From positions 310,001-374,000 of the forward strand of contig OZ025663.1 in NCBI GenBank assembly GCA_964019335.1: DNA of 64,000 nt, given 5' to 3'. The stretch's first letter is position 1. Each line of letters begins with the position of its first letter. Shown piece after piece: positions 1 to 64,000 of the stretch. The position numbers and the translations under genes are program-made. The DNA is from Diplonema japonicum (Eukaryota > Protista > Euglenozoa: Diplonemea). Below the pieces are notes generated by a model. The model saw only the letters and a list, made by a program, of their open reading frames with translations. It ran no database searches and was not told where the DNA came from.

Positions 1-381
1 CCCATTCACGAAGACATGGCAAGAGAATTTCTCGTATCGGCTGGGAAGGCAAGATCGGCGGCCGCTATTGCTGAGACCTACAACGAGCTTCTTCTCCCCA
101 TCGTCAAAACCCCTTCTGAAATTGACTACCTGTACCTCTTCAGAGCGTACATCGCAGCAAAAAGCATCACCGGATTGGAAGCGACCCTCGACAACATCGA
201 TCTCACCTCTGCACACATCTCTATCCACGCGTTGCGTGCTATGATAGCAGCCGCTACCCAGCTCCATGATGAGTTTGGGCTGCAGGTTCACGACTCTATC
301 ATCTCCCGTCTTGAAGCAAAAAATCTTTCTCTAAAATGTACCAACAAAGTTGAATCTAAGTTGCCTGTATGGGTGTACTAG
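1..381 (+). CDS. 3' end of a hypothetical alpha-helical protein (runs in from the window edge)
   Basis: Frame is open from base 1 to TAG at 379-381 with coding-like composition; no family recognised. Confidence 0.6.
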   Translation, partial: PIHEDMAREFLVSAGKARSAAAIAETYNELLLPIVKTPSEIDYLYLFRAYIAAKSITGLEATLDNIDLTSAHISIHALRAMIAAATQLHDEFGLQVHDSIISRLEAKNLSLKCTNKVESKLPVWVY

Positions 382-503
382 TTTGCTTGTCCGAAGTTTT
401 TTTTTTCCCCCTCGATGGCGGTCACAAAAAAAAAAAAAAAAAAAAAAAAAAAGGAAGGGGGTGGTTGAGCCCTTTTTTTTTTTGTACAATACACAATACA
501 CAC

Positions 504-753
504 ATGGAGAGAATGATGCAAGGAGAGCGAGTGGGATGTTCTGACAATAAACAAAGACTTAAGATATGCAGGAATTGGGAACGGCATGGGGCATGTCGGT
601 TCGGGGTCAGATGTTGGTTTCAACATGGGGGCGGCGGCGGTGCAGGATCACAAAGATGGCGTGACGGGAACGGACTGTCTAGGGCACAGTGGGGCCAGAC
701 ACAGATAAGTCAAGAAAGTGTCAACAACAATGATATCAGACAGCCGCAAGAGC

Positions 754-803
<50 letters not shown>

Positions 804-1574
804 AATAAACAAACGTTTTACCGACCGCCTCATTTGATGAACCACCAAAACCAGCCGCATCATTATGCCCAGCCGCAAATATTGCAACAGCAACAGCAGC
901 ACCGTTGGGTGGCAGCACCGCCGCCGCCGCCGCCACCAGCTAATGCACACAATCCTTATGAGGCACCTATTTACCATGCGCAACCTGTACTGAGCATTAT
1001 GCAGTATCCGGCATACCATGCTCCTCCACACCCGGTTCACCAACATCAGCACCACCACCATCATCACCAGCACCAGGTGTCTTTGGAAGAAAATGAAATG
1101 TGGGGACAAAGAACATACCACATTTGTTACGGTAGACAAGAAGACGCTAGTGACGGCAGTATACCCGAAGGCCTGTTCAGATCGGACGGGGAGGTCACTG
1201 ATGACTACGAGGTGCTTCTTGAGCTCGATAAGCACAAGGTTCAGGTTGGTGTCTCTGATACCCAAATGGAACTGGAAATGGTTGGGATCGATGCGGGAGA
1301 CGTGTGTCTAAAGGGCGAGATGTGTTCGATTTGCCATGATACTTATGAGGAGGCTTGCGAGGAGGTGTCCCGTCTGCCGTGTTCTCATTTCTATCACAGT
1401 GCGTGCATTAAAACTTGGCTTCGCTGCAATACACGGTGCCCGGTGTGCAATTGGGATTCGTGGGCAGGCGGGAAGACCATCATAAATACCTCACCGGCAC
1501 GATCCCCGATCCTGAGCTCTTTTGACTATTTTGATGATGATGATGATGACGATGATCTTGATGAAGAATGGTGA
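504..1574 (+). CDS. CCCH zinc finger + C-terminal RING-H2 putative E3 ubiquitin ligase (356 aa)
   Basis: CRNWERHGACRFGVRCWFQH fits C-x8-C-x5-C-x3-H. CSICH...LPCSHFYHSACIKTWLRCNTRCPVC fits RING-H2. PolyQ/P/H linker. ATG 504 is the first ATG after the homopolymer spacer. Confidence 0.9.
753..803 (+). repeat. (CAA)n microsatellite encoding polyglutamine
   Basis: About 17 tandem CAA units inside the CCCH/RING CDS. Confidence 0.95.
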
Positions 1575-1604
1575 AGCATTAACAAAAAAAAAAAAAAAAG
1601 AATG

Positions 1605-1636
<32 letters not shown>

Positions 1637-2857
1637 TTTCACTCGTGTTTCCTTCTCTTTGTTCCATACCCTCCCTACTTTTCCCCATCCCACCAACAAA
1701 GGGGGGGAAGCATTTCCCCACCTTCCACTCCGCCTTGTTCCATACCCATATGTATGCCTATTTTTTTTTCTCTTTTTTTTTCCTTTCATACATGTGAACC
1801 CCCCCCCCCCCCCCCCCCCCAGAAGAAATTTCAGGGAAAAAGCAAACAAAAATGGGGACGGCCTTCCCCCCCCCCTTTTTTTTGCGTTTACTTTTTTTTA
1901 ACATCTGCAATTTTGTCACTCGCAAACTTTGTCCCCCCCCCATTTTTCTTCTGGGGAAGAACTCATTATGTGTATGCTTGTATCACTGCTTATTTTTATC
2001 CTCCTCTCTCCCTCTCTTTCCTCTTCTTTTCTTTCCTGATGATGATTGCGTCTGTGAAACATAGGGAAAAAAAAAAGGAGGGAAAAAAAAAAAGAGAAAA
2101 TGTGGGTTTAAAAAAATGAAATGAAACGGGAGGGGAAAAAAAAAAGAAAACAAAGGGGGTACTTTCCAAAATGGAAAGAGAAAAGCCCCTACTTTCGTAC
2201 CTGGTGCGAACTTTTTTTTTCTTCTTCCTTTTCCATCTTTCCCTCCTTCCCCCCAATGAGCAAATGACTCCACTGATAGACCAGCAATGTAACAGTTCGC
2301 TTGAGAAGGGAAAAAAAAAAGGGCGGGAAAAAAAAAAAAAAAAAAAAAAAAAACAAAAAAAAACAAAAAAAGAAATACAATGAGAGCCGTTGCATGACAT
2401 GCCTAGCCGAGGCGAAGGCGGGAAAAAGAAAAAAAGGGGAAAAAAAAGGAGAAAAAAAGAAAAAAAAACGAAAAAAAAAAAAAAAAAAAACGAAAAAAAA
2501 AAAAAAAAAAAAAAAACAAAAAAAAAAAAACAAAAAAAAACTACACACCACCGCATTATTGGTTGCCAGAGATGAGCTCAGTGTTTCTTTTTTTAGAGAA
2601 AATGAGAGAAAAAAAAAGGGGGGGAAAAAGAGAAAATAAAGCACCTCAGCATGATTTCAGCTGGTTTGATTGGGGGGGGAGAGAAAAAAAAAGAAAAAAA
2701 AGAGGAGCATTCTCAATTACTCCTCGATAATCTGTAAGATTAGGAACATGCCTGTCATAAGTGCCATTCTCCACATTTCCACCCATTTGGGCAAGTTAGC
2801 CAAAAAGCTCCACCCATTTTAAAAAAAGAAGAAAAAGAAAAAAGGAAAAAAAGAACG

Positions 2858-2892
<35 letters not shown>

Positions 2893-3070
2893 AAAAAGAG
2901 AACCCTCAGACAGGGTGACTTTTGTTATCCCTGAAATGTTGTTTTCTCGAGAGAAAGAAAAAAAAATCCTGAAACCTCGCCGAGAGCAACTTGGTTCTCT
3001 CGCCAGTGTTCAGAGTCACTCACAAAGCAGATGGTGCACCATTAGCATGCAGATTTGTAGAGGGAAAAAA

Positions 3071-3114
<44 letters not shown>

Positions 3115-3347
3115 AGGAACAACACACAACAATATAAGGAGAAACACAGGCCCCCTTTATTGTGTGAAATTCTCTTCAGTGTGTTTCTCTGACGAGAACA
3201 AAAGGAGGGGAAAAAAAATTTTTTTTTTGTCTTGCCTGAGCATGTGTACATAGGGGAGGAGGTGGTTTTTCTCTACTTTCCCATTTTCCCATATTCCCCC
3301 CCGTTCGTCTGGGACTCTGTTCTAAGTGCCAACCCAGAAAGAAAAAG

Positions 3348-3420
3348 TGGAGATGGAGGGCATCGATCCCTCTACCTCTCGCATGCTAAGCGAGCGCTCT
3401 ACCATTTGAGCTACACCCCC
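3348..3420 (-). tRNA. trnA-AGC: tRNA-Ala(AGC)
   Basis: Reverse complement GGGGGTGTAGCTCAAATGGTAGAGCGCTCGCTTAGCATGCGAGAGGTAGAGGGATCGATGCCCTCCATCTCCA folds as a 73-nt cloverleaf. It has the G3:U70 alanine determinant, anticodon AGC, the eukaryotic Ala-type ATCG T-loop and a T5 Pol III terminator immediately downstream. Confidence 0.96.
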
Positions 3421-4519
3421 GTGTCGATCAGCAAGCCACTTGTCAGTAGTATCCTGTGGGTTCTACTAAATTACGGGGCAAACACTGTTCTTTCTCTGAT
3501 TCACCCTCTTACTCTTTCCACGCCGTTCGACACGAACCACTCATACACACACAGAGCATTATATTATTTCCCCCTTTTTTTTTTCTAGAGTATAGCAAAC
3601 AACCCCCCCCCCCCCCCCCCCTCATCTCTTTTTTTATTTCTTTATTTCTTTTGGGAGAGGGTGAGGATTTTCGTAGATTCCTGAACTGTAAATATTACAG
3701 TGACCGCAGGTTTGGTTGCAAGAAAACTTTTTTATGTTAGTCAGGAATGCAAATAAATGAAATGTTGGCACAGAATACTTTTCAGGGGCAGCAAGACCAA
3801 GTGCCCTCTCGTTGCCATTAGTAGCAGCAATGGGTGACAGTAACCTTTTGTCTTCTGAAAAGTTTTGTCAGCAGGGTAGGAGGCCACCCTACCTCTTTTA
3901 ACATGGGGACAATCCCCCTCCCCCTTTTTTTTCCAAGCACACAACGCAACACCCCCCTTGATGAAACAAATAAGGAAATGGAAATAAAAAAGAAGAATAA
4001 GGGAAAGAAGAAGAAAAGAGGACCCTCCACCCCTTGTATCATGTGAGAGCTTTACTTGACTTACGCAAGGCGTTTCTCGACCCCCACCCCGTCTCTTCTC
4101 CTATGGTTTCTTCTTCCCCTTCTTCTCCTCGCTTAACAGCGCGTGATTTTTTTTCTTTAGATTGGTGAGACAAAAGAGAGAGTGAGATCCCTTTTCTTTC
4201 CAAATAAGAAAGAAAAAGAAGAGAAAAAGCTTCCATTTCCCCCTCTTTCCACTACCACCCCCCTTCTTTTTTTACTTGTTTCTCTCTCTCTCTCTCTCTC
4301 TCTCCCCCCCCCTTTTTTTCATTTATTTACCAACCCATCTCTCTTTTTTCCACCTTACTGTAAAACCGATAAAGGTCGAACTCTATCGGGGTTTTTCCAG
4401 TATCTTATCTTTATTTCCCCTTTCTCCCTGAACGGTTTTCATGTTGGGGATTCGTATTACTGAAGAATAAAAGAAAAAAGGAAGGAAAAAACCGAAACAG
4501 AGAAAAGCAAAAGATAAAA

Positions 4520-6256
4520 ATGGGAGGCCAAGATGGGGCAGTTAAGCGCAGGTCAGCGAGCACCGGGGCGATGCGAAGGGGAAGCAGGGGGCTCACAATT
4601 GACACTCAGTATGTAACGAGATTCTTGGGGGGAAAAAAAAAAGGTACACCGTGTCGCCCAAGAGGAGAATCAGGAGACTTGTGCTCGGGCCTGGTCAGGA
4701 CCACCCAGGTGCGGACAACGTTTACATTGCACCGCAGCGTGAGGCAGACCCCAACGACCCTCGGTTCACACAGCCCGCGAGAGGGAAGAAAAAGGCATAC
4801 GGCACAGCACAGCGCGCCATGTCGCCCCTTCCCAAGGGAGGCGACGTGGTGACACGCGCGCTGGTCAAACGGAAGGTCCCTAAAAACACCTCCGAAATGC
4901 TCCAACACCAAGACGCGGAGTGCGGGTACGACCCTTCTGCGGTCGCTGCCGCACCTGCCAAAAGAAAGCTCGTCACGACCAAGATTACAAGCCTCAACCG
5001 CATGGAGGGCGAGCCCCTCGGTCTGACCATCGACGAGAACCTTGTCGTCACCAACGTGGTGGAAGGAACCGTTGCGCATAGGGCAGGCCTCAGAGCCGGC
5101 ACAAAGCTCTCCACTGTGGACGGGCAGAGGGTCGCCACACAGGACGACGCCATCGACGCCCTCCGGAACTCACGCGGTGACAGCGTTCGTGTCGGGCTAC
5201 AGAACGGCGGGTCCTCTCAGAGTATGAAGCAGGAGGGTGTCGTGGCGGGCATCCAGACCAACTATGAAAAGGGCAACCGTCGCACCAAACGAGCAGATCC
5301 CACAAAGGATATCTCGCGCGACGCACCCTTCGCAGGCAATCCCATCCCCACCCCCATCCCCCGCCCCGTTGGCCTCGGCCCCCCCGGACTCGGGCCACAA
5401 GCAGAACCCTGGGGTGAGACCTCTGCCATCGCCGAGTCGCCCATGGGATACGACTCCTTTAAACCCAACACGTACATCCCTGAGAGGCTGCAAGGCACGC
5501 CTGTCCGGAAGCACAGCAACATGACGTCGTACGAAGTGGCAGAGACGAGGGGCGAGGTGACGCCCAATGGGGAGTGGGAGGCACCCACCACAGAGAAGTA
5601 CAGGAGCGGCAAGGTGCAGATGAAGGACAGAGTCGAGCGGAAGAACGGCGATATCCTTGTGTATGTTATAGTAAAGCATCACCCACCCCCACCACAGGAA
5701 CAATATGACAGAGGGCCCCATGACACCGAGGAGGGGGAGGGGGCCGTCGCCATCGGCGTTCAGGTCGCCTGCTGCAGGGCCGCCTATGGGGGATGAGCTG
5801 GCGAAGGCGCAGGGGAAAAGGTGCGAAACGACTGGGGGGTTGAATCCAGAACTGCTGTCGTTCCCGATGAAGAGGGAGCAGCAGGGAGGGAGCATCTCTG
5901 TGTCCGAGAGGCGTGCCATGACGCCGACGAGGTACCGTAACACGCCCGAGGGGCACGGGGACATCATCGGGGCAACATACGGACGGGGCGACAAGCCGTC
6001 GCCTAGGGGACGCATGCAGACCACGTCTCATGACTTCCTGCTGCCTAAGGTGCGCCCGAGGTCCTTCACACCCACTGCACGGCACCAAGTGGCGTCCCCC
6101 GCGCCATCTGACATCTTTAACACAGGCACAGACACGGGCACGTGCAAGGACGTGCGTGACCACCGCCGCTCATCGCAAGCACGCGGTCTGTCCCCTCGGA
6201 ATGTGTCAAGCGTGAATCTCACTCACCAGACCGCACCCAGCCCTATGACGGTATGA
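4520..6256 (+). CDS. PDZ-domain protein with basic/Pro-rich low-complexity repeats (554 aa; introns 4609-4643 and 5661-5697)
   Basis: PDZ signature EPLGLTIDENLVVTNVVEGTVAHRAGLRAGTKLSTVDGQRV. Two GTATGT...AG introns (35 and 37 nt) join track ORFs 4520, 4651 and 5705 in frame. Confidence 0.8.
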
Positions 6257-7389
6257 CAAAAAAAAAAAAAAAAAAGAATGGAAAAAAACAGCCTCGCACC
6301 CCCAACTACGACGCATCCACACCCCGCCGCGGTCGTGGCTGTGGTTCCATGGCACCTGCACTGCCTCATTCTGGGTACACTCCATGGGGAGACCGCGAGT
6401 GATTTTTTTTGCCCTCCCTTCTTTTCTTCCCATTCATGATAGTGTTTCTTTTTTTTTTTCTTCTTCTTTCTCATTCCTCCCTTTCCCCTTCCTCTTCCCT
6501 CCTTAATCCCGTTGGTACGATAAGGGGGGGCGTCGGGGGTTGTTATTGTACTCTCTTTCTCCTCTCACTGTATTGCGTTTTCCCTTCCAAAAAAAAAAAA
6601 AAAAAAGTATCTTTCCACGAACTACGCCTTGTCTGCAAGAAGAAGGGTCCCCCCCCCCCCCCCCCCCCCCCCCCCGATTCTGAATGGTGAGTGGAGAACT
6701 CTTAAAAAAGAAAAAAGAAGAAAAAAAAAGAAGAAACGAAGGACAGTTTCGCATTTCGTGCAATTACCGAAAATTCGTTCCCCCTCTTTTCCCTCCTTTT
6801 TTTTTTTTTTTTTTTTTTAATTTAAATAAAAAGTTGCGCCCTCATCCCCCTTTTCCTGATTAAAGCTTCTCAGTAGTGGCTTTACACAGGCAGCTAAAAG
6901 TTTTATTTCATTTTTTTTCTTGTTTATTCCCCCCTAATCTTGTACATGCATCGAAGTGCTAAGTGCTTCTTCCTGTTTTTTTTTTTCTTCTACCTTTTCT
7001 TCTTAGATTCCTTTGTGTCCCTTCCCTAATTTGAGCAAAATGATAACTAGAGCCTGCCGTTTTTTTTTTCTTTTTATTTTTCTTTTTTGCGCCGAGCCTT
7101 TAGCGAGCCCAAAGATCGACACGCTTTAAACCCCTTTTAAAAAGAAAAAAAGAAAAGAAAAAAGAAAACTCATATTGTCTTATGCCTATTCTCCCTCCCC
7201 CATTGTTGTTGTTGTTAAAAAAAAAAGGAAGAAAATGTTTTTTTTTTTTCTTTTCTTTTTTCTTTTTTTTTTTTTCTTCTCCTTCTGGTTTATTCTTCTC
7301 AGCGGTCTCCCGTACACGAAAAAGAAGAAAAAAAAGGGAGAAAGAAGAGAAAAAAAAAAAAGAAGAAAAAAATGTTACAAATTATAAGA

Positions 7390-7899
7390 ATGGAAACATG
7401 GAAAAGTGTAGGAAGAAGGAGCATCCATGAAGCAAGGAAGGTCCAACAGAAACAGAAAAATGAGGGGAGAGCTAAAAGTGAGAGACCGGAGAACCCCGAG
7501 GCTAAGGTGCAATTTGTAGGGTTTGCAGAATGGAACCGTGATGGAAGGTTGGCACACAGCGTGCAGGACAGCAAAATGGATGAGGCCTGCCAGAAAAATT
7601 TCGGGGCCAATGCTCGTGCGGCCACTTGGGTAGAATATCAGCAAAATCTTATTAAAAACCTCCCACCCAGCAACGGGTCTGATTTGTGGCTGCACTTCAC
7701 TGGCCAGGAAGGCACCGGCCTCGACAATGGGATGGGGTACCAATGGAAGAAGTGTATCTGGCGAAACAAACTGCTAGACGGGACCTTCACAGAAGACTCC
7801 TGCTCTGCTAGGTATTCTTTTTAATAATTAATTTAGTCTCTCTCTCACCCACACAGCATCTGCTCTGCCGTTGCCGTCCAGCCCATTCCGCGACTTTGA
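7390..7899 (+). CDS. Hypothetical 154-aa protein (intron 7812-7856)
   Basis: ATG at 7390. A 45-nt GTATTC...CACAG intron extends the frame to ...SICSAVAVQPIPRL-TGA. The C-terminal part looks globular and contains Cys/Trp; no family assigned. Confidence 0.6.
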
Positions 7900-7968
7900 A
7901 GACAATGGTAGCAGCCGTTCGGTCCTTTTACAGTACTACAGAAACTTATCTTCGCCAATTCCTTCAGG

Positions 7969-9777
7969 ATGTCCTTTAGCCAAAATGGGATCGAGGAGCT
8001 AGCCTCGCTTATCTTTCGATACTTTGATAAAGACGGTGATGGGTTCTGGTGTTGGGCTGAAGTGGCGAATGCGGTGCTCGTCACGGAGGGAAGAGAAGTT
8101 GCGTACGAAGAGTTTGTGGACATGTGCAATGATGAGAGCAGAGGTCTTTCCGAGGAAGAGGTGAAGGCGCAGTACCGGAGTGACCCGGACGCCCTTGTGA
8201 AGGACGCCATCGCGGTGCGAGAGGTGGAGGGGAACCAGGACGAATTGGTGAGCTTCTACTCATGCATGAGCACGAACCTCCTTTCCCCGCTACGGACGAA
8301 GCAGGGCTTCTTAGGGATCGAAATTGCAGAGTCGCCCACTGGGGGCGGTGTGCTGGTCTCGTCAGTGGCCCCGTGCAGTCCTGCATCCCAGAAAGATATT
8401 CGCCCAAACGACCTCATCACTCAGATGAACGGTATCACACCATCTCACCCCAAAGACTTTGTCAAAGTGGCTTCTGCGCTCAACCCTGGCGATGGTGTTG
8501 GGATTGTCATTAAACGTGAACATGAAGTTAGTCATAAGGAACTCACAGCTGGCAAGAAACATGCATCATCGCCTTCTAAAGAGCCTGTAAGGAGCTCGTT
8601 AGTTGAAGGCCTCAAGAGGCTTGAGGCGCTTCGTTACTCCGGAGACATTACCGAGAGCGAGTTCAGATTGGCTAAGGTATCGCTGTTAGGCATCTCGGCA
8701 TCACCAACACCGCCTCCCCGCCCCCCGATCGCCACCCCATCGGTTGAAGTGAGGCCTGCAGTAGAAGCAGCCCCTTACGTGGTTTCGACTCCCACTATGG
8801 TGGAAGCAACTCCTACCGTGGTTTCGACTCCCACTATGGTGGAAGTAACTCCTACCGCGGTTTCGACCCTCACTATGGTGGAAGCAGCTCCTACTGTAGT
8901 CCCGACCCCTACCGTGGCCCCAACTGCCACGCCGGCATCTGTGCAGGTTACGATTTCTGAGCCCCTTGCATCCCTTCCCCACACCCCAGCTATGGCACCT
9001 ATGTCTGTATTCGTGCCCCCTGTTACATTTGCGCCCCCTGTCACACCCGTGTCGGTTTCGCAGACAAGGAACTTCAGAGCAGGCTCGCTGTCGACGCCAT
9101 GTCACCCCTCGCCGGAGTCTTTCATGGTCGCCCCATACCCCCCGAAGAACAGGCAACTGCCATTCACTCCATCTGACTTACAGCCTCCACCTCCTGAGGA
9201 CATTGTGGTACCTGTTAAGGGGGATCAACCCTATGAAACGCGGTGGCATTCTAAGAGTGCGATGTCGACGCATGCGGATCAAAACAGAGGTGTGTCGCTT
9301 CCGGTGGAAGAGGTCGCATGCAAGGTGAGGGAGGTTGTCGCGGAGGAACTGCAGCGTGCCGGCTCCATGTCGCCCACGCAGGTTGTGAACCACTATCACG
9401 TCAGCATAGAAAGCCCAAGGAAACCAGAGCCTTTGATGCCCGCAGAGCAAATATTAACACCCATCCTTACTAATATACTATGGCGGGGCACGCATGACCC
9501 TATCCCTGCTTACCGCTACCGCAACCGCCTCATTAACCTCTACGAGCGGTATCGTCCGGACAAGCTCCCTAGCGTCGTGCCCACCCTCCGCCAGTACAAA
9601 TCTCGCGAGGAGGAAGTTTTCTCCATCCTGGTTGAAAAGTACGGTCCTGAACCGACCACCGACATACTCTGCACCCCTTTACCCCCCAACTGGATACAAT
9701 CAGAAAGCCCAACGGGGGACATCTTCTACACCCACAGGTTTTCAGGCGAAAAAAAATGGCCGCGCCCTAGAATGTGA
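7969..9777 (+). CDS. EF-hand + PDZ + SHOCT-like + Pro/Thr-rich + WW scaffold protein (602 aa)
   Basis: DKDGDGFWCWAE EF-hand loop; GFLGIEI...VSSVAPCSPA...IRPNDLITQMNG PDZ; LKRLEALRYSGDITESEFRLAK SHOCT-like; LPPNWIQSESPTGDIFYTHRFSGEKKWPRP WW. Confidence 0.85.
   Translation: MSFSQNGIEELASLIFRYFDKDGDGFWCWAEVANAVLVTEGREVAYEEFVDMCNDESRGLSEEEVKAQYRSDPDALVKDAIAVREVEGNQDELVSFYSCMSTNLLSPLRTKQGFLGIEIAESPTGGGVLVSSVAPCSPASQKDIRPNDLITQMNGITPSHPKDFVKVASALNPGDGVGIVIKREHEVSHKELTAGKKHASSPSKEPVRSSLVEGLKRLEALRYSGDITESEFRLAKVSLLGISASPTPPPRPPIATPSVEVRPAVEAAPYVVSTPTMVEATPTVVSTPTMVEVTPTAVSTLTMVEAAPTVVPTPTVAPTATPASVQVTISEPLASLPHTPAMAPMSVFVPPVTFAPPVTPVSVSQTRNFRAGSLSTPCHPSPESFMVAPYPPKNRQLPFTPSDLQPPPPEDIVVPVKGDQPYETRWHSKSAMSTHADQNRGVSLPVEEVACKVREVVAEELQRAGSMSPTQVVNHYHVSIESPRKPEPLMPAEQILTPILTNILWRGTHDPIPAYRYRNRLINLYERYRPDKLPSVVPTLRQYKSREEEVFSILVEKYGPEPTTDILCTPLPPNWIQSESPTGDIFYTHRFSGEKKWPRPRM
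8761..8916 (+). repeat. Coding tandem repeat, 4 x 39 bp (VEA[AT]PTVVSTPTM)
   Basis: Units start at 8761, 8800, 8839 and 8878 with high DNA similarity. Confidence 0.9.
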
Positions 9778-9810
9778 TATTGTACAGTTTATCTTTTTTT
9801 TTTTTTCCCA

Positions 9811-9850
9811 AGGGCGGCCCTCCATGAGGGGGTTTGTCCTGCACTTTGAG
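9811..9850. repeat. 40-nt dispersed element, copy 1 (AGGGCGGCCCTCCATGAGGGGGTTTGTCCTGCACTTTGAG), embedded in poly-T
   Basis: 39/40 identical to 18843-18882. Confidence 0.85.
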
Positions 9851-9937
9851 TTTTTTTTTTTTTTTTTTTTTTTTTTCTGTAACCCACCATCCCCAGGGTT
9901 AAAGGGGTTCCGAGGGGGGAAAAAAAAAGGGTAAAAA

Positions 9938-12900
9938 ATGGGGAACCAACTCACGATGGGGGTGGACATGAACCCCGCTGATATACTGGAAGGTTTGAAG
10001 CCAAAAGCGCCGTTGGGAGGTGGGAAGGGGAGGTTATTGAAGAGCTTGCATTGCACAAGTGAAGATGGCGACGTTGTGTGCAAAATGTTCTTGAAGACGA
10101 ATGAGGCGGACGATCATATGTTGGATAACCATGCAAGGCGGTTAGCACGGTGCGAACTCTCCTTAAAGGAACAAAAGCGACGGAACCCTGACAAGCCGAG
10201 CAACGTGTGCTTCTACACTCTCTACAAGAACGTCCCGTCGTCCCGGTCAGAGATGAAGGCAGCGTTCGTGGTAAGAACCTTTTTCAAACACTCTTTACAA
10301 GAAAGGATTATGACGAGGCCGTTCCTCACCACTGAGACGAAACTATGGCTGTCGTATCAGTTGCTTCGTGCTGTGGATGAAATGCATGCTGCGCATGTTC
10401 CTCACGGTGATCTCAAGGTTGCCAATGTGATGGTGACGTCGCTTGGGTGGCTTTACGTGACAGATATGGCACCCTTTAAACCTTCGCACCTTAGCAACCC
10501 TGCAGACTTCTCATACTTCTTTGACACGGCTGAAAACCGTCACTGCACGCTGGCACCTGAACGGTTTGTCATGGAAGAGCACCTCCTCACCGAGAAGCTG
10601 ACAGAACCTGTAACTGAGAGAATGGACGTCTTCGGTGCCGGGTGTGCCATTGCGCAACTGTTCCTCGGGGGTGAGGTTCTGTTCAAGCTTGACCAACTTC
10701 TTGCGTACAAAAAAGGGGAGTACGACGCGTCAGAGCGTCTCAAAGAGAAGATCGACGACCCCACCACTGTCGACATGATCATGCTCATGTTGGAGCGCGA
10801 CCCAGCCAAACGCCCGACCGCCCTTCAGGTCATTGAGAAGTACACGAACACCGTCTTCCCGAAATATTACAGCGAGTTCCACGGCAACGTGATCGGCCCC
10901 CTTGTTGCGCTCTCTCCTGACAAACGAATTGCGTCTCTCAACTCCCGTCTGCCCGAAATCATCGAATACGTGAAGAGCGGCTGTGAAACAGAAGCGGAAG
11001 AAAAAGAAGTAGTCCGAGGCGCCGTGATCATCCTGGCTACTGTGCTGTGCGGTACAATCAGGCACTGCCTCATCTCTGGAAACAAGGTTGTGTGCTTACA
11101 AGCGATGATGACAATATCCCCGTATGCCGGCGACGACTGCAACCTCCACACGCTGCTCTCGTACGCCATCACAATGGCCAGGGACAGAAGCCCCTTGGTG
11201 CGTGCCACAGCTGTGAAGACAGTCGCCAAAACTGTTCAGAACATTGAATCCTTCCCTCCTGGGGAAGCCAGCCTCTTCGACGACTACATTGTTCCAGCCA
11301 TCACGCCGCTCGCAACTGACAGGTCCGTGCTCGTGAAGGCGACGCTGGCAGAAAACCTGCCCGAAATAGCGTTCCACGCAAGGAGGTTCCTGGAGACAAG
11401 GCAGCTGCTACCTCAGGCGGAGACAAGCGTGCCTTTCAACGAAGGGTACGACTCGGACTTGAAGCGTTTGCAGGACCTTTTCGAGGAGCTCGTGAGGTTG
11501 CTCGTAATGGGCGGCGAAGTGTCCCCCTGGATAACAAGAGGCTTCTTAAGCGACATCACGAAATTTTGTGTGTTTTTTGGAAGACAACGAACGAACAACT
11601 TTATCATCCCCACGCTGACTATCTCGGTTCTCTTCCTGAACGCTCCTGATTTTCAAGTTAGACGTGACCTGCACAAGCAACTTGTGGGTATTGCTGTCTA
11701 CGTAGGCCCGACATTCCTCAGCTACATCCTGCCATGCATAAAAGAAGGTCTCATGGACATAGAAGAAATCGTGGTGCACGAAGCACTGAACAGCCTCTCG
11801 AAGCTTTCGTCGCTTGGCATGCTGGACAGGAAGGCTTTGGTAGACCTCAGCGAGGTGGTTGTCCCGCTGCTGCTGCACCCCAGCAACTGGATCCGAAGTG
11901 GTGCTTTGGAGTTCTTTTCTTCGATGGATGGGCAGCTGTCGCAGGTGGACACCATCTGCTTCGTGTTGCCGATGATTAAGCCTTTCCTTAAGTACACAAT
12001 CCCTGACCTGAAGAAAGAAACCTTGGAAGCTGCCCTAATCCCTCCCATCACGCGAACTGCTTTTGACAACGCCATCAAGGACGGCAGTGCCAACACCATC
12101 ATGGAGACAATTGCCTCGTCCCCACGTGCGACAGCCATGGGGTCGCCGAAGTCGCACCACACCAAAGTACTCAGCGATATCTCCGACCTTCCTTCCGCCG
12201 ACGATGGCGGCACAGAAGTTGGCAGTGAACCGTCGCCTAAAGCAGAGAGCATGAAGCTGCAGTTAGTCCGCAAGTACATCGAAGCTCTTGTGAAAACTGC
12301 GTCACGCTACAAAGAAGATGCTCTTCGCATAGGGCAGAAAGATGATGACAAGCTGCTCCCTAAGGATTTCAAGATCACTGTAAGGCAACAGGTCTCGCAG
12401 GCAAGAGACCAGCAGCTCCTTCCAACCCTCCAAGATCTCGAGTTCAGCATGGACGAGATGGACAGCAGCAAGACTGGCTGCCCGAGGCTCCACAAGATTA
12501 AACCCACACCCAGGCAGCGCAAGAGGATGGAACTGAAGTCCGTCGCGTTAGAGAGAAGGAGCCAAAGCAGTGCCTCATCATCGCCCATCCGGCAGAGAGA
12601 GACACAGGGGTACAGCATCTTAAGACAGGTGCGACCGACGCAGAACCTGATCTGCCAAGCAGAGGAGCATACTGCAACTGTCACTGACATTGCAGTACAC
12701 GACACAGGCCCTATCTTCCTCACTTCTTCAATTGACACATACGTGCGGCTGTGGGACTTGAGGTCGCTTGACCACGACTATGCGCTTGTTTCGCACACCG
12801 GTTACTGCGACACCACCACTCAGCACGGCAAAGCATCACCAGTGTTGTCACTGGCTATGCTCACAGCGGGAAAGAACGCCGCAGCTTGCGGCACGGCAGC

Positions 12901-13857
12901 AGGTAGCTTCACGATCTTCTGTTTGGAAACAGGTGTCGTGTTGCACGGGCTGAGCCTGGCGGGTATGTATATTCTTGAAACAAATAAAACACCCTCACAG
13001 ACGGCAAGGCAGGGGCTATAGGGAGCTTGCAGAGGATGAACAAGAACGACGTTGTGGCTGCAGGGACGCATTGCGGATATATCTGCGGTGTAGATTGCAG
13101 GATGCAGAGCGAAGCGTTTTGTCTGAAGGCAGCACGAGAACACGGCCCCATCACATCTATCGTGGTGGGCGATGAACACGGGCGGGAGAGCTGGGTGGTA
13201 TCGGCGACGATAAATGGGCACGTGACCTTGTGGGACCTGCGGTTTGGGATGGCTATCAGGACATGGCAGCTGAACGAACCGATCCACAAACTGTCTCTGA
13301 ACGGACCCGATCCGGTTGTTCTGATCGGGACTTCAGAGGTGCAGAGATGGAGCTTGGAGAGCCTGCGCCAGGTTGCCTCCTACAAAACCTCAAACACCGA
13401 ACCCCTTCCAGGCGCCACCGCAGAAGGGTACAGCGGAGTCGTCGATGCCGTATCAGCCCACAAAGGGCACTCCATTCGAGCAATTTGTGGGAGTCGAGAC
13501 GCGACTTGGTTCACCACAGGTGGAACAGACAGGAAAATCAGATACTGGGATTCAGAGAATATTGGGAAAAGCTATGTAGTGTCCGGAATGGACCCTGGAC
13601 AACCGCCTTATAAGTACACCTCGTCTACTGTCAGCGAGGTTAATGTGGTGAAGGAGGAATCGCAAGGAGAGGGAACCATACCGGCTCAGCATGGTCTTCG
13701 CACACCCCAGCACCAACATAAGGACTGCGTCACTGCTCTGAGCATGCTCCGGCCGTCGCAGGGTTTCTGCAGCCTGCCTGTCCTCATTTCTGCATCTCGA
13801 GACGGTTGTGTTAAACTCTGGCAGTCTGCTTCCAGTAAGCCGCCTGAAAAGAATTAA
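9938..13857 (+). CDS. VPS15: Vps15/PIK3R4, class III PI3K regulatory pseudokinase (1293 aa; intron 12963-13000)
   Basis: Myristoylation N-terminus MGNQL; kinase-like [27 protein letters not shown] and PADFSYFFDT...CTLAPERF; HEAT repeats; WD40 repeats. A 38-nt GTATGT...ACAG intron joins ORFs 9938 and 13027 in frame. Confidence 0.95.
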
Positions 13858-13898
13858 GGAAAAAAAAATGTACCATACAAAAAAAGAAAAAAAAAAAA

Positions 13899-13907
<9 letters not shown>

Positions 13908-13957
<50 letters not shown>
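13908..13957. repeat. (AG)n microsatellite
   Basis: About 25 AG units downstream of VPS15. Confidence 0.9.
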
Positions 13958-13961
<4 letters not shown>

Positions 13962-14809
13962 CCATAAATAAAAAGCCTTACAGTAAACCTTTTTCTTTCT
14001 TCTTTTTTTTTTTGTTTTTTGTTTTTTTTTTTTGTTTTTTCCAGTGGTTTCATTCAATACTGTGCACCCCCCCCCTTCCCCTCTCTCCCCCCTTTTCTTT
14101 TCATGCTGTCGATATTTCTCAGAACAACGAGAGGAAGAATATTTTAAAAAAAAAATAAAATAAAATAAAAAATACGCCCCATATCTAAAAAAAAAGCCCG
14201 TTATTGACCTTCCGTTAGGAAGACAGAAAGCTATTTCAAAACAACGGCGGGAATACACTCAAAATCGTAAACCCCCCGTTCGCCATAAATATATTGCTTA
14301 CCCTCCGAAAAATTCGAAAACAAAAACCTCTCTTGCTTCCGTGACCGTGTCAGAGTTAAGGGTTTTAGATATGGCGAAAAAAAAGAAGAAAAGAAAAAGA
14401 GTACCAACTCTTTTTTTTGGAGGTAGAGGAAGGCAAAAAAAAAACCTAGAGAAACTGTGTCGGGAACTTCTCCGGCAGAAGAAGGTTTATGATGCCTTCC
14501 CAAGGAAAAAAGGGGAGGGGGGGAAACGAGAAAAAAAGTGCAGGCATAGAAATTCTAAAAAAAAAAAAGGAAAAAAAAAAAAATACCCAACCCCCAAACG
14601 TCCCCCCCCCCCACCGCCTCTTTTTCTTAAATGAAAACACCTAGTTTCTCCCCCTCCCCCAAGACCCAACAATCTTCAGTGTGAAATAAAACCCCTTCTG
14701 TCCTCCCATCCAACTTCTATTCTTTCCTTTAGGCCCTTCGGGGGGTTTAACTTTTATATCTTTTTTTTTTTTTTTTTTAAATATATTCCATTGATTGCCA
14801 TCCATAGGA

Positions 14810-16747
14810 ATGCACCACATTGCCACTTGTGCGTTACTACTGACAATTGTGGTGCTAAGCCAATGCGGAGAGGTGGTTCTGAGGGACCCGGAGGGCGGGG
14901 TGAACGGTCTCGTTATGGGTGAAACGAAGGTCATTGTGCTCACGAACAACGGTATTGTAGTATTCCATGCGGGGAAAAGGGTGTGGGAGTATAACAAGCC
15001 TGTTATAGACGCAGACGAAGAAAGCCAGGTGGTGTGGCTGCTTTTGAAAGAAGAGGTCACTGGGTTCGATTTACGGACGCAAGAGTTTTTAGACTCCTAT
15101 CCTTACAATGCAACAACGCCGGGCAAGCTGCGCGTGGTAAACAATCGCGTGTTCGTCCACAACGTAACGACCCCACACATCCGGCTTGACGTCTTCGCGA
15201 ACACGGTGGTATTTTTTAATGACAATGTCCAGTCGCTTGACTACGACCCTGTTCACAACACGTACTGCACGTCGATACTGACCGTAACGAGGCACTGCGG
15301 TGCGGACATTTCCTTTTTTAAAAATGGTGTGTACATCATAAATGTCTCATCGATTATGTTCAACGGCAAGATCAGCACAATGGACAACCGCATCATCCCG
15401 ATTTCCAACGATACACTGATTACCTTCCAGGAAGGGGGTTACAAGGTTTGGAAGGTCGACAGCAGTAAGGGGATCTATTTTGCGAGATATCTACGAACCA
15501 AGAATTGGAACACGGTCGCTGGGGTCCCGAGAAGACCAAACCACATTTTTCTAGCTGACTCTCACGAGGTGGTGTACGCTGAGCTTTACCGCCCGACAGC
15601 AATCCCAACCGACTCGGAAGGGTTTTCTCTCTTCCACACGTCAAATGTCCAGCTTGGAATGGCGTGGGTTCTGTCCATTGTAACATGCCTTGTGTCTTCT
15701 GTGCCAACTACACAGGTTTTGCTACAAGCGTTTATTTACAAATCGTTGATCGATTTCTACCAATTACCAGAGGATGGTATTGGTGCTTCGCTTGTCGTTG
15801 ACCCGACGGGGAAGGGTATCGAATACGGGTTCATGACTCACTTTGCATGTTTGCTCCTCCTCGCGACTCTGTGCATTGTACGCCATATGCTTGTCCACCC
15901 CGTAGACGAAAAACATAGGGAAAACGATGAGGAATCCCATGTTGAGACGGAAATTAAACCCTGCTCGGCCACTGCTGCGGCGTTTTACTTTTACATGTTT
16001 CCTCTTGGGGTGTATGCTTGTTTGCGAGGCAATCTGTACGTGATTCTAGTAATGGTACCGTTAGTGTGGCCTGTAAAGTGGTTTCGAAAAGTTTCCGACG
16101 ACGCCGTCTATTTGAAACCAACACGGTTCGTCAACGGAATGGAAAACTGCGTGAAGCAATACCTGTTTGGCAGGACAACGTGGGTTTCCAGTGTGAACGA
16201 GGAGATTGGAAAAACATGGTTACCCGTGTTTAATTCGTACACGGAAGAATGCTGCGAGGTGTTTGGCGGGCATTATTTCTGTATTGATTCAATGATCACT
16301 CTTTTCGGGTCTAGCTTGTTGGGATATTTCGACGCAAGTGTTGAAGTGTACTCGATCTTGGCAGCGGTGACGATATGTTTCGGATTGTGGATCCTCTTTG
16401 CAAAACCCTATGTTTCCCCCTTTATCAACCACATTATGGTGATGTATCACATTGTAACCGCCGTGGGGCTGGCTTTCTTTGCGCACGATGTGCTCAATTT
16501 CACGCCGTGTGCTGTATTTCTGGCTCTTGGTACGTTGCTGCTCTTCGTGAAGGGGATTTTGGAGATTCTACGCGGACTGGCTATTTCCTCTTATGGTTTT
16601 CTCTTGCACACCTCGCTTTCGGAGTCGTACTATTCAGTGTCAAATCCTCTTGAGTGCTCTTCTGTTGAGACGTGGCGAAACTCGATCTTGCTGGATGATA
16701 TTACGTCGATTGTGTCTCCGGTCACTCCTTTGATGCTTGATTTGTAA
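14810..16747 (+). CDS. Signal peptide + beta-rich ectodomain + multi-pass membrane protein (645 aa), receptor/TRP-C-like architecture
   Basis: Hydrophobic signal MHHIATCALLLTIVVLSQC, about 270-aa beta-rich region, then roughly 7-8 hydrophobic segments including LFAKPYVSPFINH, which resembles the RPY...N motif of TRP-C-like/GPCR-like protist proteins. Confidence 0.7.
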   Translation: MHHIATCALLLTIVVLSQCGEVVLRDPEGGVNGLVMGETKVIVLTNNGIVVFHAGKRVWEYNKPVIDADEESQVVWLLLKEEVTGFDLRTQEFLDSYPYNATTPGKLRVVNNRVFVHNVTTPHIRLDVFANTVVFFNDNVQSLDYDPVHNTYCTSILTVTRHCGADISFFKNGVYIINVSSIMFNGKISTMDNRIIPISNDTLITFQEGGYKVWKVDSSKGIYFARYLRTKNWNTVAGVPRRPNHIFLADSHEVVYAELYRPTAIPTDSEGFSLFHTSNVQLGMAWVLSIVTCLVSSVPTTQVLLQAFIYKSLIDFYQLPEDGIGASLVVDPTGKGIEYGFMTHFACLLLLATLCIVRHMLVHPVDEKHRENDEESHVETEIKPCSATAAAFYFYMFPLGVYACLRGNLYVILVMVPLVWPVKWFRKVSDDAVYLKPTRFVNGMENCVKQYLFGRTTWVSSVNEEIGKTWLPVFNSYTEECCEVFGGHYFCIDSMITLFGSSLLGYFDASVEVYSILAAVTICFGLWILFAKPYVSPFINHIMVMYHIVTAVGLAFFAHDVLNFTPCAVFLALGTLLLFVKGILEILRGLAISSYGFLLHTSLSESYYSVSNPLECSSVETWRNSILLDDITSIVSPVTPLMLDL

Positions 16748-17442
16748 GCAGAACAGAAGAAGAAAAAAAAAAAAAAAAAAAAATACCCCCCCCTCGGAGG
16801 ATTTTTAAGATTTTTTTTGTTTACACTTTTTTTTTTTTCTTGCTTTTTTTTTTTCTTTTACACATCCCATATGAACATTAAAGCGGGGAAAAAAAAAAAG
16901 GGAGGGGGAGGTATATGATGTGCCTGTCCTGCTCCCTGTCGCTAATGTGGTTGAAAGAAGAAGGAAAAAAAAAAAAAAAAAAGAAATAAAAAAAAAGGTC
17001 TCAGCAAGTCCCCAGTTAAGTTTTGTTTTCCATCTCCTCTGGTCCTCTATCCAAAGGCCGCGTGTAAACTAGTTTCGGGGAAAATAAGATCTCAGGGTCC
17101 ATTTAGGATGTTCTCATGATTTTTCTAGATTACCAAAAAAACCACGAAAAGTTCTAAAAATGGACCCACCGAGCCAAAATGTCCCGAAAAACAGGCCTCC
17201 CCTCTCCCCCTATTTTTATTTACAGTTTTCATTTTTTAAAGCTGTGATAGAGGGTTCTTAAAAGAACCTGACTTTCCCCCCCCCCTTTTTTTTCTTCCTA
17301 TGCTCAGTGCGAAAGGACCCTATATTCACAGCCACCATGATGATGGCGTGAAAAATAGAAAGGAAAAAAAAAAAGAAAAAGAGAAATGCCCGTCTTCCCT
17401 CCCGTACTCTGCTTTATGCTTCTACACCCCTTTATGGACGTG

Positions 17443-17473
<31 letters not shown>

Positions 17474-17556
17474 GAAGGAAGGCAAGGAAAAAAAGTTTTT
17501 AATGATTCCTTCTATGCCTGCTTCTGTTTCCTGCTACTTCTCCCCTCCCTCTTCCC

Positions 17557-17647
17557 CCACTTCACTTCCGCTCGGACTTTGTTGCAATAATCTGTGAAAA
17601 GAAAGGAAAATCCTGTATTGGTGCCGAGAATTAGAACTAAGTTGTGA

Positions 17648-17688
<41 letters not shown>

Positions 17689-18717
17689 ACCATCTATATT
17701 TTGTTTTGAGAACAAAAAAAAAAAAAAAAAAAAAAGAAAAAAACAGATCCCTGTTCCCTTTATCTGGGTGGCAGGTTTGTGCAAAAAGAAAAAGAAAAAG
17801 AAAAGAAAACGAAGGGGAAAAAACAAAATAAGCGATACCATAACGAATAGTATCCCGGAAAAGGAAAAAAAAAAAAAAACCCTCTCTTTCCCTCCACCAC
17901 TAAAACCCCCTTCATATGAAAGAAGTATCCTTCTACTATTTGTTTTCCCTGCCCTCCTCTCTGTTCTGCCTCACGCCGCCCCCTTTCCCCGTGTCTCCTG
18001 GGGTGACCCGGATGAAAAATCTTTTTTTTATAGACACTAGAAAGTGCAAGGCAGCCAATCTGTCTGCGAGCTTTCCTCCCCCCCCCCCCCCCCCCTTCTC
18101 TCTCTCTCTCTCTCTCTTTTCTTCACTTTTCTTTTCGAATACCCAACAAAGATAGGGGGAAGGGGGAAAAGAAAAAGATGGGCCTTATCGACATTGAGAA
18201 GCAGCTCGCCTTCTACGGGGAGTACCACGCGAACCCCATGAACCAGTGGGTGCACATCATCTTTGTTCCGCCCATCTTGTGGACGGCGATGGTGTTCGTG
18301 GAGTGCGCTGAGCTTGAGGCCTTCGGAGTTCCGGGCTCTTGGTACGTCGCTGCTGTGTACGGGATCTTCTACATGTTGATGGACTTCGTTCCTGGGTTCG
18401 TGTGTTCTGGGATCCTGGCAGCGATGGCTGCGACGAGCGTGATGTTCGCAGAGCAGGAGAACGCCTTGAACATCGCCATCGGTGTGCACATCCTGTCGTG
18501 GGTGGTGCAGGTCGGTCTCGGGCATGGTGTCTTCGAGGGCAGGGCTCCCTCCCTCCTCGACTCCTTCTTCCAGTCCCTCATGCTGGCCCCCTTCTTCGTC
18601 TTCATGGAGTGCGTCTTCAAGCTCGGCTTCAGGAAGGAGCAGTTCGAGTCCTTGAACAACATCGTCGGGAAGCGCATCCTTGAGTACAGGAAACAGCAGG
18701 CGAAGAAGGCAAACTGA
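17557..18717 (+). repeat. ~1.16-kb duplicated block (upstream spacer + Mpo1 CDS), copy A; copy B at 27364-28523
   Basis: Near-identical sequence from CCACTTCACTTCCGCTCGG to the stop codon, including non-coding DNA. Differences are mostly homopolymer length. Confidence 0.92.
18178..18717 (+). CDS. MPO1: Mpo1/DUF962 family membrane protein (2-hydroxy fatty acid dioxygenase-like), copy 1
   Basis: QLAFYGEYHANPMNQWVHIIFVP...WVVQVGLGHGVFEGRAPSLLDSFFQSLMLAPFFVFME matches the DUF962 motifs YxxxHxxxxNxxxHxxxVP and QFxGHxxFExRxP. Confidence 0.92.
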   Translation: MGLIDIEKQLAFYGEYHANPMNQWVHIIFVPPILWTAMVFVECAELEAFGVPGSWYVAAVYGIFYMLMDFVPGFVCSGILAAMAATSVMFAEQENALNIAIGVHILSWVVQVGLGHGVFEGRAPSLLDSFFQSLMLAPFFVFMECVFKLGFRKEQFESLNNIVGKRILEYRKQQAKKAN

Positions 18718-18842
18718 CATTGACGTTAGCATTTAATCACAAAGAAAAAAGAAAAGAAAAAGAGGAAGAAGCCTTTGTCCTGCACCTCCAGAGAACGAAT
18801 AAGTGTACTTGGGTGATGGTGTTGGAGTGCCATCTTTTTTTT

Positions 18843-18882
18843 AGGGCGGCCCTTCATGAGGGGGTTTGTCCTGCACTTTGAG
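18843..18882. repeat. 40-nt dispersed element, copy 2
   Basis: 39/40 identical to 9811-9850, with the same ATC-polyT 5' context and polyT 3' context. Confidence 0.85.
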
Positions 18883-19373
18883 TTTTTTTTTTTTTTTTTT
18901 GAGGGTGAAACCTGTTCCATACGTGGGCATAGAGGGCCCAGCCTGAGTTGGACGAACAACCCATTTTGTACCATTCCTTTGGGAGTTTTTATGGTTTATT
19001 TTTTTTTGGGGGGGGGAAGGGCCTCCTTATTAGGTCTCAGGCAGTTTCTGAAAGACATTCATGTTATTGTTTCTCGTTGGACACAAAATTGCGGGTGTTT
19101 TTTCCTTCTTCTTCACTCTGGTGTCATTCTTACTGTGATTTATATCCTGGCAAGGGGCGAATCACGAGACATTTCTCGTGTGGGGTTTCTTCCTCTTTTC
19201 GGGATTGCGCCTCTCTTACCTTTTTTGCTAACGACAATATATATATTTTTTTGTTCGAACCAAAAAACAAAAAAAAAAAATTAATTTATGTGCTTTTGTT
19301 TTTGTTTACCCTGCACATAGCAGCCCACCCGCGAGGTTTCAAAAAAAAAAAAAAAAAAAAAAAAAAAAGGAAA

Positions 19374-19913
19374 ATGGGCCTTATCGATGTGGAACAGCAG
19401 CTCGCCTTCTACGGAGAGTACCACGCGAACCCCATGAACCAGTGGGTGCACATTGTGTTTGTGCCGCTCATTCTGTGGACCTCGATGGTGTTCGTGGAGT
19501 GCGCTGAGCTGGCAGCCTTTGGGGTGTCGGGCTCTTGGTACGTCGCTGCCGTGTACACTATCTTCTACGTGCTGATGGACCCTGTTATTGGAATCACCTA
19601 CTCTGCGATCCTGGCAGCGATGGCTGCGACGAGTGTGATGTTCGCAGAGCAGGAGAACGCCTTGAACATCGCCATCGGTGTGCACATTTTTTCCTGGGTG
19701 GTCCAGGTGTTCGTCGGGCATGGTGTCTTCGAGGGCAGGGCTCCCTCCCTCCTCGACTCCTTCTTCCAGTCCCTCATGCTGGCCCCCTTCTTCGTCTTCA
19801 TGGAGATCTTGTTCAAGCTCGGCTTCAGGAAGGAGCAGTTCGAGTCCTTGAACAACATCGTCGGGAAGCGCATCCTTGAGTACAGGAAACAGCAGGCGAA
19901 GAAGGCAAACTAA
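19374..19913 (+). CDS. MPO1: Mpo1/DUF962 family protein, diverged copy 2
   Basis: Same motifs and 179-aa length as copy 1. Substitutions are concentrated in the 5' two-thirds; the 3' end is near-identical. Confidence 0.92.
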   Translation: MGLIDVEQQLAFYGEYHANPMNQWVHIVFVPLILWTSMVFVECAELAAFGVSGSWYVAAVYTIFYVLMDPVIGITYSAILAAMAATSVMFAEQENALNIAIGVHIFSWVVQVFVGHGVFEGRAPSLLDSFFQSLMLAPFFVFMEILFKLGFRKEQFESLNNIVGKRILEYRKQQAKKAN

Positions 19914-20522
19914 AAAAAAAAAAAAAAAACGGAAAAACTACGGTGATCATCCGTGTGGGCTGCTTCGCCTTAGATGTCACTCTAGGCAGCGGTCTCCGCT
20001 CAGGGCCACACAGGATGCCTTCGTAGCCGCCTTTGATTTATATTTCTCATTAGTCTTCATGTGTGCCTCGATGGTTACAAGACCGCGAGGCACATCATAC
20101 AGCATCTCTCTTCTTGGTACCCTCTCTCAGGATTTGCCGTGTGTGCGCACCAATGAAACAGTACTGCACTCTTCTTCTTCTTGCAGCAGATCAAGGCAGC
20201 TTTAAGTTTGGTTTTGGAAAGATTTGAAAATAAATAAAAACTGGTTTTATTGCTCAAGTAATCAAAACAAAAATCTTTCGTAACTGCCAAAAAAAAATGT
20301 GTTGACATTTTAATCTGGACGAGCTCATATTAATCTAAATGAGTCAAACTTAAAGCTGCCCTGTTCCGTTGTTTGTACCCTTATTTTTTCTTCCTTTCTT
20401 TCTTTTTTATTTTAGTTTTCCTCCTTTTGTCTTTCTTTTCTTTTTTTCTTTTGATACCCACTCTCAAAATTTGTTTACAGAACACATACAACAAAAAAGA
20501 AGCGAGCAACGAAGGGCAGCCA

Positions 20523-23500
20523 ATGGCGACAACCAAAGAAGTTCGCCCTGCTTCAAGCATGTTTTCCACGACGATGCTCCAGTCATGGCTGGGGCAGTGG
20601 TCGACCTCGGACTCCGAGGAACAGTCGGTTTTTGAAGAAATGTGCGGGACCCACCCTGAGCTGTCGTGCCTCACGCCCGCGGAGCTTGTCCGTATGGCGG
20701 AGCTGATGAGAGGTGTGTGCTCCGAGGGGGATGTGAACCACGCGGAGGCCTCACGGATGATGAAGAGTTGGAAGGGTCTTAGGTCGCGCACCATGAACCG
20801 AAAGAGCATGTCTGCGGATTCGTCTGAGAATATAGAGGGGACGGGCAACGCCTCGATGGTGCCTAAACCCACCGAGTGCACCCTGGTGGTGGTGCCTGAG
20901 GTGACCGGCCAGGTGGCGAATACCGGGACCCCTTTGCTGCTCGAGTCTTGTGGGGTGGCGAGCGGGAAGTACGTTGAAGGCCTTCCCATGTACAAGAGGT
21001 GCGACGACGCTGTGCTTTCGCCGGTGGAGAACGGTTGGGCGATCCACTCCTCCCCCACCATCGATGCTGAGAGGCTCCTGACGAGTGTGGCTGAGCACGA
21101 GTCGTACCTGCAGCCGTGGGCCATGGGAGATTGGAGGGGGACCGACTTCAAGGGCGGGCTGCAGTCGACCCCGTGTTTGAACGCACGCGTGCAAATCGAC
21201 GGCGGGCACCTGAAGGCCGCCAAGTGGTCCGAAGAGTCGAAGAGCCGAGAAGACAACGTTCGGGTGGTGGCACCGGGTCCCCTGAAGCCCATGGACCTCA
21301 CCGTGAACAGGGCTTCCTTGTATGTGAAGTCTGTTGAGAAGGACTCCCTGTGGGAGTCTCTGGGCCTGATCAGGGGTACTCGTATCGTCCAGGTGACAAC
21401 CGAGAGAGTTATCAGAGGCACTGCTGACGAGCTTCAGAGGGCCTTGAAGGAAGCCTGCACCGACCACTTCAAGGGCTTTGCGCTCACCGTTCAGAGCCCC
21501 TGGATCTGGTTGGACGCTGCGGTCTCGCCTGACATCGATGTGTCCGAGAACGGGAGGAGCATCACCAAGAACAGGGGGGCGAAGCCGTCTATCGCTGTTT
21601 CGCCGTCTCCGGCTGGTGGGAAGGTCTGGAGGGTCCGTGTGAGTGGTGATGCGCTTGGGATGAGGGTCGGGTTGTGTGCTCGTGAAATGGACCACAAGCT
21701 GACCGAAGCGGACTCCGCCCCCAACAAGGACAGGGCCTACTGGTACATGCGACACGGCAGCCTCCGGACAGGTGGGAAGGACGTGGCGCCTACACGCGCC
21801 TTCAAGAGCGGTGACATCATCACTATCCGGCACAGTGGGAAGGCGAAGACTATCGAGTTCTTCCTGAACGGGCAGAAGCTGAGCGCCATGTTCACTGACG
21901 TGAAGGAACTGATGCTTCATCCTTGTGTGTACCTTTCTAAGAAAACCGCTACAATCAGCATCAGCCCTGGCGCTCCTGTCGAAGAGGTGCTTGAATGGAA
22001 CCCCAAGAAGCTCGGACCGCACACAAAGCTGTCTGCGGACCGCAGGACTGTGGAGAAGGCGGGCGATGCGGACAGCTCCGTGTCGACGGGCGCCATCGGT
22101 GGGAAGGTTATGGTGGGGCCGGGTCCCCATAAGTTTGCGATCAGGGTGAAGGGCAGGGGACCGTTGACCGATTCGTGCACCGTTGGTGTTGCTCCTCCCG
22201 GTGTGTTCTTGAACAAGGCCTACGAGCCGCAAACCAGCATGTTCGGTATGACAGTGAGGCCAGACGGCAACGTGTTTGGTCTGCAGTCGAGCACCATCCT
22301 GCACACGGGGCAGAGGTTGCAGGGGAGCGCGGCCATCTGGGAGTACGTGTTCACCTTCACCGTTGACCTTGGGGAGGGCACCATCATGGTGATGAGGGAC
22401 GACAGCCGTGTCGTGCACTCGTCCCTCATCCCCGATTTCCCGAAGGCGACGGGTCCCCTCGTGCCCTTCGTCACTCTCAGCAAGCCCGACATCCAGTGCA
22501 CGTTCGAACCATGCAAAGAGGAGGTGAAGCAAGGAGAGGGCAAAGTCTCCGTCATCGTTAAAGGGACCAACGTGGCGAAGAATGCTAAAAAGCCGGGGAC
22601 TCGCGGTGTCGCGGACGGCTTGTACCACAAATGGATCCCCACGTACAAGAGAGAGGACGGCGCCTACAGCATCTCATACTGGAACGGCAGGTGGTGCGTG
22701 AGCGACACCGCTGACAGGCCCGTCGCGTGGAGCTCCCCTTGCTCGCCGGATCAGCAGCTCGGAACGGAGTCCTTGAGGTGGACGAAGCTGGTGAACTACG
22801 AGCAGGTACCGAAGTACATCCGTCTGGTTGTCCCCGAGCAGCCTGGTGGGATCCTCGAGCTGCAGAAGGAGAAGAACGACGGGAGGGTCGTGTACGCCAA
22901 CCAAAGCCACAAGCTGATTTGGTCGGAGGTTCTGAAGAAGTGGATGGTGACGAAGCTGAAGCCCGAGAAGCGCACCGTTGCGTACTACATCTCTCCCTCG
23001 AAGGCGCTGTACCCGCATTGCTGTTCGTCCTGGTCGTGGGGCAACGGGACCACGTGGCTGCAGGACGACAGGATCCGCGTTGCAGCTGTTGATCAGACGC
23101 CCCTGAGGGAGGATTCGAAGCACCTCGTGTGGACGCAAAAGGAGTACGGTACCGGTTGGGAAGACGCGGCGGAGGTGAAGTTGAACCTGACGCCTTCGGC
23201 ACCGAACGTCGACATCGGGATCAGCATCAGGTTGAGCACCGCGGAACAGGGGACCGTGATCATGGACACGATGACGGCGGACGAACTGGCGGGGTGGCAC
23301 GTCGTGCGCAAGGCATCGGGCGCCTCCGTGAGGGCACCCGACCTTCGGAAAGCGCTGTTGGAGGTGTCGAGGAACGCGACCAGCGGGCTCTGCATGGACA
23401 CTGATTGGAAGACGACGGAGGAGGCCACAAAGATTGTGCGGGCGAACGCGGTGAGCCAGCTCCGCAGGATCGGTGACCTGTTGAGGAGTTTCAAGGGCGC

Positions 23501-26453
23501 GGAGGGGCACGCCGATCCCTGGGTCGCGAAGAACTTCACGAAGGGGATCCCGAGGTACGGACAGCTGCAGGCGAGGGTCATCGAGGGGGCCATTGTCGAC
23601 GTCAGCAGGCTGCCCATCTCCGACAGGAGGCTCTTCGGGTTGTCCTTGTTCGAGGGAGACACGAGGCCGTACCACGTGCTTGACTGCTACTCCGACACGC
23701 CGCCCGAGGACGTGACCTCTTTCATCATGCTTTACAAGATGGTGCAGAAGGGGAGGTTTGTTGTCTTCAACCTCCAGGAGCTCGGTCCCGACACCCAGAA
23801 CGAGATCCGTCTCGCGATCGACGCCGCGAAGAAGTCGACGGACAAGGAGCTGCTCGCCCTGGTGACCGACGGCGACGGGACCGACGAGACGATCGAGTTC
23901 GTGGACGCGCAGGCGTGCGACGTGAGGTGGAAGAAGTGGGCGATGGCGAGAGCGGCGAAGCTCAAGAAGTTCAAGACGATCACCTACTACGCGCAGAAGC
24001 CCGGTACCGGAAAGTCGTACACGATCAACCGGAACGTGAAGGAAGGAAAGTGGGGAGAGGGGGTGGAGGCCACGAGGTTGGACCTGGACTCGACGAAGGA
24101 AAGCATGGACCACGTGTGCTCGAGATTGATGGCTCCCTTGAGGGCGAAGGAAGGGCTGCTCATCATCCACGTCGGCCACGACACCAACCCTCGTGTGGTG
24201 AACCAGGTGTTGGACAACCTGATCTTCTTCGGGAGGGTCCAATCCACATCCGGATTGTCGGTCTCCATCAAGTCGCAGGGATGGCACCTCGTTGTCGAGT
24301 TCCAAGAGCCCCCCGCACCTGAGGTGGGCCACGTCGTAAACGACCCGTGGAGGAACGCTGAAGGCAAGAGCGAGATCACCCTGCTGTCGTGCGCCGACCT
24401 TGCTGAAGAGGGCGCCCTTGCAGAATATGACCTGAGTGAGTACCCGGGTGTCTTGGATGCCTTGAAGTACTTCCGCACCGTGTTCAGGGGCACAGATGCG
24501 AACTTGCCCACCGACGACATGCTGCTGGTTCGCATGCTTGCCATGGGGATCTGCAATGCTCCCAAGAACAGCGGCTCTGATGCGGACACTGTGGCGCACA
24601 ACGCCTTCCTCGAAGCTGCAAACAGCAGCACACCTCGTCTGCTTTCGCGTTCGATAAGATACTTGGTTAGGCAGTACAAGATCTTCCAACCAGAGCCCAA
24701 CGCTAAAGACATAACTCTCGCCAAACCTACAGAACAGAACAACTACAAGTTTGCGGCACACATCTTGATGCACGAAATGCACCACTTTGTCAACCCATCG
24801 CTTCCGGACCACTTCCACGCGATCCTCCAGAAAGATGATGTGAAGGATTACATGCAGCTCGCAGGAAACCCCAGCCCCGATCTTCAGGAAAGCATCAGGC
24901 TGCACGAAGAGGATTTGCATCAAAGGTTTCTTCTCTTCGTGTCGCACAAAGAAGCAGCAGAAGAGCAGCACAAGGCGAGACAGAAAGAGAAGGCGACAGC
25001 ACCCATGTACTGGCTGGCTGAGATCCTTTCCGAGGAGCTTGGGGTTGACAAGAAGCTGGTGATGACTGATCTGCGTGAGAACAACTGCGTTCTGACCCGT
25101 GACTTCTTGCAGAAACTCATCCAGCTGAATAACCGCATAAACCTCAACGATCCCCCTATCCTACAGGGGCCATCTGGTACTGGTAAGAGCAATGCAGTGA
25201 GAATATTGACAAGCCTGAGGCTGCTTCCGCTGCTTCCGGGTGTTAAGCAGTTCAATACACACAGCGACACTAACGGTTGTATGGTTTTCTACAAGTGGAC
25301 CAGGGTGAACCTAAGCTTGAGGAAGCTCTTCCCCAATGATAACTCCCGGGTGGAGGTTGATGGGCAGGATATGATATGGACGGCCATGCAAAAAATAAAT
25401 ACCAAAGAAAAGGCAAGAACTTGTTTTGCAGAACTTGTGGACTGTGACAACGTGGACGCCCTGAACTACGTGAGGGAGTGTGTGAACGACTTCTTGGGCC
25501 ATTACTACGAGGTTTGGAAGGAGGTGAAGGCCACGTCGTTCAGAACTGCCGTCGAAGTGCTCAAGAACGATGCTGAGCCCGGTGACCCAAAGAGGGCAGA
25601 GACCTTGAGCAGGTCCGTGCTTGTTGTTGCGGATACTCTCTCCAAAAACTGGAGTGGTTTGGCATCTGAGGTCGCAATCTGCTTGAACTCCGCCATTCGC
25701 TCTTCGAAGATGAAGGAGAAGGCCGGTAGGCTGTGCTATGAAAAGTTCATAAAGATTCTTGACTCCAATCCCTTGCACGATGCCTTTAAAACCTGGGCAC
25801 GTGAGGCTGTTCTGATTGTGAAGGAAAATCGAGAAGCCTTATGCCAGATTGTGAAGGATAAATTGAGGGAGATGCTGAGGAACTCACCGCTCCTGAACCC
25901 GTCGGCTGAGCTGATGGAGGCACTAGCAGACACCGGCACCAGTGATGACCCGACGACGGGCGAGAAGCTTGGTGAGATCATCGTGGAGATGTTGAAGCTG
26001 AAGAGAGAGAATGCCTCAGTCGACATTCTTATGCGCTACGACCTGACACCTGAGCTGCTGTTCGATCAGATGCGCCCTGTGCTGGAACGTGCACTGGAGT
26101 GCCCCTCAGTAAAATTTATGGTGATGATTGACGAGATGAACGCCACGAAGATGTTGGGTCTTGTGAAGCGGATTGTGGTGGACCGCTACTGGGACAGGTG
26201 GGAGGACGCACACCCTGAGTCAAGGGGGTACCTCCCTCCCAACGTTAACTTCGTTGGTGCCGTGAATCCCTCGAAGAAAGACGCCATCCTGGAGGGTACA
26301 GCCACAGAAGAATCTGACAAGACAAACGAGGGTGCAGAGAGTCTCGGGTTCGACGTGACCCCCATGCCGCCCTCGCTGATGGAGTACATTGTGCCGTGGA
26401 AGCAGCTAGAAGGACAGAGCTGTTGTTGGCGGCCGGTGGATCCAAAAACGTAA
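20523..26453 (+). CDS. Truncated RNF213-like paralogue (1976 aa): PDZ/2xSPRY/Trp-rich repeat array + first two AAA units only
   Basis: Uninterrupted ORF. 20568-24590 is essentially identical to 33411-37433 and 25921-26405 to 38806-39290. Walker A motifs AQKPGTGKS and LQGPSGTGKS, Walker B MVMIDEMN. Ends after micro-deletions near 26408-26425. Has its own polypyrimidine tract and AG (20391-20480). Confidence 0.8.
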   Translation: MATTKEVRPASSMFSTTMLQSWLGQWSTSDSEEQSVFEEMCGTHPELSCLTPAELVRMAELMRGVCSEGDVNHAEASRMMKSWKGLRSRTMNRKSMSADSSENIEGTGNASMVPKPTECTLVVVPEVTGQVANTGTPLLLESCGVASGKYVEGLPMYKRCDDAVLSPVENGWAIHSSPTIDAERLLTSVAEHESYLQPWAMGDWRGTDFKGGLQSTPCLNARVQIDGGHLKAAKWSEESKSREDNVRVVAPGPLKPMDLTVNRASLYVKSVEKDSLWESLGLIRGTRIVQVTTERVIRGTADELQRALKEACTDHFKGFALTVQSPWIWLDAAVSPDIDVSENGRSITKNRGAKPSIAVSPSPAGGKVWRVRVSGDALGMRVGLCAREMDHKLTEADSAPNKDRAYWYMRHGSLRTGGKDVAPTRAFKSGDIITIRHSGKAKTIEFFLNGQKLSAMFTDVKELMLHPCVYLSKKTATISISPGAPVEEVLEWNPKKLGPHTKLSADRRTVEKAGDADSSVSTGAIGGKVMVGPGPHKFAIRVKGRGPLTDSCTVGVAPPGVFLNKAYEPQTSMFGMTVRPDGNVFGLQSSTILHTGQRLQGSAAIWEYVFTFTVDLGEGTIMVMRDDSRVVHSSLIPDFPKATGPLVPFVTLSKPDIQCTFEPCKEEVKQGEGKVSVIVKGTNVAKNAKKPGTRGVADGLYHKWIPTYKREDGAYSISYWNGRWCVSDTADRPVAWSSPCSPDQQLGTESLRWTKLVNYEQVPKYIRLVVPEQPGGILELQKEKNDGRVVYANQSHKLIWSEVLKKWMVTKLKPEKRTVAYYISPSKALYPHCCSSWSWGNGTTWLQDDRIRVAAVDQTPLREDSKHLVWTQKEYGTGWEDAAEVKLNLTPSAPNVDIGISIRLSTAEQGTVIMDTMTADELAGWHVVRKASGASVRAPDLRKALLEVSRNATSGLCMDTDWKTTEEATKIVRANAVSQLRRIGDLLRSFKGAEGHADPWVAKNFTKGIPRYGQLQARVIEGAIVDVSRLPISDRRLFGLSLFEGDTRPYHVLDCYSDTPPEDVTSFIMLYKMVQKGRFVVFNLQELGPDTQNEIRLAIDAAKKSTDKELLALVTDGDGTDETIEFVDAQACDVRWKKWAMARAAKLKKFKTITYYAQKPGTGKSYTINRNVKEGKWGEGVEATRLDLDSTKESMDHVCSRLMAPLRAKEGLLIIHVGHDTNPRVVNQVLDNLIFFGRVQSTSGLSVSIKSQGWHLVVEFQEPPAPEVGHVVNDPWRNAEGKSEITLLSCADLAEEGALAEYDLSEYPGVLDALKYFRTVFRGTDANLPTDDMLLVRMLAMGICNAPKNSGSDADTVAHNAFLEAANSSTPRLLSRSIRYLVRQYKIFQPEPNAKDITLAKPTEQNNYKFAAHILMHEMHHFVNPSLPDHFHAILQKDDVKDYMQLAGNPSPDLQESIRLHEEDLHQRFLLFVSHKEAAEEQHKARQKEKATAPMYWLAEILSEELGVDKKLVMTDLRENNCVLTRDFLQKLIQLNNRINLNDPPILQGPSGTGKSNAVRILTSLRLLPLLPGVKQFNTHSDTNGCMVFYKWTRVNLSLRKLFPNDNSRVEVDGQDMIWTAMQKINTKEKARTCFAELVDCDNVDALNYVRECVNDFLGHYYEVWKEVKATSFRTAVEVLKNDAEPGDPKRAETLSRSVLVVADTLSKNWSGLASEVAICLNSAIRSSKMKEKAGRLCYEKFIKILDSNPLHDAFKTWAREAVLIVKENREALCQIVKDKLREMLRNSPLLNPSAELMEALADTGTSDDPTTGEKLGEIIVEMLKLKRENASVDILMRYDLTPELLFDQMRPVLERALECPSVKFMVMIDEMNATKMLGLVKRIVVDRYWDRWEDAHPESRGYLPPNVNFVGAVNPSKKDAILEGTATEESDKTNEGAESLGFDVTPMPPSLMEYIVPWKQLEGQSCCWRPVDPKT

Positions 26454-26879
26454 TCGCCTACTGTTTTTCTCACGTTCTTTCCCCCCATTTCTTTTGACCT
26501 ATGCAAGTAACCACCCCACTGAAATGATCTCTCTTTTTTTTTTTTTTTTCGCAAGAACGAGTCTTTGACTTGTCTAAACAAAAGGGGAACGTTCCAGGTT
26601 TTACCCGGCACGAACAAACAAAAAGATGACAGCACTAGACTGGGGTGATTTGGTTATAACGCCACGTTCTTTCTCTCTTTTCCCGTAGCAGCTCATGACA
26701 AAAGCTGGGCTCAGTCACACTACACTGAGCTTCCTTTATCTCATCTCTTTCCTTCTTTTTTATTTTTTCTCAGCTCGGCTGGTGAGCGCAAAAACGCATA
26801 CCAGGAGTAGTTTTTCATTTTGTCCCTTTTAGTGCTCTGGTCTCACATAGCGAAGATAGGAGAAGGGAGCAAAAAAGGA

Positions 26880-26924
26880 ATGGGCCTTATGACATCGAGA
26901 AGCAGCTCGCCTTAACCAGTGGGT
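26880..26924 (+). pseudogene. Deleted remnant of an Mpo1 5' end
   Basis: ATGGGCCTTAT-GACATCGAGAAGCAGCTCGCCTT//AACCAGTGGGT matches the Mpo1 start with a 1-nt deletion and a larger internal deletion. Confidence 0.8.
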
Positions 26925-27289
26925 TTTCCCCTCTGATCCTCCCTGGTAGCGTTTTTGTTTCAATATGAGCTCGTCTTGGAAAAAGTGTTAACAAATGACC
27001 CTCTTTTGCAACGGAAAACCCTCGGTGAATTTCTAAGTACAAAAGTAGTCCAACACCACTTTGTGTTCAGAATTGTGGTCTAAGTGTGTGCACCATATAG
27101 GTCACAATGTGCGCCGTTTGTTTCATTTCTAAAACGCGTGTGCAAATACATGCTTTTTAGAATGGTTTTTTTTAGTTTTTGGCATTCGGAAATTGTAAAT
27201 GACCCAGGCTCCATATTTCTTTTTGTTTCTTCAGTGAAAAGCGAGAAGAAATGGACGCAGATGGAAAAAAAATATAATATTTCTTTTTA

Positions 27290-27359
27290 AATTGCACGTG
27301 GGGGGAAAATAAACCAGTTAAAAAAACACCACTTCAAAATAATAATGGGCCTTATCGAC
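27290..27359 (+). pseudogene. Mpo1 copy-4-type leader plus first 5 codons, truncated at a duplication junction
   Basis: AATTGCACG...AAACCAGTTAAAAAA(A)CACCACTTCAAAATAATAATGGGCCTTATCGAC matches 48698-48798, then the sequence switches to the block found upstream of copy 1. Confidence 0.85.
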
Positions 27360-27454
27360 TTGACCACTTCACTTCCGCTCGGACTTTGTTGCAATAATCT
27401 GTGAAAAGAAAGGAAAATCCTGTATTGGTGCCGAGAATTAGAACTAAGTTGTGA

Positions 27455-27494
<40 letters not shown>

Positions 27495-27983
27495 ACCATC
27501 TATATTTTGTTTTGAGAACAAAAAAAAAAAAAAAAAAAAAAAGAAAAAAACAGATCCCTGTTCCCTTTATCTGGGTGGCAGGTTTGTGCAAAAAGAAAAA
27601 GAAAAAGAAAAGAAAACGAAGGGGAAAAAACAAAATAAGCGATACCATAACGAATAGTATCCCGGAAAAGGAAAAAAAAAAAAAAACCCTCTCTTTCCCT
27701 CCACCACTAAAACCCCCTTCATATGAAAGAAGTATCCTTCTACTATTTGTTTTCCCTGCCCTCCTCTCTGTTCTGCCTCACGCCGCCCCCTTTCCCCGTG
27801 TCTCCTGGGGTGACCCGGATGAAAAATCTTTTTTTTATAGACACTAGAAAGTGCAAGGCAGCCAATCTGTCTGCGAGCTTTCCTCCCCCCCCCCCCCCCC
27901 CTTCTCTCTCTCTCTCTCTCTCTTTTCTTCACTTTTCTTTTCGAATACCCAACAAAGATAGGGGGAAGGGGGAAAAGAAAAAG

Positions 27984-28523
27984 ATGGGCCTTATCGACAT
28001 TGAGAAGCAGCTCGCCTTCTACGGGGAGTACCACGCGAACCCCATGAACCAGTGGGTGCACATCATCTTTGTTCCGCCCATCTTGTGGACGGCGATGGTG
28101 TTCGTGGAGTGCGCTGAGCTTGAGGCCTTCGGAGTTCCGGGCTCTTGGTACGTCGCTGCTGTGTACGGGATCTTCTACATGTTGATGGACTTCGTTCCTG
28201 GGTTCGTGTGTTCTGGGATCCTGGCAGCGATGGCTGCGACGAGCGTGATGTTCGCAGAGCAGGAGAACGCCTTGAACATCGCCATCGGTGTGCACATCCT
28301 GTCGTGGGTGGTGCAGGTCGGTCTCGGGCATGGTGTCTTCGAGGGCAGGGCTCCCTCCCTCCTCGACTCCTTCTTCCAGTCCCTCTTGCTGGCCCCCTTC
28401 TTCGTCTTCATGGAGTGCGTCTTCAAGCTCGGCTTCAGGAAGGAGCAGTTCGAGTCCTTGAACAACATCGTCGGGAAGCGCATCCTTGAGTACAGGAAAC
28501 AGCAGGCGAAGAAGGCAAACTGA
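27984..28523 (+). CDS. MPO1: Mpo1/DUF962 family protein, copy 3
   Basis: Protein identical to copy 1 except one Met>Leu (QSLLLAP). Confidence 0.92.
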   Translation: MGLIDIEKQLAFYGEYHANPMNQWVHIIFVPPILWTAMVFVECAELEAFGVPGSWYVAAVYGIFYMLMDFVPGFVCSGILAAMAATSVMFAEQENALNIAIGVHILSWVVQVGLGHGVFEGRAPSLLDSFFQSLLLAPFFVFMECVFKLGFRKEQFESLNNIVGKRILEYRKQQAKKAN

Positions 28524-29135
28524 TGAAGAAAGTGAGAGCTTGAGATGATATTGCTGAACTCTTCATTTTTTCTTGTCAGGCAGCACGGTTTGAGATGGTA
28601 TGCTGGACTGTGCTCCGCTCTCCCCCTAGCTTCCTGCCTCATTTTCCTCGTGCATGTAGTAACTACATGACCAAGACACTGTTTGAGATTGTGATGCTGA
28701 ACCGTGTTTCCCCTGTTTTATCGGTCTTTGGTCGATTCTAGAAAGAACTAGTTGTTGAAAGCACGATGAGCAAAATAGAGTTTCGTTATGGGACGCTTCG
28801 AATTCCTATTGGAATGTCCGAGAGTACTGAACCCTCTTCGACTGCAATAGAGATCCGAAGGTAATATAATGAGATTTTTATTTTCCATTTTTTTTTTAAA
28901 TATATTTTATTCTTATTTTAAACCGCTCTCAGTTTTTTTTTCCCCCTCTAATCATAATAACACCACAGCGACTCGCAACACCCCCCCCCCTTTTTTTTTG
29001 TCCCTTCTAAGTTTCAGTTTGGAAAAAAAAAGCAAAACAAAAAAAAGAAAAGAGAGAGAGAAAACCTGAAAACAAACCGAAACCTTTTTCTTTTTTTCTT
29101 TTTATTACTGACATAACACTTTTTGTTTTGTCAAA

Positions 29136-32100
29136 ATGGCCGGTTTTTACTCGGGGTTTGGTGGTGGTAAAGATATGTTTGCCAGCTTTGCTAGAGGCAA
29201 TCCAGACCTGATTCCAAATCACTTGGAGAAATGGGTCGAAGATATAACAAAGCTCGTGACACGCGTGTGTGACAGGAGAGACTGGGAATTCGTGGCTACC
29301 AACTTTCGCGATCTGATGGAAAGAGACGGTATAGTGGGAGCAGTCCCATGTCCACAATTCTGCCCCGCAGTTCTCGCTGCGGCAAGACATTCTAAAAAAC
29401 TCTGTCAGGAGTACAACGACTCAACTAACCCTGCCGTGCTCTTGGCATTCGTGACCATGCACAGAATTCTTGCAAAGCTCGCTGCAAAGGCATCCACACA
29501 CACAAAGAACGATGACGACGTGCATGTGAAGGAAATCGCACGCACACGTCTCGAGCTCCAGGACTCCATCAACGTCATGTGCATCAAACATGTCGATCGC
29601 TACCGCATGAAACTCGACCTTGATTCCCTGCAGTCCCTCACCCAACGTATTATCCCAGGCACGCACGCCTCGCAGCATACTAGCCAAGTCACGCAACATG
29701 TTATCCTATCCATCGAAGACTGGCTTCTCCGTCTGCCATACGGCAAAAAAGGTGCCGCAGCGTACCGCATGCTCCTTGACTACAAATCTTTCCTGAGCAA
29801 CCGTCAATCTTCGTGGAAAGTTGTTCTCGCGGGCCTTCTTGACCAACCCAGGGACGCACGTAGGTGCGCAGAGCTTTTGCTCTGGCAGGCTCACCCCAAG
29901 TCACACAGACAGAACGATGAATTGGCGCCTATAAAACTGGACGACCAAGACGCTGATTACTTTCTCCACCATGCTGCGGATGGCGTGCCGCCTGAGGAGG
30001 TCTGGAACCTTCTTCTTGACCACGACCGAATTGGTAAAGCGAAGCAAGAGGCCGACAGACACCAGGGAGACGGGGACCGTAGGCAGAGAGGCAGGCACAA
30101 CAGGGACAATGATCTGGAAGGGAGGTGGTTGTCTCAGCATGGGACCTTTAACTTCCATCACGCTCAGGCCGCAGGCAGCCCCTTTACCATGGAGTTCAGG
30201 TCGGGAGAGACCGTGCTCGTAGGCGAAGTGTTCAAGACAGATGAGGCACCCGGCTCGATCCCCGCTTGCCCCATGTCACGTGTTTTCCCTAGCCACGCCG
30301 TTCGCAGTGACGATATCACCTTCTGGATATCAACACGTGGCGACACGATGCACATGCTACGTGAGCAGACACAGATTGAGGTATACTACGTTGTTGACTC
30401 CAGGCGTCTCTTGCAAGAGTTGGCAGCAGGTGCCGTCAGCGATGAGACCAGAAAGAACCTCCACAAAGTCACGGCGGTGAAAGATGACATCAGCAGTGAA
30501 ACTGTTGTTGCGTTCTGTGCCAGGGTTCTGCAGAATGTTCTGCAAGCACCGCCCACCCCTGGCCTTGAGGACAAGTTTGAGGTTGCTTTCAAGGACCTTC
30601 AGGGCTTTGCTGACTACCTTGTAGTGCACATGGAAAACTCATTCGGTGCCCGCAAGTTGTACCCCGAGACGCTCATTTTAGTTTTGAAGGCGATGTTGAA
30701 GGCCAACTCTGGGATGAAAGAGAAGATCTATGGGCAATCGGGTTTTTTGCTGAAGCAAGCTACGCGTGAGCCTTGCATCAATTTAGTGGCCATCTACGGG
30801 AGGGTGTTGGAGGAGAACCTACCATTGGTGAGCAAGGCGGGTGAGGTTGTCAACTCTTTGAAACGTGTTGCACAGGGGGAGATTGGGAAGAGCGGCGACC
30901 CCTTGGCTGTGCTGCAGTCCCTGAATGCTGTGTCAAGACATGATTTCGACGGTACGTGGACGTGGCTTAATGGGTACAAGGAGAAGAACTACTCTAACGC
31001 TTTCACCATCACGGGACACCACGTGACTTTGAACGACCCTGCCTTCTATGGTGGCGTGGTGAAGTCTGTGCGCTATGTCGGCTCGAGCCTCTTTATCACC
31101 ATCGTTATCAACGAGAAAGTGAACTCTCGCATGCTGCTAGAACGAGGTGATGACTTCGACAGGCATGTAAACATCAGGATCGAGATGACGCAGAAGGCAG
31201 CAAGCACTCGTTCATCCGATGAGGTGCATGGCAAATGGACATCGACCAGCTCTTCAGCTGAGACTTACCAGAGGCCTGAGTGCGTGTTTTCCCGAACAGA
31301 AAGGGGGACTGTGTCGTCCGAATGGGACCAGCGTGCCATCGCCCTTACACAGAGGCCCCTTGAAGACGCAATTGCTGGTTGGGATGCCTCTGGTCTTGAC
31401 GACCGCACCTCGGCTGCCAAGCTGCTAGAGAACGTGATCTGCGATAGAGCTCTTACAACGCCTCAAACAAGGTACGAGAAATACGTGCTCAATCTGTGGG
31501 AGAGATGCTGCAGCCAGGTGGTCAAGTCCAACAAGTTCAACACCGTTAGCAAGCTTGACGATTGGATATTACACGACGTGAGCCTGTTCACCGCTAACAC
31601 CGGGATGCGACAGGAGGCTTCGAGGTTGATGCTGGACTCGTACTTCAAGAAAAGGGAGATTACATGGCAGCTGTACCCCGTCCCTCTTTCGAAGGTTGAC
31701 AAGCTTGTTGTCAAATATCTCGGAGCTACAAACTTTAAGAAGAGGATTGTGCACGCGCGCGATGATTTGCAGCGCCACTTGGACGCCCACAAAATCTCGA
31801 ACAAGGTCTACTCCAACGTCACTTCAAAGTGGCACGGTATCCACAGTGAGAACGGCATCAAGTTCCCTAGCCCAAGACTGGACTTCGTGTCGCCCGTGCA
31901 GGGTCTCGAGGAGGTCAAGGACGTGCTGAGGGAATTGATCGAGAACTGGTGCTTGAAGGCAGCGCACACCAAGCTTGAAGTCATCGAGACTATGATCAGG
32001 GACAAGGACCTGGTTGCGCTTACTGATCTTGAGACCACACTGAAAGAGACTAGGGCCATCTTGGGGCCTGTCCTAGCTGTTCAGGATGCAACAATTAGTC

Positions 32101-35100
32101 CGTTGTTGAGAGCGCACTTCTTGAAGTGCTTGGGTGGGAAAGAGCTGCAGCTGGATGCGTTCGCACTTGTTTTCGAGAATGCATGCACTGCAATCCGCAA
32201 GATCAAACTTGACACGAAGATCATTGACGCTGTAGCTGATCTTTTCCCCATGGACGGGAAGTTCTCAGGGGCCAGGCTTGAGCAGGAGCGTGCTCTGCTT
32301 GAGAGGATCGGGATGCCGAGCGACGTTGTGTCGCACCTCTTGAACGGTGCACTCCCCTTGAGGTTCATCATCCACGACATGCAGGCCTTCCGTGACCTCG
32401 CTGATACCAAGATTCCCGACCTCATGCTCCACCCTGAGTTCTTTACTAACAGCGAGCGTGATGTGCTCTTAGATGAAGAAGTGAACAACCTCCCCATCTA
32501 TGCTGCGAAGCGGAAGTGCGACACCATCAAAGCAACAAGCGGTGGCTGTCACCACCGTGTGCTGGAGATCATCAGAACAGTCCTTAACTGCAGCAAACTG
32601 GTGGAATTTACAAGAGAAAACCCGCAGGCGCAAGATGCAGGTCTTTCAAACGTTTTGTCCAACTCGCGCGACTTGCAACACGCAAGCTTCCAGACATTCT
32701 TGAACTGTGCCCCTTACATCAACCCTTTTGTGGCTGCATCTGCGATGCACGTTGCCAAATACAAAGAAAAGGCCCAGCAGCTCATGGACGAGAAGCGCGA
32801 GAGGGGAGAAGAGCCAGTGGTGACACCCGAAGAAGTTCGCTCTGCCTCAATCAGGCTTCCCATCAACAACAATGAATCATGGAGCAAGACTCAACCGGAA
32901 GGTTTTTGGGAACTGATGAATGCTTCGTTTGGAGACGAGGACCTGATTGATGTGAGGAACGTACAGAGGAACCTTGAGAGAATGACGACTGCTGATCAGA
33001 TCGAGGGTCTGGAGAAGATGATCAAAGAACAGAACGGTGCTACCGATCGGATGATTGCACAGTGCCACATCGCCGCAGGGCTCCCCGGACATCCACCTGG
33101 AACAGTGGTGAATGAGGGGGCACCCGTGCCCGAATCAGAGCCCGCATCAATAATCATTTATCTCCCTCCCACAGGGCAGCCTAGCTTGGCGTGCGACATT
33201 GGTGATGTGACGAAGAACGGTTCCGAGTACCAGGACCTTGTCTACAGGGCGACCTTGCAGAAGGGGCTCGACAACGCGCTTGATGTGTTCGTAGGCCAGG
33301 CTCGTGAGGTGCTACGTGCCTTCAACGCTGCCTGCGGGTTGTTCAGCGAAGGGCACTTAGAGTTCAGGTCTCGAAAATTGCAGTTCAAACACAACGATGC
33401 CGCACGTGTAACGACAATGCTCCAGTCTTTGCTGGGGCAGTGGTCGACCTCGGACTCCGAGGAACAGTCGGTTTTTGAAGAAATGTGCGGGACCCACCCT
33501 GAGCTGTCGTGCCTCACGCCCGCGGAGCTTGTCCGTATGGCGGAGCTGATGAGAGGTGTGTGCTCCGAGGGGGATGTGAACCACGCGGAGGCCTCACGGA
33601 TGATGAAGAGTTGGAAGGGTCTTAGGTCGCGCACCATGAACCGAAAGAGCATGTCTGCGGATTCGTCTGAGAATATAGAGGGGACGGGCAACGCCTCGAT
33701 GGTGCCTAAACCCACCGAGTGCACCCTGGTGGTGGTGCCTGAGGTGACCGGCCAGGTGGCGAATACCGGGACCCCTTTGCTGCTCGAGTCTTGTGGGGTG
33801 GCGAGCGGGAAGTACGTTGAAGGCCTTCCCATGTACAAGAGGTGCGACGACGCTGTGCTTTCGCCGGTGGAGAACGGTTGGGCGATCCACTCCTCCCCCA
33901 CCATCGATGCTGAGAGGCTCCTGACGAGTGTGGCTGAGCACGAGTCGTACCTGCAGCCGTGGGCCATGGGAGATTGGAGGGGGACCGACTTCAAGGGCGG
34001 GCTGCAGTCGACCCCGTGTTTGAACGCACGCGTGCAAATCGACGGCGGGCACCTGAAGGCCGCCAAGTGGTCCGAAGAGTCGAAGAGCCGAGAAGACAAC
34101 GTTCGGGTGGTGGCACCGGGTCCCCTGAAGCCCATGGACCTCACCGTGAACAGGGCTTCCTTGTATGTGAAGTCTGTTGAGAAGGACTCCCTGTGGGAGT
34201 CTCTGGGCCTGATCAGGGGTACTCGTATCGTCCAGGTGACAACCGAGAGAGTTATCAGAGGCACTGCTGACGAGCTTCAGAGGGCCTTGAAGGAAGCCTG
34301 CACCGACCACTTCAAGGGCTTTGCGCTCACCGTTCAGAGCCCCTGGATCTGGTTGGACGCTGCGGTCTCGCCTGACATCGATGTGTCCGAGAACGGGAGG
34401 AGCATCACCAAGAACAGGGGGGCGAAGCCGTCTATCGCTGTTTCGCCGTCTCCGGCTGGTGGGAAGGTCTGGAGGGTCCGTGTGAGTGGTGATGCGCTTG
34501 GGATGAGGGTCGGGTTGTGTGCTCGTGAAATGGACCACAAGCTGACCGAAGCGGACTCCGCCCCCAACAAGGACAGGGCCTACTGGTACATGCGACACGG
34601 CAGCCTCCGGACAGGTGGGAAGGACGTGGCGCCTACACGCGCCTTCAAGAGCGGTGACATCATCACTATCCGGCACAGTGGGAAGGCGAAGACTATCGAG
34701 TTCTTCCTGAACGGGCAGAAGCTGAGCGCCATGTTCACTGACGTGAAGGAACTGATGCTTCATCCTTGTGTGTACCTTTCTAAGAAAACCGCTACAATCA
34801 GCATCAGCCCTGGCGCTCCTGTCGAAGAGGTGCTTGAATGGAACCCCAAGAAGCTCGGACCGCACACAAAGCTGTCTGCGGACCGCAGGACTGTGGAGAA
34901 GGCGGGCGATGCGGACAGCTCCGTGTCGACGGGCGCCATCGGTGGGAAGGTTATGGTGGGGCCGGGTCCCCATAAGTTTGCGATCAGGGTGAAGGGCAGG
35001 GGACCGTTGACCGATTCGTGCACCGTTGGTGTTGCTCCTCCCGGTGTGTTCTTGAACAAGGCCTACGAGCCGCAAACCAGCATGTTCGGTATGACAGTGA

Positions 35101-38100
35101 GGCCAGACGGCAACGTGTTTGGTCTGCAGTCGAGCACCATCCTGCACACGGGGCAGAGGTTGCAGGGGAGCGCGGCCATCTGGGAGTACGTGTTCACCTT
35201 CACCGTTGACCTTGGGGAGGGCACCATCATGGTGATGAGGGACGACAGCCGTGTCGTGCACTCGTCCCTCATCCCCGATTTCCCGAAGGCGACGGGTCCC
35301 CTCGTGCCCTTCGTCACTCTCAGCAAGCCCGACATCCAGTGCACGTTCGAACCATGCAAAGAGGAGGTGAAGCAAGGAGAGGGCAAAGTCTCCGTCATCG
35401 TTAAAGGGACCAACGTGGCGAAGAATGCTAAAAAGCCGGGGACTCGCGGTGTCGCGGACGGCTTGTACCACAAATGGATCCCCACGTACAAGAGAGAGGA
35501 CGGCGCCTACAGCATCTCATACTGGAACGGCAGGTGGTGCGTGAGCGACACCGCTGACAGGCCCGTCGCGTGGAGCTCCCCTTGCTCGCCGGATCAGCAG
35601 CTCGGAACGGAGTCCTTGAGGTGGACGAAGCTGGTGAACTACGAGCAGGTACCGAAGTACATCCGTCTGGTTGTCCCCGAGCAGCCTGGTGGGATCCTCG
35701 AGCTGCAGAAGGAGAAGAACGACGGGAGGGTCGTGTACGCCAACCAAAGCCACAAGCTGATTTGGTCGGAGGTTCTGAAGAAGTGGATGGTGACGAAGCT
35801 GAAGCCCGAGAAGCGCACCGTTGCGTACTACATCTCTCCCTCGAAGGCGCTGTACCCGCATTGCTGTTCGTCCTGGTCGTGGGGCAACGGGACCACGTGG
35901 CTGCAGGACGACAGGATCCGCGTTGCAGCTGTTGATCAGACGCCCCTGAGGGAGGATTCGAAGCACCTCGTGTGGACGCAAAAGGAGTACGGTACCGGTT
36001 GGGAAGACGCGGCGGAGGTGAAGTTGAACCTGACGCCTTCGGCACCGAACGTCGACATCGGGATCAGCATCAGGTTGAGCACCGCGGAACAGGGGACCGT
36101 GATCATGGACACGATGACGGCGGACGAACTGGCGGGGTGGCACGTCGTGCGCAAGGCATCGGGCGCCTCCGTGAGGGCACCCGACCTTCGGAAAGCGCTG
36201 TTGGAGGTGTCGAGGAACGCGACCAGCGGGCTCTGCATGGACACTGATTGGAAGACGACGGAGGAGGCCACAAAGATTGTGCGGGCGAACGCGGTGAGCC
36301 AGCTCCGCAGGATCGGTGACCTGTTGAGGAGTTTCAAGGGCGCGGAGGGGCACGCCGATCCCTGGGTCGCGAAGAACTTCACGAAGGGGATCCCGAGGTA
36401 CGGACAGCTGCAGGCGAGGGTCATCGAGGGGGCCATTGTCGACGTCAGCAGGCTGCCCATCTCCGACAGGAGGCTCTTCGGGTTGTCCTTGTTCGAGGGA
36501 GACACGAGGCCGTACCACGTGCTTGACTGCTACTCCGACACGCCGCCCGAGGACGTGACCTCTTTCATCATGCTTTACAAGATGGTGCAGAAGGGGAGGT
36601 TTGTTGTCTTCAACCTCCAGGAGCTCGGTCCCGACACCCAGAACGAGATCCGTCTCGCGATCGACGCCGCGAAGAAGTCGACGGACAAGGAGCTGCTCGC
36701 CCTGGTGACCGACGGCGACGGGACCGACGAGACGATCGAGTTCGTGGACGCGCAGGCGTGCGACGTGAGGTGGAAGAAGTGGGCGATGGCGAGAGCGGCG
36801 AAGCTCAAGAAGTTCAAGACGATCACCTACTACGCGCAGAAGCCCGGTACCGGAAAGTCGTACACGATCAACCGGAACGTGAAGGAAGGAAAGTGGGGAG
36901 AGGGGGTGGAGGCCACGAGGTTGGACCTGGACTCGACGAAGGAAAGCATGGACCACGTGTGCTCGAGATTGATGGCTCCCTTGAGGGCGAAGGAAGGGCT
37001 GCTCATCATCCACGTCGGCCACGACACCAACCCTCGTGTGGTGAACCAGGTGTTGGACAACCTGATCTTCTTCGGGAGGGTCCAATCCACATCCGGATTG
37101 TCGGTCTCCATCAAGTCGCAGGGATGGCACCTCGTTGTCGAGTTCCAAGAGCCCCCCGCACCTGAGGTGGGCCACGTCGTAAACGACCCGTGGAGGAACG
37201 CTGAAGGCAAGAGCGAGATCACCCTGCTGTCGTGCGCCGACCTTGCTGAAGAGGGCGCCCTTGCAGAATATGACCTGAGTGAGTACCCGGGTGTCTTGGA
37301 TGCCTTGAAGTACTTCCGCACCGTGTTCAGGGGCACAGATGCGAACTTGCCCACCGACGACATGCTGCTGGTTCGCATGCTTGCTATGGGGATCTGCAAT
37401 GCTCCCAAGAACAGCGGCTCTGATGCGGACACTGCTACGTACAAAGCCTTCCTCGAAGCTGCAAACAGCAGCACACCTCGTCTGCTTTCGCGTTCGATAA
37501 GATACTTGGTTAGGCAGTACAAGATCTTCCAACCAGAGCCCAACGCTAAAGGCGTAACTCTCATCAGCCCTACAAACCAGAACAAGTACAAGTTTGTGGC
37601 ACGCATCTTGATGCACGAAATGCACCACTTTGTCAACCCATCGCTTCCGGACCACTTCCACGCGATCCTCCAGAAAGATAATGTGAAGGATTACATGCAA
37701 CTCTCGGGCATCCCTAGCCCCGATCTTCAGGAAAGCATCAGGCTGCACGAAGAGGAGACGACGCGTACACTTGTTGTCATGCGAGGGAACGACAAAGACA
37801 ACATTAAGCAAGACGAAGAAGAGAAGTCCAAGGCGAGGCAGAAAGAGAAGGCGACAGCACCCATGTACTTGCTCACTGAGACCCTTTCCGAGGAGCTTGC
37901 GGTTGACAAGAAGCTAGCGACAACAGCTCTACGTGAGAGCAACTACGTGCTGATCCCTGACTTCTTGCAGAAACTTGTCCAGCTGAGTGGCCACATAGAC
38001 CTCAACGATCCCCCTATCCTACAGGGGCCATCTGGTACTGGTAAGAGTTATGCAGTGAAGATGTTGTCAGACCTTATGCAGCTTCCGTGCGCTTCGGAGT

Positions 38101-41100
38101 TCGATGCAAAAAACAGGAACAGGGTCGCCTTCACAGACCTTAGGAACACTTTCTACAAATGGGCCAAGAAGGACTCAAGCTTGAAGAAGCTCTTCCCCAA
38201 TGACGACTCTGACGTGCAGGTTGGTGGGCAGGGTGTGCTGTGGACGGCACAGACAATGAAAGCCACAAACAAGGCGAGCACGTGTCTTGCAAAACTTGTG
38301 GACCGTGACAACGTGGACGCCCTGGACTACGTGAGGGAGTGCGTAAACGACTTCTTGGGCCCTCTCATCAACGATGAGTATGCCAACCCTGACATTGCAA
38401 AGAAGAAGAGGGAACTCGCGTCGTTCAGAACTGCCATCCAAGTGCTCAAGAACGGTGCTGAGCCCGGTGACCCAAAGAGGGCAGAGACTTTGAGCAAGTC
38501 TGTGCTTGTTGTTGCGGATACTCTCTCGAAGGTCAGTGGTGGTTTCCTGACATCTGAGATCGTCACCTGCATGATGTCCGCCATTCGCTCTTCGAAGATG
38601 AAGGAGAAGGCCGGTAGGCTGTATGAAGAGTTCATAAAGGTTCTCGACGCTGATCCCTTGCACGATGCCTTTAAAACCTGGGCACGTGAGGCTGTTCTGG
38701 CTGTGAAGGGAAACAGCGAAACCCTGTGCCAGATTGTGAAGGAGAGATTCAGGGACGAGCTGAGGAACTCACCGCTCCTGAACCCGTCGGCTGAGCTGGT
38801 TCAGGCACTAGCAGACACCGGCACCAGTGATGACCCGACGACGGGCGAGAAGCTTGGTGAGATCATCGTGGAGATGTTGAAGCTGAAGAGAGAGAATGCC
38901 TCAGTCGACATTCTTATGCGCTACGACCTGACACCTGAGCTGCTGTTCGATCAGATGCGCCCTGTGCTGGAACGTGCACTGGAGTGCCCCTCAGTAAAAT
39001 TTATGGTGATGATTGACGAGATGAACGCCACGAAGATGTTGGGTCTTGTGAAGCGGATTGTGGTGGACCGCTACTGGGACAGGTGGGAGGACGCACACCC
39101 TGAGTCAAGGGGGTACCTCCCTCCCAACGTTAACTTCGTTGGTGCCGTGAATCCCTCGAAGAAAGACGCCATCCTGGAGGGTACAGCCACAGAAGAATCT
39201 GACAAGACAAACGAGGGTGCAGAGAGTCTCGGGTTCGACGTGACCCCCATGCCGCCCTCGCTGATGGAGTACATTGTGCCGTGGAAGCAGCTTGCAGAAG
39301 GACAGAGAGAGCTGTTCATTTCTCGTCTCATCGGGGCCAACAAGAATCTCTTCTCTGCAGACATCAGGAGAAGCCAGATCAAGGCACTGGACAGACTGCT
39401 GCTGAACGCGCATAGATTTGCACAGAAGAAGTGCCAAAACAAAAGATCAACAGTTTCGCAGCGTGATCTTCACAGAGCAATGAAGCTGTTCGACTTTTTC
39501 TACAAATATGAGAGGGAGTTCGTGTTCAGTAATGGAAGCCAATCTAGTGAAGTGTGGGAAAGGTCACTGTCCTCGATGCTTCTCGGCATTGCCGTTTCGT
39601 ACTACTTTAGATTTGCACCCGATGAGAGAGAGGAGCTGTCGACGATACTTACGGCGCTTCTTGTAGAGGAAGCCGGGAAGAACCCGAAGGAGGTCCGTGC
39701 ACTGCCTGATGGGGTAACCTTCGCAGACGTGGTGAAGAAGGCAGTGTCATTCTTCTGCCATAACAAGCACTTAAAGCTCCCCGAGGCTGTCTATGCGCAC
39801 CAGGGTCTGATGGAGAACCTGTTCGTGCAGATGGTCTGCTTCGACATCCGTCTTGCAGTGATCCTTGAAGGTGCGCCGGGTACATCGAAGACGCTTTCCA
39901 ACAATATCATCAGAGACAACATGACAGGGACAGGCTTGTTCTGGAAGGACTTCTGCCACATCTCGGACATCTGTAGGTACCAAGGGTCTGCACAGAGTAG
40001 CGCAGGCGAGATCAAGAGGAAGTGCCAGGAGGCATACACGAAGCAGAAAGAGAACGATGACGCAGGATCGAAAAACAAGCGTACTTTGCTGTTCGTGGAC
40101 GAAGCCGGTTTGGTGAAGGGTGAAACCGACGAGAGAAAGTGGGCCCTGAAGGTGCTGCACTACTACTTGGAGGGTGCGAACCTCTCGTCAGTGCTGATGA
40201 CAAACGCAACTCTTGACCCCGCCATCGGAAACAGATGCATTGTGGTGTACATGGCCAAGCCCGAGTCCAGCGAGCTCACAAACATGTGTGCAGGTATTCT
40301 GCACAAACATGGCCGGAAGGGTCTGTCCTATCTCGCCTCGAAAATCGTCCCTGTGTGCTGTGATGCCTTCCACAAGCTCGTCCCCCAGACGTCAGAGAAA
40401 GAGGAGCTTGTCGGCTACGACCCATCTGAGAAGTTCAGGTGGTGGTACGGTCTGAGAGATCTCTTCCACATGATGCGTTACATCAGGAGGTACCAGCCAA
40501 ACGACAAGAACCGTGACGAAAACTCCAAGATCGACGTGACGCCCGAGCTGGTGATGCGTGCCTTGGAGAGGAACTTCAACGGCCCTAGTGAGTTCTTCGA
40601 AGCCACAGTGAAAGTCTTTGGTGAGAAAATGGGAGCGATCGACCCAAACTTTTCTGCTGACAAACTGAGAGACGCAGCGAAGGGGAAGATCGACATCGTC
40701 CTGGACTCCATTCGGGACAACAACCGAGCGACAGAACAATCTGCTGGCAAGAACTTGAACGACATGTGGGTGAGGTTCAAGCTGCTGGTGGACACCACTG
40801 AGGATGGCTCGCTGCTGCAGCTCCTGAGGCAGAGTGATATCCCTCACTTCTGCGACCTAAGCGTACTGTCGCTGAGCGCGCTGTCTAAGGGTGACGAGCT
40901 TATGCCTGTCACTGTTGTGTCGCAGATTGCTGCTGCGATGGAAACCGGCAAGACAGTGTGGCTAACGAACACGAGAGAGATCGATGCCTGTCTGTTCGAC
41001 GTCTTCAACCAGAACTACGTTGTCGCGAGCAGCGGTGCGAATGAGGTGCTGCACTTCGTGGCCATCGCGATCGGTGCTGCTTTGGAGTACAAGCAGGTGC

Positions 41101-44100
41101 ACAAGGACTTCCAGTGTATTGTGCACGTTACGAAGAGAGAGCTGAAGGGGATGGGCCGAGTCCTTCCCTCTCCTTTCTTGAACCGTCTTGAGAAGTTCAC
41201 GATTTCCGTCGCTGATGTCGTGTCATACGTCGGGAGCCGCATGCTGAAGGAGGACGGGCTCAAGGCCGCACGTCTCAGGCAGAAGTTGGAGTCGTTCGAA
41301 AAGACGCTTTCCGTGCGCAACAGGTGTGTGTTCAGTGACAGCGAGAAAGAAACCTTCGACTCCATCCTGCTTGAGGCCATCCAGCAGAACAAGCTGAAGG
41401 ACCGCATCCGCATCAACTCTCGTATCACAGCTGACGACGCCTTGTCGAGCTTCGTCTTTGGGTCTAGCGAAGAGAATGCTCTGTGGAGGTCGCTGAGTTG
41501 CAGGCTGCTCCAAGTGTTACGCCCTGAGGGCATGATCCTTGCACAGAGGGTGCTGAAGGGTGCGCCTTCATACATGAGGGCTTACTTCAGGGATTTGTCG
41601 CCATGGAGTCTCGAGAACTACCTGATTGATCTGAGGAACAGACTGCAGCAGGCAAACGCGAAGAAGAACAAGCTCGGATGGACCAGGTCCGTGATCTACT
41701 CGCCTGCGAACGTAGATTTCCCGTCTCTCATTGAGGAGATCGACAGCGTGTCCCAAATCAGTGTTGACGGGCTGCTTGACTCAGAGAGAGGGCACGAAGA
41801 CCTTAAAGAAGAACTGTACAAGTTCTGCTTGGCACCAGACAAAACTATCTTCGTTGTTGTGATGAGCCCCGACTCTCTTGGGAAGCCCGAGTCCATGGAA
41901 GTTCGCCACATGCTCGACACCCCCCCCGAGTTGAAGGAAGGTCAGTCTATGCAGAACAAGGCTGTCTGCGTGCTGCACGCCTTCCATGCCACCACGTTGA
42001 CTGGCTCTACCAACTGCACGCCGCTCTTCGGGTGCGGGTGGGACCAGGTGTACATCGATGCTGCGGGTGAGCACGTGAGCCTTGACATCCTGCGCTACGT
42101 CGACCCGTCTATTTCGGGGAGGAGGGCACCTAAGCCCCTTCCAGAATGGAAGGACATGCTAGTGTTGCTCGACCAGGCAATGAACGGCCTGATGCAAGCA
42201 CAGAGCGAGGCTTCCACCAGGTGGGCACCCGTGGCAGCGAACGACCCTGCTGCGGTGCTTTACGACATCAAGAAGCCTTTCAGCGAGCAGGTGACTAAGG
42301 CGAGGAACCTCCTTGAAATTTGCCCTAAGGTTCGCAAGACTCTACTCAACCTGTACAGGGCCAGGCTCCCCACCGATCTAGAGCTTGTTGAGATGGCGAA
42401 GGATGTGGTGGCGTCCGAAAGGTCCCTCAGTCTTGCGCAGAGGCTTATCGATGAGGAGAACACCGCTCCGAGAGCGCTACTCACTTTCGCTCTGCGATTC
42501 TTGCTTGATGATCGTAATGCATCGGCGCTGCTTTCTTTCTCGAAGTCTGGCACAAAGGAAGACCTCGCTAAGAGTGACGACATAATTGCCCGCGCTCTCG
42601 AGGTTGCCGCCTCTGCAACGACCTTTGACCACTTGAGGCACATGAAGGTGAACACGCTCCCGCCTCTGTACGTGGGTGCGTCGATGCCCGCTCTGCCCGG
42701 TTCGTCTTCTTTGATGGAGACGCTCCCCATCCCTGCTGGCGCTTTTGATGTGGTTGCCGAAGCCATTGAGCTGCAGAAGAAGTACGAGGAGGGTCCGGTC
42801 GGCACCCTTGTTAAGATGGTGAACAAAGACGCCAGACTGGTCACTGCTTTCTTCCATGACAACATCAGGTCGCGTGTGAGGTACAATGACGAGAAGCTCG
42901 TGCGTCAGGTTGTGGAATGGACGTTGGAGCTCTCCCGCGGGATGTACAAGGTCAAGTTTGGCAACGAAGCAGAGAACGTGTGGAGGGTGCGTGCTCTGTG
43001 CTGCGTCGAGTCTGCAGCTATTGACGATTACATACTGGCGATGGTCCCACTTGCGGCGACAGGGACTCTTGACGGCGTGAACCCCGCTGCTGTGTCCATG
43101 AGCGACGTTGGCAACTCGCACGTGGCTCATGAGCTGTGCCCCAAACTTCTAATTGAGGCCCTTCCTAGAATGGCTGGGAGGCTTGGCCAGTTCCGTATGG
43201 CGTGCTCAAGCATGTTGCACAGGGTGACAAGCGAGTGGGTAGTAAACAGCAAGACCTTGCCGTGTTTGGCAGTGCTAGGTGGCCTGCTCTCAGACGAGGG
43301 CAAGCCCAAGGTCAAAGAGGCGATCACCTTCTCGAAGGCATGCATGGCGAAGAAGTCACTCGACTTCCCTACCTTAGAAGCAGCAATGACACGGGCATCT
43401 GTCCCGAAGGTATCCTTAGCCCTTGCTAAACTATACAAGAGCGGTGACGAAATCCCATTATTCCTGTGGAAACAACCCCTGAGCAGGGCAATGCATGCAC
43501 GAGTGATGTCTTTCATTATTACAGAGCCTGAAGCGGCGATGAAGACTAACCCTGCAGTAGCCGATGTGCTGCTGAAAGCTGCACTAGCGCAGATGAAGCT
43601 GAGGAAGGCAAGCAACGTGACGGAGGTCACTTTCTCACTCCCCACAGGCAAGACGGCCGAACCGAATCTTGTCAAGGAGCTGAACGCGTCTGTTTATCTT
43701 GCTTTGTACGATCTTCTGTACGACCGAACTGTTGGGATGAACACGGAGGCGCTTGACGCAAGCCTTGCAACCAAAATCGCCACGAAATACCTGGAACTTC
43801 TCGAAACTGAGAAGGCACTGAAGAAGTCGTACAGCTGCTCGCTCTTCATTGCTGTACACAAGAAAGCACTGGAAGTGGCGTTCCTGCAGGCCTTAGCATT
43901 CGTGTTCCGTCGTCCGCCCAGCGAGCAGAAAAAGACGTGGGAACCCGTATTGATGACTCAGGAAGCCGTCAAGAATGTGACGAAGGTGGCAAAGTTGCTG
44001 ATGGAGCCTACTGGCTTTGTGTGCCCTAAGAGAAGTAGTGACCTGGACAGGAAGTTGACGAAGAAACCGCCCAGTGCCGTGTGCGAGACCAACATGCTGA

Positions 44101-47100
44101 TGCTGCTTCATGCACTGGAGAACGGTGTCGGTACTGTGAGGGGCATGGGTACAAAGGCGATGCTGGAATACCTGCAGGACCAGGTGCCAGTATCTGACAA
44201 AGACAGCCATATTGGAGCGCTGGTGAAGGTCTGTGGTGCTGGTATGCAGCACAAGTGTCAGAACGCTGAGCCCATGGTTACCAGGCCCGGTGACCTTCCC
44301 TTCGTGTACAAGGTCGACGAGCCTCTTTACGAGCCGTTCATCACGCTGAGGCGTCAGCTCAACCTCAGCTCCGACGCAGGTATTGCTGACGGGAAGGAGG
44401 TGGATGAGATCAACACGATTCTTGAAAGCATTCTCAAAAAGCACAGCAAGACAGAGGTAAAACAAACACACAACAATACACATTACAACACAGGCCCGTC
44501 TTCTTTTGTTCTACACCTCTTTCAAGTGCTTCTTCGGTGAGAAGATCACCCACAAAGGTGCCCTCAAAATCGTGAAGAATGACAAGCTCAAGTCTCTGCT
44601 CGACCTTAACGAGAAACAGCTCTTGATCCTCCACATCGCGCTTGACCCGAAGCAGATCCCTGTGCCGTGTCCCGAGAGGGTATGTTTAACTTTGTATTCC
44701 AATAGTAGAACTACTACAGGTCAACGTTATGGATTCACTCTCTGAGGGGTTCAAGCAGGAATGGACTGAGATGGTGATCCCTGCCCTTGCTGTTGCTTGC
44801 TCCGATCCTACATCGCTGCTGTACTCGCTGTACATTGACATCGACGAGCAGAAGAACCTGTTCTTGCCAGGTGACAAGACAGGGAGTGCCATTACGCACG
44901 GTGGTGGCTACAAGCTTGACTGTGTGACCCAGCTTGACGAGAACGGGAACATCCATTCGTACGCTAGGGGGCAGCCGGTGATGAGCACGGGTTCTTGCTA
45001 CCTGTTGTGGGGTATCTTGTTCGGTGGTCTTGCATTGCAGCTGCTTTGGTTCCCTGGATGTCACTCGACGATCTGGAACTGGGTGGTGTCGTCGTCTATC
45101 CACAGCAGGACCTTCTCGTATCAGCATGGGACATCGAACTACCGCCACTTGGCCCAGCAGCTGACAGAGAGGTCCGTTGCGTACCATCTACACATGGGTG
45201 CGCACACGGGGCTGTCTGTTGACGAATCGCAGAGGATGTACGCGTTCCTGACCTACGAGTTCACGAAGTGCTCAACGCTGCAGAGGAAGAGGAACAACAC
45301 ACGTGAGGCAGCCATCCAGGTAGAGTCGAAGGTGGAAGATGTGTGGAAGTTGTACACTGGCAAGAAGAGGTCATTGCTGACCCGTCCTTCAGCTGATATG
45401 TGCTTCACCTTGAAAGCCCTCCATGACTGGGGTATCGACACCAAACCGCATGAGCTTCCCCGTTCAGGGAAGATCTTCAGCGACCTCGAGTGCCTGGGTG
45501 CGCAAGATGTGCCGAAGCTGCTGAACATGGCACTTCATGAACGTGAGAAGCTGAGCTTGTTGGCACCTCTGCTGACCGATCTGTACAGCTTCGCTTCGAG
45601 GGTGCACAGAATGCTCACCAACAGGCTGCCCACGAAGTACCAAGACCAAGGCGAGGAACTGCCCACTGCCTACCAGTCTGTGCTAGACCTGTTTAAGGAG
45701 TACACGCCTGTGTCGCAGTACGAAGTTGCCATTGAGCAGTTGGCCCGCATCAAGAACAAGTGGAACACCTTCAGGGTATGCAGTACCAGTTTTTATTATC
45801 ATATAACAGTCGAACGTGGGGCCCATAGACTTCGAATGCGAAGAAGGTGGCATCAACATCGTGATGGAGGAGCGGGAGGTACAGGTTGGTGCTGCTGGGT
45901 TGCCAGACACCCTTGACTTCTGGATCACGATGCCAGATGGGATTGACGCGCAGCACCGAAACCTTGTGAAGGCAGCTCTGCTGTCCCTTACGGAGAAGGT
46001 GTGTTATATTTCTTTTGTGTTTGTAGAACCCATCACAGTACAACCAATGCCAAGCCATCACTTCGCACTATACCAAAACGGAATGTGAAGACGAGATGGA
46101 GGCTGTCGACCCCATGCTACTCAACCCTTCAAAGCCCGATCTCATGCTCAGGGAACACAACGGCCTTGGTGAGGTTTGTAGGTCGCACGTAACCGATACT
46201 GAGGTATGCACACATCGCTATTTGCACGAAATTCACAGACCAACTGGACCGGCATCGAGACGGAGCTGTCGTTCGCCTCTGGGCTGCTGCTCCCGAAGCT
46301 ACTCTCCCCCGTCTTACCGGTATGCATGTTGCTTGTATCAGCTAATTTATTTTCAGGTCTTCCGCTTCTTAGACCCTGAGGACAACGTGCAGTCCCACGA
46401 AGTGCAGCAGCAGGCTGCTGACCTGGTATGCTCAACACACCCCATGAACACACAACAGTTGATGGTGCAGCCTGACCGTCACCTGAAGCCCCTGACGCAG
46501 AAGCAGGAGGAGAATCTGCGGACGAACGTGAAGCACTTCAACGAAGAGCAGAACATCTCCGTGCTGGTCGGCTTGATCAGCACTTTCAAGGCGAGGGACA
46601 CAACGCCGACCAGCAAGCTGTACCCAGAGGTCACAAAGCGATGGGGCCAGAAGGTGACGATGCCTCTGCGCCACAGCATGCTGTCGGATATTGTGGTCGA
46701 GCAAACGCGTGGCGTGCTAAATGTCTTCATGGACAAGCTGGAGCAGAACGATTGGTTGACAGCGCACATCGGCACCGATTTGCACATCCCCATCTCGAGC
46801 GAACTTCTTGCGCAGATCGACGAAAGGCTCGTTGTTCATTTGCGCAGCAACCCCCCCGACACAGTGCTCGAAGAGCTCGAGGAGATCCTCGACTCGGCCG
46901 GCAACTGCTGCTCGTCAGGTGAGTACCTCCGCGACACGAAGGCGTCCCTCTCGGAGTTGCTGTCTGCTGTCTTGCTCTTCGAAGACAACCACAACCCGTG
47001 CGACATCTTCGAAGGTGTGCTCATCGAGAACATCGTCCCCTTCATCAAGCTGGTGAGGAAGAAGCTGCGCAAGCTCCGCAGCCAAGCCTCCTCGAAGACA

Positions 47101-48057
47101 TGGAAGGAAGAAGGCGCCGAGCTCAGGGAAGTCCCGCACACCGTCGTGCTCAAGAAGGCACCGCTTGCCATCATGTACGACGACGACCTCACCATCACAT
47201 CGGTGGGTGATGGTGCTGGTGCGAGCGCAGGGTTGCAGGAGGGTATGAGAATCGTGGCGATTGGAGAGCACAGAGTGAGGGACAGGCAGGAGGCGGACGA
47301 CGCCTTGACGAAAATGCTTGATGTGTTTGAGATTTCTGTAGCGCTGGCGACACAGGAGCAGCACGGCGACGATCTTGACGTTGCGATGCACCATGCGGAC
47401 AAGCATGACGACGTGGGGTTGGACCGCGATAACTCATGGGCCTCATTCATCGAGCAGGCGAAGGACGAGGAAAAGCAGATGCACGACCTACCGAGGTGCC
47501 CATCGTCCTCTGGGATGCTAGGCCGCTCAGACTCCTTCTCGGGTACTGCATCTCACTCAAGACCATCACTGGGCGCGGGAGCAGTACCAGCAATGGAAAG
47601 ATCCGGATTGCCAAGATCCCAGTCCAATATTGAGGCCAAGGAGCTGGAACACAGAATGAAGCACGGCCTTGGCGAGAGGCAAGGATCCTCTACGGGTTTG
47701 GGAGAAAGACAGGATTCTTCTGCCTACGATGATGCCATGAGGAGACAGAAGCATGAAGTCGAGAGGCGTGAGGACCAGGAAGAACAAGAACTGTCAGAAC
47801 TCGAGCAGCAGAAGCGAGAAAACAAGCTTTTGAAAGACGAATTGACGAAAAAGAATAAGCAATGCGAGTCAGTGACCTCGCAGCTTACAAAAAGGGAGAA
47901 GAGCCTGAAGGATGTGGAGACTAAGCTCCACGAACAGGAATCTATCAATCAAACCCTTGCCACCACTGCACGTGCCCGGCAGGATGAGATCGAATCACAA
48001 AGAATAGCGGCACAGCGTGCTGCGAAAGAAAGCGAATCTTTGCCTGATTTTAAATAG
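29136..48057 (+). CDS. RNF213: Giant RNF213/mysterin-like AAA+ ATPase (about 6221 aa; introns 44457-44493, 44680-44719, 45776-45809, 45999-46038, 46204-46238, 46320-46356, 46426-46458)
   Basis: Ordered RNF213-type motifs: LQGPSGTGKS, MIDEMN, VSQRDLHR, ENLFVQMVC...LEGAPGTSKTLS, LLFVDEAGL, LKVLHYYLE, NATLDPAIGNR, YGLRDLF, LERNFNG, METGKTVWLTN...LFDVFNQNY, VHKDFQCIV, PSPFLNRLEK. Seven phase-0 GT-AG introns join track ORFs 29136, 44506, 44729, 45816 and 46096 into 18666 coding nt. C-terminal PDZ (about 47140-47345) and coiled coil. Confidence 0.88.
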
Positions 48058-48710
48058 AAACGTTTCAGTCGATTTTTTCCCCCCTTTTCTTTTTCTTTTT
48101 TATATTAACCCTATCCGCACACCTTTCCTTTCCCCCTTTTTTTGTTTTAAAAAAGATTTTTTTTTTTTTTCCCGCTCTTCGGCGAGTGGTTCAGTGGAAA
48201 AAAAAAAGAAGAAAGAAGAAAGAGAGAAAAAAAAGTTGCAAGAAGTGTGTCTATTTTAACTTTTTTTTTTTTATATCCCACTTATTAAAATTTCCCCGTA
48301 GCACGAACGTATGTACTACTGTTATGGACCGGTAAGGGTAGTCTAGCATTTTCTGGGCGGGCCGTTGCTAACCACTTCGTTCCTATCATAGTGAATTTTT
48401 TCTTTTGTTTGGCGCTTCTTTTCTTCTTCTCTTTAAACATAAATTTGCTCCGCCCCCCCCCCATTTTTTCTCTTTTATTCACTTAAATGTTTTTTCTCTC
48501 TCTTTTTTTTCTTTTCATCTCCCTCCCGTACATCTTGTGTATTGTGGGGGATTTAAAAAAAAAAAAAAAAAGAAAACGTCCTTCTGTTCCTCCCATTCTG
48601 GTTTTCTTTTTCTTTTTTTTTCTCTTCTTTTCTTTGCCCCTTCCGATTCTCCCCCAGTGGCGTTTTTTGCTTCAATATATTTTTTTTCCTCTCTTTGAAT
48701 TGCACGCGGG

Positions 48711-48744
<34 letters not shown>

Positions 48745-48783
48745 GAAACAAAACCAGTTAAAAAACACCACTTCAAAATAATA

Positions 48784-49323
48784 ATGGGCCTTATCGACAT
48801 TGAGAAGCAGCTCGCCTTCTACGGGGAGTACCACGCGAACCCCATGAACCAGTGGGTGCACATCATCTTTGTTCCGCCCATCTTGTGGACGGCGATGGTG
48901 TTCGTGGAGTGCGCTGAGCTTGAGGCCTTCGGAGTTCCGGGCTCTTGGTACGTCGCTGCTGTGTACGGGATCTTCTACATGTTGATGGACTTCGTTCCTG
49001 GGTTCGTGTGTTCTGGGATCCTGGCAGCGATGGCTGCGACGAGCGTGATGTTCGCAGAGCAGGAGAACGCCTTGAACATCGCCATCGGTGTGCACATCCT
49101 GTCGTGGGTGGTGCAGGTCGGTCTCGGGCATGGTGTCTTCGAGGGCAGGGCTCCCTCCCTCCTCGACTCCTTCTTCCAGTCCCTCATGCTGGCCCCCTTC
49201 TTCGTCTTCATGGAGTGCGTCTTCAAGCTCGGCTTCAGGAAGGAGCAGTTCGAGTCCTTGAACAACATCGTCGGGAAGCGCATCCTTGAGTACAGGAAAC
49301 AGCAGGCGAAGAAGGCAAACTAA
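48784..49323 (+). CDS. MPO1: Mpo1/DUF962 family protein, copy 4
   Basis: Protein identical to copy 1, but with different 5' and 3' flanks. Confidence 0.92.
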   Translation: MGLIDIEKQLAFYGEYHANPMNQWVHIIFVPPILWTAMVFVECAELEAFGVPGSWYVAAVYGIFYMLMDFVPGFVCSGILAAMAATSVMFAEQENALNIAIGVHILSWVVQVGLGHGVFEGRAPSLLDSFFQSLMLAPFFVFMECVFKLGFRKEQFESLNNIVGKRILEYRKQQAKKAN

Positions 49324-49746
49324 ATTTAAAAAGAAAAAAAAAGAAAAGAGAAAGAAAAGTTCCTGTCCACCGCCCCAACGTGTTGTTTATGTGTACAGAG
49401 CGTGCGGTTTGCGGGGATGAGTTCTGCAACGCTGAGATGCCATGCTGGCTTGCAGATGCCGCCCCCTACCTTCCTTGCCTTTCTCACGTTTGATATATCT
49501 ATTTTTGCGTTGCAACCACAACCCATCAGGACCATACAGGACTCCACCAAAAAAAAAAAAGAAAAAAGAGACTTAGAGATGCCCCGTCGGTAAGCCTGCC
49601 TCATCCACAAGTCTTGCGACATGTCCGCGCATCGCACTGTGGTAGACCCACCTTAAATTTCTAGACTCATTTTTCGACATGTTTCTTCTTTCTTCTTCTT
49701 CTTCTTCTTCCCTCTTTCTTGTCCCGCATGCACGTACAGACGTCAC

Positions 49747-50691
49747 ATGGTGTGGGTCCTGTTCGTGTTGCTGCTATGCACGGCAGTGGAGGCTGCGGAC
49801 CCGTTCGCTCCAGGACACTACGAAGTGGTGACGTTGAAGGGGGACACACAGAGCACGACGGGCAACGTGACATGGAAGTACGTAGCAAGGGTGCCGAAGA
49901 CAGAAGAAAAAGCAAGCGTGCTTGTAATGGTAACCGCATTGGGAGGGATGGTCCCATCTGAGTTCTACGAAGAAGTAACAGACATGCTCGCAAGAAAAGG
50001 GGTTGCAAGCGTGCTGTTGTGGAGGATTGCAGGACCGGAGCCCAGGGTGGACGGCAGGTCTCTAAAAGATGCCATTTCATACCTAAAGACAAACCTGAAC
50101 ACGACATCTGTGAACTGGGACATGCTGTCGATCGGTGGCCACTCTGCAGGGAACCATGTGTGGTGCGACTATCTCACTGACGACTGCACCCCGCAAGTGA
50201 AGGGTGTCGTCATGGTAGACCCTGTCGACGGGTACGACCCGTACGGCATCATCAACAACTACTGCACCTCAACGGAGCATCCATTAGACTACACGCTGCC
50301 TGCTTTACTGATGTCGACCGGGCTGGACCCTGTGCCTGGCCCACAGGGAACGGCGTGTGCACCAGCGAATATGTCAAATACCAGGTTCTATAATGCGTGG
50401 GCCGGTCCCGTTTGGATGATCAACGCCACGGAGTACGGCCACCTTGATGTCTGCGACCCTTCCATTGAGGAGGCAGGCATCTTCTTCTGTGCGTCGGATA
50501 AACAGCCGAAGATGCCTTACAAACGCCAGCTAGCTGGTCTTGTAGCTGCCTTCTTCTCTCTCCTCAATGGATCTACTGATGCGGCTGTTGTCCTCACCAA
50601 TACATCCGCCATGCCCGTCACCTCCATTGCCCATTCGAATATGAACGGCAACAACCCACCGTACCAGACGGGGTGCCGTTATGTACAATGA
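49747..50691 (+). CDS. Secreted chlorophyllase-like alpha/beta hydrolase (314 aa)
   Basis: Signal peptide; nucleophile elbow GGHSAG; DPVDG acid motif; CAPANM; YGHLD catalytic His. This is the chlorophyllase-family motif set. Confidence 0.85.
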   Translation: MVWVLFVLLLCTAVEAADPFAPGHYEVVTLKGDTQSTTGNVTWKYVARVPKTEEKASVLVMVTALGGMVPSEFYEEVTDMLARKGVASVLLWRIAGPEPRVDGRSLKDAISYLKTNLNTTSVNWDMLSIGGHSAGNHVWCDYLTDDCTPQVKGVVMVDPVDGYDPYGIINNYCTSTEHPLDYTLPALLMSTGLDPVPGPQGTACAPANMSNTRFYNAWAGPVWMINATEYGHLDVCDPSIEEAGIFFCASDKQPKMPYKRQLAGLVAAFFSLLNGSTDAAVVLTNTSAMPVTSIAHSNMNGNNPPYQTGCRYVQ

Positions 50692-51087
50692 AGAGGCGGG
50701 TTTAAAAGAGAAGCAAGGGAGGAGAACGACCCTATCTTTCGAATTAACGTTTCAAAAAAAAAAAAAAAAGAAATAATAGCAGCCGATGTCCCCAACCCGA
50801 GGGACACGGCAGCAACAGAAAATGAACCGAACAGGAGGGAAAAGGGAGGGGAGTGTGAACTCGAGAAGGGAAGATAGCGGGGGGAAACTCCCGTCTATTG
50901 CTCCAGTTCAGTGGCCCACATCTTTGGCACCACTCGTAAACCGCACCATCACACAGCCCCAACAATCCCATTCTGCAACGGTCGAGGCTTCACGGCCATT
51001 GTTTTATTCAAACAACTTTTCTGCTAACGTGAGTTTTTTTAATTTTCCTTTTATTTTCCCCTTTTCTGAAACGCACAACACCAGAAC

Positions 51088-53112
51088 ATGGAGGCAGTGG
51101 TGGTGGGTGGCCTCCCTTTTGAAGGATGGGGTTGCGTAGAACTGCCTTGTGAATGGTTCGGTGGGGGTGGCGCAGGCCAAGCGTGGGAAGGACTGGAGGT
51201 GAAGGATTTAGAAGATATTGAAGAGGACGTACTTGTAGCGGGAGGGTGTGTGGAAGTGGATGGGAGGTACATATGTAGCGGGTGGCCTGGGAGAGAGAGC
51301 AGAGGTGTGCAAGGCATTCCAGGAAGAATACATAAATGCATCTCTAAGGGTATAGAGGAGCCACCTGAAGAAGACGAGGACAGCACCCGTCCTTCCCCAG
51401 TGCTCTGCCGCCCCCTAGAGGACAAGGTCCCCAACGCGATGTCTATCACGCTGGACACTGTCCCGAGCAGGTTCGATCCCACAACTCTCCAGCAATTGGG
51501 CCGCATCACCGTGTCTTCCATCCTCGCTGCACGTCTGCATGGATGTTTCGTACCCCGTCCCGGCCACCTCAATCTCCCGGACTTAGGCGGGCTTTTCAAG
51601 GTCACTTCCACCCAACCCGCTGGACTTCTTCTCCGTGTCACTCCAACCACAAAATTCCAGATCAACTTACGCGAAACTCCCAAAAACACACCCACCGCCA
51701 CCAGGTCACCCTGCCTCATCTCTAGTCGTAGTGATGTATGGTCTTGGCTGGAGAAGCTGCCGTTAGAGGGCATCCTGCTGCACGGTGTGGCGGGCGTCGG
51801 GAAAACATATGTTGTAAAGGCGTTTTGCGAGGCAACAAAGAGGGCTGTGAAGGAGGTGGACTGCAGGAGAGTAGTGCACGGGGATCTGATGGCAATGGAG
51901 GTGGAGGCTGAGGAGGTGCTGCTGATGAAGAACCTTGACGACTTGACGGGCTCGAGCAACATAGCTGCAGTTTGCATACTGGTCGAGAAGTGCAAGGGCA
52001 AGGTCGTGGGCACAGCAAAGAACGTGAGTGGTGTGGACAGACTGCTGCGCAGGGGCGGAAGGTTTGGGATAGAAGTATACATGCCCCCACCTGATGAGGA
52101 CGGAAGGCGTGAGACACTCATGTCCCTCGGTTTGGAAGAGGAGACAGCATCCTCAGTGGCTGCAGTGACGCAAGGGTGCGTTGCAGCTGACTTACACCAC
52201 ATTGTGCAGATAGGTGTCGAGCATGCTACAAGACACAGGTCTGCCCTGCACCGTGCTGTGTGCACAGAGCTGCGCAGCACGACGACCTTTGATGACATCG
52301 GCGGTCTGGCTGAAGTGAAGGAGCAGATCTACCGCCAGGTTATATGGCCGACCGAACATCCTGAAAAATGTAAAACCTTCAAAATAAAGCCGCTGTCAGG
52401 CGCGTTGCTGTACGGCCCTCCTGGGTGCGCGAAAACAAGCGTCGTGCGAGCGTTGGCGGGAACGTGCAAGAGGAGCTTGATATGCATCGATGCTGCGGGG
52501 CTGTTTGGGTGCTACGTAGGGGAGAGCGAGGCGTTGCTGAGGGGGGCGTTCCAGAAGGCAAAACTTGTGGCGCCATCTCTGCTGTTCATCGACGAGGTGG
52601 AGTCAGTGTGCGGGCGGAAGAGAGGGGACGAGACAGCTGCGGACGTCTCAGCAAAGGTGCTGACGACGCTGCTGAACGAGCTCGATGGTGTGGACGGAGG
52701 CACAAAAGAGGACGTAATCTTCATCGGTGCTACTAACCACCCGGAATCTTTAGACCCTGCAGTGCTGCGGCCTGGCAGGTTTGACTGCCTCATTCATGTC
52801 CCTGCCCCGACGCAGGACGAGCGTCTTGCAGTCCTCAACATATACACGAAACATCTCCCGCTCTCCACCGATGCCCGTGACGCCTTGCCTCGCATGGCAG
52901 CACGTACCACAGGCTACACAGGTGCAGATCTCCGTGCGCTCTGCACCGAAGCTTCTTACGCGTCATTGCGGAGGGCGCTGCAAGATGGTGACAACGAGGA
53001 GCCGGTCATCATCTGCCATGATTTCGAGGAGGCCCTGCGACGCGTGAAGCCCTCTGTCGACGACTCTGTGGTGCGGAGGTACAGCGCGTTTGCAAGCACC
53101 GTTTCGAAATAA
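51088..53112 (+). CDS. CDC48/AFG2 (SPATA5/SPATA5L1-like) type II AAA+ ATPase
   Basis: D1 has GILLHGVAGVGKT with a degenerate Walker B (KNLDD) and LRRGGRF. D2 has DIGGL, LLYGPPGCAKT, LFIDEVES, LLNELDGV, ATNHPESLDPAVLRPGRFD and GYTGADL. Confidence 0.88.
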   Translation: MEAVVVGGLPFEGWGCVELPCEWFGGGGAGQAWEGLEVKDLEDIEEDVLVAGGCVEVDGRYICSGWPGRESRGVQGIPGRIHKCISKGIEEPPEEDEDSTRPSPVLCRPLEDKVPNAMSITLDTVPSRFDPTTLQQLGRITVSSILAARLHGCFVPRPGHLNLPDLGGLFKVTSTQPAGLLLRVTPTTKFQINLRETPKNTPTATRSPCLISSRSDVWSWLEKLPLEGILLHGVAGVGKTYVVKAFCEATKRAVKEVDCRRVVHGDLMAMEVEAEEVLLMKNLDDLTGSSNIAAVCILVEKCKGKVVGTAKNVSGVDRLLRRGGRFGIEVYMPPPDEDGRRETLMSLGLEEETASSVAAVTQGCVAADLHHIVQIGVEHATRHRSALHRAVCTELRSTTTFDDIGGLAEVKEQIYRQVIWPTEHPEKCKTFKIKPLSGALLYGPPGCAKTSVVRALAGTCKRSLICIDAAGLFGCYVGESEALLRGAFQKAKLVAPSLLFIDEVESVCGRKRGDETAADVSAKVLTTLLNELDGVDGGTKEDVIFIGATNHPESLDPAVLRPGRFDCLIHVPAPTQDERLAVLNIYTKHLPLSTDARDALPRMAARTTGYTGADLRALCTEASYASLRRALQDGDNEEPVIICHDFEEALRRVKPSVDDSVVRRYSAFASTVSK

Positions 53113-53211
53113 CAAGTAAATCATTTTTCTTTTTTTTGTCCCCCCCCGTCTTATACCCTCAAAAACAGAAACCAGAGACAGGCGGTAGGGGGAGGGGGAG
53201 GGGACGACAGC

Positions 53212-53581
53212 ATGTTTATACTAAGCGCTTTGCGAGATGCTGTGCGTCTAGTGCCCGAGCTGTTCGACAAGGAGCTGACGGCAGCGCTGATGTCGGTGTT
53301 GAATGAGAAGTACGCTGGGCGTGTGCTGCCCGATGTCGGGATGTGCATACAGGTCTACGATATCACATCGTACTCGGATGCTGTGCTGCACCCAGGCGAT
53401 GGTGCGTCATACAGCACTGTGTACTTTCGATTGGTCGTGTTTCGACCGTTCACAGAAGAGGTTCTGAAGGGAAAGATAATCAAGTCGGACCTGGAGAAAG
53501 GTGTACAGGTCTCAATTGGATTTTTTGACAATATTTGGGTACCCCCGTGCAACTTGAGGCAGAAAGCTGTGTTGTATGGGC

Positions 53582-53612
<31 letters not shown>

Positions 53613-53974
53613 CACAAAACAGCGATAAGGAAGAACGCCTCTGGACCAATGAAATCGAGCCGGAAGACGACGACGATCAAATGGAGCCACTAAGAAATTA
53701 TTTAGAGTTGCAGCAAGAGGTCCGGGTGCAGTGCGTGGCCATAACCTTCGACACGACAACGAAGGCACCATTTACCGAACCTGAAGTGTATGCGATATGA
53801 TTATTTTTATTTTTCTTTTTCTTTGGAAATCCTCTCTTTTACAGGTTTCAGCGAACCGGGATCAATCTCCCCTCAAAGCCAGTTGAAAAAACACAGGAGG
53901 TACCGATGAAAGTGATCGGATCTTTCATAGAGCGGGGGTTGGGTCCTGTTGAATGGTGGAAATATCAGGAATAA
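53212..53974 (+). CDS. RPC25: RNA polymerase III subunit RPC25/RPC8 (218 aa; introns 53574-53622 and 53788-53844)
   Basis: [24 protein letters not shown]...[21 protein letters not shown]. Splicing restores FDKEERLW and the C-terminal [15 protein letters not shown] signature. Confidence 0.93.
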
Positions 53975-54011
53975 TGTCTTCTTCTTTCCCCCCCTTTCAG
54001 AAGAGAGAAGG

Positions 54012-54064
<53 letters not shown>

Positions 54065-54101
54065 GGCCGATTTTTATATATTTCATACACATAAAAAGAT
54101 T

Positions 54102-55074
54102 ATGGGCGAAAAAGAGTACTGGGAAGAAACGCAAGAGCTCGTACAGCCATTGATACCCCGGCCGCAGCTGACGGAGAAACTTTTGAAAAAGCCTCCATTT
54201 CGATTTGTGCACGATATTTTTACAAATTTGGTATTATCCCCCCCCCCCCCTTCCCCCTTCCCCCTTCCCCCCACTTCGACACGACAAACAGACCGCTGCG
54301 ACAGGTTTCGGAGAAGGTTTGCTTCAGGGCAGCAATTTAGACTCGGCCTCCTTCTCTGAGAAATCTGCAAAAGCTGCTTGCTTGAAGAGAATAATCCATT
54401 ATGTATCCCTCGTCAATGGCAGTGACGTGAACGTGGACCCGAAACAAATGGTGTCCGGGAGAGAGCCGGAGCGTTCAAATGAATTCCTACGAGACATGGC
54501 AAGAGCTGTAAAAACCTCAAGAGATACATGGTACGAAGCCCTGGACACTATTAAGGAGAAGGATCTCGGAGATACTACAGAGGTGCCGCCGCCGCCGCCA
54601 CCTCCAGATGAAGAATCCATTCAGAAGAAAAGCCAGATGAGCATTGACACGAAGCTTGACGAGGATTCTACCCGGGACCGGACGGGGAAACCTACCAATT
54701 GGGAAAACATGATCAAAGAGGCTACAGATCTGCGTGCAAAAGCGGAGCAACATGGGGCGGACGTGAACGATTGCAAGACGTTTTCAAACAAAGCACTCGG
54801 TGCAGAGATATTAGAGATCCAAAAGGAAATCACGATAGCCTCCCGGGCACCAATTGCCGACCCGCTCACCCCATACGACCTCCCTGAGAAACCGGAAGAT
54901 GTCGATAAATTAGTTGAATTGATTGAGGTTTGCAAAAAAAAAAAAAAAAGAGGGGGAGGCAAAAAAAAAAAAAAAAAAAAGGAACAACTCTCATCCGTCC
55001 GCCTGACCAACGAAATGATGCAAGCCAACGAACTGATCCTAGACAGGCTGACAAAGGGCATAATACCCCACTAA
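54102..55074 (+). CDS. IFT54/TRAF3IP1 (MIP-T3) CH-domain protein, short form (285 aa; introns 54231-54291 and 54928-54981)
   Basis: [37 protein letters not shown] and [17 protein letters not shown] match the IFT54 N-terminal CH domain. It is shorter than canonical IFT54, so it may be a paralogue. Confidence 0.82.
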
Positions 55075-55173
55075 TTCCCTATCCCGCCCCTCTTTTTTTT
55101 TTTTTTTTTTTGACTCCATACTCAGCTCAGTTCTTCTTCATCACCACCCTTCAGGCATGTGAATAGAAGAGCC

Positions 55174-57168
55174 ATGCAAACCCCAATGTATGTCAGTGGC
55201 AGGGCACCAGAACTTGCGCCATCGACAGAACGCAGGTTCATGACACCTGCGTATTCCCCAGAGCCTGCAATGATGACGAACGCAACAACAGTGAATCTGG
55301 GAAGGCCGTTGCTCAGTGGGTACGGAAGCAGCAAGATACAGCCCTTGCCAGCACCATCGCCTTTGATACCGCCTGCCGCTTCACCTTCACCTTCACCTTT
55401 ACCTACGCAGAAGAGTGTAGGCACAGTCAAGACCTACAAAACCCTTACATCTCCCAACATCAACGATGAGATTCCAGCGCCAGTGAAGCCGCATGCCGTG
55501 GAGGACATGTGCGAGACCCTTCAGTGGTTTTTCCTCTTTGTTGTGTTCTGCCTTCTTGTTGTTCAGTCTGTGAACCACGACACGGACTCGACCCCCACAC
55601 CTTATGACCTCACCATCCCCTGGATGGTGGCCCTTCTTTCCCTCTTCTTCATCACGCTCGTGCAGTGCTGTTACCAGCTTGCCGTGATCGGTAACAAGAG
55701 CCGTACAAAAAAGGACAAGGACGAGCAGCACCGTCTGCTTTCCCTCTTGCGACTGAAGCATGATGACAAGAAGATCCGAAGGTACAACATGCTCGGGAAG
55801 CACATCGATGAGACTCTGAGCCGTAGCAACTTGGCCGACAGCACGCAGCAGTTGAGCGGTCCTGTGTTAGACTGGAGCAGGTATCCGAGGAATGTTCCCT
55901 TTGGTGACCAGATGCGGAAGCAGCACTTTGTGTTGGATCCGTTCTTTTTCAATGCTGCTAGTTATGGTGCGACCCCTAGCTGTGTCAGGGACTGCAAGCA
56001 ACAGTGGGAGCAGATCATCCAGAAGAATCCGGCACTCTTCAAAGCAACGCGGCTTCAAGGGAAGCTGCAGGAGATTACGTCACGGCTCTGCCGTGCCATT
56101 AATTCCAACTACGAGGACACTGTTCTCGTAACCAACGCAAACCAAGCGACATCCGCCATCCTGAAGGCCTTCCCCTGGGAGGTGGGCGACACGCTGTTCA
56201 TCTTGAGCGTCGACTACGATGCTACGAAGCTGGCAGCACGTTTTATGGAACGCACCTACGGCATCGAGACAGTGGAGCTGAAGCTTTCGCTACCCATGTC
56301 GAACACGGCGATACTCGCCAAGGTGAAGGCTGAGCTGGAGAGACTCAGCACCACCGATGTAGGGCTTCCGAAACTCGCAAACTTCTGCCACGTGACATCC
56401 AAAACCGCGTGGATCTTCCCTGCGAAGGATCTTGTGGCGTTGTTCCACTCCTTCGACGTCCCTGTGATAGTGGACGGTGCGCAGGCTGCTGGCCACCTTG
56501 ACATCAATGTGAACGACATCAACTCTGACTGGTATCTGGGCACAGTGCACAAGTGGATGTACTCCTGTCAAGGTGTCGCGTTCCTCGTCACGAAGGGAGC
56601 TGACAAAAAAGCAAGCACCATCCCCCTGCAGATAACAGGGCTGCGATTCGAAGGCTTCAAGAAAGAGTTCGAAAAGTATGGTGACCTAGACTACCCGACT
56701 TGGCTGTCGGTGGAGAGCAGTTTTGACTTTGTGGAGAAGGTGTGCGGCGGCTGGGACAAAGTGAGAGGATACTGCAGGGAACAAGCGAGGCAGGCGGTGG
56801 CGGTACTGGAGGAAAAATGGAAGACGAAAGTGGTGCAGGGTACCCAGGACGTGTACGGGAACATGCCCATAGTACCCTTACCGAACGGGGACAACACTAC
56901 ACAGCTAGAAGCGGCCAAGGTGATGGCGTACCTCACCACGAAGAACATCACAGCCTTCGTGCTGGTGGCAAAGTTCAACAACGTCTCCAAACTATGCATC
57001 CGATGCTCATGCCAGATCTACACATCTGTCGCAGACTGGCGATACTTAGGAGACGTAGTCAACGAGCTCAAAGGAGGCTACAGCGCACTGGGCGTTGTGG
57101 CGACAATGTTCACAAGCGGCCCGAAAAAGAAAGGCGATGAAGACGAAGACGATGCTGTTATGACGTGA
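55174..57168 (+). CDS. Class-V PLP-dependent enzyme (L-cysteine desulfhydrase / Egt2 / isopenicillin-N epimerase-like) with an N-terminal Pro-rich region and two TM helices (664 aa)
   Basis: FNAASYGATP, VDGAQAAG, GTVHKW (PLP lysine), IRCSCQIYT. Two hydrophobic segments precede the catalytic domain. Confidence 0.87.
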   Translation: MQTPMYVSGRAPELAPSTERRFMTPAYSPEPAMMTNATTVNLGRPLLSGYGSSKIQPLPAPSPLIPPAASPSPSPLPTQKSVGTVKTYKTLTSPNINDEIPAPVKPHAVEDMCETLQWFFLFVVFCLLVVQSVNHDTDSTPTPYDLTIPWMVALLSLFFITLVQCCYQLAVIGNKSRTKKDKDEQHRLLSLLRLKHDDKKIRRYNMLGKHIDETLSRSNLADSTQQLSGPVLDWSRYPRNVPFGDQMRKQHFVLDPFFFNAASYGATPSCVRDCKQQWEQIIQKNPALFKATRLQGKLQEITSRLCRAINSNYEDTVLVTNANQATSAILKAFPWEVGDTLFILSVDYDATKLAARFMERTYGIETVELKLSLPMSNTAILAKVKAELERLSTTDVGLPKLANFCHVTSKTAWIFPAKDLVALFHSFDVPVIVDGAQAAGHLDINVNDINSDWYLGTVHKWMYSCQGVAFLVTKGADKKASTIPLQITGLRFEGFKKEFEKYGDLDYPTWLSVESSFDFVEKVCGGWDKVRGYCREQARQAVAVLEEKWKTKVVQGTQDVYGNMPIVPLPNGDNTTQLEAAKVMAYLTTKNITAFVLVAKFNNVSKLCIRCSCQIYTSVADWRYLGDVVNELKGGYSALGVVATMFTSGPKKKGDEDEDDAVMT

Positions 57169-57245
57169 TACATGTACCTTCCTTAAGGTTTTCTTTCCCC
57201 CCTCCCCCCCCTCTCCCACGCAAAACAAACATCCCAGGGGTTACA

Positions 57246-58349
57246 ATGGGTTCGGGGTCACCAACCTTCAAGGTCCTGGTGTCAACATGGGTACGGGAGA
57301 ACGTCGCCGCAGCATCGGCCGTCGTGATCTGGTTTATACTGGCGGTGATGTACATGCAGTACTGCTACGCCGATCCTGATACGGAAATCATGAAATGGAT
57401 GCGCCGGCAAACGGTGAATGAAATGTCGGGCTCAAACAGCACAACGGTCCGGCTTCCCAGTAAGTACAGGATGTTGAACCCGTGGCTGCTCATGGTCGAC
57501 TACCCTTTCTGCCGGTGGATCACCTTCACATTGAAGCTCAAGGACGTTCCCATGATCACTGCAAACTTCATCTCTCTAGTCCACCCTGTCATGGCACTGT
57601 TTGCCGCCTACTTGATGGTTAAGTCGGCAAAGCCGCCTGTACAGTCATCGACACCTGACATTGAGGCAGATTTCGACGACGATACCACCCCCACAAAAGA
57701 AACAGTGGTAGGAGCCCAACAAGTATTGATGATGAAAATCGCTGCAATTATATTTCAAATCCGAAACACATTAGACACCCTTGATGGTGTTATGGCAAGG
57801 GCACAAACAGATAAAAAACTAGCAACAGGTGTTGGGCTCAACGGGCATTTGCTTGATGTTGTGACAGATATGGCAGGGGTTACAACATTCATGGCTGCTG
57901 TTTGGTATCATTATTACATTTTGAAAGCCAGAGTCAGCAAGCATGGTGTTCCTGGAGTCCGTGAGGTAGTTGCGAAGCTTACTTCTGTCGGGCTGTCGCC
58001 TGTGGCGATTTCTAGAGTGATGTGTTTCTTTGGTGTTGCTATGATATGCCTGACAGGGCTCTCTTGGGAGACTACCATGCTTAGAATGCAGGCTTATTTT
58101 GACGACACCACGAACCCCGGTGTACTTGCGTTGGAGCGAACGCCGCCTGTGCAGATTTGTTACTTTCTCTGGTCGCTTACCTGTTCTGACACGTTATTCA
58201 CTTACCTGATTATCGCCTTGTTGACAGGGGTTTCGCATGACTTTCTTCTCGTACTCTCAGTGTATGGGTGGGGTTGGCTTGTCTTCCTTACCCTGTACTC
58301 TACTTATGTTACCAAATGGATTGTGAACCACCCTGCTATGATGCCGATG

Positions 58350-58352
<3 letters not shown>
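57246..58352 (+). CDS. CDP-alcohol phosphatidyltransferase, ceramide phosphoethanolamine synthase (CPES)-like (368 aa)
   Basis: ITANFISLVH and the signature DTLDGVMAR...G..GHLLDVVTD (DxxDGxxAR...GxxxDxxxD); multi-pass membrane profile. Confidence 0.85.
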
Positions 58353-58385
<33 letters not shown>

Positions 58386-58469
58386 TTTTGTTTTTTTTTC
58401 CAGTGTTTTTTTTTTCTTCTTCTTTTTTTTCTAGAGATTTAAAAAAAAAAAAAAAAAAAAAAGAGAGAG

Positions 58470-58500
<31 letters not shown>

Positions 58501-60614
58501 TAATTATTCACAGTGCAGCATCACCCTCAGCACACTGAAATAATGTCGATTTCTTTAATTACTGTAAGGGGGGGGGGGGGGGAAAGAGAGAGAGAAAAAA
58601 AAGAAAAAAAAAGTGCCCCGGACGGGAAACTCCCTGACGAAGTTTGTCTCGATGTTAAAGGAAAAAAAAAGGGGGGGAATCTTTTTTTCCGAAAGGGGCA
58701 GCTCCTACTTTATATTATTCTTTCTTTCTTTCTCCCCCCCCTCAACAAAAAGCGCAACAAAAAATTACCCCTCGGGTGGAGGAAATCAACTCTGTTACGT
58801 GTAAACGGCAAAAAAAAAAAATATAGTAGTCCCCCACCCACCCGCCCCCTCTTCTTTTTTTTCTTTTCATACCTTGTTAAGATAGCTCACACACCACAAG
58901 GATGGTTTCAACCAGCAAAAAAGATACGTTCTGGGGAAAGAAAAGAAAGAGATATGGATCAAGAAGAATGTATGACGCAGTTGTTTTTTTTTTTTTTTTT
59001 TTTTTTTTTTGAAAAGCAGAAATTATACATCACTTGCTATTGTTGGTGTCTAATGAAAAAAAAAAGCCGAATTTCTTATTTAGGTAAACTAAATCATTTA
59101 TTTTTAGCTGGGGGGAGGGAAGAGAAAGACAGAAAAAGAAGAGGAATCGTAAATGCAGAGCCAGCTTTATCTTTGTTTCTCCCTCTTCTTATTATTTTTT
59201 TTAAATGTATTTCTAAATACCTATTTACTCTTCTACATTCTTTCTTTCTTTCTTTTTTTTTTTTTTTTTTTGCTTGTTAAAAAAAAATAAGGGGGGGGGG
59301 AAGCCCCGCTCCTCTTTTTTTTTGTTCTCTTTTTTTTTTTGTTACAAATATTTTATCTTTCAAAAAGGTTTTTATTACTATATGCAACTTGTGCCGAGCG
59401 AAAAAAATAAAACTTTCGCAGCTTTTTGAAAACCTTTTTTTTTTTTCGCTCGTGCGGCGAACAGCAAAGACATGTAGTCATAAAGATCCCCCCCCCCCCC
59501 CCCCCCTCTTACCCCGTGTATCTCTAAAGTGTCATGAGATGTGTTCAGCGAAGTACCCCCGAAAATGCATCCAGAACTTTTTTTTTTTTTGTAACAAATC
59601 CAGGTGTCTGACACATTCTTAGATATTTCTGGAGCTCGAAAAGTGGGAGGGGGAAGAAAAAAAAAGTACGCACGTTGTAACCCAGGCACTTTTCCCTTTG
59701 CAGTATGCGGGTTAATATATCTGCTTTCTTGGTGAAGAAAACAATTGCAATATTCTTTTTATGTAGGGTCAATTTTTTATGTATGTCCCCTCCCCTTTCC
59801 CCCCCCCCCCCCCCCCCCCTCCCCCTTCAATCACAACTCGGGTCCGCTGAGTTAAAAAATGATAACTATGAATCTTAGTAAAAAAAAAAAAAAAACTGGT
59901 AGCGAAAGAAGCGACAAAAAAAAAGAAGAAATAATATATGATGTGGGAGAGAGGGAAAAAAAAAAAAGAAGAAAAAAAAAAAGAAAGAAAGCGAGTATCA
60001 AGATGGAAGAGCTGAGGTGGGGGGGGGGGGGGATGAGTAACTGGTGGGACACCCAGCAGTTTTTTCCTTTTTTTTTTCTTCCCCTTCAGTAGTGGTAACA
60101 AGCAGTATTTTTCTCGGGATTTGTACTGCGTGCAAATGCTAAGTACTGACTTTTTTTTTTTTTTTTTTTTTTTTTTGTCCTTAGCATACATGAATACAAA
60201 ATTCTCTTTCAATCACTCGTCTGTCCCCTTCGTATTATTGTATTTTTTTTTTTTCCCTTCTTTTTTTTCTCTCCCCATTCTACTACTATCTGTTTATTTC
60301 TTAACCATTTTTTTTTCTTTTCTTTTCTTCTCTTACCTATAAAACACCAAACAAAAAGCCCAAACGCTATCACTACCGGAATTCTCACGTTCGGATTGGA
60401 ACGTTTTTTTTCCCCTGCAGATTCGCCTCTTGCTTGTGGTTAAGAGACCCCTCCACGTTTTTTGCACTTTAAGCCACAGGTCCTACCCATGTCGGCTGCT
60501 GTTTAACCATCCTAACACTGAAAGACGCACTTGATGGCGATACGTTTTTTTTCCCCCAGTTAAAAATTAAACCGATTTACACAACAAAAACAAGAAAAAA
60601 AAAAACAAGAAAAA

Positions 60615-60803
60615 ATGCCGGCCACTGCTCAACCTGCAGCTGCTCCTGTTGCGGCACCGGCTGCTCCAGCCGTCCCTGCGCCTGCAGCCAAACCAGCCGC
60701 ACCAAAGGCTGGATATACTGCTTTCGACCCGCCCCACTTTGTCTCAGCTTCTAAGTACCCGAGGCAACACATGGGGATGTTCGTGGCGCCGGAAAACGTC
60801 TGA
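60615..60803 (+). CDS. Small Ala/Pro-rich protein (62 aa)
   Basis: ATG follows an A-rich leader; a GC-rich coding-like island in an AT-rich spacer; non-repetitive C-terminus. Confidence 0.6.
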   Translation: MPATAQPAAAPVAAPAAPAVPAPAAKPAAPKAGYTAFDPPHFVSASKYPRQHMGMFVAPENV

Positions 60804-60972
60804 AGAATATCGCCCCCACCCCTTGTTACACAAAAGCCACTCTACAATAGGAATTCTCTTTTATTCCTTTTTTTTTTTTTTTTTTAAAGCAGCACAGTCT
60901 TTCTTATTATAATTAAACACACCCTCTCTTTCTTTTTTCCCTCATTCCTATACACAGGTGTGGGTGCGGACC

Positions 60973-62754
60973 ATGGAGCCCAGCTTCCTGTCTGTCAACA
61001 CTGAGGTCGACCTTGTGGAGGTAGTGGTGACTGGGCGGGCCTTGAACGCTGTCATCCACAAGCTAGTCGGTGCCGTCAACGAGCTGGAGGCACAGATCCG
61101 CGAATTACGGGAAAATGCAGCAGAAGGGAAGACCGAACGGCAGATGCTGCACGCAGAGCTGGAGGATGTCAAAACACAGCTGAGTGAACGAGACGACTCC
61201 TTAGTAGAAGCTCTCAAGAAAGAAGTAGAAGAGACACGCGAACAGGCACAAAGCGAACGGAGGAAAGTGGAAAGTTTAGAGTATAAAATGGCAGACTTGG
61301 TAGACCGGCTGAAAGTTCAAGAAGAGCGAGCGATACCTGACATCGGCCCGATGGAAAGAGACATCAGTTCCTTGAAGCAGGCGGACGCCACCCTCGAGGG
61401 GGGGATCAATGATCTGCATGTCAAGGCGTCGCGATGTAAGGAAGCTGTTGACACCGTCACCGCTAAGCTGTCCACTGCGACCTCCGACTCCAATGCAACA
61501 AGCACCCTTGTCTCGTCCCTTATGACAGTCTTTTCGTTCACAGAACGCTCCCTCACAACTGCCATACGTGGCAAGCCGTCCGACGGTCTCTCCTCTTCCG
61601 CGCAGTACCTCCTCAGCACCCCTGCACTCGCGCATATCATGTCCCACCTCACTGCGCTCCAGGCCAGCTTCACAATTGAGTGCGGCCGCGTCACCACTCT
61701 CGAGGCAGACACATCCGACAAGATTCTGAAGACGAACCAGCGGCTCGTCACGAAGCTCGACAAGGATGCCTTCACAGCCTTCAAAACCGATTCAACAAAA
61801 TGGCGCGAGCAGCTCGAAGGCCTTCAAGAGGCGGTGTCTGTTGTCGAAGCTGACCTCCTCCTCAGAGCTACGGAGGAGGCGTTACATAACGAGGTCGCAC
61901 GCCTTGAAGTTAACAAAGCCAACAAGGGAGACATTCTGAACCTGCCCTCCAAGCAGGAGATGAAAGTCTTCAAGAGGAACCTTGACGGGTTGGACGAGAG
62001 GCTGATAGAACTGAAGTCGGAAACTGACGTCCAAGTGCGGAGTCTGCGCACCAGAAAAGCTAGCATATCATCAATCTCCACAGGGATGGACCCACGGGAC
62101 GTTGAAAAACTGAGGAAGGCGGTAGAGGTCCTAAAGAAAGCAGACACCCTCCTTGACGAGAATAAGGTAGACAGGATGGAGTGGAAGAACATACAGGATT
62201 ATGTGGAACAGATGGCCGAACAGCTCGCACAGTTGGGGCACGTCGTTGGTGCAGGCAAGCTGATCGCACGTGACAATCACGAGTGCAACAATGCTGCAGC
62301 GGCAGATGTAAGAATGGAGAAAGAAACAGCAGAACATGGACTGTGGAAGAAGCCTGTGCTCAAAACAACAATCAAAAAGTCTTCACTTGCAGCTTTAGAG
62401 GAGGAGAGCATGCTTCGAGACGGGCTCTCTGGCCCATGGGAAGACGATTCTATCAGAAGGCCACAGAGCGCAGGGCCAGCATCGTTTGCAAAGGCCCGTA
62501 ACTTGCCCCTACGTCCTGCTAGTGCTGGTCCCACTAACAGTTACCAGACTGACCATCAGGCCTCTGTCAGCATCCCCTTGCAGCATATCCCTGCAGGCAT
62601 ACGCATGGGCCGCCCATCACGCCTTACTTCCCTCGACGGCTCCGTCACCAACGCCACTGTGACCCCTCGCTACGACCTCGATCACCATCACCACGCCCTC
62701 TCCCCCACATCTCAGCCCCGTCTTACCTCCAGAGCTGACGATACTCTTGATTAA
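60973..62754 (+). CDS. Coiled-coil protein (593 aa) with RPxSA-containing disordered tail
   Basis: Long ORF with heptad-rich E/K/L composition. Pyrimidine tract and CAG acceptor at 60955-60957 just upstream. Confidence 0.8.
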   Translation: MEPSFLSVNTEVDLVEVVVTGRALNAVIHKLVGAVNELEAQIRELRENAAEGKTERQMLHAELEDVKTQLSERDDSLVEALKKEVEETREQAQSERRKVESLEYKMADLVDRLKVQEERAIPDIGPMERDISSLKQADATLEGGINDLHVKASRCKEAVDTVTAKLSTATSDSNATSTLVSSLMTVFSFTERSLTTAIRGKPSDGLSSSAQYLLSTPALAHIMSHLTALQASFTIECGRVTTLEADTSDKILKTNQRLVTKLDKDAFTAFKTDSTKWREQLEGLQEAVSVVEADLLLRATEEALHNEVARLEVNKANKGDILNLPSKQEMKVFKRNLDGLDERLIELKSETDVQVRSLRTRKASISSISTGMDPRDVEKLRKAVEVLKKADTLLDENKVDRMEWKNIQDYVEQMAEQLAQLGHVVGAGKLIARDNHECNNAAAADVRMEKETAEHGLWKKPVLKTTIKKSSLAALEEESMLRDGLSGPWEDDSIRRPQSAGPASFAKARNLPLRPASAGPTNSYQTDHQASVSIPLQHIPAGIRMGRPSRLTSLDGSVTNATVTPRYDLDHHHHALSPTSQPRLTSRADDTLD

Positions 62755-62875
62755 ATAATTAACATGTCATTTACACATTTAAAGTACGTTTTGTCATTCT
62801 TATTACGGCCAAGAGTGGGGCACTACTCTGTCTGCTTTTTGATTATGCCTTTGAAGGAGTTCAATAGTAGTGAAG

Positions 62876-64000
62876 ATGGCGCCGAAGAAGCCGCCTCCTA
62901 AAGCGGCGCAGACAGGACGACCGTCCGATGCGAACGGGTTGTTCGTTGAGTGCGAACTCCCACAGTGGGAGGCAGAGATAGGAAAGGAGGATTGGAGCGG
63001 GGGCAAGGGCGAATATAGCCAGGCGGGTGCTGTGGTGGACAATGCACTGCTGTTTGTCGACCCTGCGCAGGACCCGGAGCCGTGGGAGATCGACGTTCTG
63101 ACACAGCACAACAAGGGATGGAAACGGCCAAGTGCAATTTTCTCCCCGTTCAAGCCTGTGGTGATTAAACTCGCAACGCCCGATGACCCGTATGAAGGCC
63201 CTTTAGCTCCGCCAGAAGAAGCGGGCGAGTCAGACCACGATCAGCCGGTACGGACACGCGAGTCTGTCATTGCGGCGTACCGTGCGGTGCGTAAACTAAA
63301 AGGTGCAAACCCCGTCCCTGGATCGGAACAATCGAAACGCGCGAAGGGTACCTCGAAAAGAGCGGAAGCTCGTCGCAACCAGCCAACGCCCTGCTACATG
63401 CAGGCCTTCAACTCTTGTCTTGCGGTGGTGCAGAATGCACAAGAACTCATCCCCCGCGACCAGTACCTGTGGGAATTGATCTACCCGCAAGCAGTTGTCG
63501 GGAACGGCATCCGTCTCCCGCAGTACAACCCTTACGGTAAGTACATCGTCAAGATCTTTGTGCGCGGCTGCTGGCGGCGCGTTGTGATCGACGACAGGCT
63601 TCCAACAGACATCTTTGGCCAATCCCTGCTCACTGTCACTGAAGGGAAGGAAATTTGGCCTGCTCTCCTCGCAAAGGCGCTCCTCAAAGTCCTCGGACCA
63701 ACAAAGCAAAACACCATCTTCACCGATCCACTCTGGTGTTTGTGGTCACTCCTCCCCGGATACATCCCGCAAGTACTGGACCCGACTCTTGGCACCTCTT
63801 CAATTTTGGGGTACTTCAACAGGATGATGGAACAGAAGAGGTTGTTAGAACGCCCTGAAAAGGACGAAAAGGAAGGCAGGGAAAAATTTATTGTTGCTGC
63901 ACTGCCAAAGGAGGGGTGTGTGTCGTTTGAAGCTAATGGACTGCACACAAATCAGTTGTATCACATCTTGGAGGCACGACCTTTGGAGACACCACCTACA
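62876..64000 (+). CDS. ADGB: Androglobin-like calpain (CysPc-type) protein, 5' part, runs off the window (absent from the ORF track because no stop is reached)
   Basis: Translates MAPKKPP...LPQWEAEIGKEDW...LFVDP...WKRPS...LWELIYPQ...LPQYNPYGKYIVKIFVRGCWRRVVIDDRLP...EIWPALLAKALLKV, resembling the androglobin N-terminal calpain-like domain. Confidence 0.8.
   Translation, partial: MAPKKPPPKAAQTGRPSDANGLFVECELPQWEAEIGKEDWSGGKGEYSQAGAVVDNALLFVDPAQDPEPWEIDVLTQHNKGWKRPSAIFSPFKPVVIKLATPDDPYEGPLAPPEEAGESDHDQPVRTRESVIAAYRAVRKLKGANPVPGSEQSKRAKGTSKRAEARRNQPTPCYMQAFNSCLAVVQNAQELIPRDQYLWELIYPQAVVGNGIRLPQYNPYGKYIVKIFVRGCWRRVVIDDRLPTDIFGQSLLTVTEGKEIWPALLAKALLKVLGPTKQNTIFTDPLWCLWSLLPGYIPQVLDPTLGTSSILGYFNRMMEQKRLLERPEKDEKEGREKFIVAALPKEGCVSFEANGLHTNQLYHILEARPLETPPT

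Follow-up and report, generated by a model that had tools for sequence, protein, structure and literature searches.

The window, the whole 64-kb stretch of Diplonema japonicum DNA analysed here, belongs to chromosome piece C16, and all of its gene-like ORFs with a family match lie on one strand. The locus reads Mpo1-A, Mpo1-B, a truncated RNF213-like gene, two Mpo1 5' stubs, Mpo1-C, a full RNF213-like gene and Mpo1-D. The order given in the original prediction is thus correct, with corrections in detail, and an Mpo1 gene on either side of the RNF213-like gene is seen for both giant copies. An Rfam search of 16.5–50.8 kb returned only a sub-threshold match to the histone stem-loop. The features are:

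17557–18177, plus strand: segment U, upstream of Mpo1-A, the left edge of the duplicated unit
18178–18717, plus strand: Mpo1-A, 179-aa Mpo1-like (DUF962) gene; PF06127 E 1.8e-16; protein 100% identical to Mpo1-D
19374–19913, plus strand: Mpo1-B; nucleotide identity ~89% to Mpo1-A, C and D
20245–20330, plus strand: last 85 nt (right end) of a MITE-like repeat, up to and including the terminal inverted repeat
20523–26453, plus strand: truncated RNF213-like paralogue; SPRY (E 9e-11); breaks off inside AAA3
24540–25917, plus strand: diverged core of the truncated copy, ~1.4 kb between identical blocks; pairs with 37383–38802
26557–26654, plus strand: fragment of a second dispersed repeat, junction filler (269 first-look candidates, 46 scored matches)
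26855–26914, plus strand: Mpo1 stub 1, A/C-type leader and first 35 coding nt, one nt deleted
26964–27268, plus strand: left end (~305 nt) of the MITE-like repeat seen at 20245–20330, from the terminal inverted repeat inward
27312–27360, plus strand: Mpo1 stub 2, D-type leader and first 15 coding nt, joined to segment U
27364–27983, plus strand: second copy of segment U
27984–28523, plus strand: Mpo1-C; PF06127 match; spliced-leader addition site at 27961
29136–48057, plus strand: full RNF213-like gene, 6221 aa; SPRY, AAA3, AAA4 and, in exon 3, a predicted RNF213-type E3-module fold
48784–49323, plus strand: Mpo1-D; PF06127 E 2.8e-15

All four Mpo1-like genes match PF06127 across the whole profile (E 1e-15 to 2e-16; 56.7–61.5 bits against a cut-off of 24), and a whole-genome HMM search agrees, which bears out their earlier assignment to the Mpo1 family. 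Each gene encodes 179 aa, beginning MGLID; the long ORFs first read as Mpo1 contain real genes but had taken in the pyrimidine-rich 5' leader. The two remnants reported between the giants are also real, although tiny, with just 35 and 15 coding nucleotides. At the protein level Mpo1-A, C and D are mutually 99–100% identical and Mpo1-B is 88–89% identical to them; judged by its sequence, Mpo1-B is the older, more diverged copy. It is 98.9% identical to a D. japonicum transcript protein (P0001) and is therefore expressed. When the Mpo1 copies are aligned with diplonemid and fungal members, H17, H26, H116, E120 and E144 are invariant, positions that, as expected from work on yeast Mpo1, probably serve as the Fe2+ ligands. 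Mpo1 is an Fe2+-dependent 2-hydroxy fatty-acid dioxygenase. The diplonemid copies resemble yeast Mpo1 (YGL010W, DUF962/PF06127) in size and in their whole-profile match, and have the invariant His/Glu positions in common with the fungal homologues. However, they are just 31–42% identical to the fungal members (33–42% in a second comparison), and D. japonicum carries four tandemly dispersed copies of what is, from its sequence, a predicted dioxygenase.

The full RNF213-like gene had been predicted to end at 44540, but introns located with the transcript-derived protein P0084 (6221 aa, 99.9% identical to the giant over exon 1) carry the frame on to 48057. Exon 1 spans 29136–44456 and exon 3 spans 44720–45775; P0084 places GT-AG introns at 44457–44493, 44680–44719, 45776–45809 and 45999–46038, and at least two more lie near 46200–46400, giving at least six in all, of 34–40 nt. 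An intronless, trypanosomatid-style reading of the giant is excluded, since the GT-AG introns restore the frame and P0084 confirms them. Two ORFs between the giant and Mpo1-D, orf395 and orf653, were considered as separate genes and rejected: both fall within P0084, and their homologues lie in one continuous collinear ORF in the paralogues at C18 and C60. The stop codon is at 48055–48057, so Mpo1-D is the next gene downstream.

For homology searches the exons were used separately, with the database protein P0084 as the spliced reference. A SPRY domain is detected in the full giant. In a phmmer search against PDB sequences, RNF213 entries were the sole matches (E 1.5e-25), residues 765–1586 of the C-terminal-piece query aligning with 1893–2674 of mouse RNF213 and both Walker A (GPSGTGKS, GAPGTSKT) and both Walker B (IDEMN, VDEAG) motifs falling in register. 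The AAA units detectable by sequence are confined to the AAA2–4 region. For the E3 module, a three-sequence profile found no match in the PDB, the ESM Atlas gave none, and structure comparison alone succeeded: with an AlphaFold model of exon 3 (pLDDT 78.3), Foldseek ranks 1–7 were all RNF213 (best E 3.6e-3), and VIA-align matched the model to human RNF213 4432–4701 with Z 15.3 and an rmsd of 3.7 over 189 residues, the next-best match having Z 5.3. This comparison covered part of the E3 module. The AAA3–AAA4 alignment and the exon-3 model bear out the claim that the giants are RNF213 relatives; on sequence and modelled structure, the full giant is a real one, with the AAA core and the E3-module fold in common.

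Animal RNF213 (mysterin) is a giant AAA+/E3 ubiquitin ligase that acts on lipid A and lipid droplets and, to our knowledge, has been studied almost only in vertebrates. The D. japonicum protein is likewise a single-chain giant (6221 aa against 5207 aa in human) with the same order of AAA-core and E3-module parts along the chain; its AAA3–AAA4 region aligns over ~820 residues, and human residues 4432–4701 (E3 module/CTD, holding the RZ finger) superpose on exon-3 residues 1–223. It differs in being just 22–25% identical, in an extra SPRY domain and in ~280 residues inserted between Walker A and the remainder of AAA3. It also differs in lacking a RING or RZ-finger profile match: no RING-family Pfam match occurs anywhere in the giant at E ≤ 0.05 or 0.01, and the stretch equivalent to the RING is poorly conserved among diplonemids; PF20173, the RZ-finger profile that animal RNF213 relatives carry, finds no match in the giant, and the RZ-equivalent region, structurally present in the exon-3 model, has one invariant Cys (C68 of exon 3) and a non-invariant His. 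A further difference is that the diplonemid giants, known here from sequence and models, form a multigene family. Five or six further RNF213-like loci occur in the D. japonicum genome (C18, C60, C25, C69 and C7 among them), and diplonemid RNF213-type giants number at least five to seven per genome, annotated merely as hypothetical proteins. Our full-text literature search found no paper linking RNF213 with euglenozoans.

RNA contigs at the locus carry a diplonemid-type spliced leader, and the proteins match those of D. japonicum, which bears out a euglenozoan source. In the RNA-like run X6, spliced-leader ends (CTACAGTTTCTGTACTTTATTG) lie at 27321 and 27961, the first of them a loose end at the acceptor of stub 2, which is thus still in use. 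Transcripts are seen for Mpo1-B and Mpo1-C, for the full giant and for the core of the truncated copy. A high-depth contig on the 3' UTR of Mpo1-C itself reaches a depth of 518 in run X6, against 4–14 on the giants, a roughly 100-fold difference by a weak, contig-level measure in one RNA-like run.

The truncated paralogue pairs, over 20568–26419, with 33411–39307 of the full gene at 95.4% identity. It consists of 15 novel codons, aa 1426–3390 of the full protein, 14 novel codons and a stop, and is devoid of AAA4–6 and the E3 module. Two stretches, 20587–24539 and 25920–26405, are 100% identical to the full gene. The core between them carries 227 nucleotide differences, spread 82/71/74 by codon position, with zero stops, all seven indels in frame, a dS of 0.17–0.33 and a dN/dS of 0.7–1.1 (about 0.95). 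A third copy as donor of the core is ruled out, as the genome holds none. The core variant is found at 135 of 152 diagnostic sites in the D. japonicum transcript P0041; this is a Trinity chimera and therefore does not establish a separate truncated mRNA with the novel ends.

The truncated copy could be a gene maintained in its own right, as a decoy, a regulator or a variant cassette. Its ORF, open over 1976 codons, starts at an ATG of its own that follows a pyrimidine tract and AG, and the transcribed core combines freedom from stops and in-frame indels with an even spread of differences over codon positions and a dN/dS of ~0.95. The chance of finding zero stops is ~0.02 if half of the changes fell on an unconstrained copy and 0.0003 if all did; where changes can be polarised, the truncated copy has the derived state in ~70%, and the core overlaps a dip in between-species conservation around the AAA3 Walker A motif. 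However, recent truncation of a functional full-length tandem paralogue or allele gives the same pattern, and the predicted protein has no E3 module and only a minor part of the AAA ring. The protein collection yielded no truncated-length transcript in a search seeded by the first 500 residues only, which makes this a weak negative, and P0041 is chimeric. We consider maintenance unlikely, but compatible with the origin that we favour below; in its cassette version, a fast-evolving surface would be swapped with the full-length sensor by gene conversion.

An arrangement of this kind could also be produced by the assembler, if a haplotypic copy or a collapsed or expanded repeat were wrongly put in tandem. 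The organism is not haploid, and the curators removed six haplotypic duplications elsewhere (PMC13598402); in addition, the identical 3.9-kb block might mislead an assembler. Against this, k-mer depth in run X1 is equal on the copy-specific parts of the two giants (227 and 227), double on their shared block (439–450) and about triple on Mpo1 (593–706). The 1x/2x/~3x pattern holds in two DNA-like public runs from two studies, which argues against an artefact. Contigs specific to the truncated copy occur in runs of three studies, one contig bridging the breakpoint at 26419 (among the contigs listed, none spans the whole 5-kb stretch examined), and the truncated copy joins unique sequence at both ends. 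The source assembly rests on 102x HiFi and Hi-C data, and the HiFi reads average ~9 kb (7.93 Gb in 8.4e5 reads), longer than the identical block (PMC13598402). An assembly artefact is, in our judgement, exceedingly improbable.

Repeats and gene debris fill the joints of the block. Positions 17557–18717 equal 27364–28523 at 99.7% over 1162 nt. The two MITE-like fragments belong to a repeat of ~1025 nt at full length (reference copy L009:882-1906) with 23-nt terminal inverted repeats; the fragment at 20245–20330 has 177 or more first-look candidates genome-wide, and that at 26964–27268 at least 40 genome copies of 85–92% identity. The MITE termini at 20330 and 26964 both face the truncated copy, and inward termini flanking it in this way are unusual. 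The second dispersed repeat, at 26557–26654, reaches a very high summed contig depth in every run. These identities, breakpoints and repeat fragments, like the copy number, are observed directly, and copies 99–100% identical with joints containing transposon fragments and Mpo1 stubs support the earlier view of a recently rearranged block.

The best explanation, to which we assign a probability of about 75%, is that a segmental duplication of recent date, still evolving, produced the block and that the interleaving of Mpo1 and RNF213-like genes is its by-product and not a functional pairing. The alternative offered in the original prediction, namely that the Mpo1 copies were the mere substrate of rearrangement, is the best fit to the evidence. 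The small Mpo1 gene would have been amplified in tandem, to six copies or more at one time; four of them survive intact and two as 5' stubs. A unit running from segment U (17557 / 27364) into the adjoining RNF213-like giant would then have been duplicated, after which non-homologous breaks may have taken both ends off one giant copy. The leftover 5.9-kb internal piece would have acquired by fusion a new spliced-leader acceptor with an ATG on its 5' side and a short new tail on its 3' side, with pieces of two dispersed repeats and the Mpo1 5' stubs filling the joints, and gene conversion would keep three Mpo1 copies identical, and likewise the greater part of the two giant copies. We infer this order of events, and conversion rather than recency as the source of the identical blocks. 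The locus resembles other recent segmental duplications with gene conversion and repeat-filled junctions, of the kind formed by non-allelic recombination or template-switch repair, in its near-identical copies, its breakpoints inside genes, its junctions patched with short pieces of nearby genes and transposon fragments, and its mosaic of identical and diverged tracts. It differs from them in that its mechanism is read from the sequence only, and in its unusual inward MITE termini on either side of the truncated copy.

The headline of the original prediction was a co-amplified lipid-sensing/lipid-processing defence module, which finds no support, since the Mpo1/RNF213-like adjacency does not recur in the same genome or on D. 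papillatum contigs. The whole-genome PF06127 HMM detects this cluster and one divergent locus (C92) only, so the RNF213-like loci C18, C60, C25, C69 and C7 have no Mpo1 neighbour; no giant ORF lies within ~5 kb of the C92 gene. For D. papillatum, the one other species in our contig-level synteny comparison, the nearest Mpo1 homologue and the nearest two RNF213-like homologues are each on a contig of their own (295,578, 102,889 and 308,410 nt). An ENA diplonemid assembly places an Mpo1 homologue (P0005) and an RNF213-like homologue (P0055) each on a contig of 2,032,063 nt, probably the same one. The four close Mpo1 copies all lie around RNF213-like sequence, where chance placement is plausible. 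That Mpo1 and the E3/AAA giant work jointly on lipids of microbes or of the host, selection having driven their co-amplification, would accord with an Mpo1 flanking each giant copy, with the His/Glu residues kept in all Mpo1 copies, with the intracellular bacteria of the host, with the contig that P0005 and P0055 may share and with the established action of animal RNF213 on lipid A and lipid droplets. We nevertheless find joint action very doubtful: the adjacency is confined to this locus within the genome and absent at contig level in D. papillatum, the copies are so alike that the arrangement must be very young, the joints are repeat debris and not clean units, one 'partner' is a fragment without AAA4–6 and the E3 module, and the contig depth of Mpo1-C far exceeds that of the giants, weak as this measure is. 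In euglenozoans, mRNAs are trans-spliced from one-strand polycistronic units, within which gene neighbourhood has little regulatory meaning.

More speculative still is a scheme in which an expanded diplonemid family of RNF213-type giant ligases senses intracellular bacteria cell-autonomously, this locus diversifies one of them and Mpo1 processes the fatty acids released. In its details, the transcribed truncated copy, its frame preserved, would hold an alternative version of a fast-evolving AAA3 insertion and exchange it with the full gene by conversion, and the co-amplified Mpo1 would handle 2-hydroxy or other unusual fatty acids from the targeted membranes. If a lipid dioxygenase and an RNF213-type sensor did work as a pair here, this would be a novel type of eukaryotic defence locus. 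Most likely a young duplication brought the two together by accident, and we do not carry the claim forward.

Diplonemids do have, on sequence and models, clear relatives of RNF213 with a common AAA core and E3-module fold. The expressed truncated copy, with its diverged core, may show, as an experiment of nature, which region of the giant evolves most rapidly. D. japonicum houses two bacterial endosymbionts (PMC13598402), so an antibacterial role of its RNF213-type proteins is not far-fetched, and the species may prove tractable for studying how an RNF213-type enzyme functions with neither a RING nor a canonical RZ finger.

Our analysis of the Diplonema japonicum block at 17557-49323 bears out the gene order first read from it, in which Mpo1 genes flank two RNF213-like giants, a full gene (29136-48057) and a truncated copy (20523-26453). 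In the 64-kb window, every open reading frame with a family match lies on the + strand, and EukProt transcripts of D. japonicum are 99-100% identical to the proteins of the block. The spliced leader CTACAGTTTCTGTACTTTATTG was found at the ends of RNA-like contigs. The genome that we searched comprises 62.5 Mb, with the window at C16:310001-374000; the published D. japonicum YPF1604 assembly, from 102x HiFi and Hi-C data, spans 62.30 Mb, and the species carries two bacterial endosymbionts (PMC13598402).

Mpo1-family genes, Mpo1 stubs and repeat fragments
18178-18717, +, Mpo1-A, PF06127
19374-19913, +, Mpo1-B, PF06127
20245-20330, last 85 nt of a MITE-like repeat of ~1025 nt with 23-nt terminal inverted repeats
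26557-26654, piece of another dispersed repeat (269 candidates at first look)
26855-26914, +, Mpo1 stub 1, A/C-type leader and 35 coding nt, 1 nt deleted
26964-27268, first ~305 nt of the same ~1025-nt repeat
27312-27360, +, Mpo1 stub 2, D-type leader and 15 coding nt, joined to segment U at its start (U being the sequence upstream of Mpo1-A, here in second copy)
27984-28523, +, Mpo1-C, PF06127
48784-49323, +, Mpo1-D, PF06127
G000:C92:346515-346940 (L015:5363-5974), divergent fifth Mpo1-family gene

Four open reading frames match PF06127 (E 1e-15 to 2e-16), confirming the Mpo1 identity; each actually encodes 179 aa, the longer frames taking in a pyrimidine-rich leader. The proteins of Mpo1-A, C and D are 99-100% identical and Mpo1-B ~89%, and all four keep the residues invariant over diplonemid and fungal homologues. 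By whole-genome HMM search, the D. japonicum family consists of these four and one divergent paralogue on another genome piece, C92, which has 17% identity to the cluster copies and retains the invariant His/Glu positions; no giant open reading frame lies within 5 kb of it, and none >658 aa in the fetched locus. The two predicted Mpo1 remnants exist, though tiny (35 and 15 coding nt). One RNA-like contig has the spliced leader joined at 27321, so the acceptor of stub 2 still works; downstream (27321-27405) is a 19-codon open reading frame whose first five codons are Mpo1's, and the transcript is either a long-leader Mpo1-C isoform or non-coding.

The first open reading frame of the full giant (29136-44540, 5134 aa) includes a SPRY domain. 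That the gene ends at 44540 is ruled out by two observations: the homologues of the next two frames belong to one continuous frame in the paralogues on C18 and C60, and the transcript protein P0084 (6221 aa, 99.9% identical to exon 1) defines GT-AG introns at 44457-44493, 44680-44719, 45776-45809 and 45999-46038, with at least two more. The gene thus continues to a stop codon at 48055-48057, and Mpo1-D directly follows it, as predicted. All introns of this 18.9-kb gene are 34-40 nt, GT-AG and phase 0, grouped in its final 3.6 kb (44457-46400); the C18 and C60 frames run uninterrupted across the first intron position. Past Mpo1-D, the next gene (49747-50691) belongs to the chlorophyllase family of alpha/beta hydrolases (PF07224, E 2.8e-22); its product has an N-terminus resembling a signal peptide and is possibly a further lipid or ester hydrolase near the block.

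Sequence searches of the full giant were run exon by exon, and sequence profiles of its C-terminal part found no match in the PDB. Exon 3 was modelled with AlphaFold from 16 aligned sequences (pLDDT 78); Foldseek ranks 1-7 for this model were all RNF213, and the model aligned to human RNF213 residues 4432-4701 with Z 15.3, at an rmsd of 3.7 Å over 189 residues (next entry Z 5.3). The protein is thus an RNF213 relative in its motor part, where the AAA3-AAA4 core matches PDB sequences of RNF213 at E 1.5e-25, and, by this modelled fold, in its ligase part, in keeping with its original identification. Unlike RNF213, it appears to lack the two hallmark zinc modules, RING and RZ-finger profiles being undetected in it. 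The most conserved ligase-part stretch among 16 diplonemid sequences, 44870-45010 (exon-3 residues 51-97), follows the pattern GDKTGS..HGGxYKFDCVTQLDE..G....GQ..S.G.CYLLW with one invariant Cys (nt 44921-44923), and in the model lies within the region superposing on that part of human RNF213 which holds the RZ finger. Relatives in Diplonema, Flectonema, Rhynchopus and Sulcionema share 52-68% identity over the core, those in rotifers, a sponge and Balamuthia 25-29%, and animal RNF213 22-25%; further RNF213-like loci of D. japonicum lie on C18, C60, C25, C69, C7 and possibly C104. The distant Balamuthia mandrillaris relative (P0073, 5844 aa) has the same AAA core with a ubiquitin-specific protease domain (PF00443) and SAM domains in place of SPRY, which suggests that the AAA motor is recurrently tied to ubiquitin chemistry outside animals.

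The block carries the marks of local duplication. Identity is 99.7% between 17557-18717 and 27364-28523, and 95.4% between 20568-26419 and 33411-39307. The truncated giant has an ATG of its own (20523), preceded by a pyrimidine tract and AG. Between 15 new codons at its start and 14 before the stop, it encodes aa 1426-3390 of the full protein; it ends inside AAA3, past Walker B, without AAA4-6 or the ligase module. Mpo1 stubs are interspersed among repeat fragments in its flanks. The ~1025-nt element (reference copy L009:882-1906) is non-autonomous, with terminal inverted repeats starting ATATGAGCTCGTCCGG and copies numbering from at least 40 up to several hundred; its half-copies on both sides of the truncated giant have their true termini facing inwards, the opposite of the result expected from insertion into one element. 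At 26557-26654, summed contig depth is 100-250x single copy in 4/4 runs.

Contigs from four public runs of three studies, compared with 24400-29400 by k-mer depth, speak for the assembly. In run X1 (DNA-like), depth is 227 for the truncated-specific core, 227 for the full-gene 5'-end-specific sequence, 439-450 for the shared identical block and 593-706 for Mpo1; in X2, also DNA-like, the same classes give 17, 17, 28 and 45-56. These depths fit the 1:1:2:3 expected for a correct assembly with a non-heterozygous insertion. Truncated-specific contigs occur in 4/4 runs and one contig bridges the breakpoint at 26419; none among the contigs listed crosses all of 24400-29400.

The original prediction took the pairing of Mpo1 with RNF213-like genes for a co-amplified lipid-sensing and lipid-processing defence module. 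This is not supported, because the adjacency occurs at this locus alone in the D. japonicum genome and, as far as contigs show, is missing in D. papillatum: the contig with the closest Mpo1 gene (KAJ9461805) holds neither of the two closest RNF213-like genes (KAJ9446521 and KAJ9462663); the prediction itself had named such an outcome as counting against it. In another diplonemid, P0005 (Mpo1-like) and P0055 (RNF213-like) each lie on a 2,032,063-nt contig of an ENA assembly, probably the same one. Against a functional pair also stand the youth of the arrangement, its joints of repeat debris and the fact that one of the two RNF213-like partners is a fragment. Moreover, euglenozoan genomes are polycistronic and trans-spliced, so that gene neighbourhood is a weak guide to regulation. 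Contig depth in the RNA-like run X6 (~518 over the Mpo1-C 3' UTR versus 4-14 over the giants) is a poor measure of expression and gives no hint that the two are matched. The alternative, in which Mpo1 did no more than serve as substrate for a local expansion, fits best with the locus-unique adjacency, young arrangement and debris joints, and we give it about three chances in four. Our search found no literature linking RNF213 to euglenozoans or to Mpo1.

Within the duplication, the two giant copies are identical (100%) at 20587-24539 and 25920-26405, and at 24540-25917 differ in 227 of 1377 aligned nt. The differences are spread over the three codon positions (82/71/74), with dS 0.17-0.33 and dN/dS ~0.95; all seven indels are in frame and stop codons are absent. 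Random substitution would leave such a core stop-free with P 0.02 if half of the changes fell on an unconstrained copy, and 0.0003 if all did. With the C18 paralogue and diplonemid orthologues as outgroups, 93 differences could be polarised, the derived state being in the truncated copy at 65 and in the full one at 28; 41 others were uninformative. The core encloses the conserved AAA3 Walker A motif, within a dip in between-species conservation, and has no third copy in the genome. At 135 of the 152 diagnostic sites P0041, a Trinity isoform, agrees with the truncated copy; it then continues as full-gene type, with no novel residues. The diverged core of the truncated copy is therefore transcribed, at least as part of this isoform. 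Both the protist RNF213 family and this truncated copy, expressed and with a diverged core, merit a separate note.

Follow-up and report, generated by a model that had tools for sequence, protein, structure and literature searches.

The giant RNF213-like protein of Diplonema japonicum carries an 853-residue cassette of binding-type domains, arranged as W0 – PDZ-like – SPRY – PRY/SPRY-like – W1 – W2, immediately before its AAA+ ring. The cassette is a genuine, transcribed multi-domain insertion. Its borders are exactly defined. On our preferred reading, to which we give a probability of roughly 0.55, it serves to recruit a target or partner whose nature we leave unspecified. We found no earlier description of this block in an RNF213-like giant: our literature search returned no paper linking RNF213 to SPRY as an architecture, nor to diplonemids, and the Diplonema papillatum orthologues are annotated solely as "hypothetical protein".

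Reading Frame and Borders of the Cassette

The window, that is, the whole 64,000-nucleotide stretch of D. japonicum DNA that was analysed, contains an uninterrupted ORF of 5,134 codons, within which the following features were delimited (amino acids are those of the ORF):

29136–44540, + strand: main ORF, RNF213-like giant, assigned by RNF213 similarity; 5,134 codons
33471–33578, + strand: N-terminal flank, conserved helices to CSEGDV (aa 1446–1481); chassis, conserved in cassette-free Namystynia
33579–36137, + strand: cassette (aa 1482–2334), delimited by comparison with cassette-free homologues
33579–33764, + strand: low-confidence, poorly conserved linker at the cassette start (aa 1482–1543)
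33765–34052, + strand: W0, first small Trp-containing beta domain (aa 1544–1639)
34089–34343, + strand: PDZ-like domain (aa 1652–1736), with a non-canonical loop replacing GLGF
34347–34820, + strand: SPRY domain 1 (aa 1738–1895)
34821–35360, + strand: SPRY domain 2, PRY/SPRY (B30.2)-like (aa 1896–2075)
35382–35678, + strand: W1, second Trp-rich beta domain (aa 2083–2181)
35679–35987, + strand: W2, third and divergent Trp-rich beta domain (aa 2182–2284)
35988–36137, + strand: cassette tail, short beta/loop (aa 2285–2334)
36138–36332, + strand: C-terminal flank, helices from GWHVV (aa 2335–2399); chassis, conserved in Namystynia, aligns with the dynein linker end
36402–39377, + strand: AAA+ ring, first three units (from ~aa 2423)
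20736–23294, + strand: second, nucleotide-identical cassette copy, inside a truncated paralogue ORF (20373–26453)

Transcript-derived proteins carry the main ORF onward through 44696–45877 and 46036–48054, past two short breaks and as far as ~48057; the full protein has ~6,200 residues. One of these proteins, the D. japonicum entry P0001 of EukProt, is 100% identical to the cassette and has its first 2,766 residues in common with the window protein; as it follows a paralogue's variant beyond that residue, P0001 is possibly a chimeric Trinity isoform.

The borders CSEGDV and GWHVV were set by four homologues from Namystynia karyoxenos (Hemistasiidae), in which the two flanks abut or almost abut. 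In Namystynia P0041 the flanks are joined directly, and in P0040 they are separated by 14 aa. No W, PDZ or SPRY domain was found anywhere in the Namystynia proteins, in P0046 or in the paralogues C25 and C7. An initial annotation of this DNA, made from sequence alone, had described a block of PDZ, SPRY and small beta domains before an AAA+ ring, and that observation is confirmed. The motifs it quoted all lie in frame within the single ORF (ELSCLTPAELVRMAELM at aa 1456–1472, a PDZ-like string at aa 1666–1701, DIDVSENGRSITK at aa 1747, LHPCVYL at aa 1875, KLSADRRTVEK at aa 1912, LVPFVTL at aa 2056 and SQLRRIGDLL at aa 2388–2397). The insert is a discrete block as it had proposed, although the borders set by the cassette-free homologues give 853 aa and not ~900, and the C-terminal landmark that it took as the cassette edge sits ~50 aa within the conserved chassis.

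A cassette-bearing stretch of 4 kb is present twice, in identical form, within the window, and short-read assemblers stop at both of its ends. Such a situation could raise the suspicion of a mis-assembly, or of separate genes fused by read-through. There is virtually no chance that this explains the cassette, and it is already contradicted by several observations: the frame is free of interruption over its 5,134 codons, the same architecture recurs across at least seven species and is shared by two more paralogues on other contigs of the genome, a contig from run X2 joins the N-terminal flank to the cassette, and the transcript-derived proteins hold flank, cassette and ring together in one chain. 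Contigs of unknown kind from four public runs (three studies) also span 32000–37900 without a joint. None of the public runs recorded as RNA contained the cassette stretch.

Chassis and Insertion Site

Comparison of the AAA region with known structures revealed its similarity to RNF213. A phmmer search against the RNF213 PDB chains aligned ~820 residues covering AAA3–AAA5 (E 1.6e-25) and paired the Walker A motifs of AAA3 and AAA4. When a model of the linker end and AAA1–3 was compared with the PDB using Foldseek, the best eight matches were RNF213 (E 1e-13 to 2e-9), with dyneins behind them from 1e-6. The modelled part is that of a dynein-like six-AAA core similar to RNF213. Walker A motifs are located at aa 2569 (AAA2), 2964 (AAA3) and 3579 (AAA4), the first of them within the unit aligned to dynein AAA2; in RNF213, according to Ahel et al. 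2020 (PMC7311170), no units other than AAA2, AAA3 and AAA4 have nucleotide-binding motifs.

In the structural alignment to dynein the ring begins at ~aa 2423 and the helices ahead of it align with the last part of the dynein linker (VIA-align covers chains of up to 3,000 residues, and RNF213 is therefore outside this comparison). The RNF213 ring is topped by a dynein-like linker (Ahel et al. 2020, PMC7311170). Based on this modelling the cassette site is the predicted end of a dynein-like linker, ~90 residues ahead of the first ring unit, in agreement with its proposed position just N-terminal of the ring. The suggestion that the two flanks resemble RNF213 stalk motifs fared less well. Structurally the site corresponds to the linker end, not the N-arm, and no alignment of the flanks to RNF213 was obtained by sequence or profile: phmmer searches of aa 701–1480 and aa 2330–2960 produced no RNF213 match, nor did a profile built from five sequences over the N-terminal 1,480 residues when all PDB sequences were searched with hmmsearch.

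In Pfam sequence scans no RING family reached E ≤ 0.1 across aa 3751–5134, nor did any reach E ≤ 1 in the two C-terminal pieces of the ORF, which were scanned separately. An RZ finger (PF20173) was also not detected by Pfam in the cassette-bearing giant, while the same scan found PF20173 in the C25 paralogue at E 3.8e-17. The term "RNF213 chassis", as used in the initial annotation, is therefore valid for the AAA core only, where phmmer and Foldseek support it, and any ubiquitin-ligase output is putative at most.

Domains of the Cassette

The cassette was modelled with AlphaFold2 at a pLDDT of 82.7 and a pTM of 0.74. The PDZ and the two SPRY domains that had been claimed for it were recovered at the level of fold, as a bent beta-sandwich for SPRY and as beta strands with two helices for PDZ. 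SPRY1 matched PF00622 with 45.1 bits, above the Pfam gathering score of 26.3. SPRY2 had no match in the Pfam scan and is homologous to SPRY1 (hhalign 97%, E 4.6e-11). Their nearest folds differ, being the TRIM PRYSPRY domains for SPRY2 and the housekeeping SPRYs of HERC1, RanBP9/10 and Ash2L for SPRY1.

The match of the PDZ-like domain to PDZ_6 (E 0.022, 15 bits) is below the Pfam cut-off of 27, and the homologues P0014 and P0016 have weak PDZ matches at the equivalent place. Its strand 1–2 loop reads PGPLKPM, and a GLGF-type carboxylate-binding loop is absent from the domain. Peptide binding by the PDZ-like domain is putative for this reason.

Three small beta domains, each of ~95–100 aa, complete the cassette, with W0 upstream of the PDZ-like domain and W1 and W2 downstream of SPRY2. 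Their tryptophan content (3.1% in W0, 5.1% in W1 and 5.8% in W2) compares with 1.5% for the whole protein. They had been put forward as three copies of one domain; there are indeed three units, and the homology of W0 and W1 is clear (hhalign 96%, E 2e-9), but the similarity of W2 to W1 is weak (16%, E 0.0016). Nothing in Pfam matched the W domains, homologues and fragments included, and the ESM Atlas returned only unnamed clusters, mostly haptophyte, with scores near chance. Matches to a W-domain profile in the D. japonicum genome were nearly all in the cassette family, with a few weak matches besides. The Pfam and ESM Atlas searches gave the W domains no known fold or ligand, and we do not claim a new fold.

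Distribution and Origin of the Cassette

The D. japonicum genome has at least five architectures of RNF213-like giants, and the cassette family accounts for three full paralogues plus one truncated copy, which keeps the cassette and has the ring only in part. Domain order is identical across the Diplonemidae members examined. A third SPRY is present in one paralogue type (C60) and the cassette is missing from the RZ-finger paralogue, as a comparison among paralogues suggested by the initial annotation revealed. Identities among orthologues are 29–55% for the cassette domains and 35–60% for the adjoining AAA units, ranges that overlap in the lower part of the AAA units' span; the linker at the cassette start is at 27% mean pairwise identity. 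The cassette is thus about as conserved as the chassis, with no sign of the hypervariability that would be expected in an arms-race sensor. Searching 1.84 billion cluster representatives with the cassette and short flanks gave 29 matches, the significant ones being nearly all giants of the cassette family or their fragments. No stand-alone donor gene was found in that set, where matches beyond the family were weak and to SPRY only.

The block had been called a lineage-specific graft. It is discrete and lineage-restricted, being absent from the four Namystynia proteins, C25 and P0046, but in our trees gain in the Diplonemidae is not separable from loss in hemistasiids (AU p 0.42). Under loss, the ancestor shared by Diplonemidae and Hemistasiidae would already have had the cassette, ahead of the paralogue split, and a clean deletion would have followed in the Namystynia lineage. 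With the RZ-type paralogue and P0046 as root, AAA-region trees recover the four Namystynia genes as sister to the three-SPRY (C60) type (SH-aLRT 100), a nesting among cassette-bearers that requires two changes. However, the AU test does not reject a single clade of all cassette-bearers (lnL difference 0.95, p 0.416), and the outgroup branch is ~5 changes per site, which makes the root unsafe. Hemistasiidae are sister to Diplonemidae in the species tree, and a single-gain tree matches that relationship without additional paralogue losses. The cassette is also missing from every outgroup. Loss is a serious possibility, although we lean away from it.

Proposed Role

The PDZ and SPRY folds bind peptides and proteins, and we infer that the cassette would recognise a ligand. 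It would act as a multivalent binding platform that keeps a target or partner beside the ring, at the linker crossing, so that binding would be tied to the ATP-driven machine as well as to the C-terminal module of that machine.

A more specific proposal, in line with the initial annotation, is that the cassette is an immune sensor, an integrated module that detects a bacterium, virus or effectors and triggers the RNF213-like machine, much as NLRs would use their integrated domains or TRIMs their B30.2. RNF213 acts in cell-autonomous immunity and TRIM PRY/SPRY domains recognise pathogens; the proximity of SPRY2 to the latter, the multi-copy family with its truncated cassette-keeping member, the SPRY gained in one paralogue type and the further RNF213-like giants of the genome are all consistent with such a role. 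We nevertheless consider it unlikely, as the cassette domains are not hypervariable among orthologues, SPRY1 is nearest to housekeeping proteins and a RING or RZ finger was not found by Pfam.

Alternatively, the cassette could be internal and regulatory, docking on the ring or linker to tune the ATPase or linker motion with no external target. The pTM of 0.74 over six folded domains suggests a compact, fixed assembly, which might just as well have a structural or regulatory function and no external ligand, and its uniform conservation is consistent with this. So is its location, since Ahel et al. 2020 (PMC7311170) raise the possibility that the RNF213 linker, like that of dynein, regulates the ATPase. 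This role appears distinctly unlikely, because PDZ and SPRY domains overwhelmingly mediate binding between molecules and because the truncated paralogue has the cassette with a partial ring only. The Namystynia proteins, moreover, have the same chassis without the cassette, and so the ring can do without it.

Returning to recruitment, the way in which RNF213 finds its targets is still being worked out, and textbook binding domains in the linker beside the ring identify a site at which the machine can accommodate a recognition module and presumably makes use of it. The structure paper on mouse RNF213 describes >4,000 residues without an annotated domain (PMC7311170). The linker position of the cassette offers a testable idea of how the ATPase could be linked to binding, and the D. 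japonicum family adds to the evidence for a wide protist radiation of RNF213-like giants. Diplonema papillatum has reportedly featured in a paper on genetic-tool development for marine protists; it can probably be transformed, and in that case would allow work on cassette partners and phenotypes. A bolder extension, quite improbable at present, is that the diplonemid machine is a sensor-effector, in which the linker cassette binds a microbial or viral ligand and the ring gives a mechanical readout. If true, diplonemids would have a protist equivalent of recognition by NLR integrated domains and TRIM B30.2, and for the first time the RNF213 motor itself would be seen to contain the recognition domains.

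Comparison with Known Systems

Vertebrate RNF213 (mysterin; mouse 6TAX, human 8S24) resembles the D. japonicum giant in being a giant single chain built on a dynein-like core of six AAA units, in having Walker A motifs at matching positions in AAA2, AAA3 and AAA4, and in the helical linker that runs into AAA1. It differs in that the N-terminal 1,480 residues of the D. japonicum giant have no detectable sequence similarity to it, and its AAA3 lacks the long helical insertion of the D. japonicum giant. No PDZ, SPRY or W domains are listed ahead of its ring (PMC7311170). The initial annotation's statement that human RNF213 has no SPRY is supported by that domain list and by the absence of any RNF213 chain, although such chains belong to the PDB library searched, from the listed top 50 Foldseek matches of the cassette.

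Among closer relatives, the C25 RZ-finger paralogue (5,209 aa) has an AAA core of the same kind (27% identity over AAA3–5) but its own RZ finger (PF20173), no cassette domains and a very long branch separating it from the cassette family. Namystynia P0040–P0045 share the chassis on both sides of the site (20–37% identity in the N-terminal part, 29–34% in the ring), and differ in having no cassette and, in one isoform, a SAM domain.

Ryanodine receptors, giant proteins with several SPRY domains, were the top Foldseek matches to the cassette (~500 aligned columns at high rmsd), but these are ion channels with an unrelated chassis, and the likeness is one of domain folds only. In the E3 ligases HERC1, TRIM25/TRIM5, RanBP9/10-CTLH and SPSB the SPRY is terminal or in a small adaptor, whereas the D. 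japonicum giant, with a putative ligase activity, embeds two SPRYs, a PDZ-like domain and W domains in the linker of an AAA+ motor. Plant NLR integrated domains and fish NLR-B30.2 fusions are similar in concept, combining a STAND/AAA+ ATPase switch with an added recognition domain; they belong to another ATPase class, and the insertion in D. japonicum is internal, not terminal.

Borders and domain content of the cassette

The hemistasiid Namystynia karyoxenos has four genes (P0040, P0041, P0042 and P0044/45) that are homologous to the window protein on both sides of the cassette and lack the cassette itself. In P0040, residues 795-1473 of the window protein align to 925-1577 and residues 2333-2980 to 1591-2198. 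In P0041 no gap separates the two alignments: the equivalent of CSEGDV, the end of the N-terminal flank, runs directly into that of GWHVV, the start of the C-terminal flank. Because the flanks meet in this cassette-free protein, the borders, as judged by alignment, are placed at aa 1482-2334 (window 33579-36137). The abutting flanks of P0041 and the near-contiguous ones of P0040 bear out the initial annotation's proposal of an inserted, discrete block. The landmark SQLRRIGDLL, which had been taken as its C-terminal border, already lies ~50 residues within the chassis (the giant minus its cassette).

Residues 1440-2420 were modelled with AlphaFold2 (24-row alignment, pLDDT 82.7, pTM 0.74), and comparison of the model with 48,161 PDB representatives by VIA-align gave three clear assignments.

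Domains of the cassette, + strand, in protein order (model residues, PDB match and VIA-align values in parentheses)
aa 1544-1639: W0, beta-rich, ~95-100 residues, upstream of the PDZ
aa 1652-1736: PDZ (213-297; Dishevelled-3 PDZ 8s6a; 10.7, 2.0, 82/86)
aa 1738-1895: SPRY1 (299-456; HERC1 SPRY 4qt6; 19.7, 2.0, 149)
aa 1896-2075: SPRY2 (457-636; TRIM25 PRYSPRY 9iun; 17.0, 2.8, 155)
aa 2083-2181: W1, beta-rich, ~95-100 residues, downstream of SPRY2
aa 2182-2284: W2, beta-rich, ~95-100 residues, downstream of SPRY2

The two SPRY/B30.2-like domains noted from the sequence are thus recovered as predicted HERC1 SPRY and TRIM25 PRYSPRY folds. SPRY1 also clears the Pfam cut-off (45.1 bits vs 26.3); SPRY2 has no Pfam match and is homologous to SPRY1 in profile-profile comparison (97%, E 4.6e-11). 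For the proposed PDZ-like unit the fold is predicted by the model, but the sequence is divergent, with PDZ_6 reaching only E 0.022 and PGPLKPM standing where canonical PDZ domains have the GLGF loop; homologues show weak PDZ matches at the same position. Of the three copies claimed for a small beta domain, W0 and W1 are homologues by hhalign (96%, E 2e-9), with G, Y, Y, D, W, S and W positions in common that stay invariant across three paralogues, but the resemblance of W2 to W1 is weak (E 0.0016). W1 and W2 contain 5-6% tryptophan, the protein overall 1.5%. For the W domains Pfam gave no match, and none of the ESM Atlas neighbours was informative.

A W-domain-like unit was also observed in an unrelated 1,299-aa open frame of the D. 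japonicum genome (C101:125755-125985, L039; E 5.7e-5 to the W0/W1 profile), and weaker profile matches occur in contigs C17 (two), C107 and C22. Possibly the W domain moves as a module within the D. japonicum genome.

Gene, transcript and second copy

The cassette falls within one unbroken ORF of 5,134 codons (window 29136-44540, + strand). P0001 (EukProt EP01064), a transcript-derived protein of 6,206 aa from the diplonemid D. japonicum (Euglenozoa), matches the window protein exactly over residues 1-2,766, with the cassette 100% identical, and reads on through window 44696-45877 and then 46036-48054, which makes the full gene product about 6,200 residues long. Transcript-derived proteins cross both of the two short breaks downstream of 44540 (window 44540-44729 and 45916-46096), which are short introns or frame changes. 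P0001 may be a chimeric Trinity isoform, because beyond residue 2,766 it follows the variant of the neighbouring paralogue for some distance. Even if it is chimeric, a single transcript joins the N-terminal flank, the cassette and the ring.

Nearly every long ORF of the window (1-64000) lies on the + strand, and interruptions are rare, a layout that fits the polycistronic, intron-poor gene arrays of euglenozoans. A second, weak PDZ-like signal was seen at the very C-terminus of the giant (aa 367-404 of the 46096-48054 piece; Pfam PDZ_6 E 0.02). The HMM built from the cassette PDZ likewise matches the C-terminus of the D. papillatum orthologue P0012 (aa 5825-5880), at 1e-4.

A second copy of the cassette lies in the window within a truncated paralogue ORF (20373-26453). 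Window 20588-24541 is identical to 33431-37384 at 3,954/3,954 nt, a stretch that begins late in the N-terminal flank and runs through the entire cassette and AAA1 into AAA2; on either side the sequence diverges. In three of four public assemblies the identical stretch, lengthened as far as 37551, is assembled as a contig of its own with a depth of 1.6- to 2.5-fold, which agrees with the expectation for a true two-copy repeat. One public contig bridges the N-terminal flank into the repeated stretch, and no joints skipping the cassette were found in the four assemblies. These observations point to a recent duplication or gene conversion and not to an assembly error.

Distribution and history of the cassette

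The order W0-PDZ-SPRY-SPRY-W1-W2 is kept in every member examined from D. japonicum (contigs C16, C18 and C60), D. ambulator, D. papillatum, Rhynchopus humris, Lacrimia lanifica and the ENA assemblies. Sulcionema specki retains the cassette in a full-length alignment, and Flectonema neradi has a Pfam SPRY. The C60 type (C60:418239-435974, + strand, 5,912-aa open frame) carries a third SPRY (aa 1534-1685) ahead of W0, as do its counterparts in D. ambulator (P0018), D. papillatum (P0021) and ENA (P0039); from this extra SPRY, the cassette has grown by whole domains. Six cassette-domain HMMs matched the Namystynia proteins at no position, and gave no match in P0046, an RZ-finger protein of metagenomic origin, or in D. 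japonicum's more distant RNF213-like paralogues. When 1.84 billion cluster representatives were searched with the cassette and short flanks, 29 matches were returned, the significant ones nearly all family giants or their fragments, and no stand-alone donor of the cassette was found.

Two D. japonicum RNF213-like giants without the cassette were also observed: C25:89827-105453 (- strand, 5,209 aa), with an RZ finger at E 3.8e-17, and C7:470007-482357 (- strand, 4,117 aa), with a sacsin-like region and a BMT5-like methyltransferase domain at its end.

When the tree of AAA3-5 is rooted with C25 and P0046 as outgroups, the Namystynia clade is sister to the three-SPRY type (SH-aLRT 100). Taken at face value, this topology would mean that the cassette was lost in the Namystynia lineage. 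The outgroup branch is very long, however, at ~5 changes per site, and a single clade of all cassette-bearers is not rejected by the AU test (lnL difference 0.95, p 0.416). A gain made once, on the stem of Diplonemidae, would call for fewer additional events, but either history may apply.

The RNF213-like motor and the position of the insertion

In a phmmer search of aa 2401-5134 against all PDB sequences, RNF213 was the sole match (E 1.6e-25, ~820 residues), and GPSGTGKS (aa 2964) and GAPGTSKT (aa 3579) fall on its AAA3 and AAA4 Walker A motifs. With a second AlphaFold2 model, of aa 2315-3414 (18-row alignment, pLDDT 85.1, pTM 0.82), eight RNF213 cryo-EM entries ranked top in Foldseek (E 1e-13 to 2e-9), with dyneins next from 1e-6. 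Over the C-terminal 2,400 residues of the giant Pfam found neither RING nor RZ finger, the ORF pieces beyond 44540 being searched separately, unjoined. The giant is thus RNF213-like in its motor, and only putatively a ligase of the RNF213 type.

VIA-align covers chains up to 3,000 residues, so RNF213 fell outside that comparison. It placed model residues 109-1100 on yeast dynein 1772-2592, which we take to be AAA1 to AAA3. Because this match starts at residue 109, the ring is predicted to begin near aa 2423, ~90 residues from the cassette end. A third Walker A, KPGTGKS at aa 2569, sits in the unit aligned with dynein AAA2. For several entries, model residues from ~24 onward also match the dynein linker (1561-1563), and the three predicted helices after the cassette, aa 2329-2399, match its end. 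In RNF213 a dynein-like linker (mouse 1291-1774) lies upstream of AAA1 and "stalk" denotes the N-arm (PMC7311170). The insertion site is thus best described as the linker end rather than the stalk, where the initial annotation had put it. The two flanks gave no direct alignment to RNF213 by sequence or profile.

An all-helical insertion of ~180 residues is also predicted in the AAA3 unit (window ~38238-38780, aa ~3035-3215, model helices 720-897), and explains why the Walker A motifs of AAA3 and AAA4 stand 615 residues apart.

Proposed role and comparison with known systems

PDZ and SPRY are binding modules, here apparently positioned at the linker-ring junction, where the cassette would hold a target or partner beside the motor; we give this reading a probability of about 0.55. 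Cassette domains of orthologues are 29-55% identical to the window protein, a range overlapping the lower part of that of the adjacent AAA units (35-60%). Poor conservation is confined to the first 62 cassette residues, and no hypervariability was seen among orthologues' cassette domains. That the target held would be microbial, with the cassette as a sensor, as originally suggested, seems rather unlikely. The main alternative to target holding, that the cassette is an internal regulatory body and binds no external ligand, we consider improbable.

The annotation of the D. papillatum orthologues reads "hypothetical protein", and among the papers searched none joined RNF213 to a SPRY-bearing architecture or to diplonemids. 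The window protein is taken here as an RNF213-like AAA+ giant carrying an integrated, putatively binding cassette. In its motor, the three Walker A motifs of the window protein would fit the AAA2/3/4 nucleotide-motif pattern of RNF213 described by Ahel et al. 2020 (PMC7311170).
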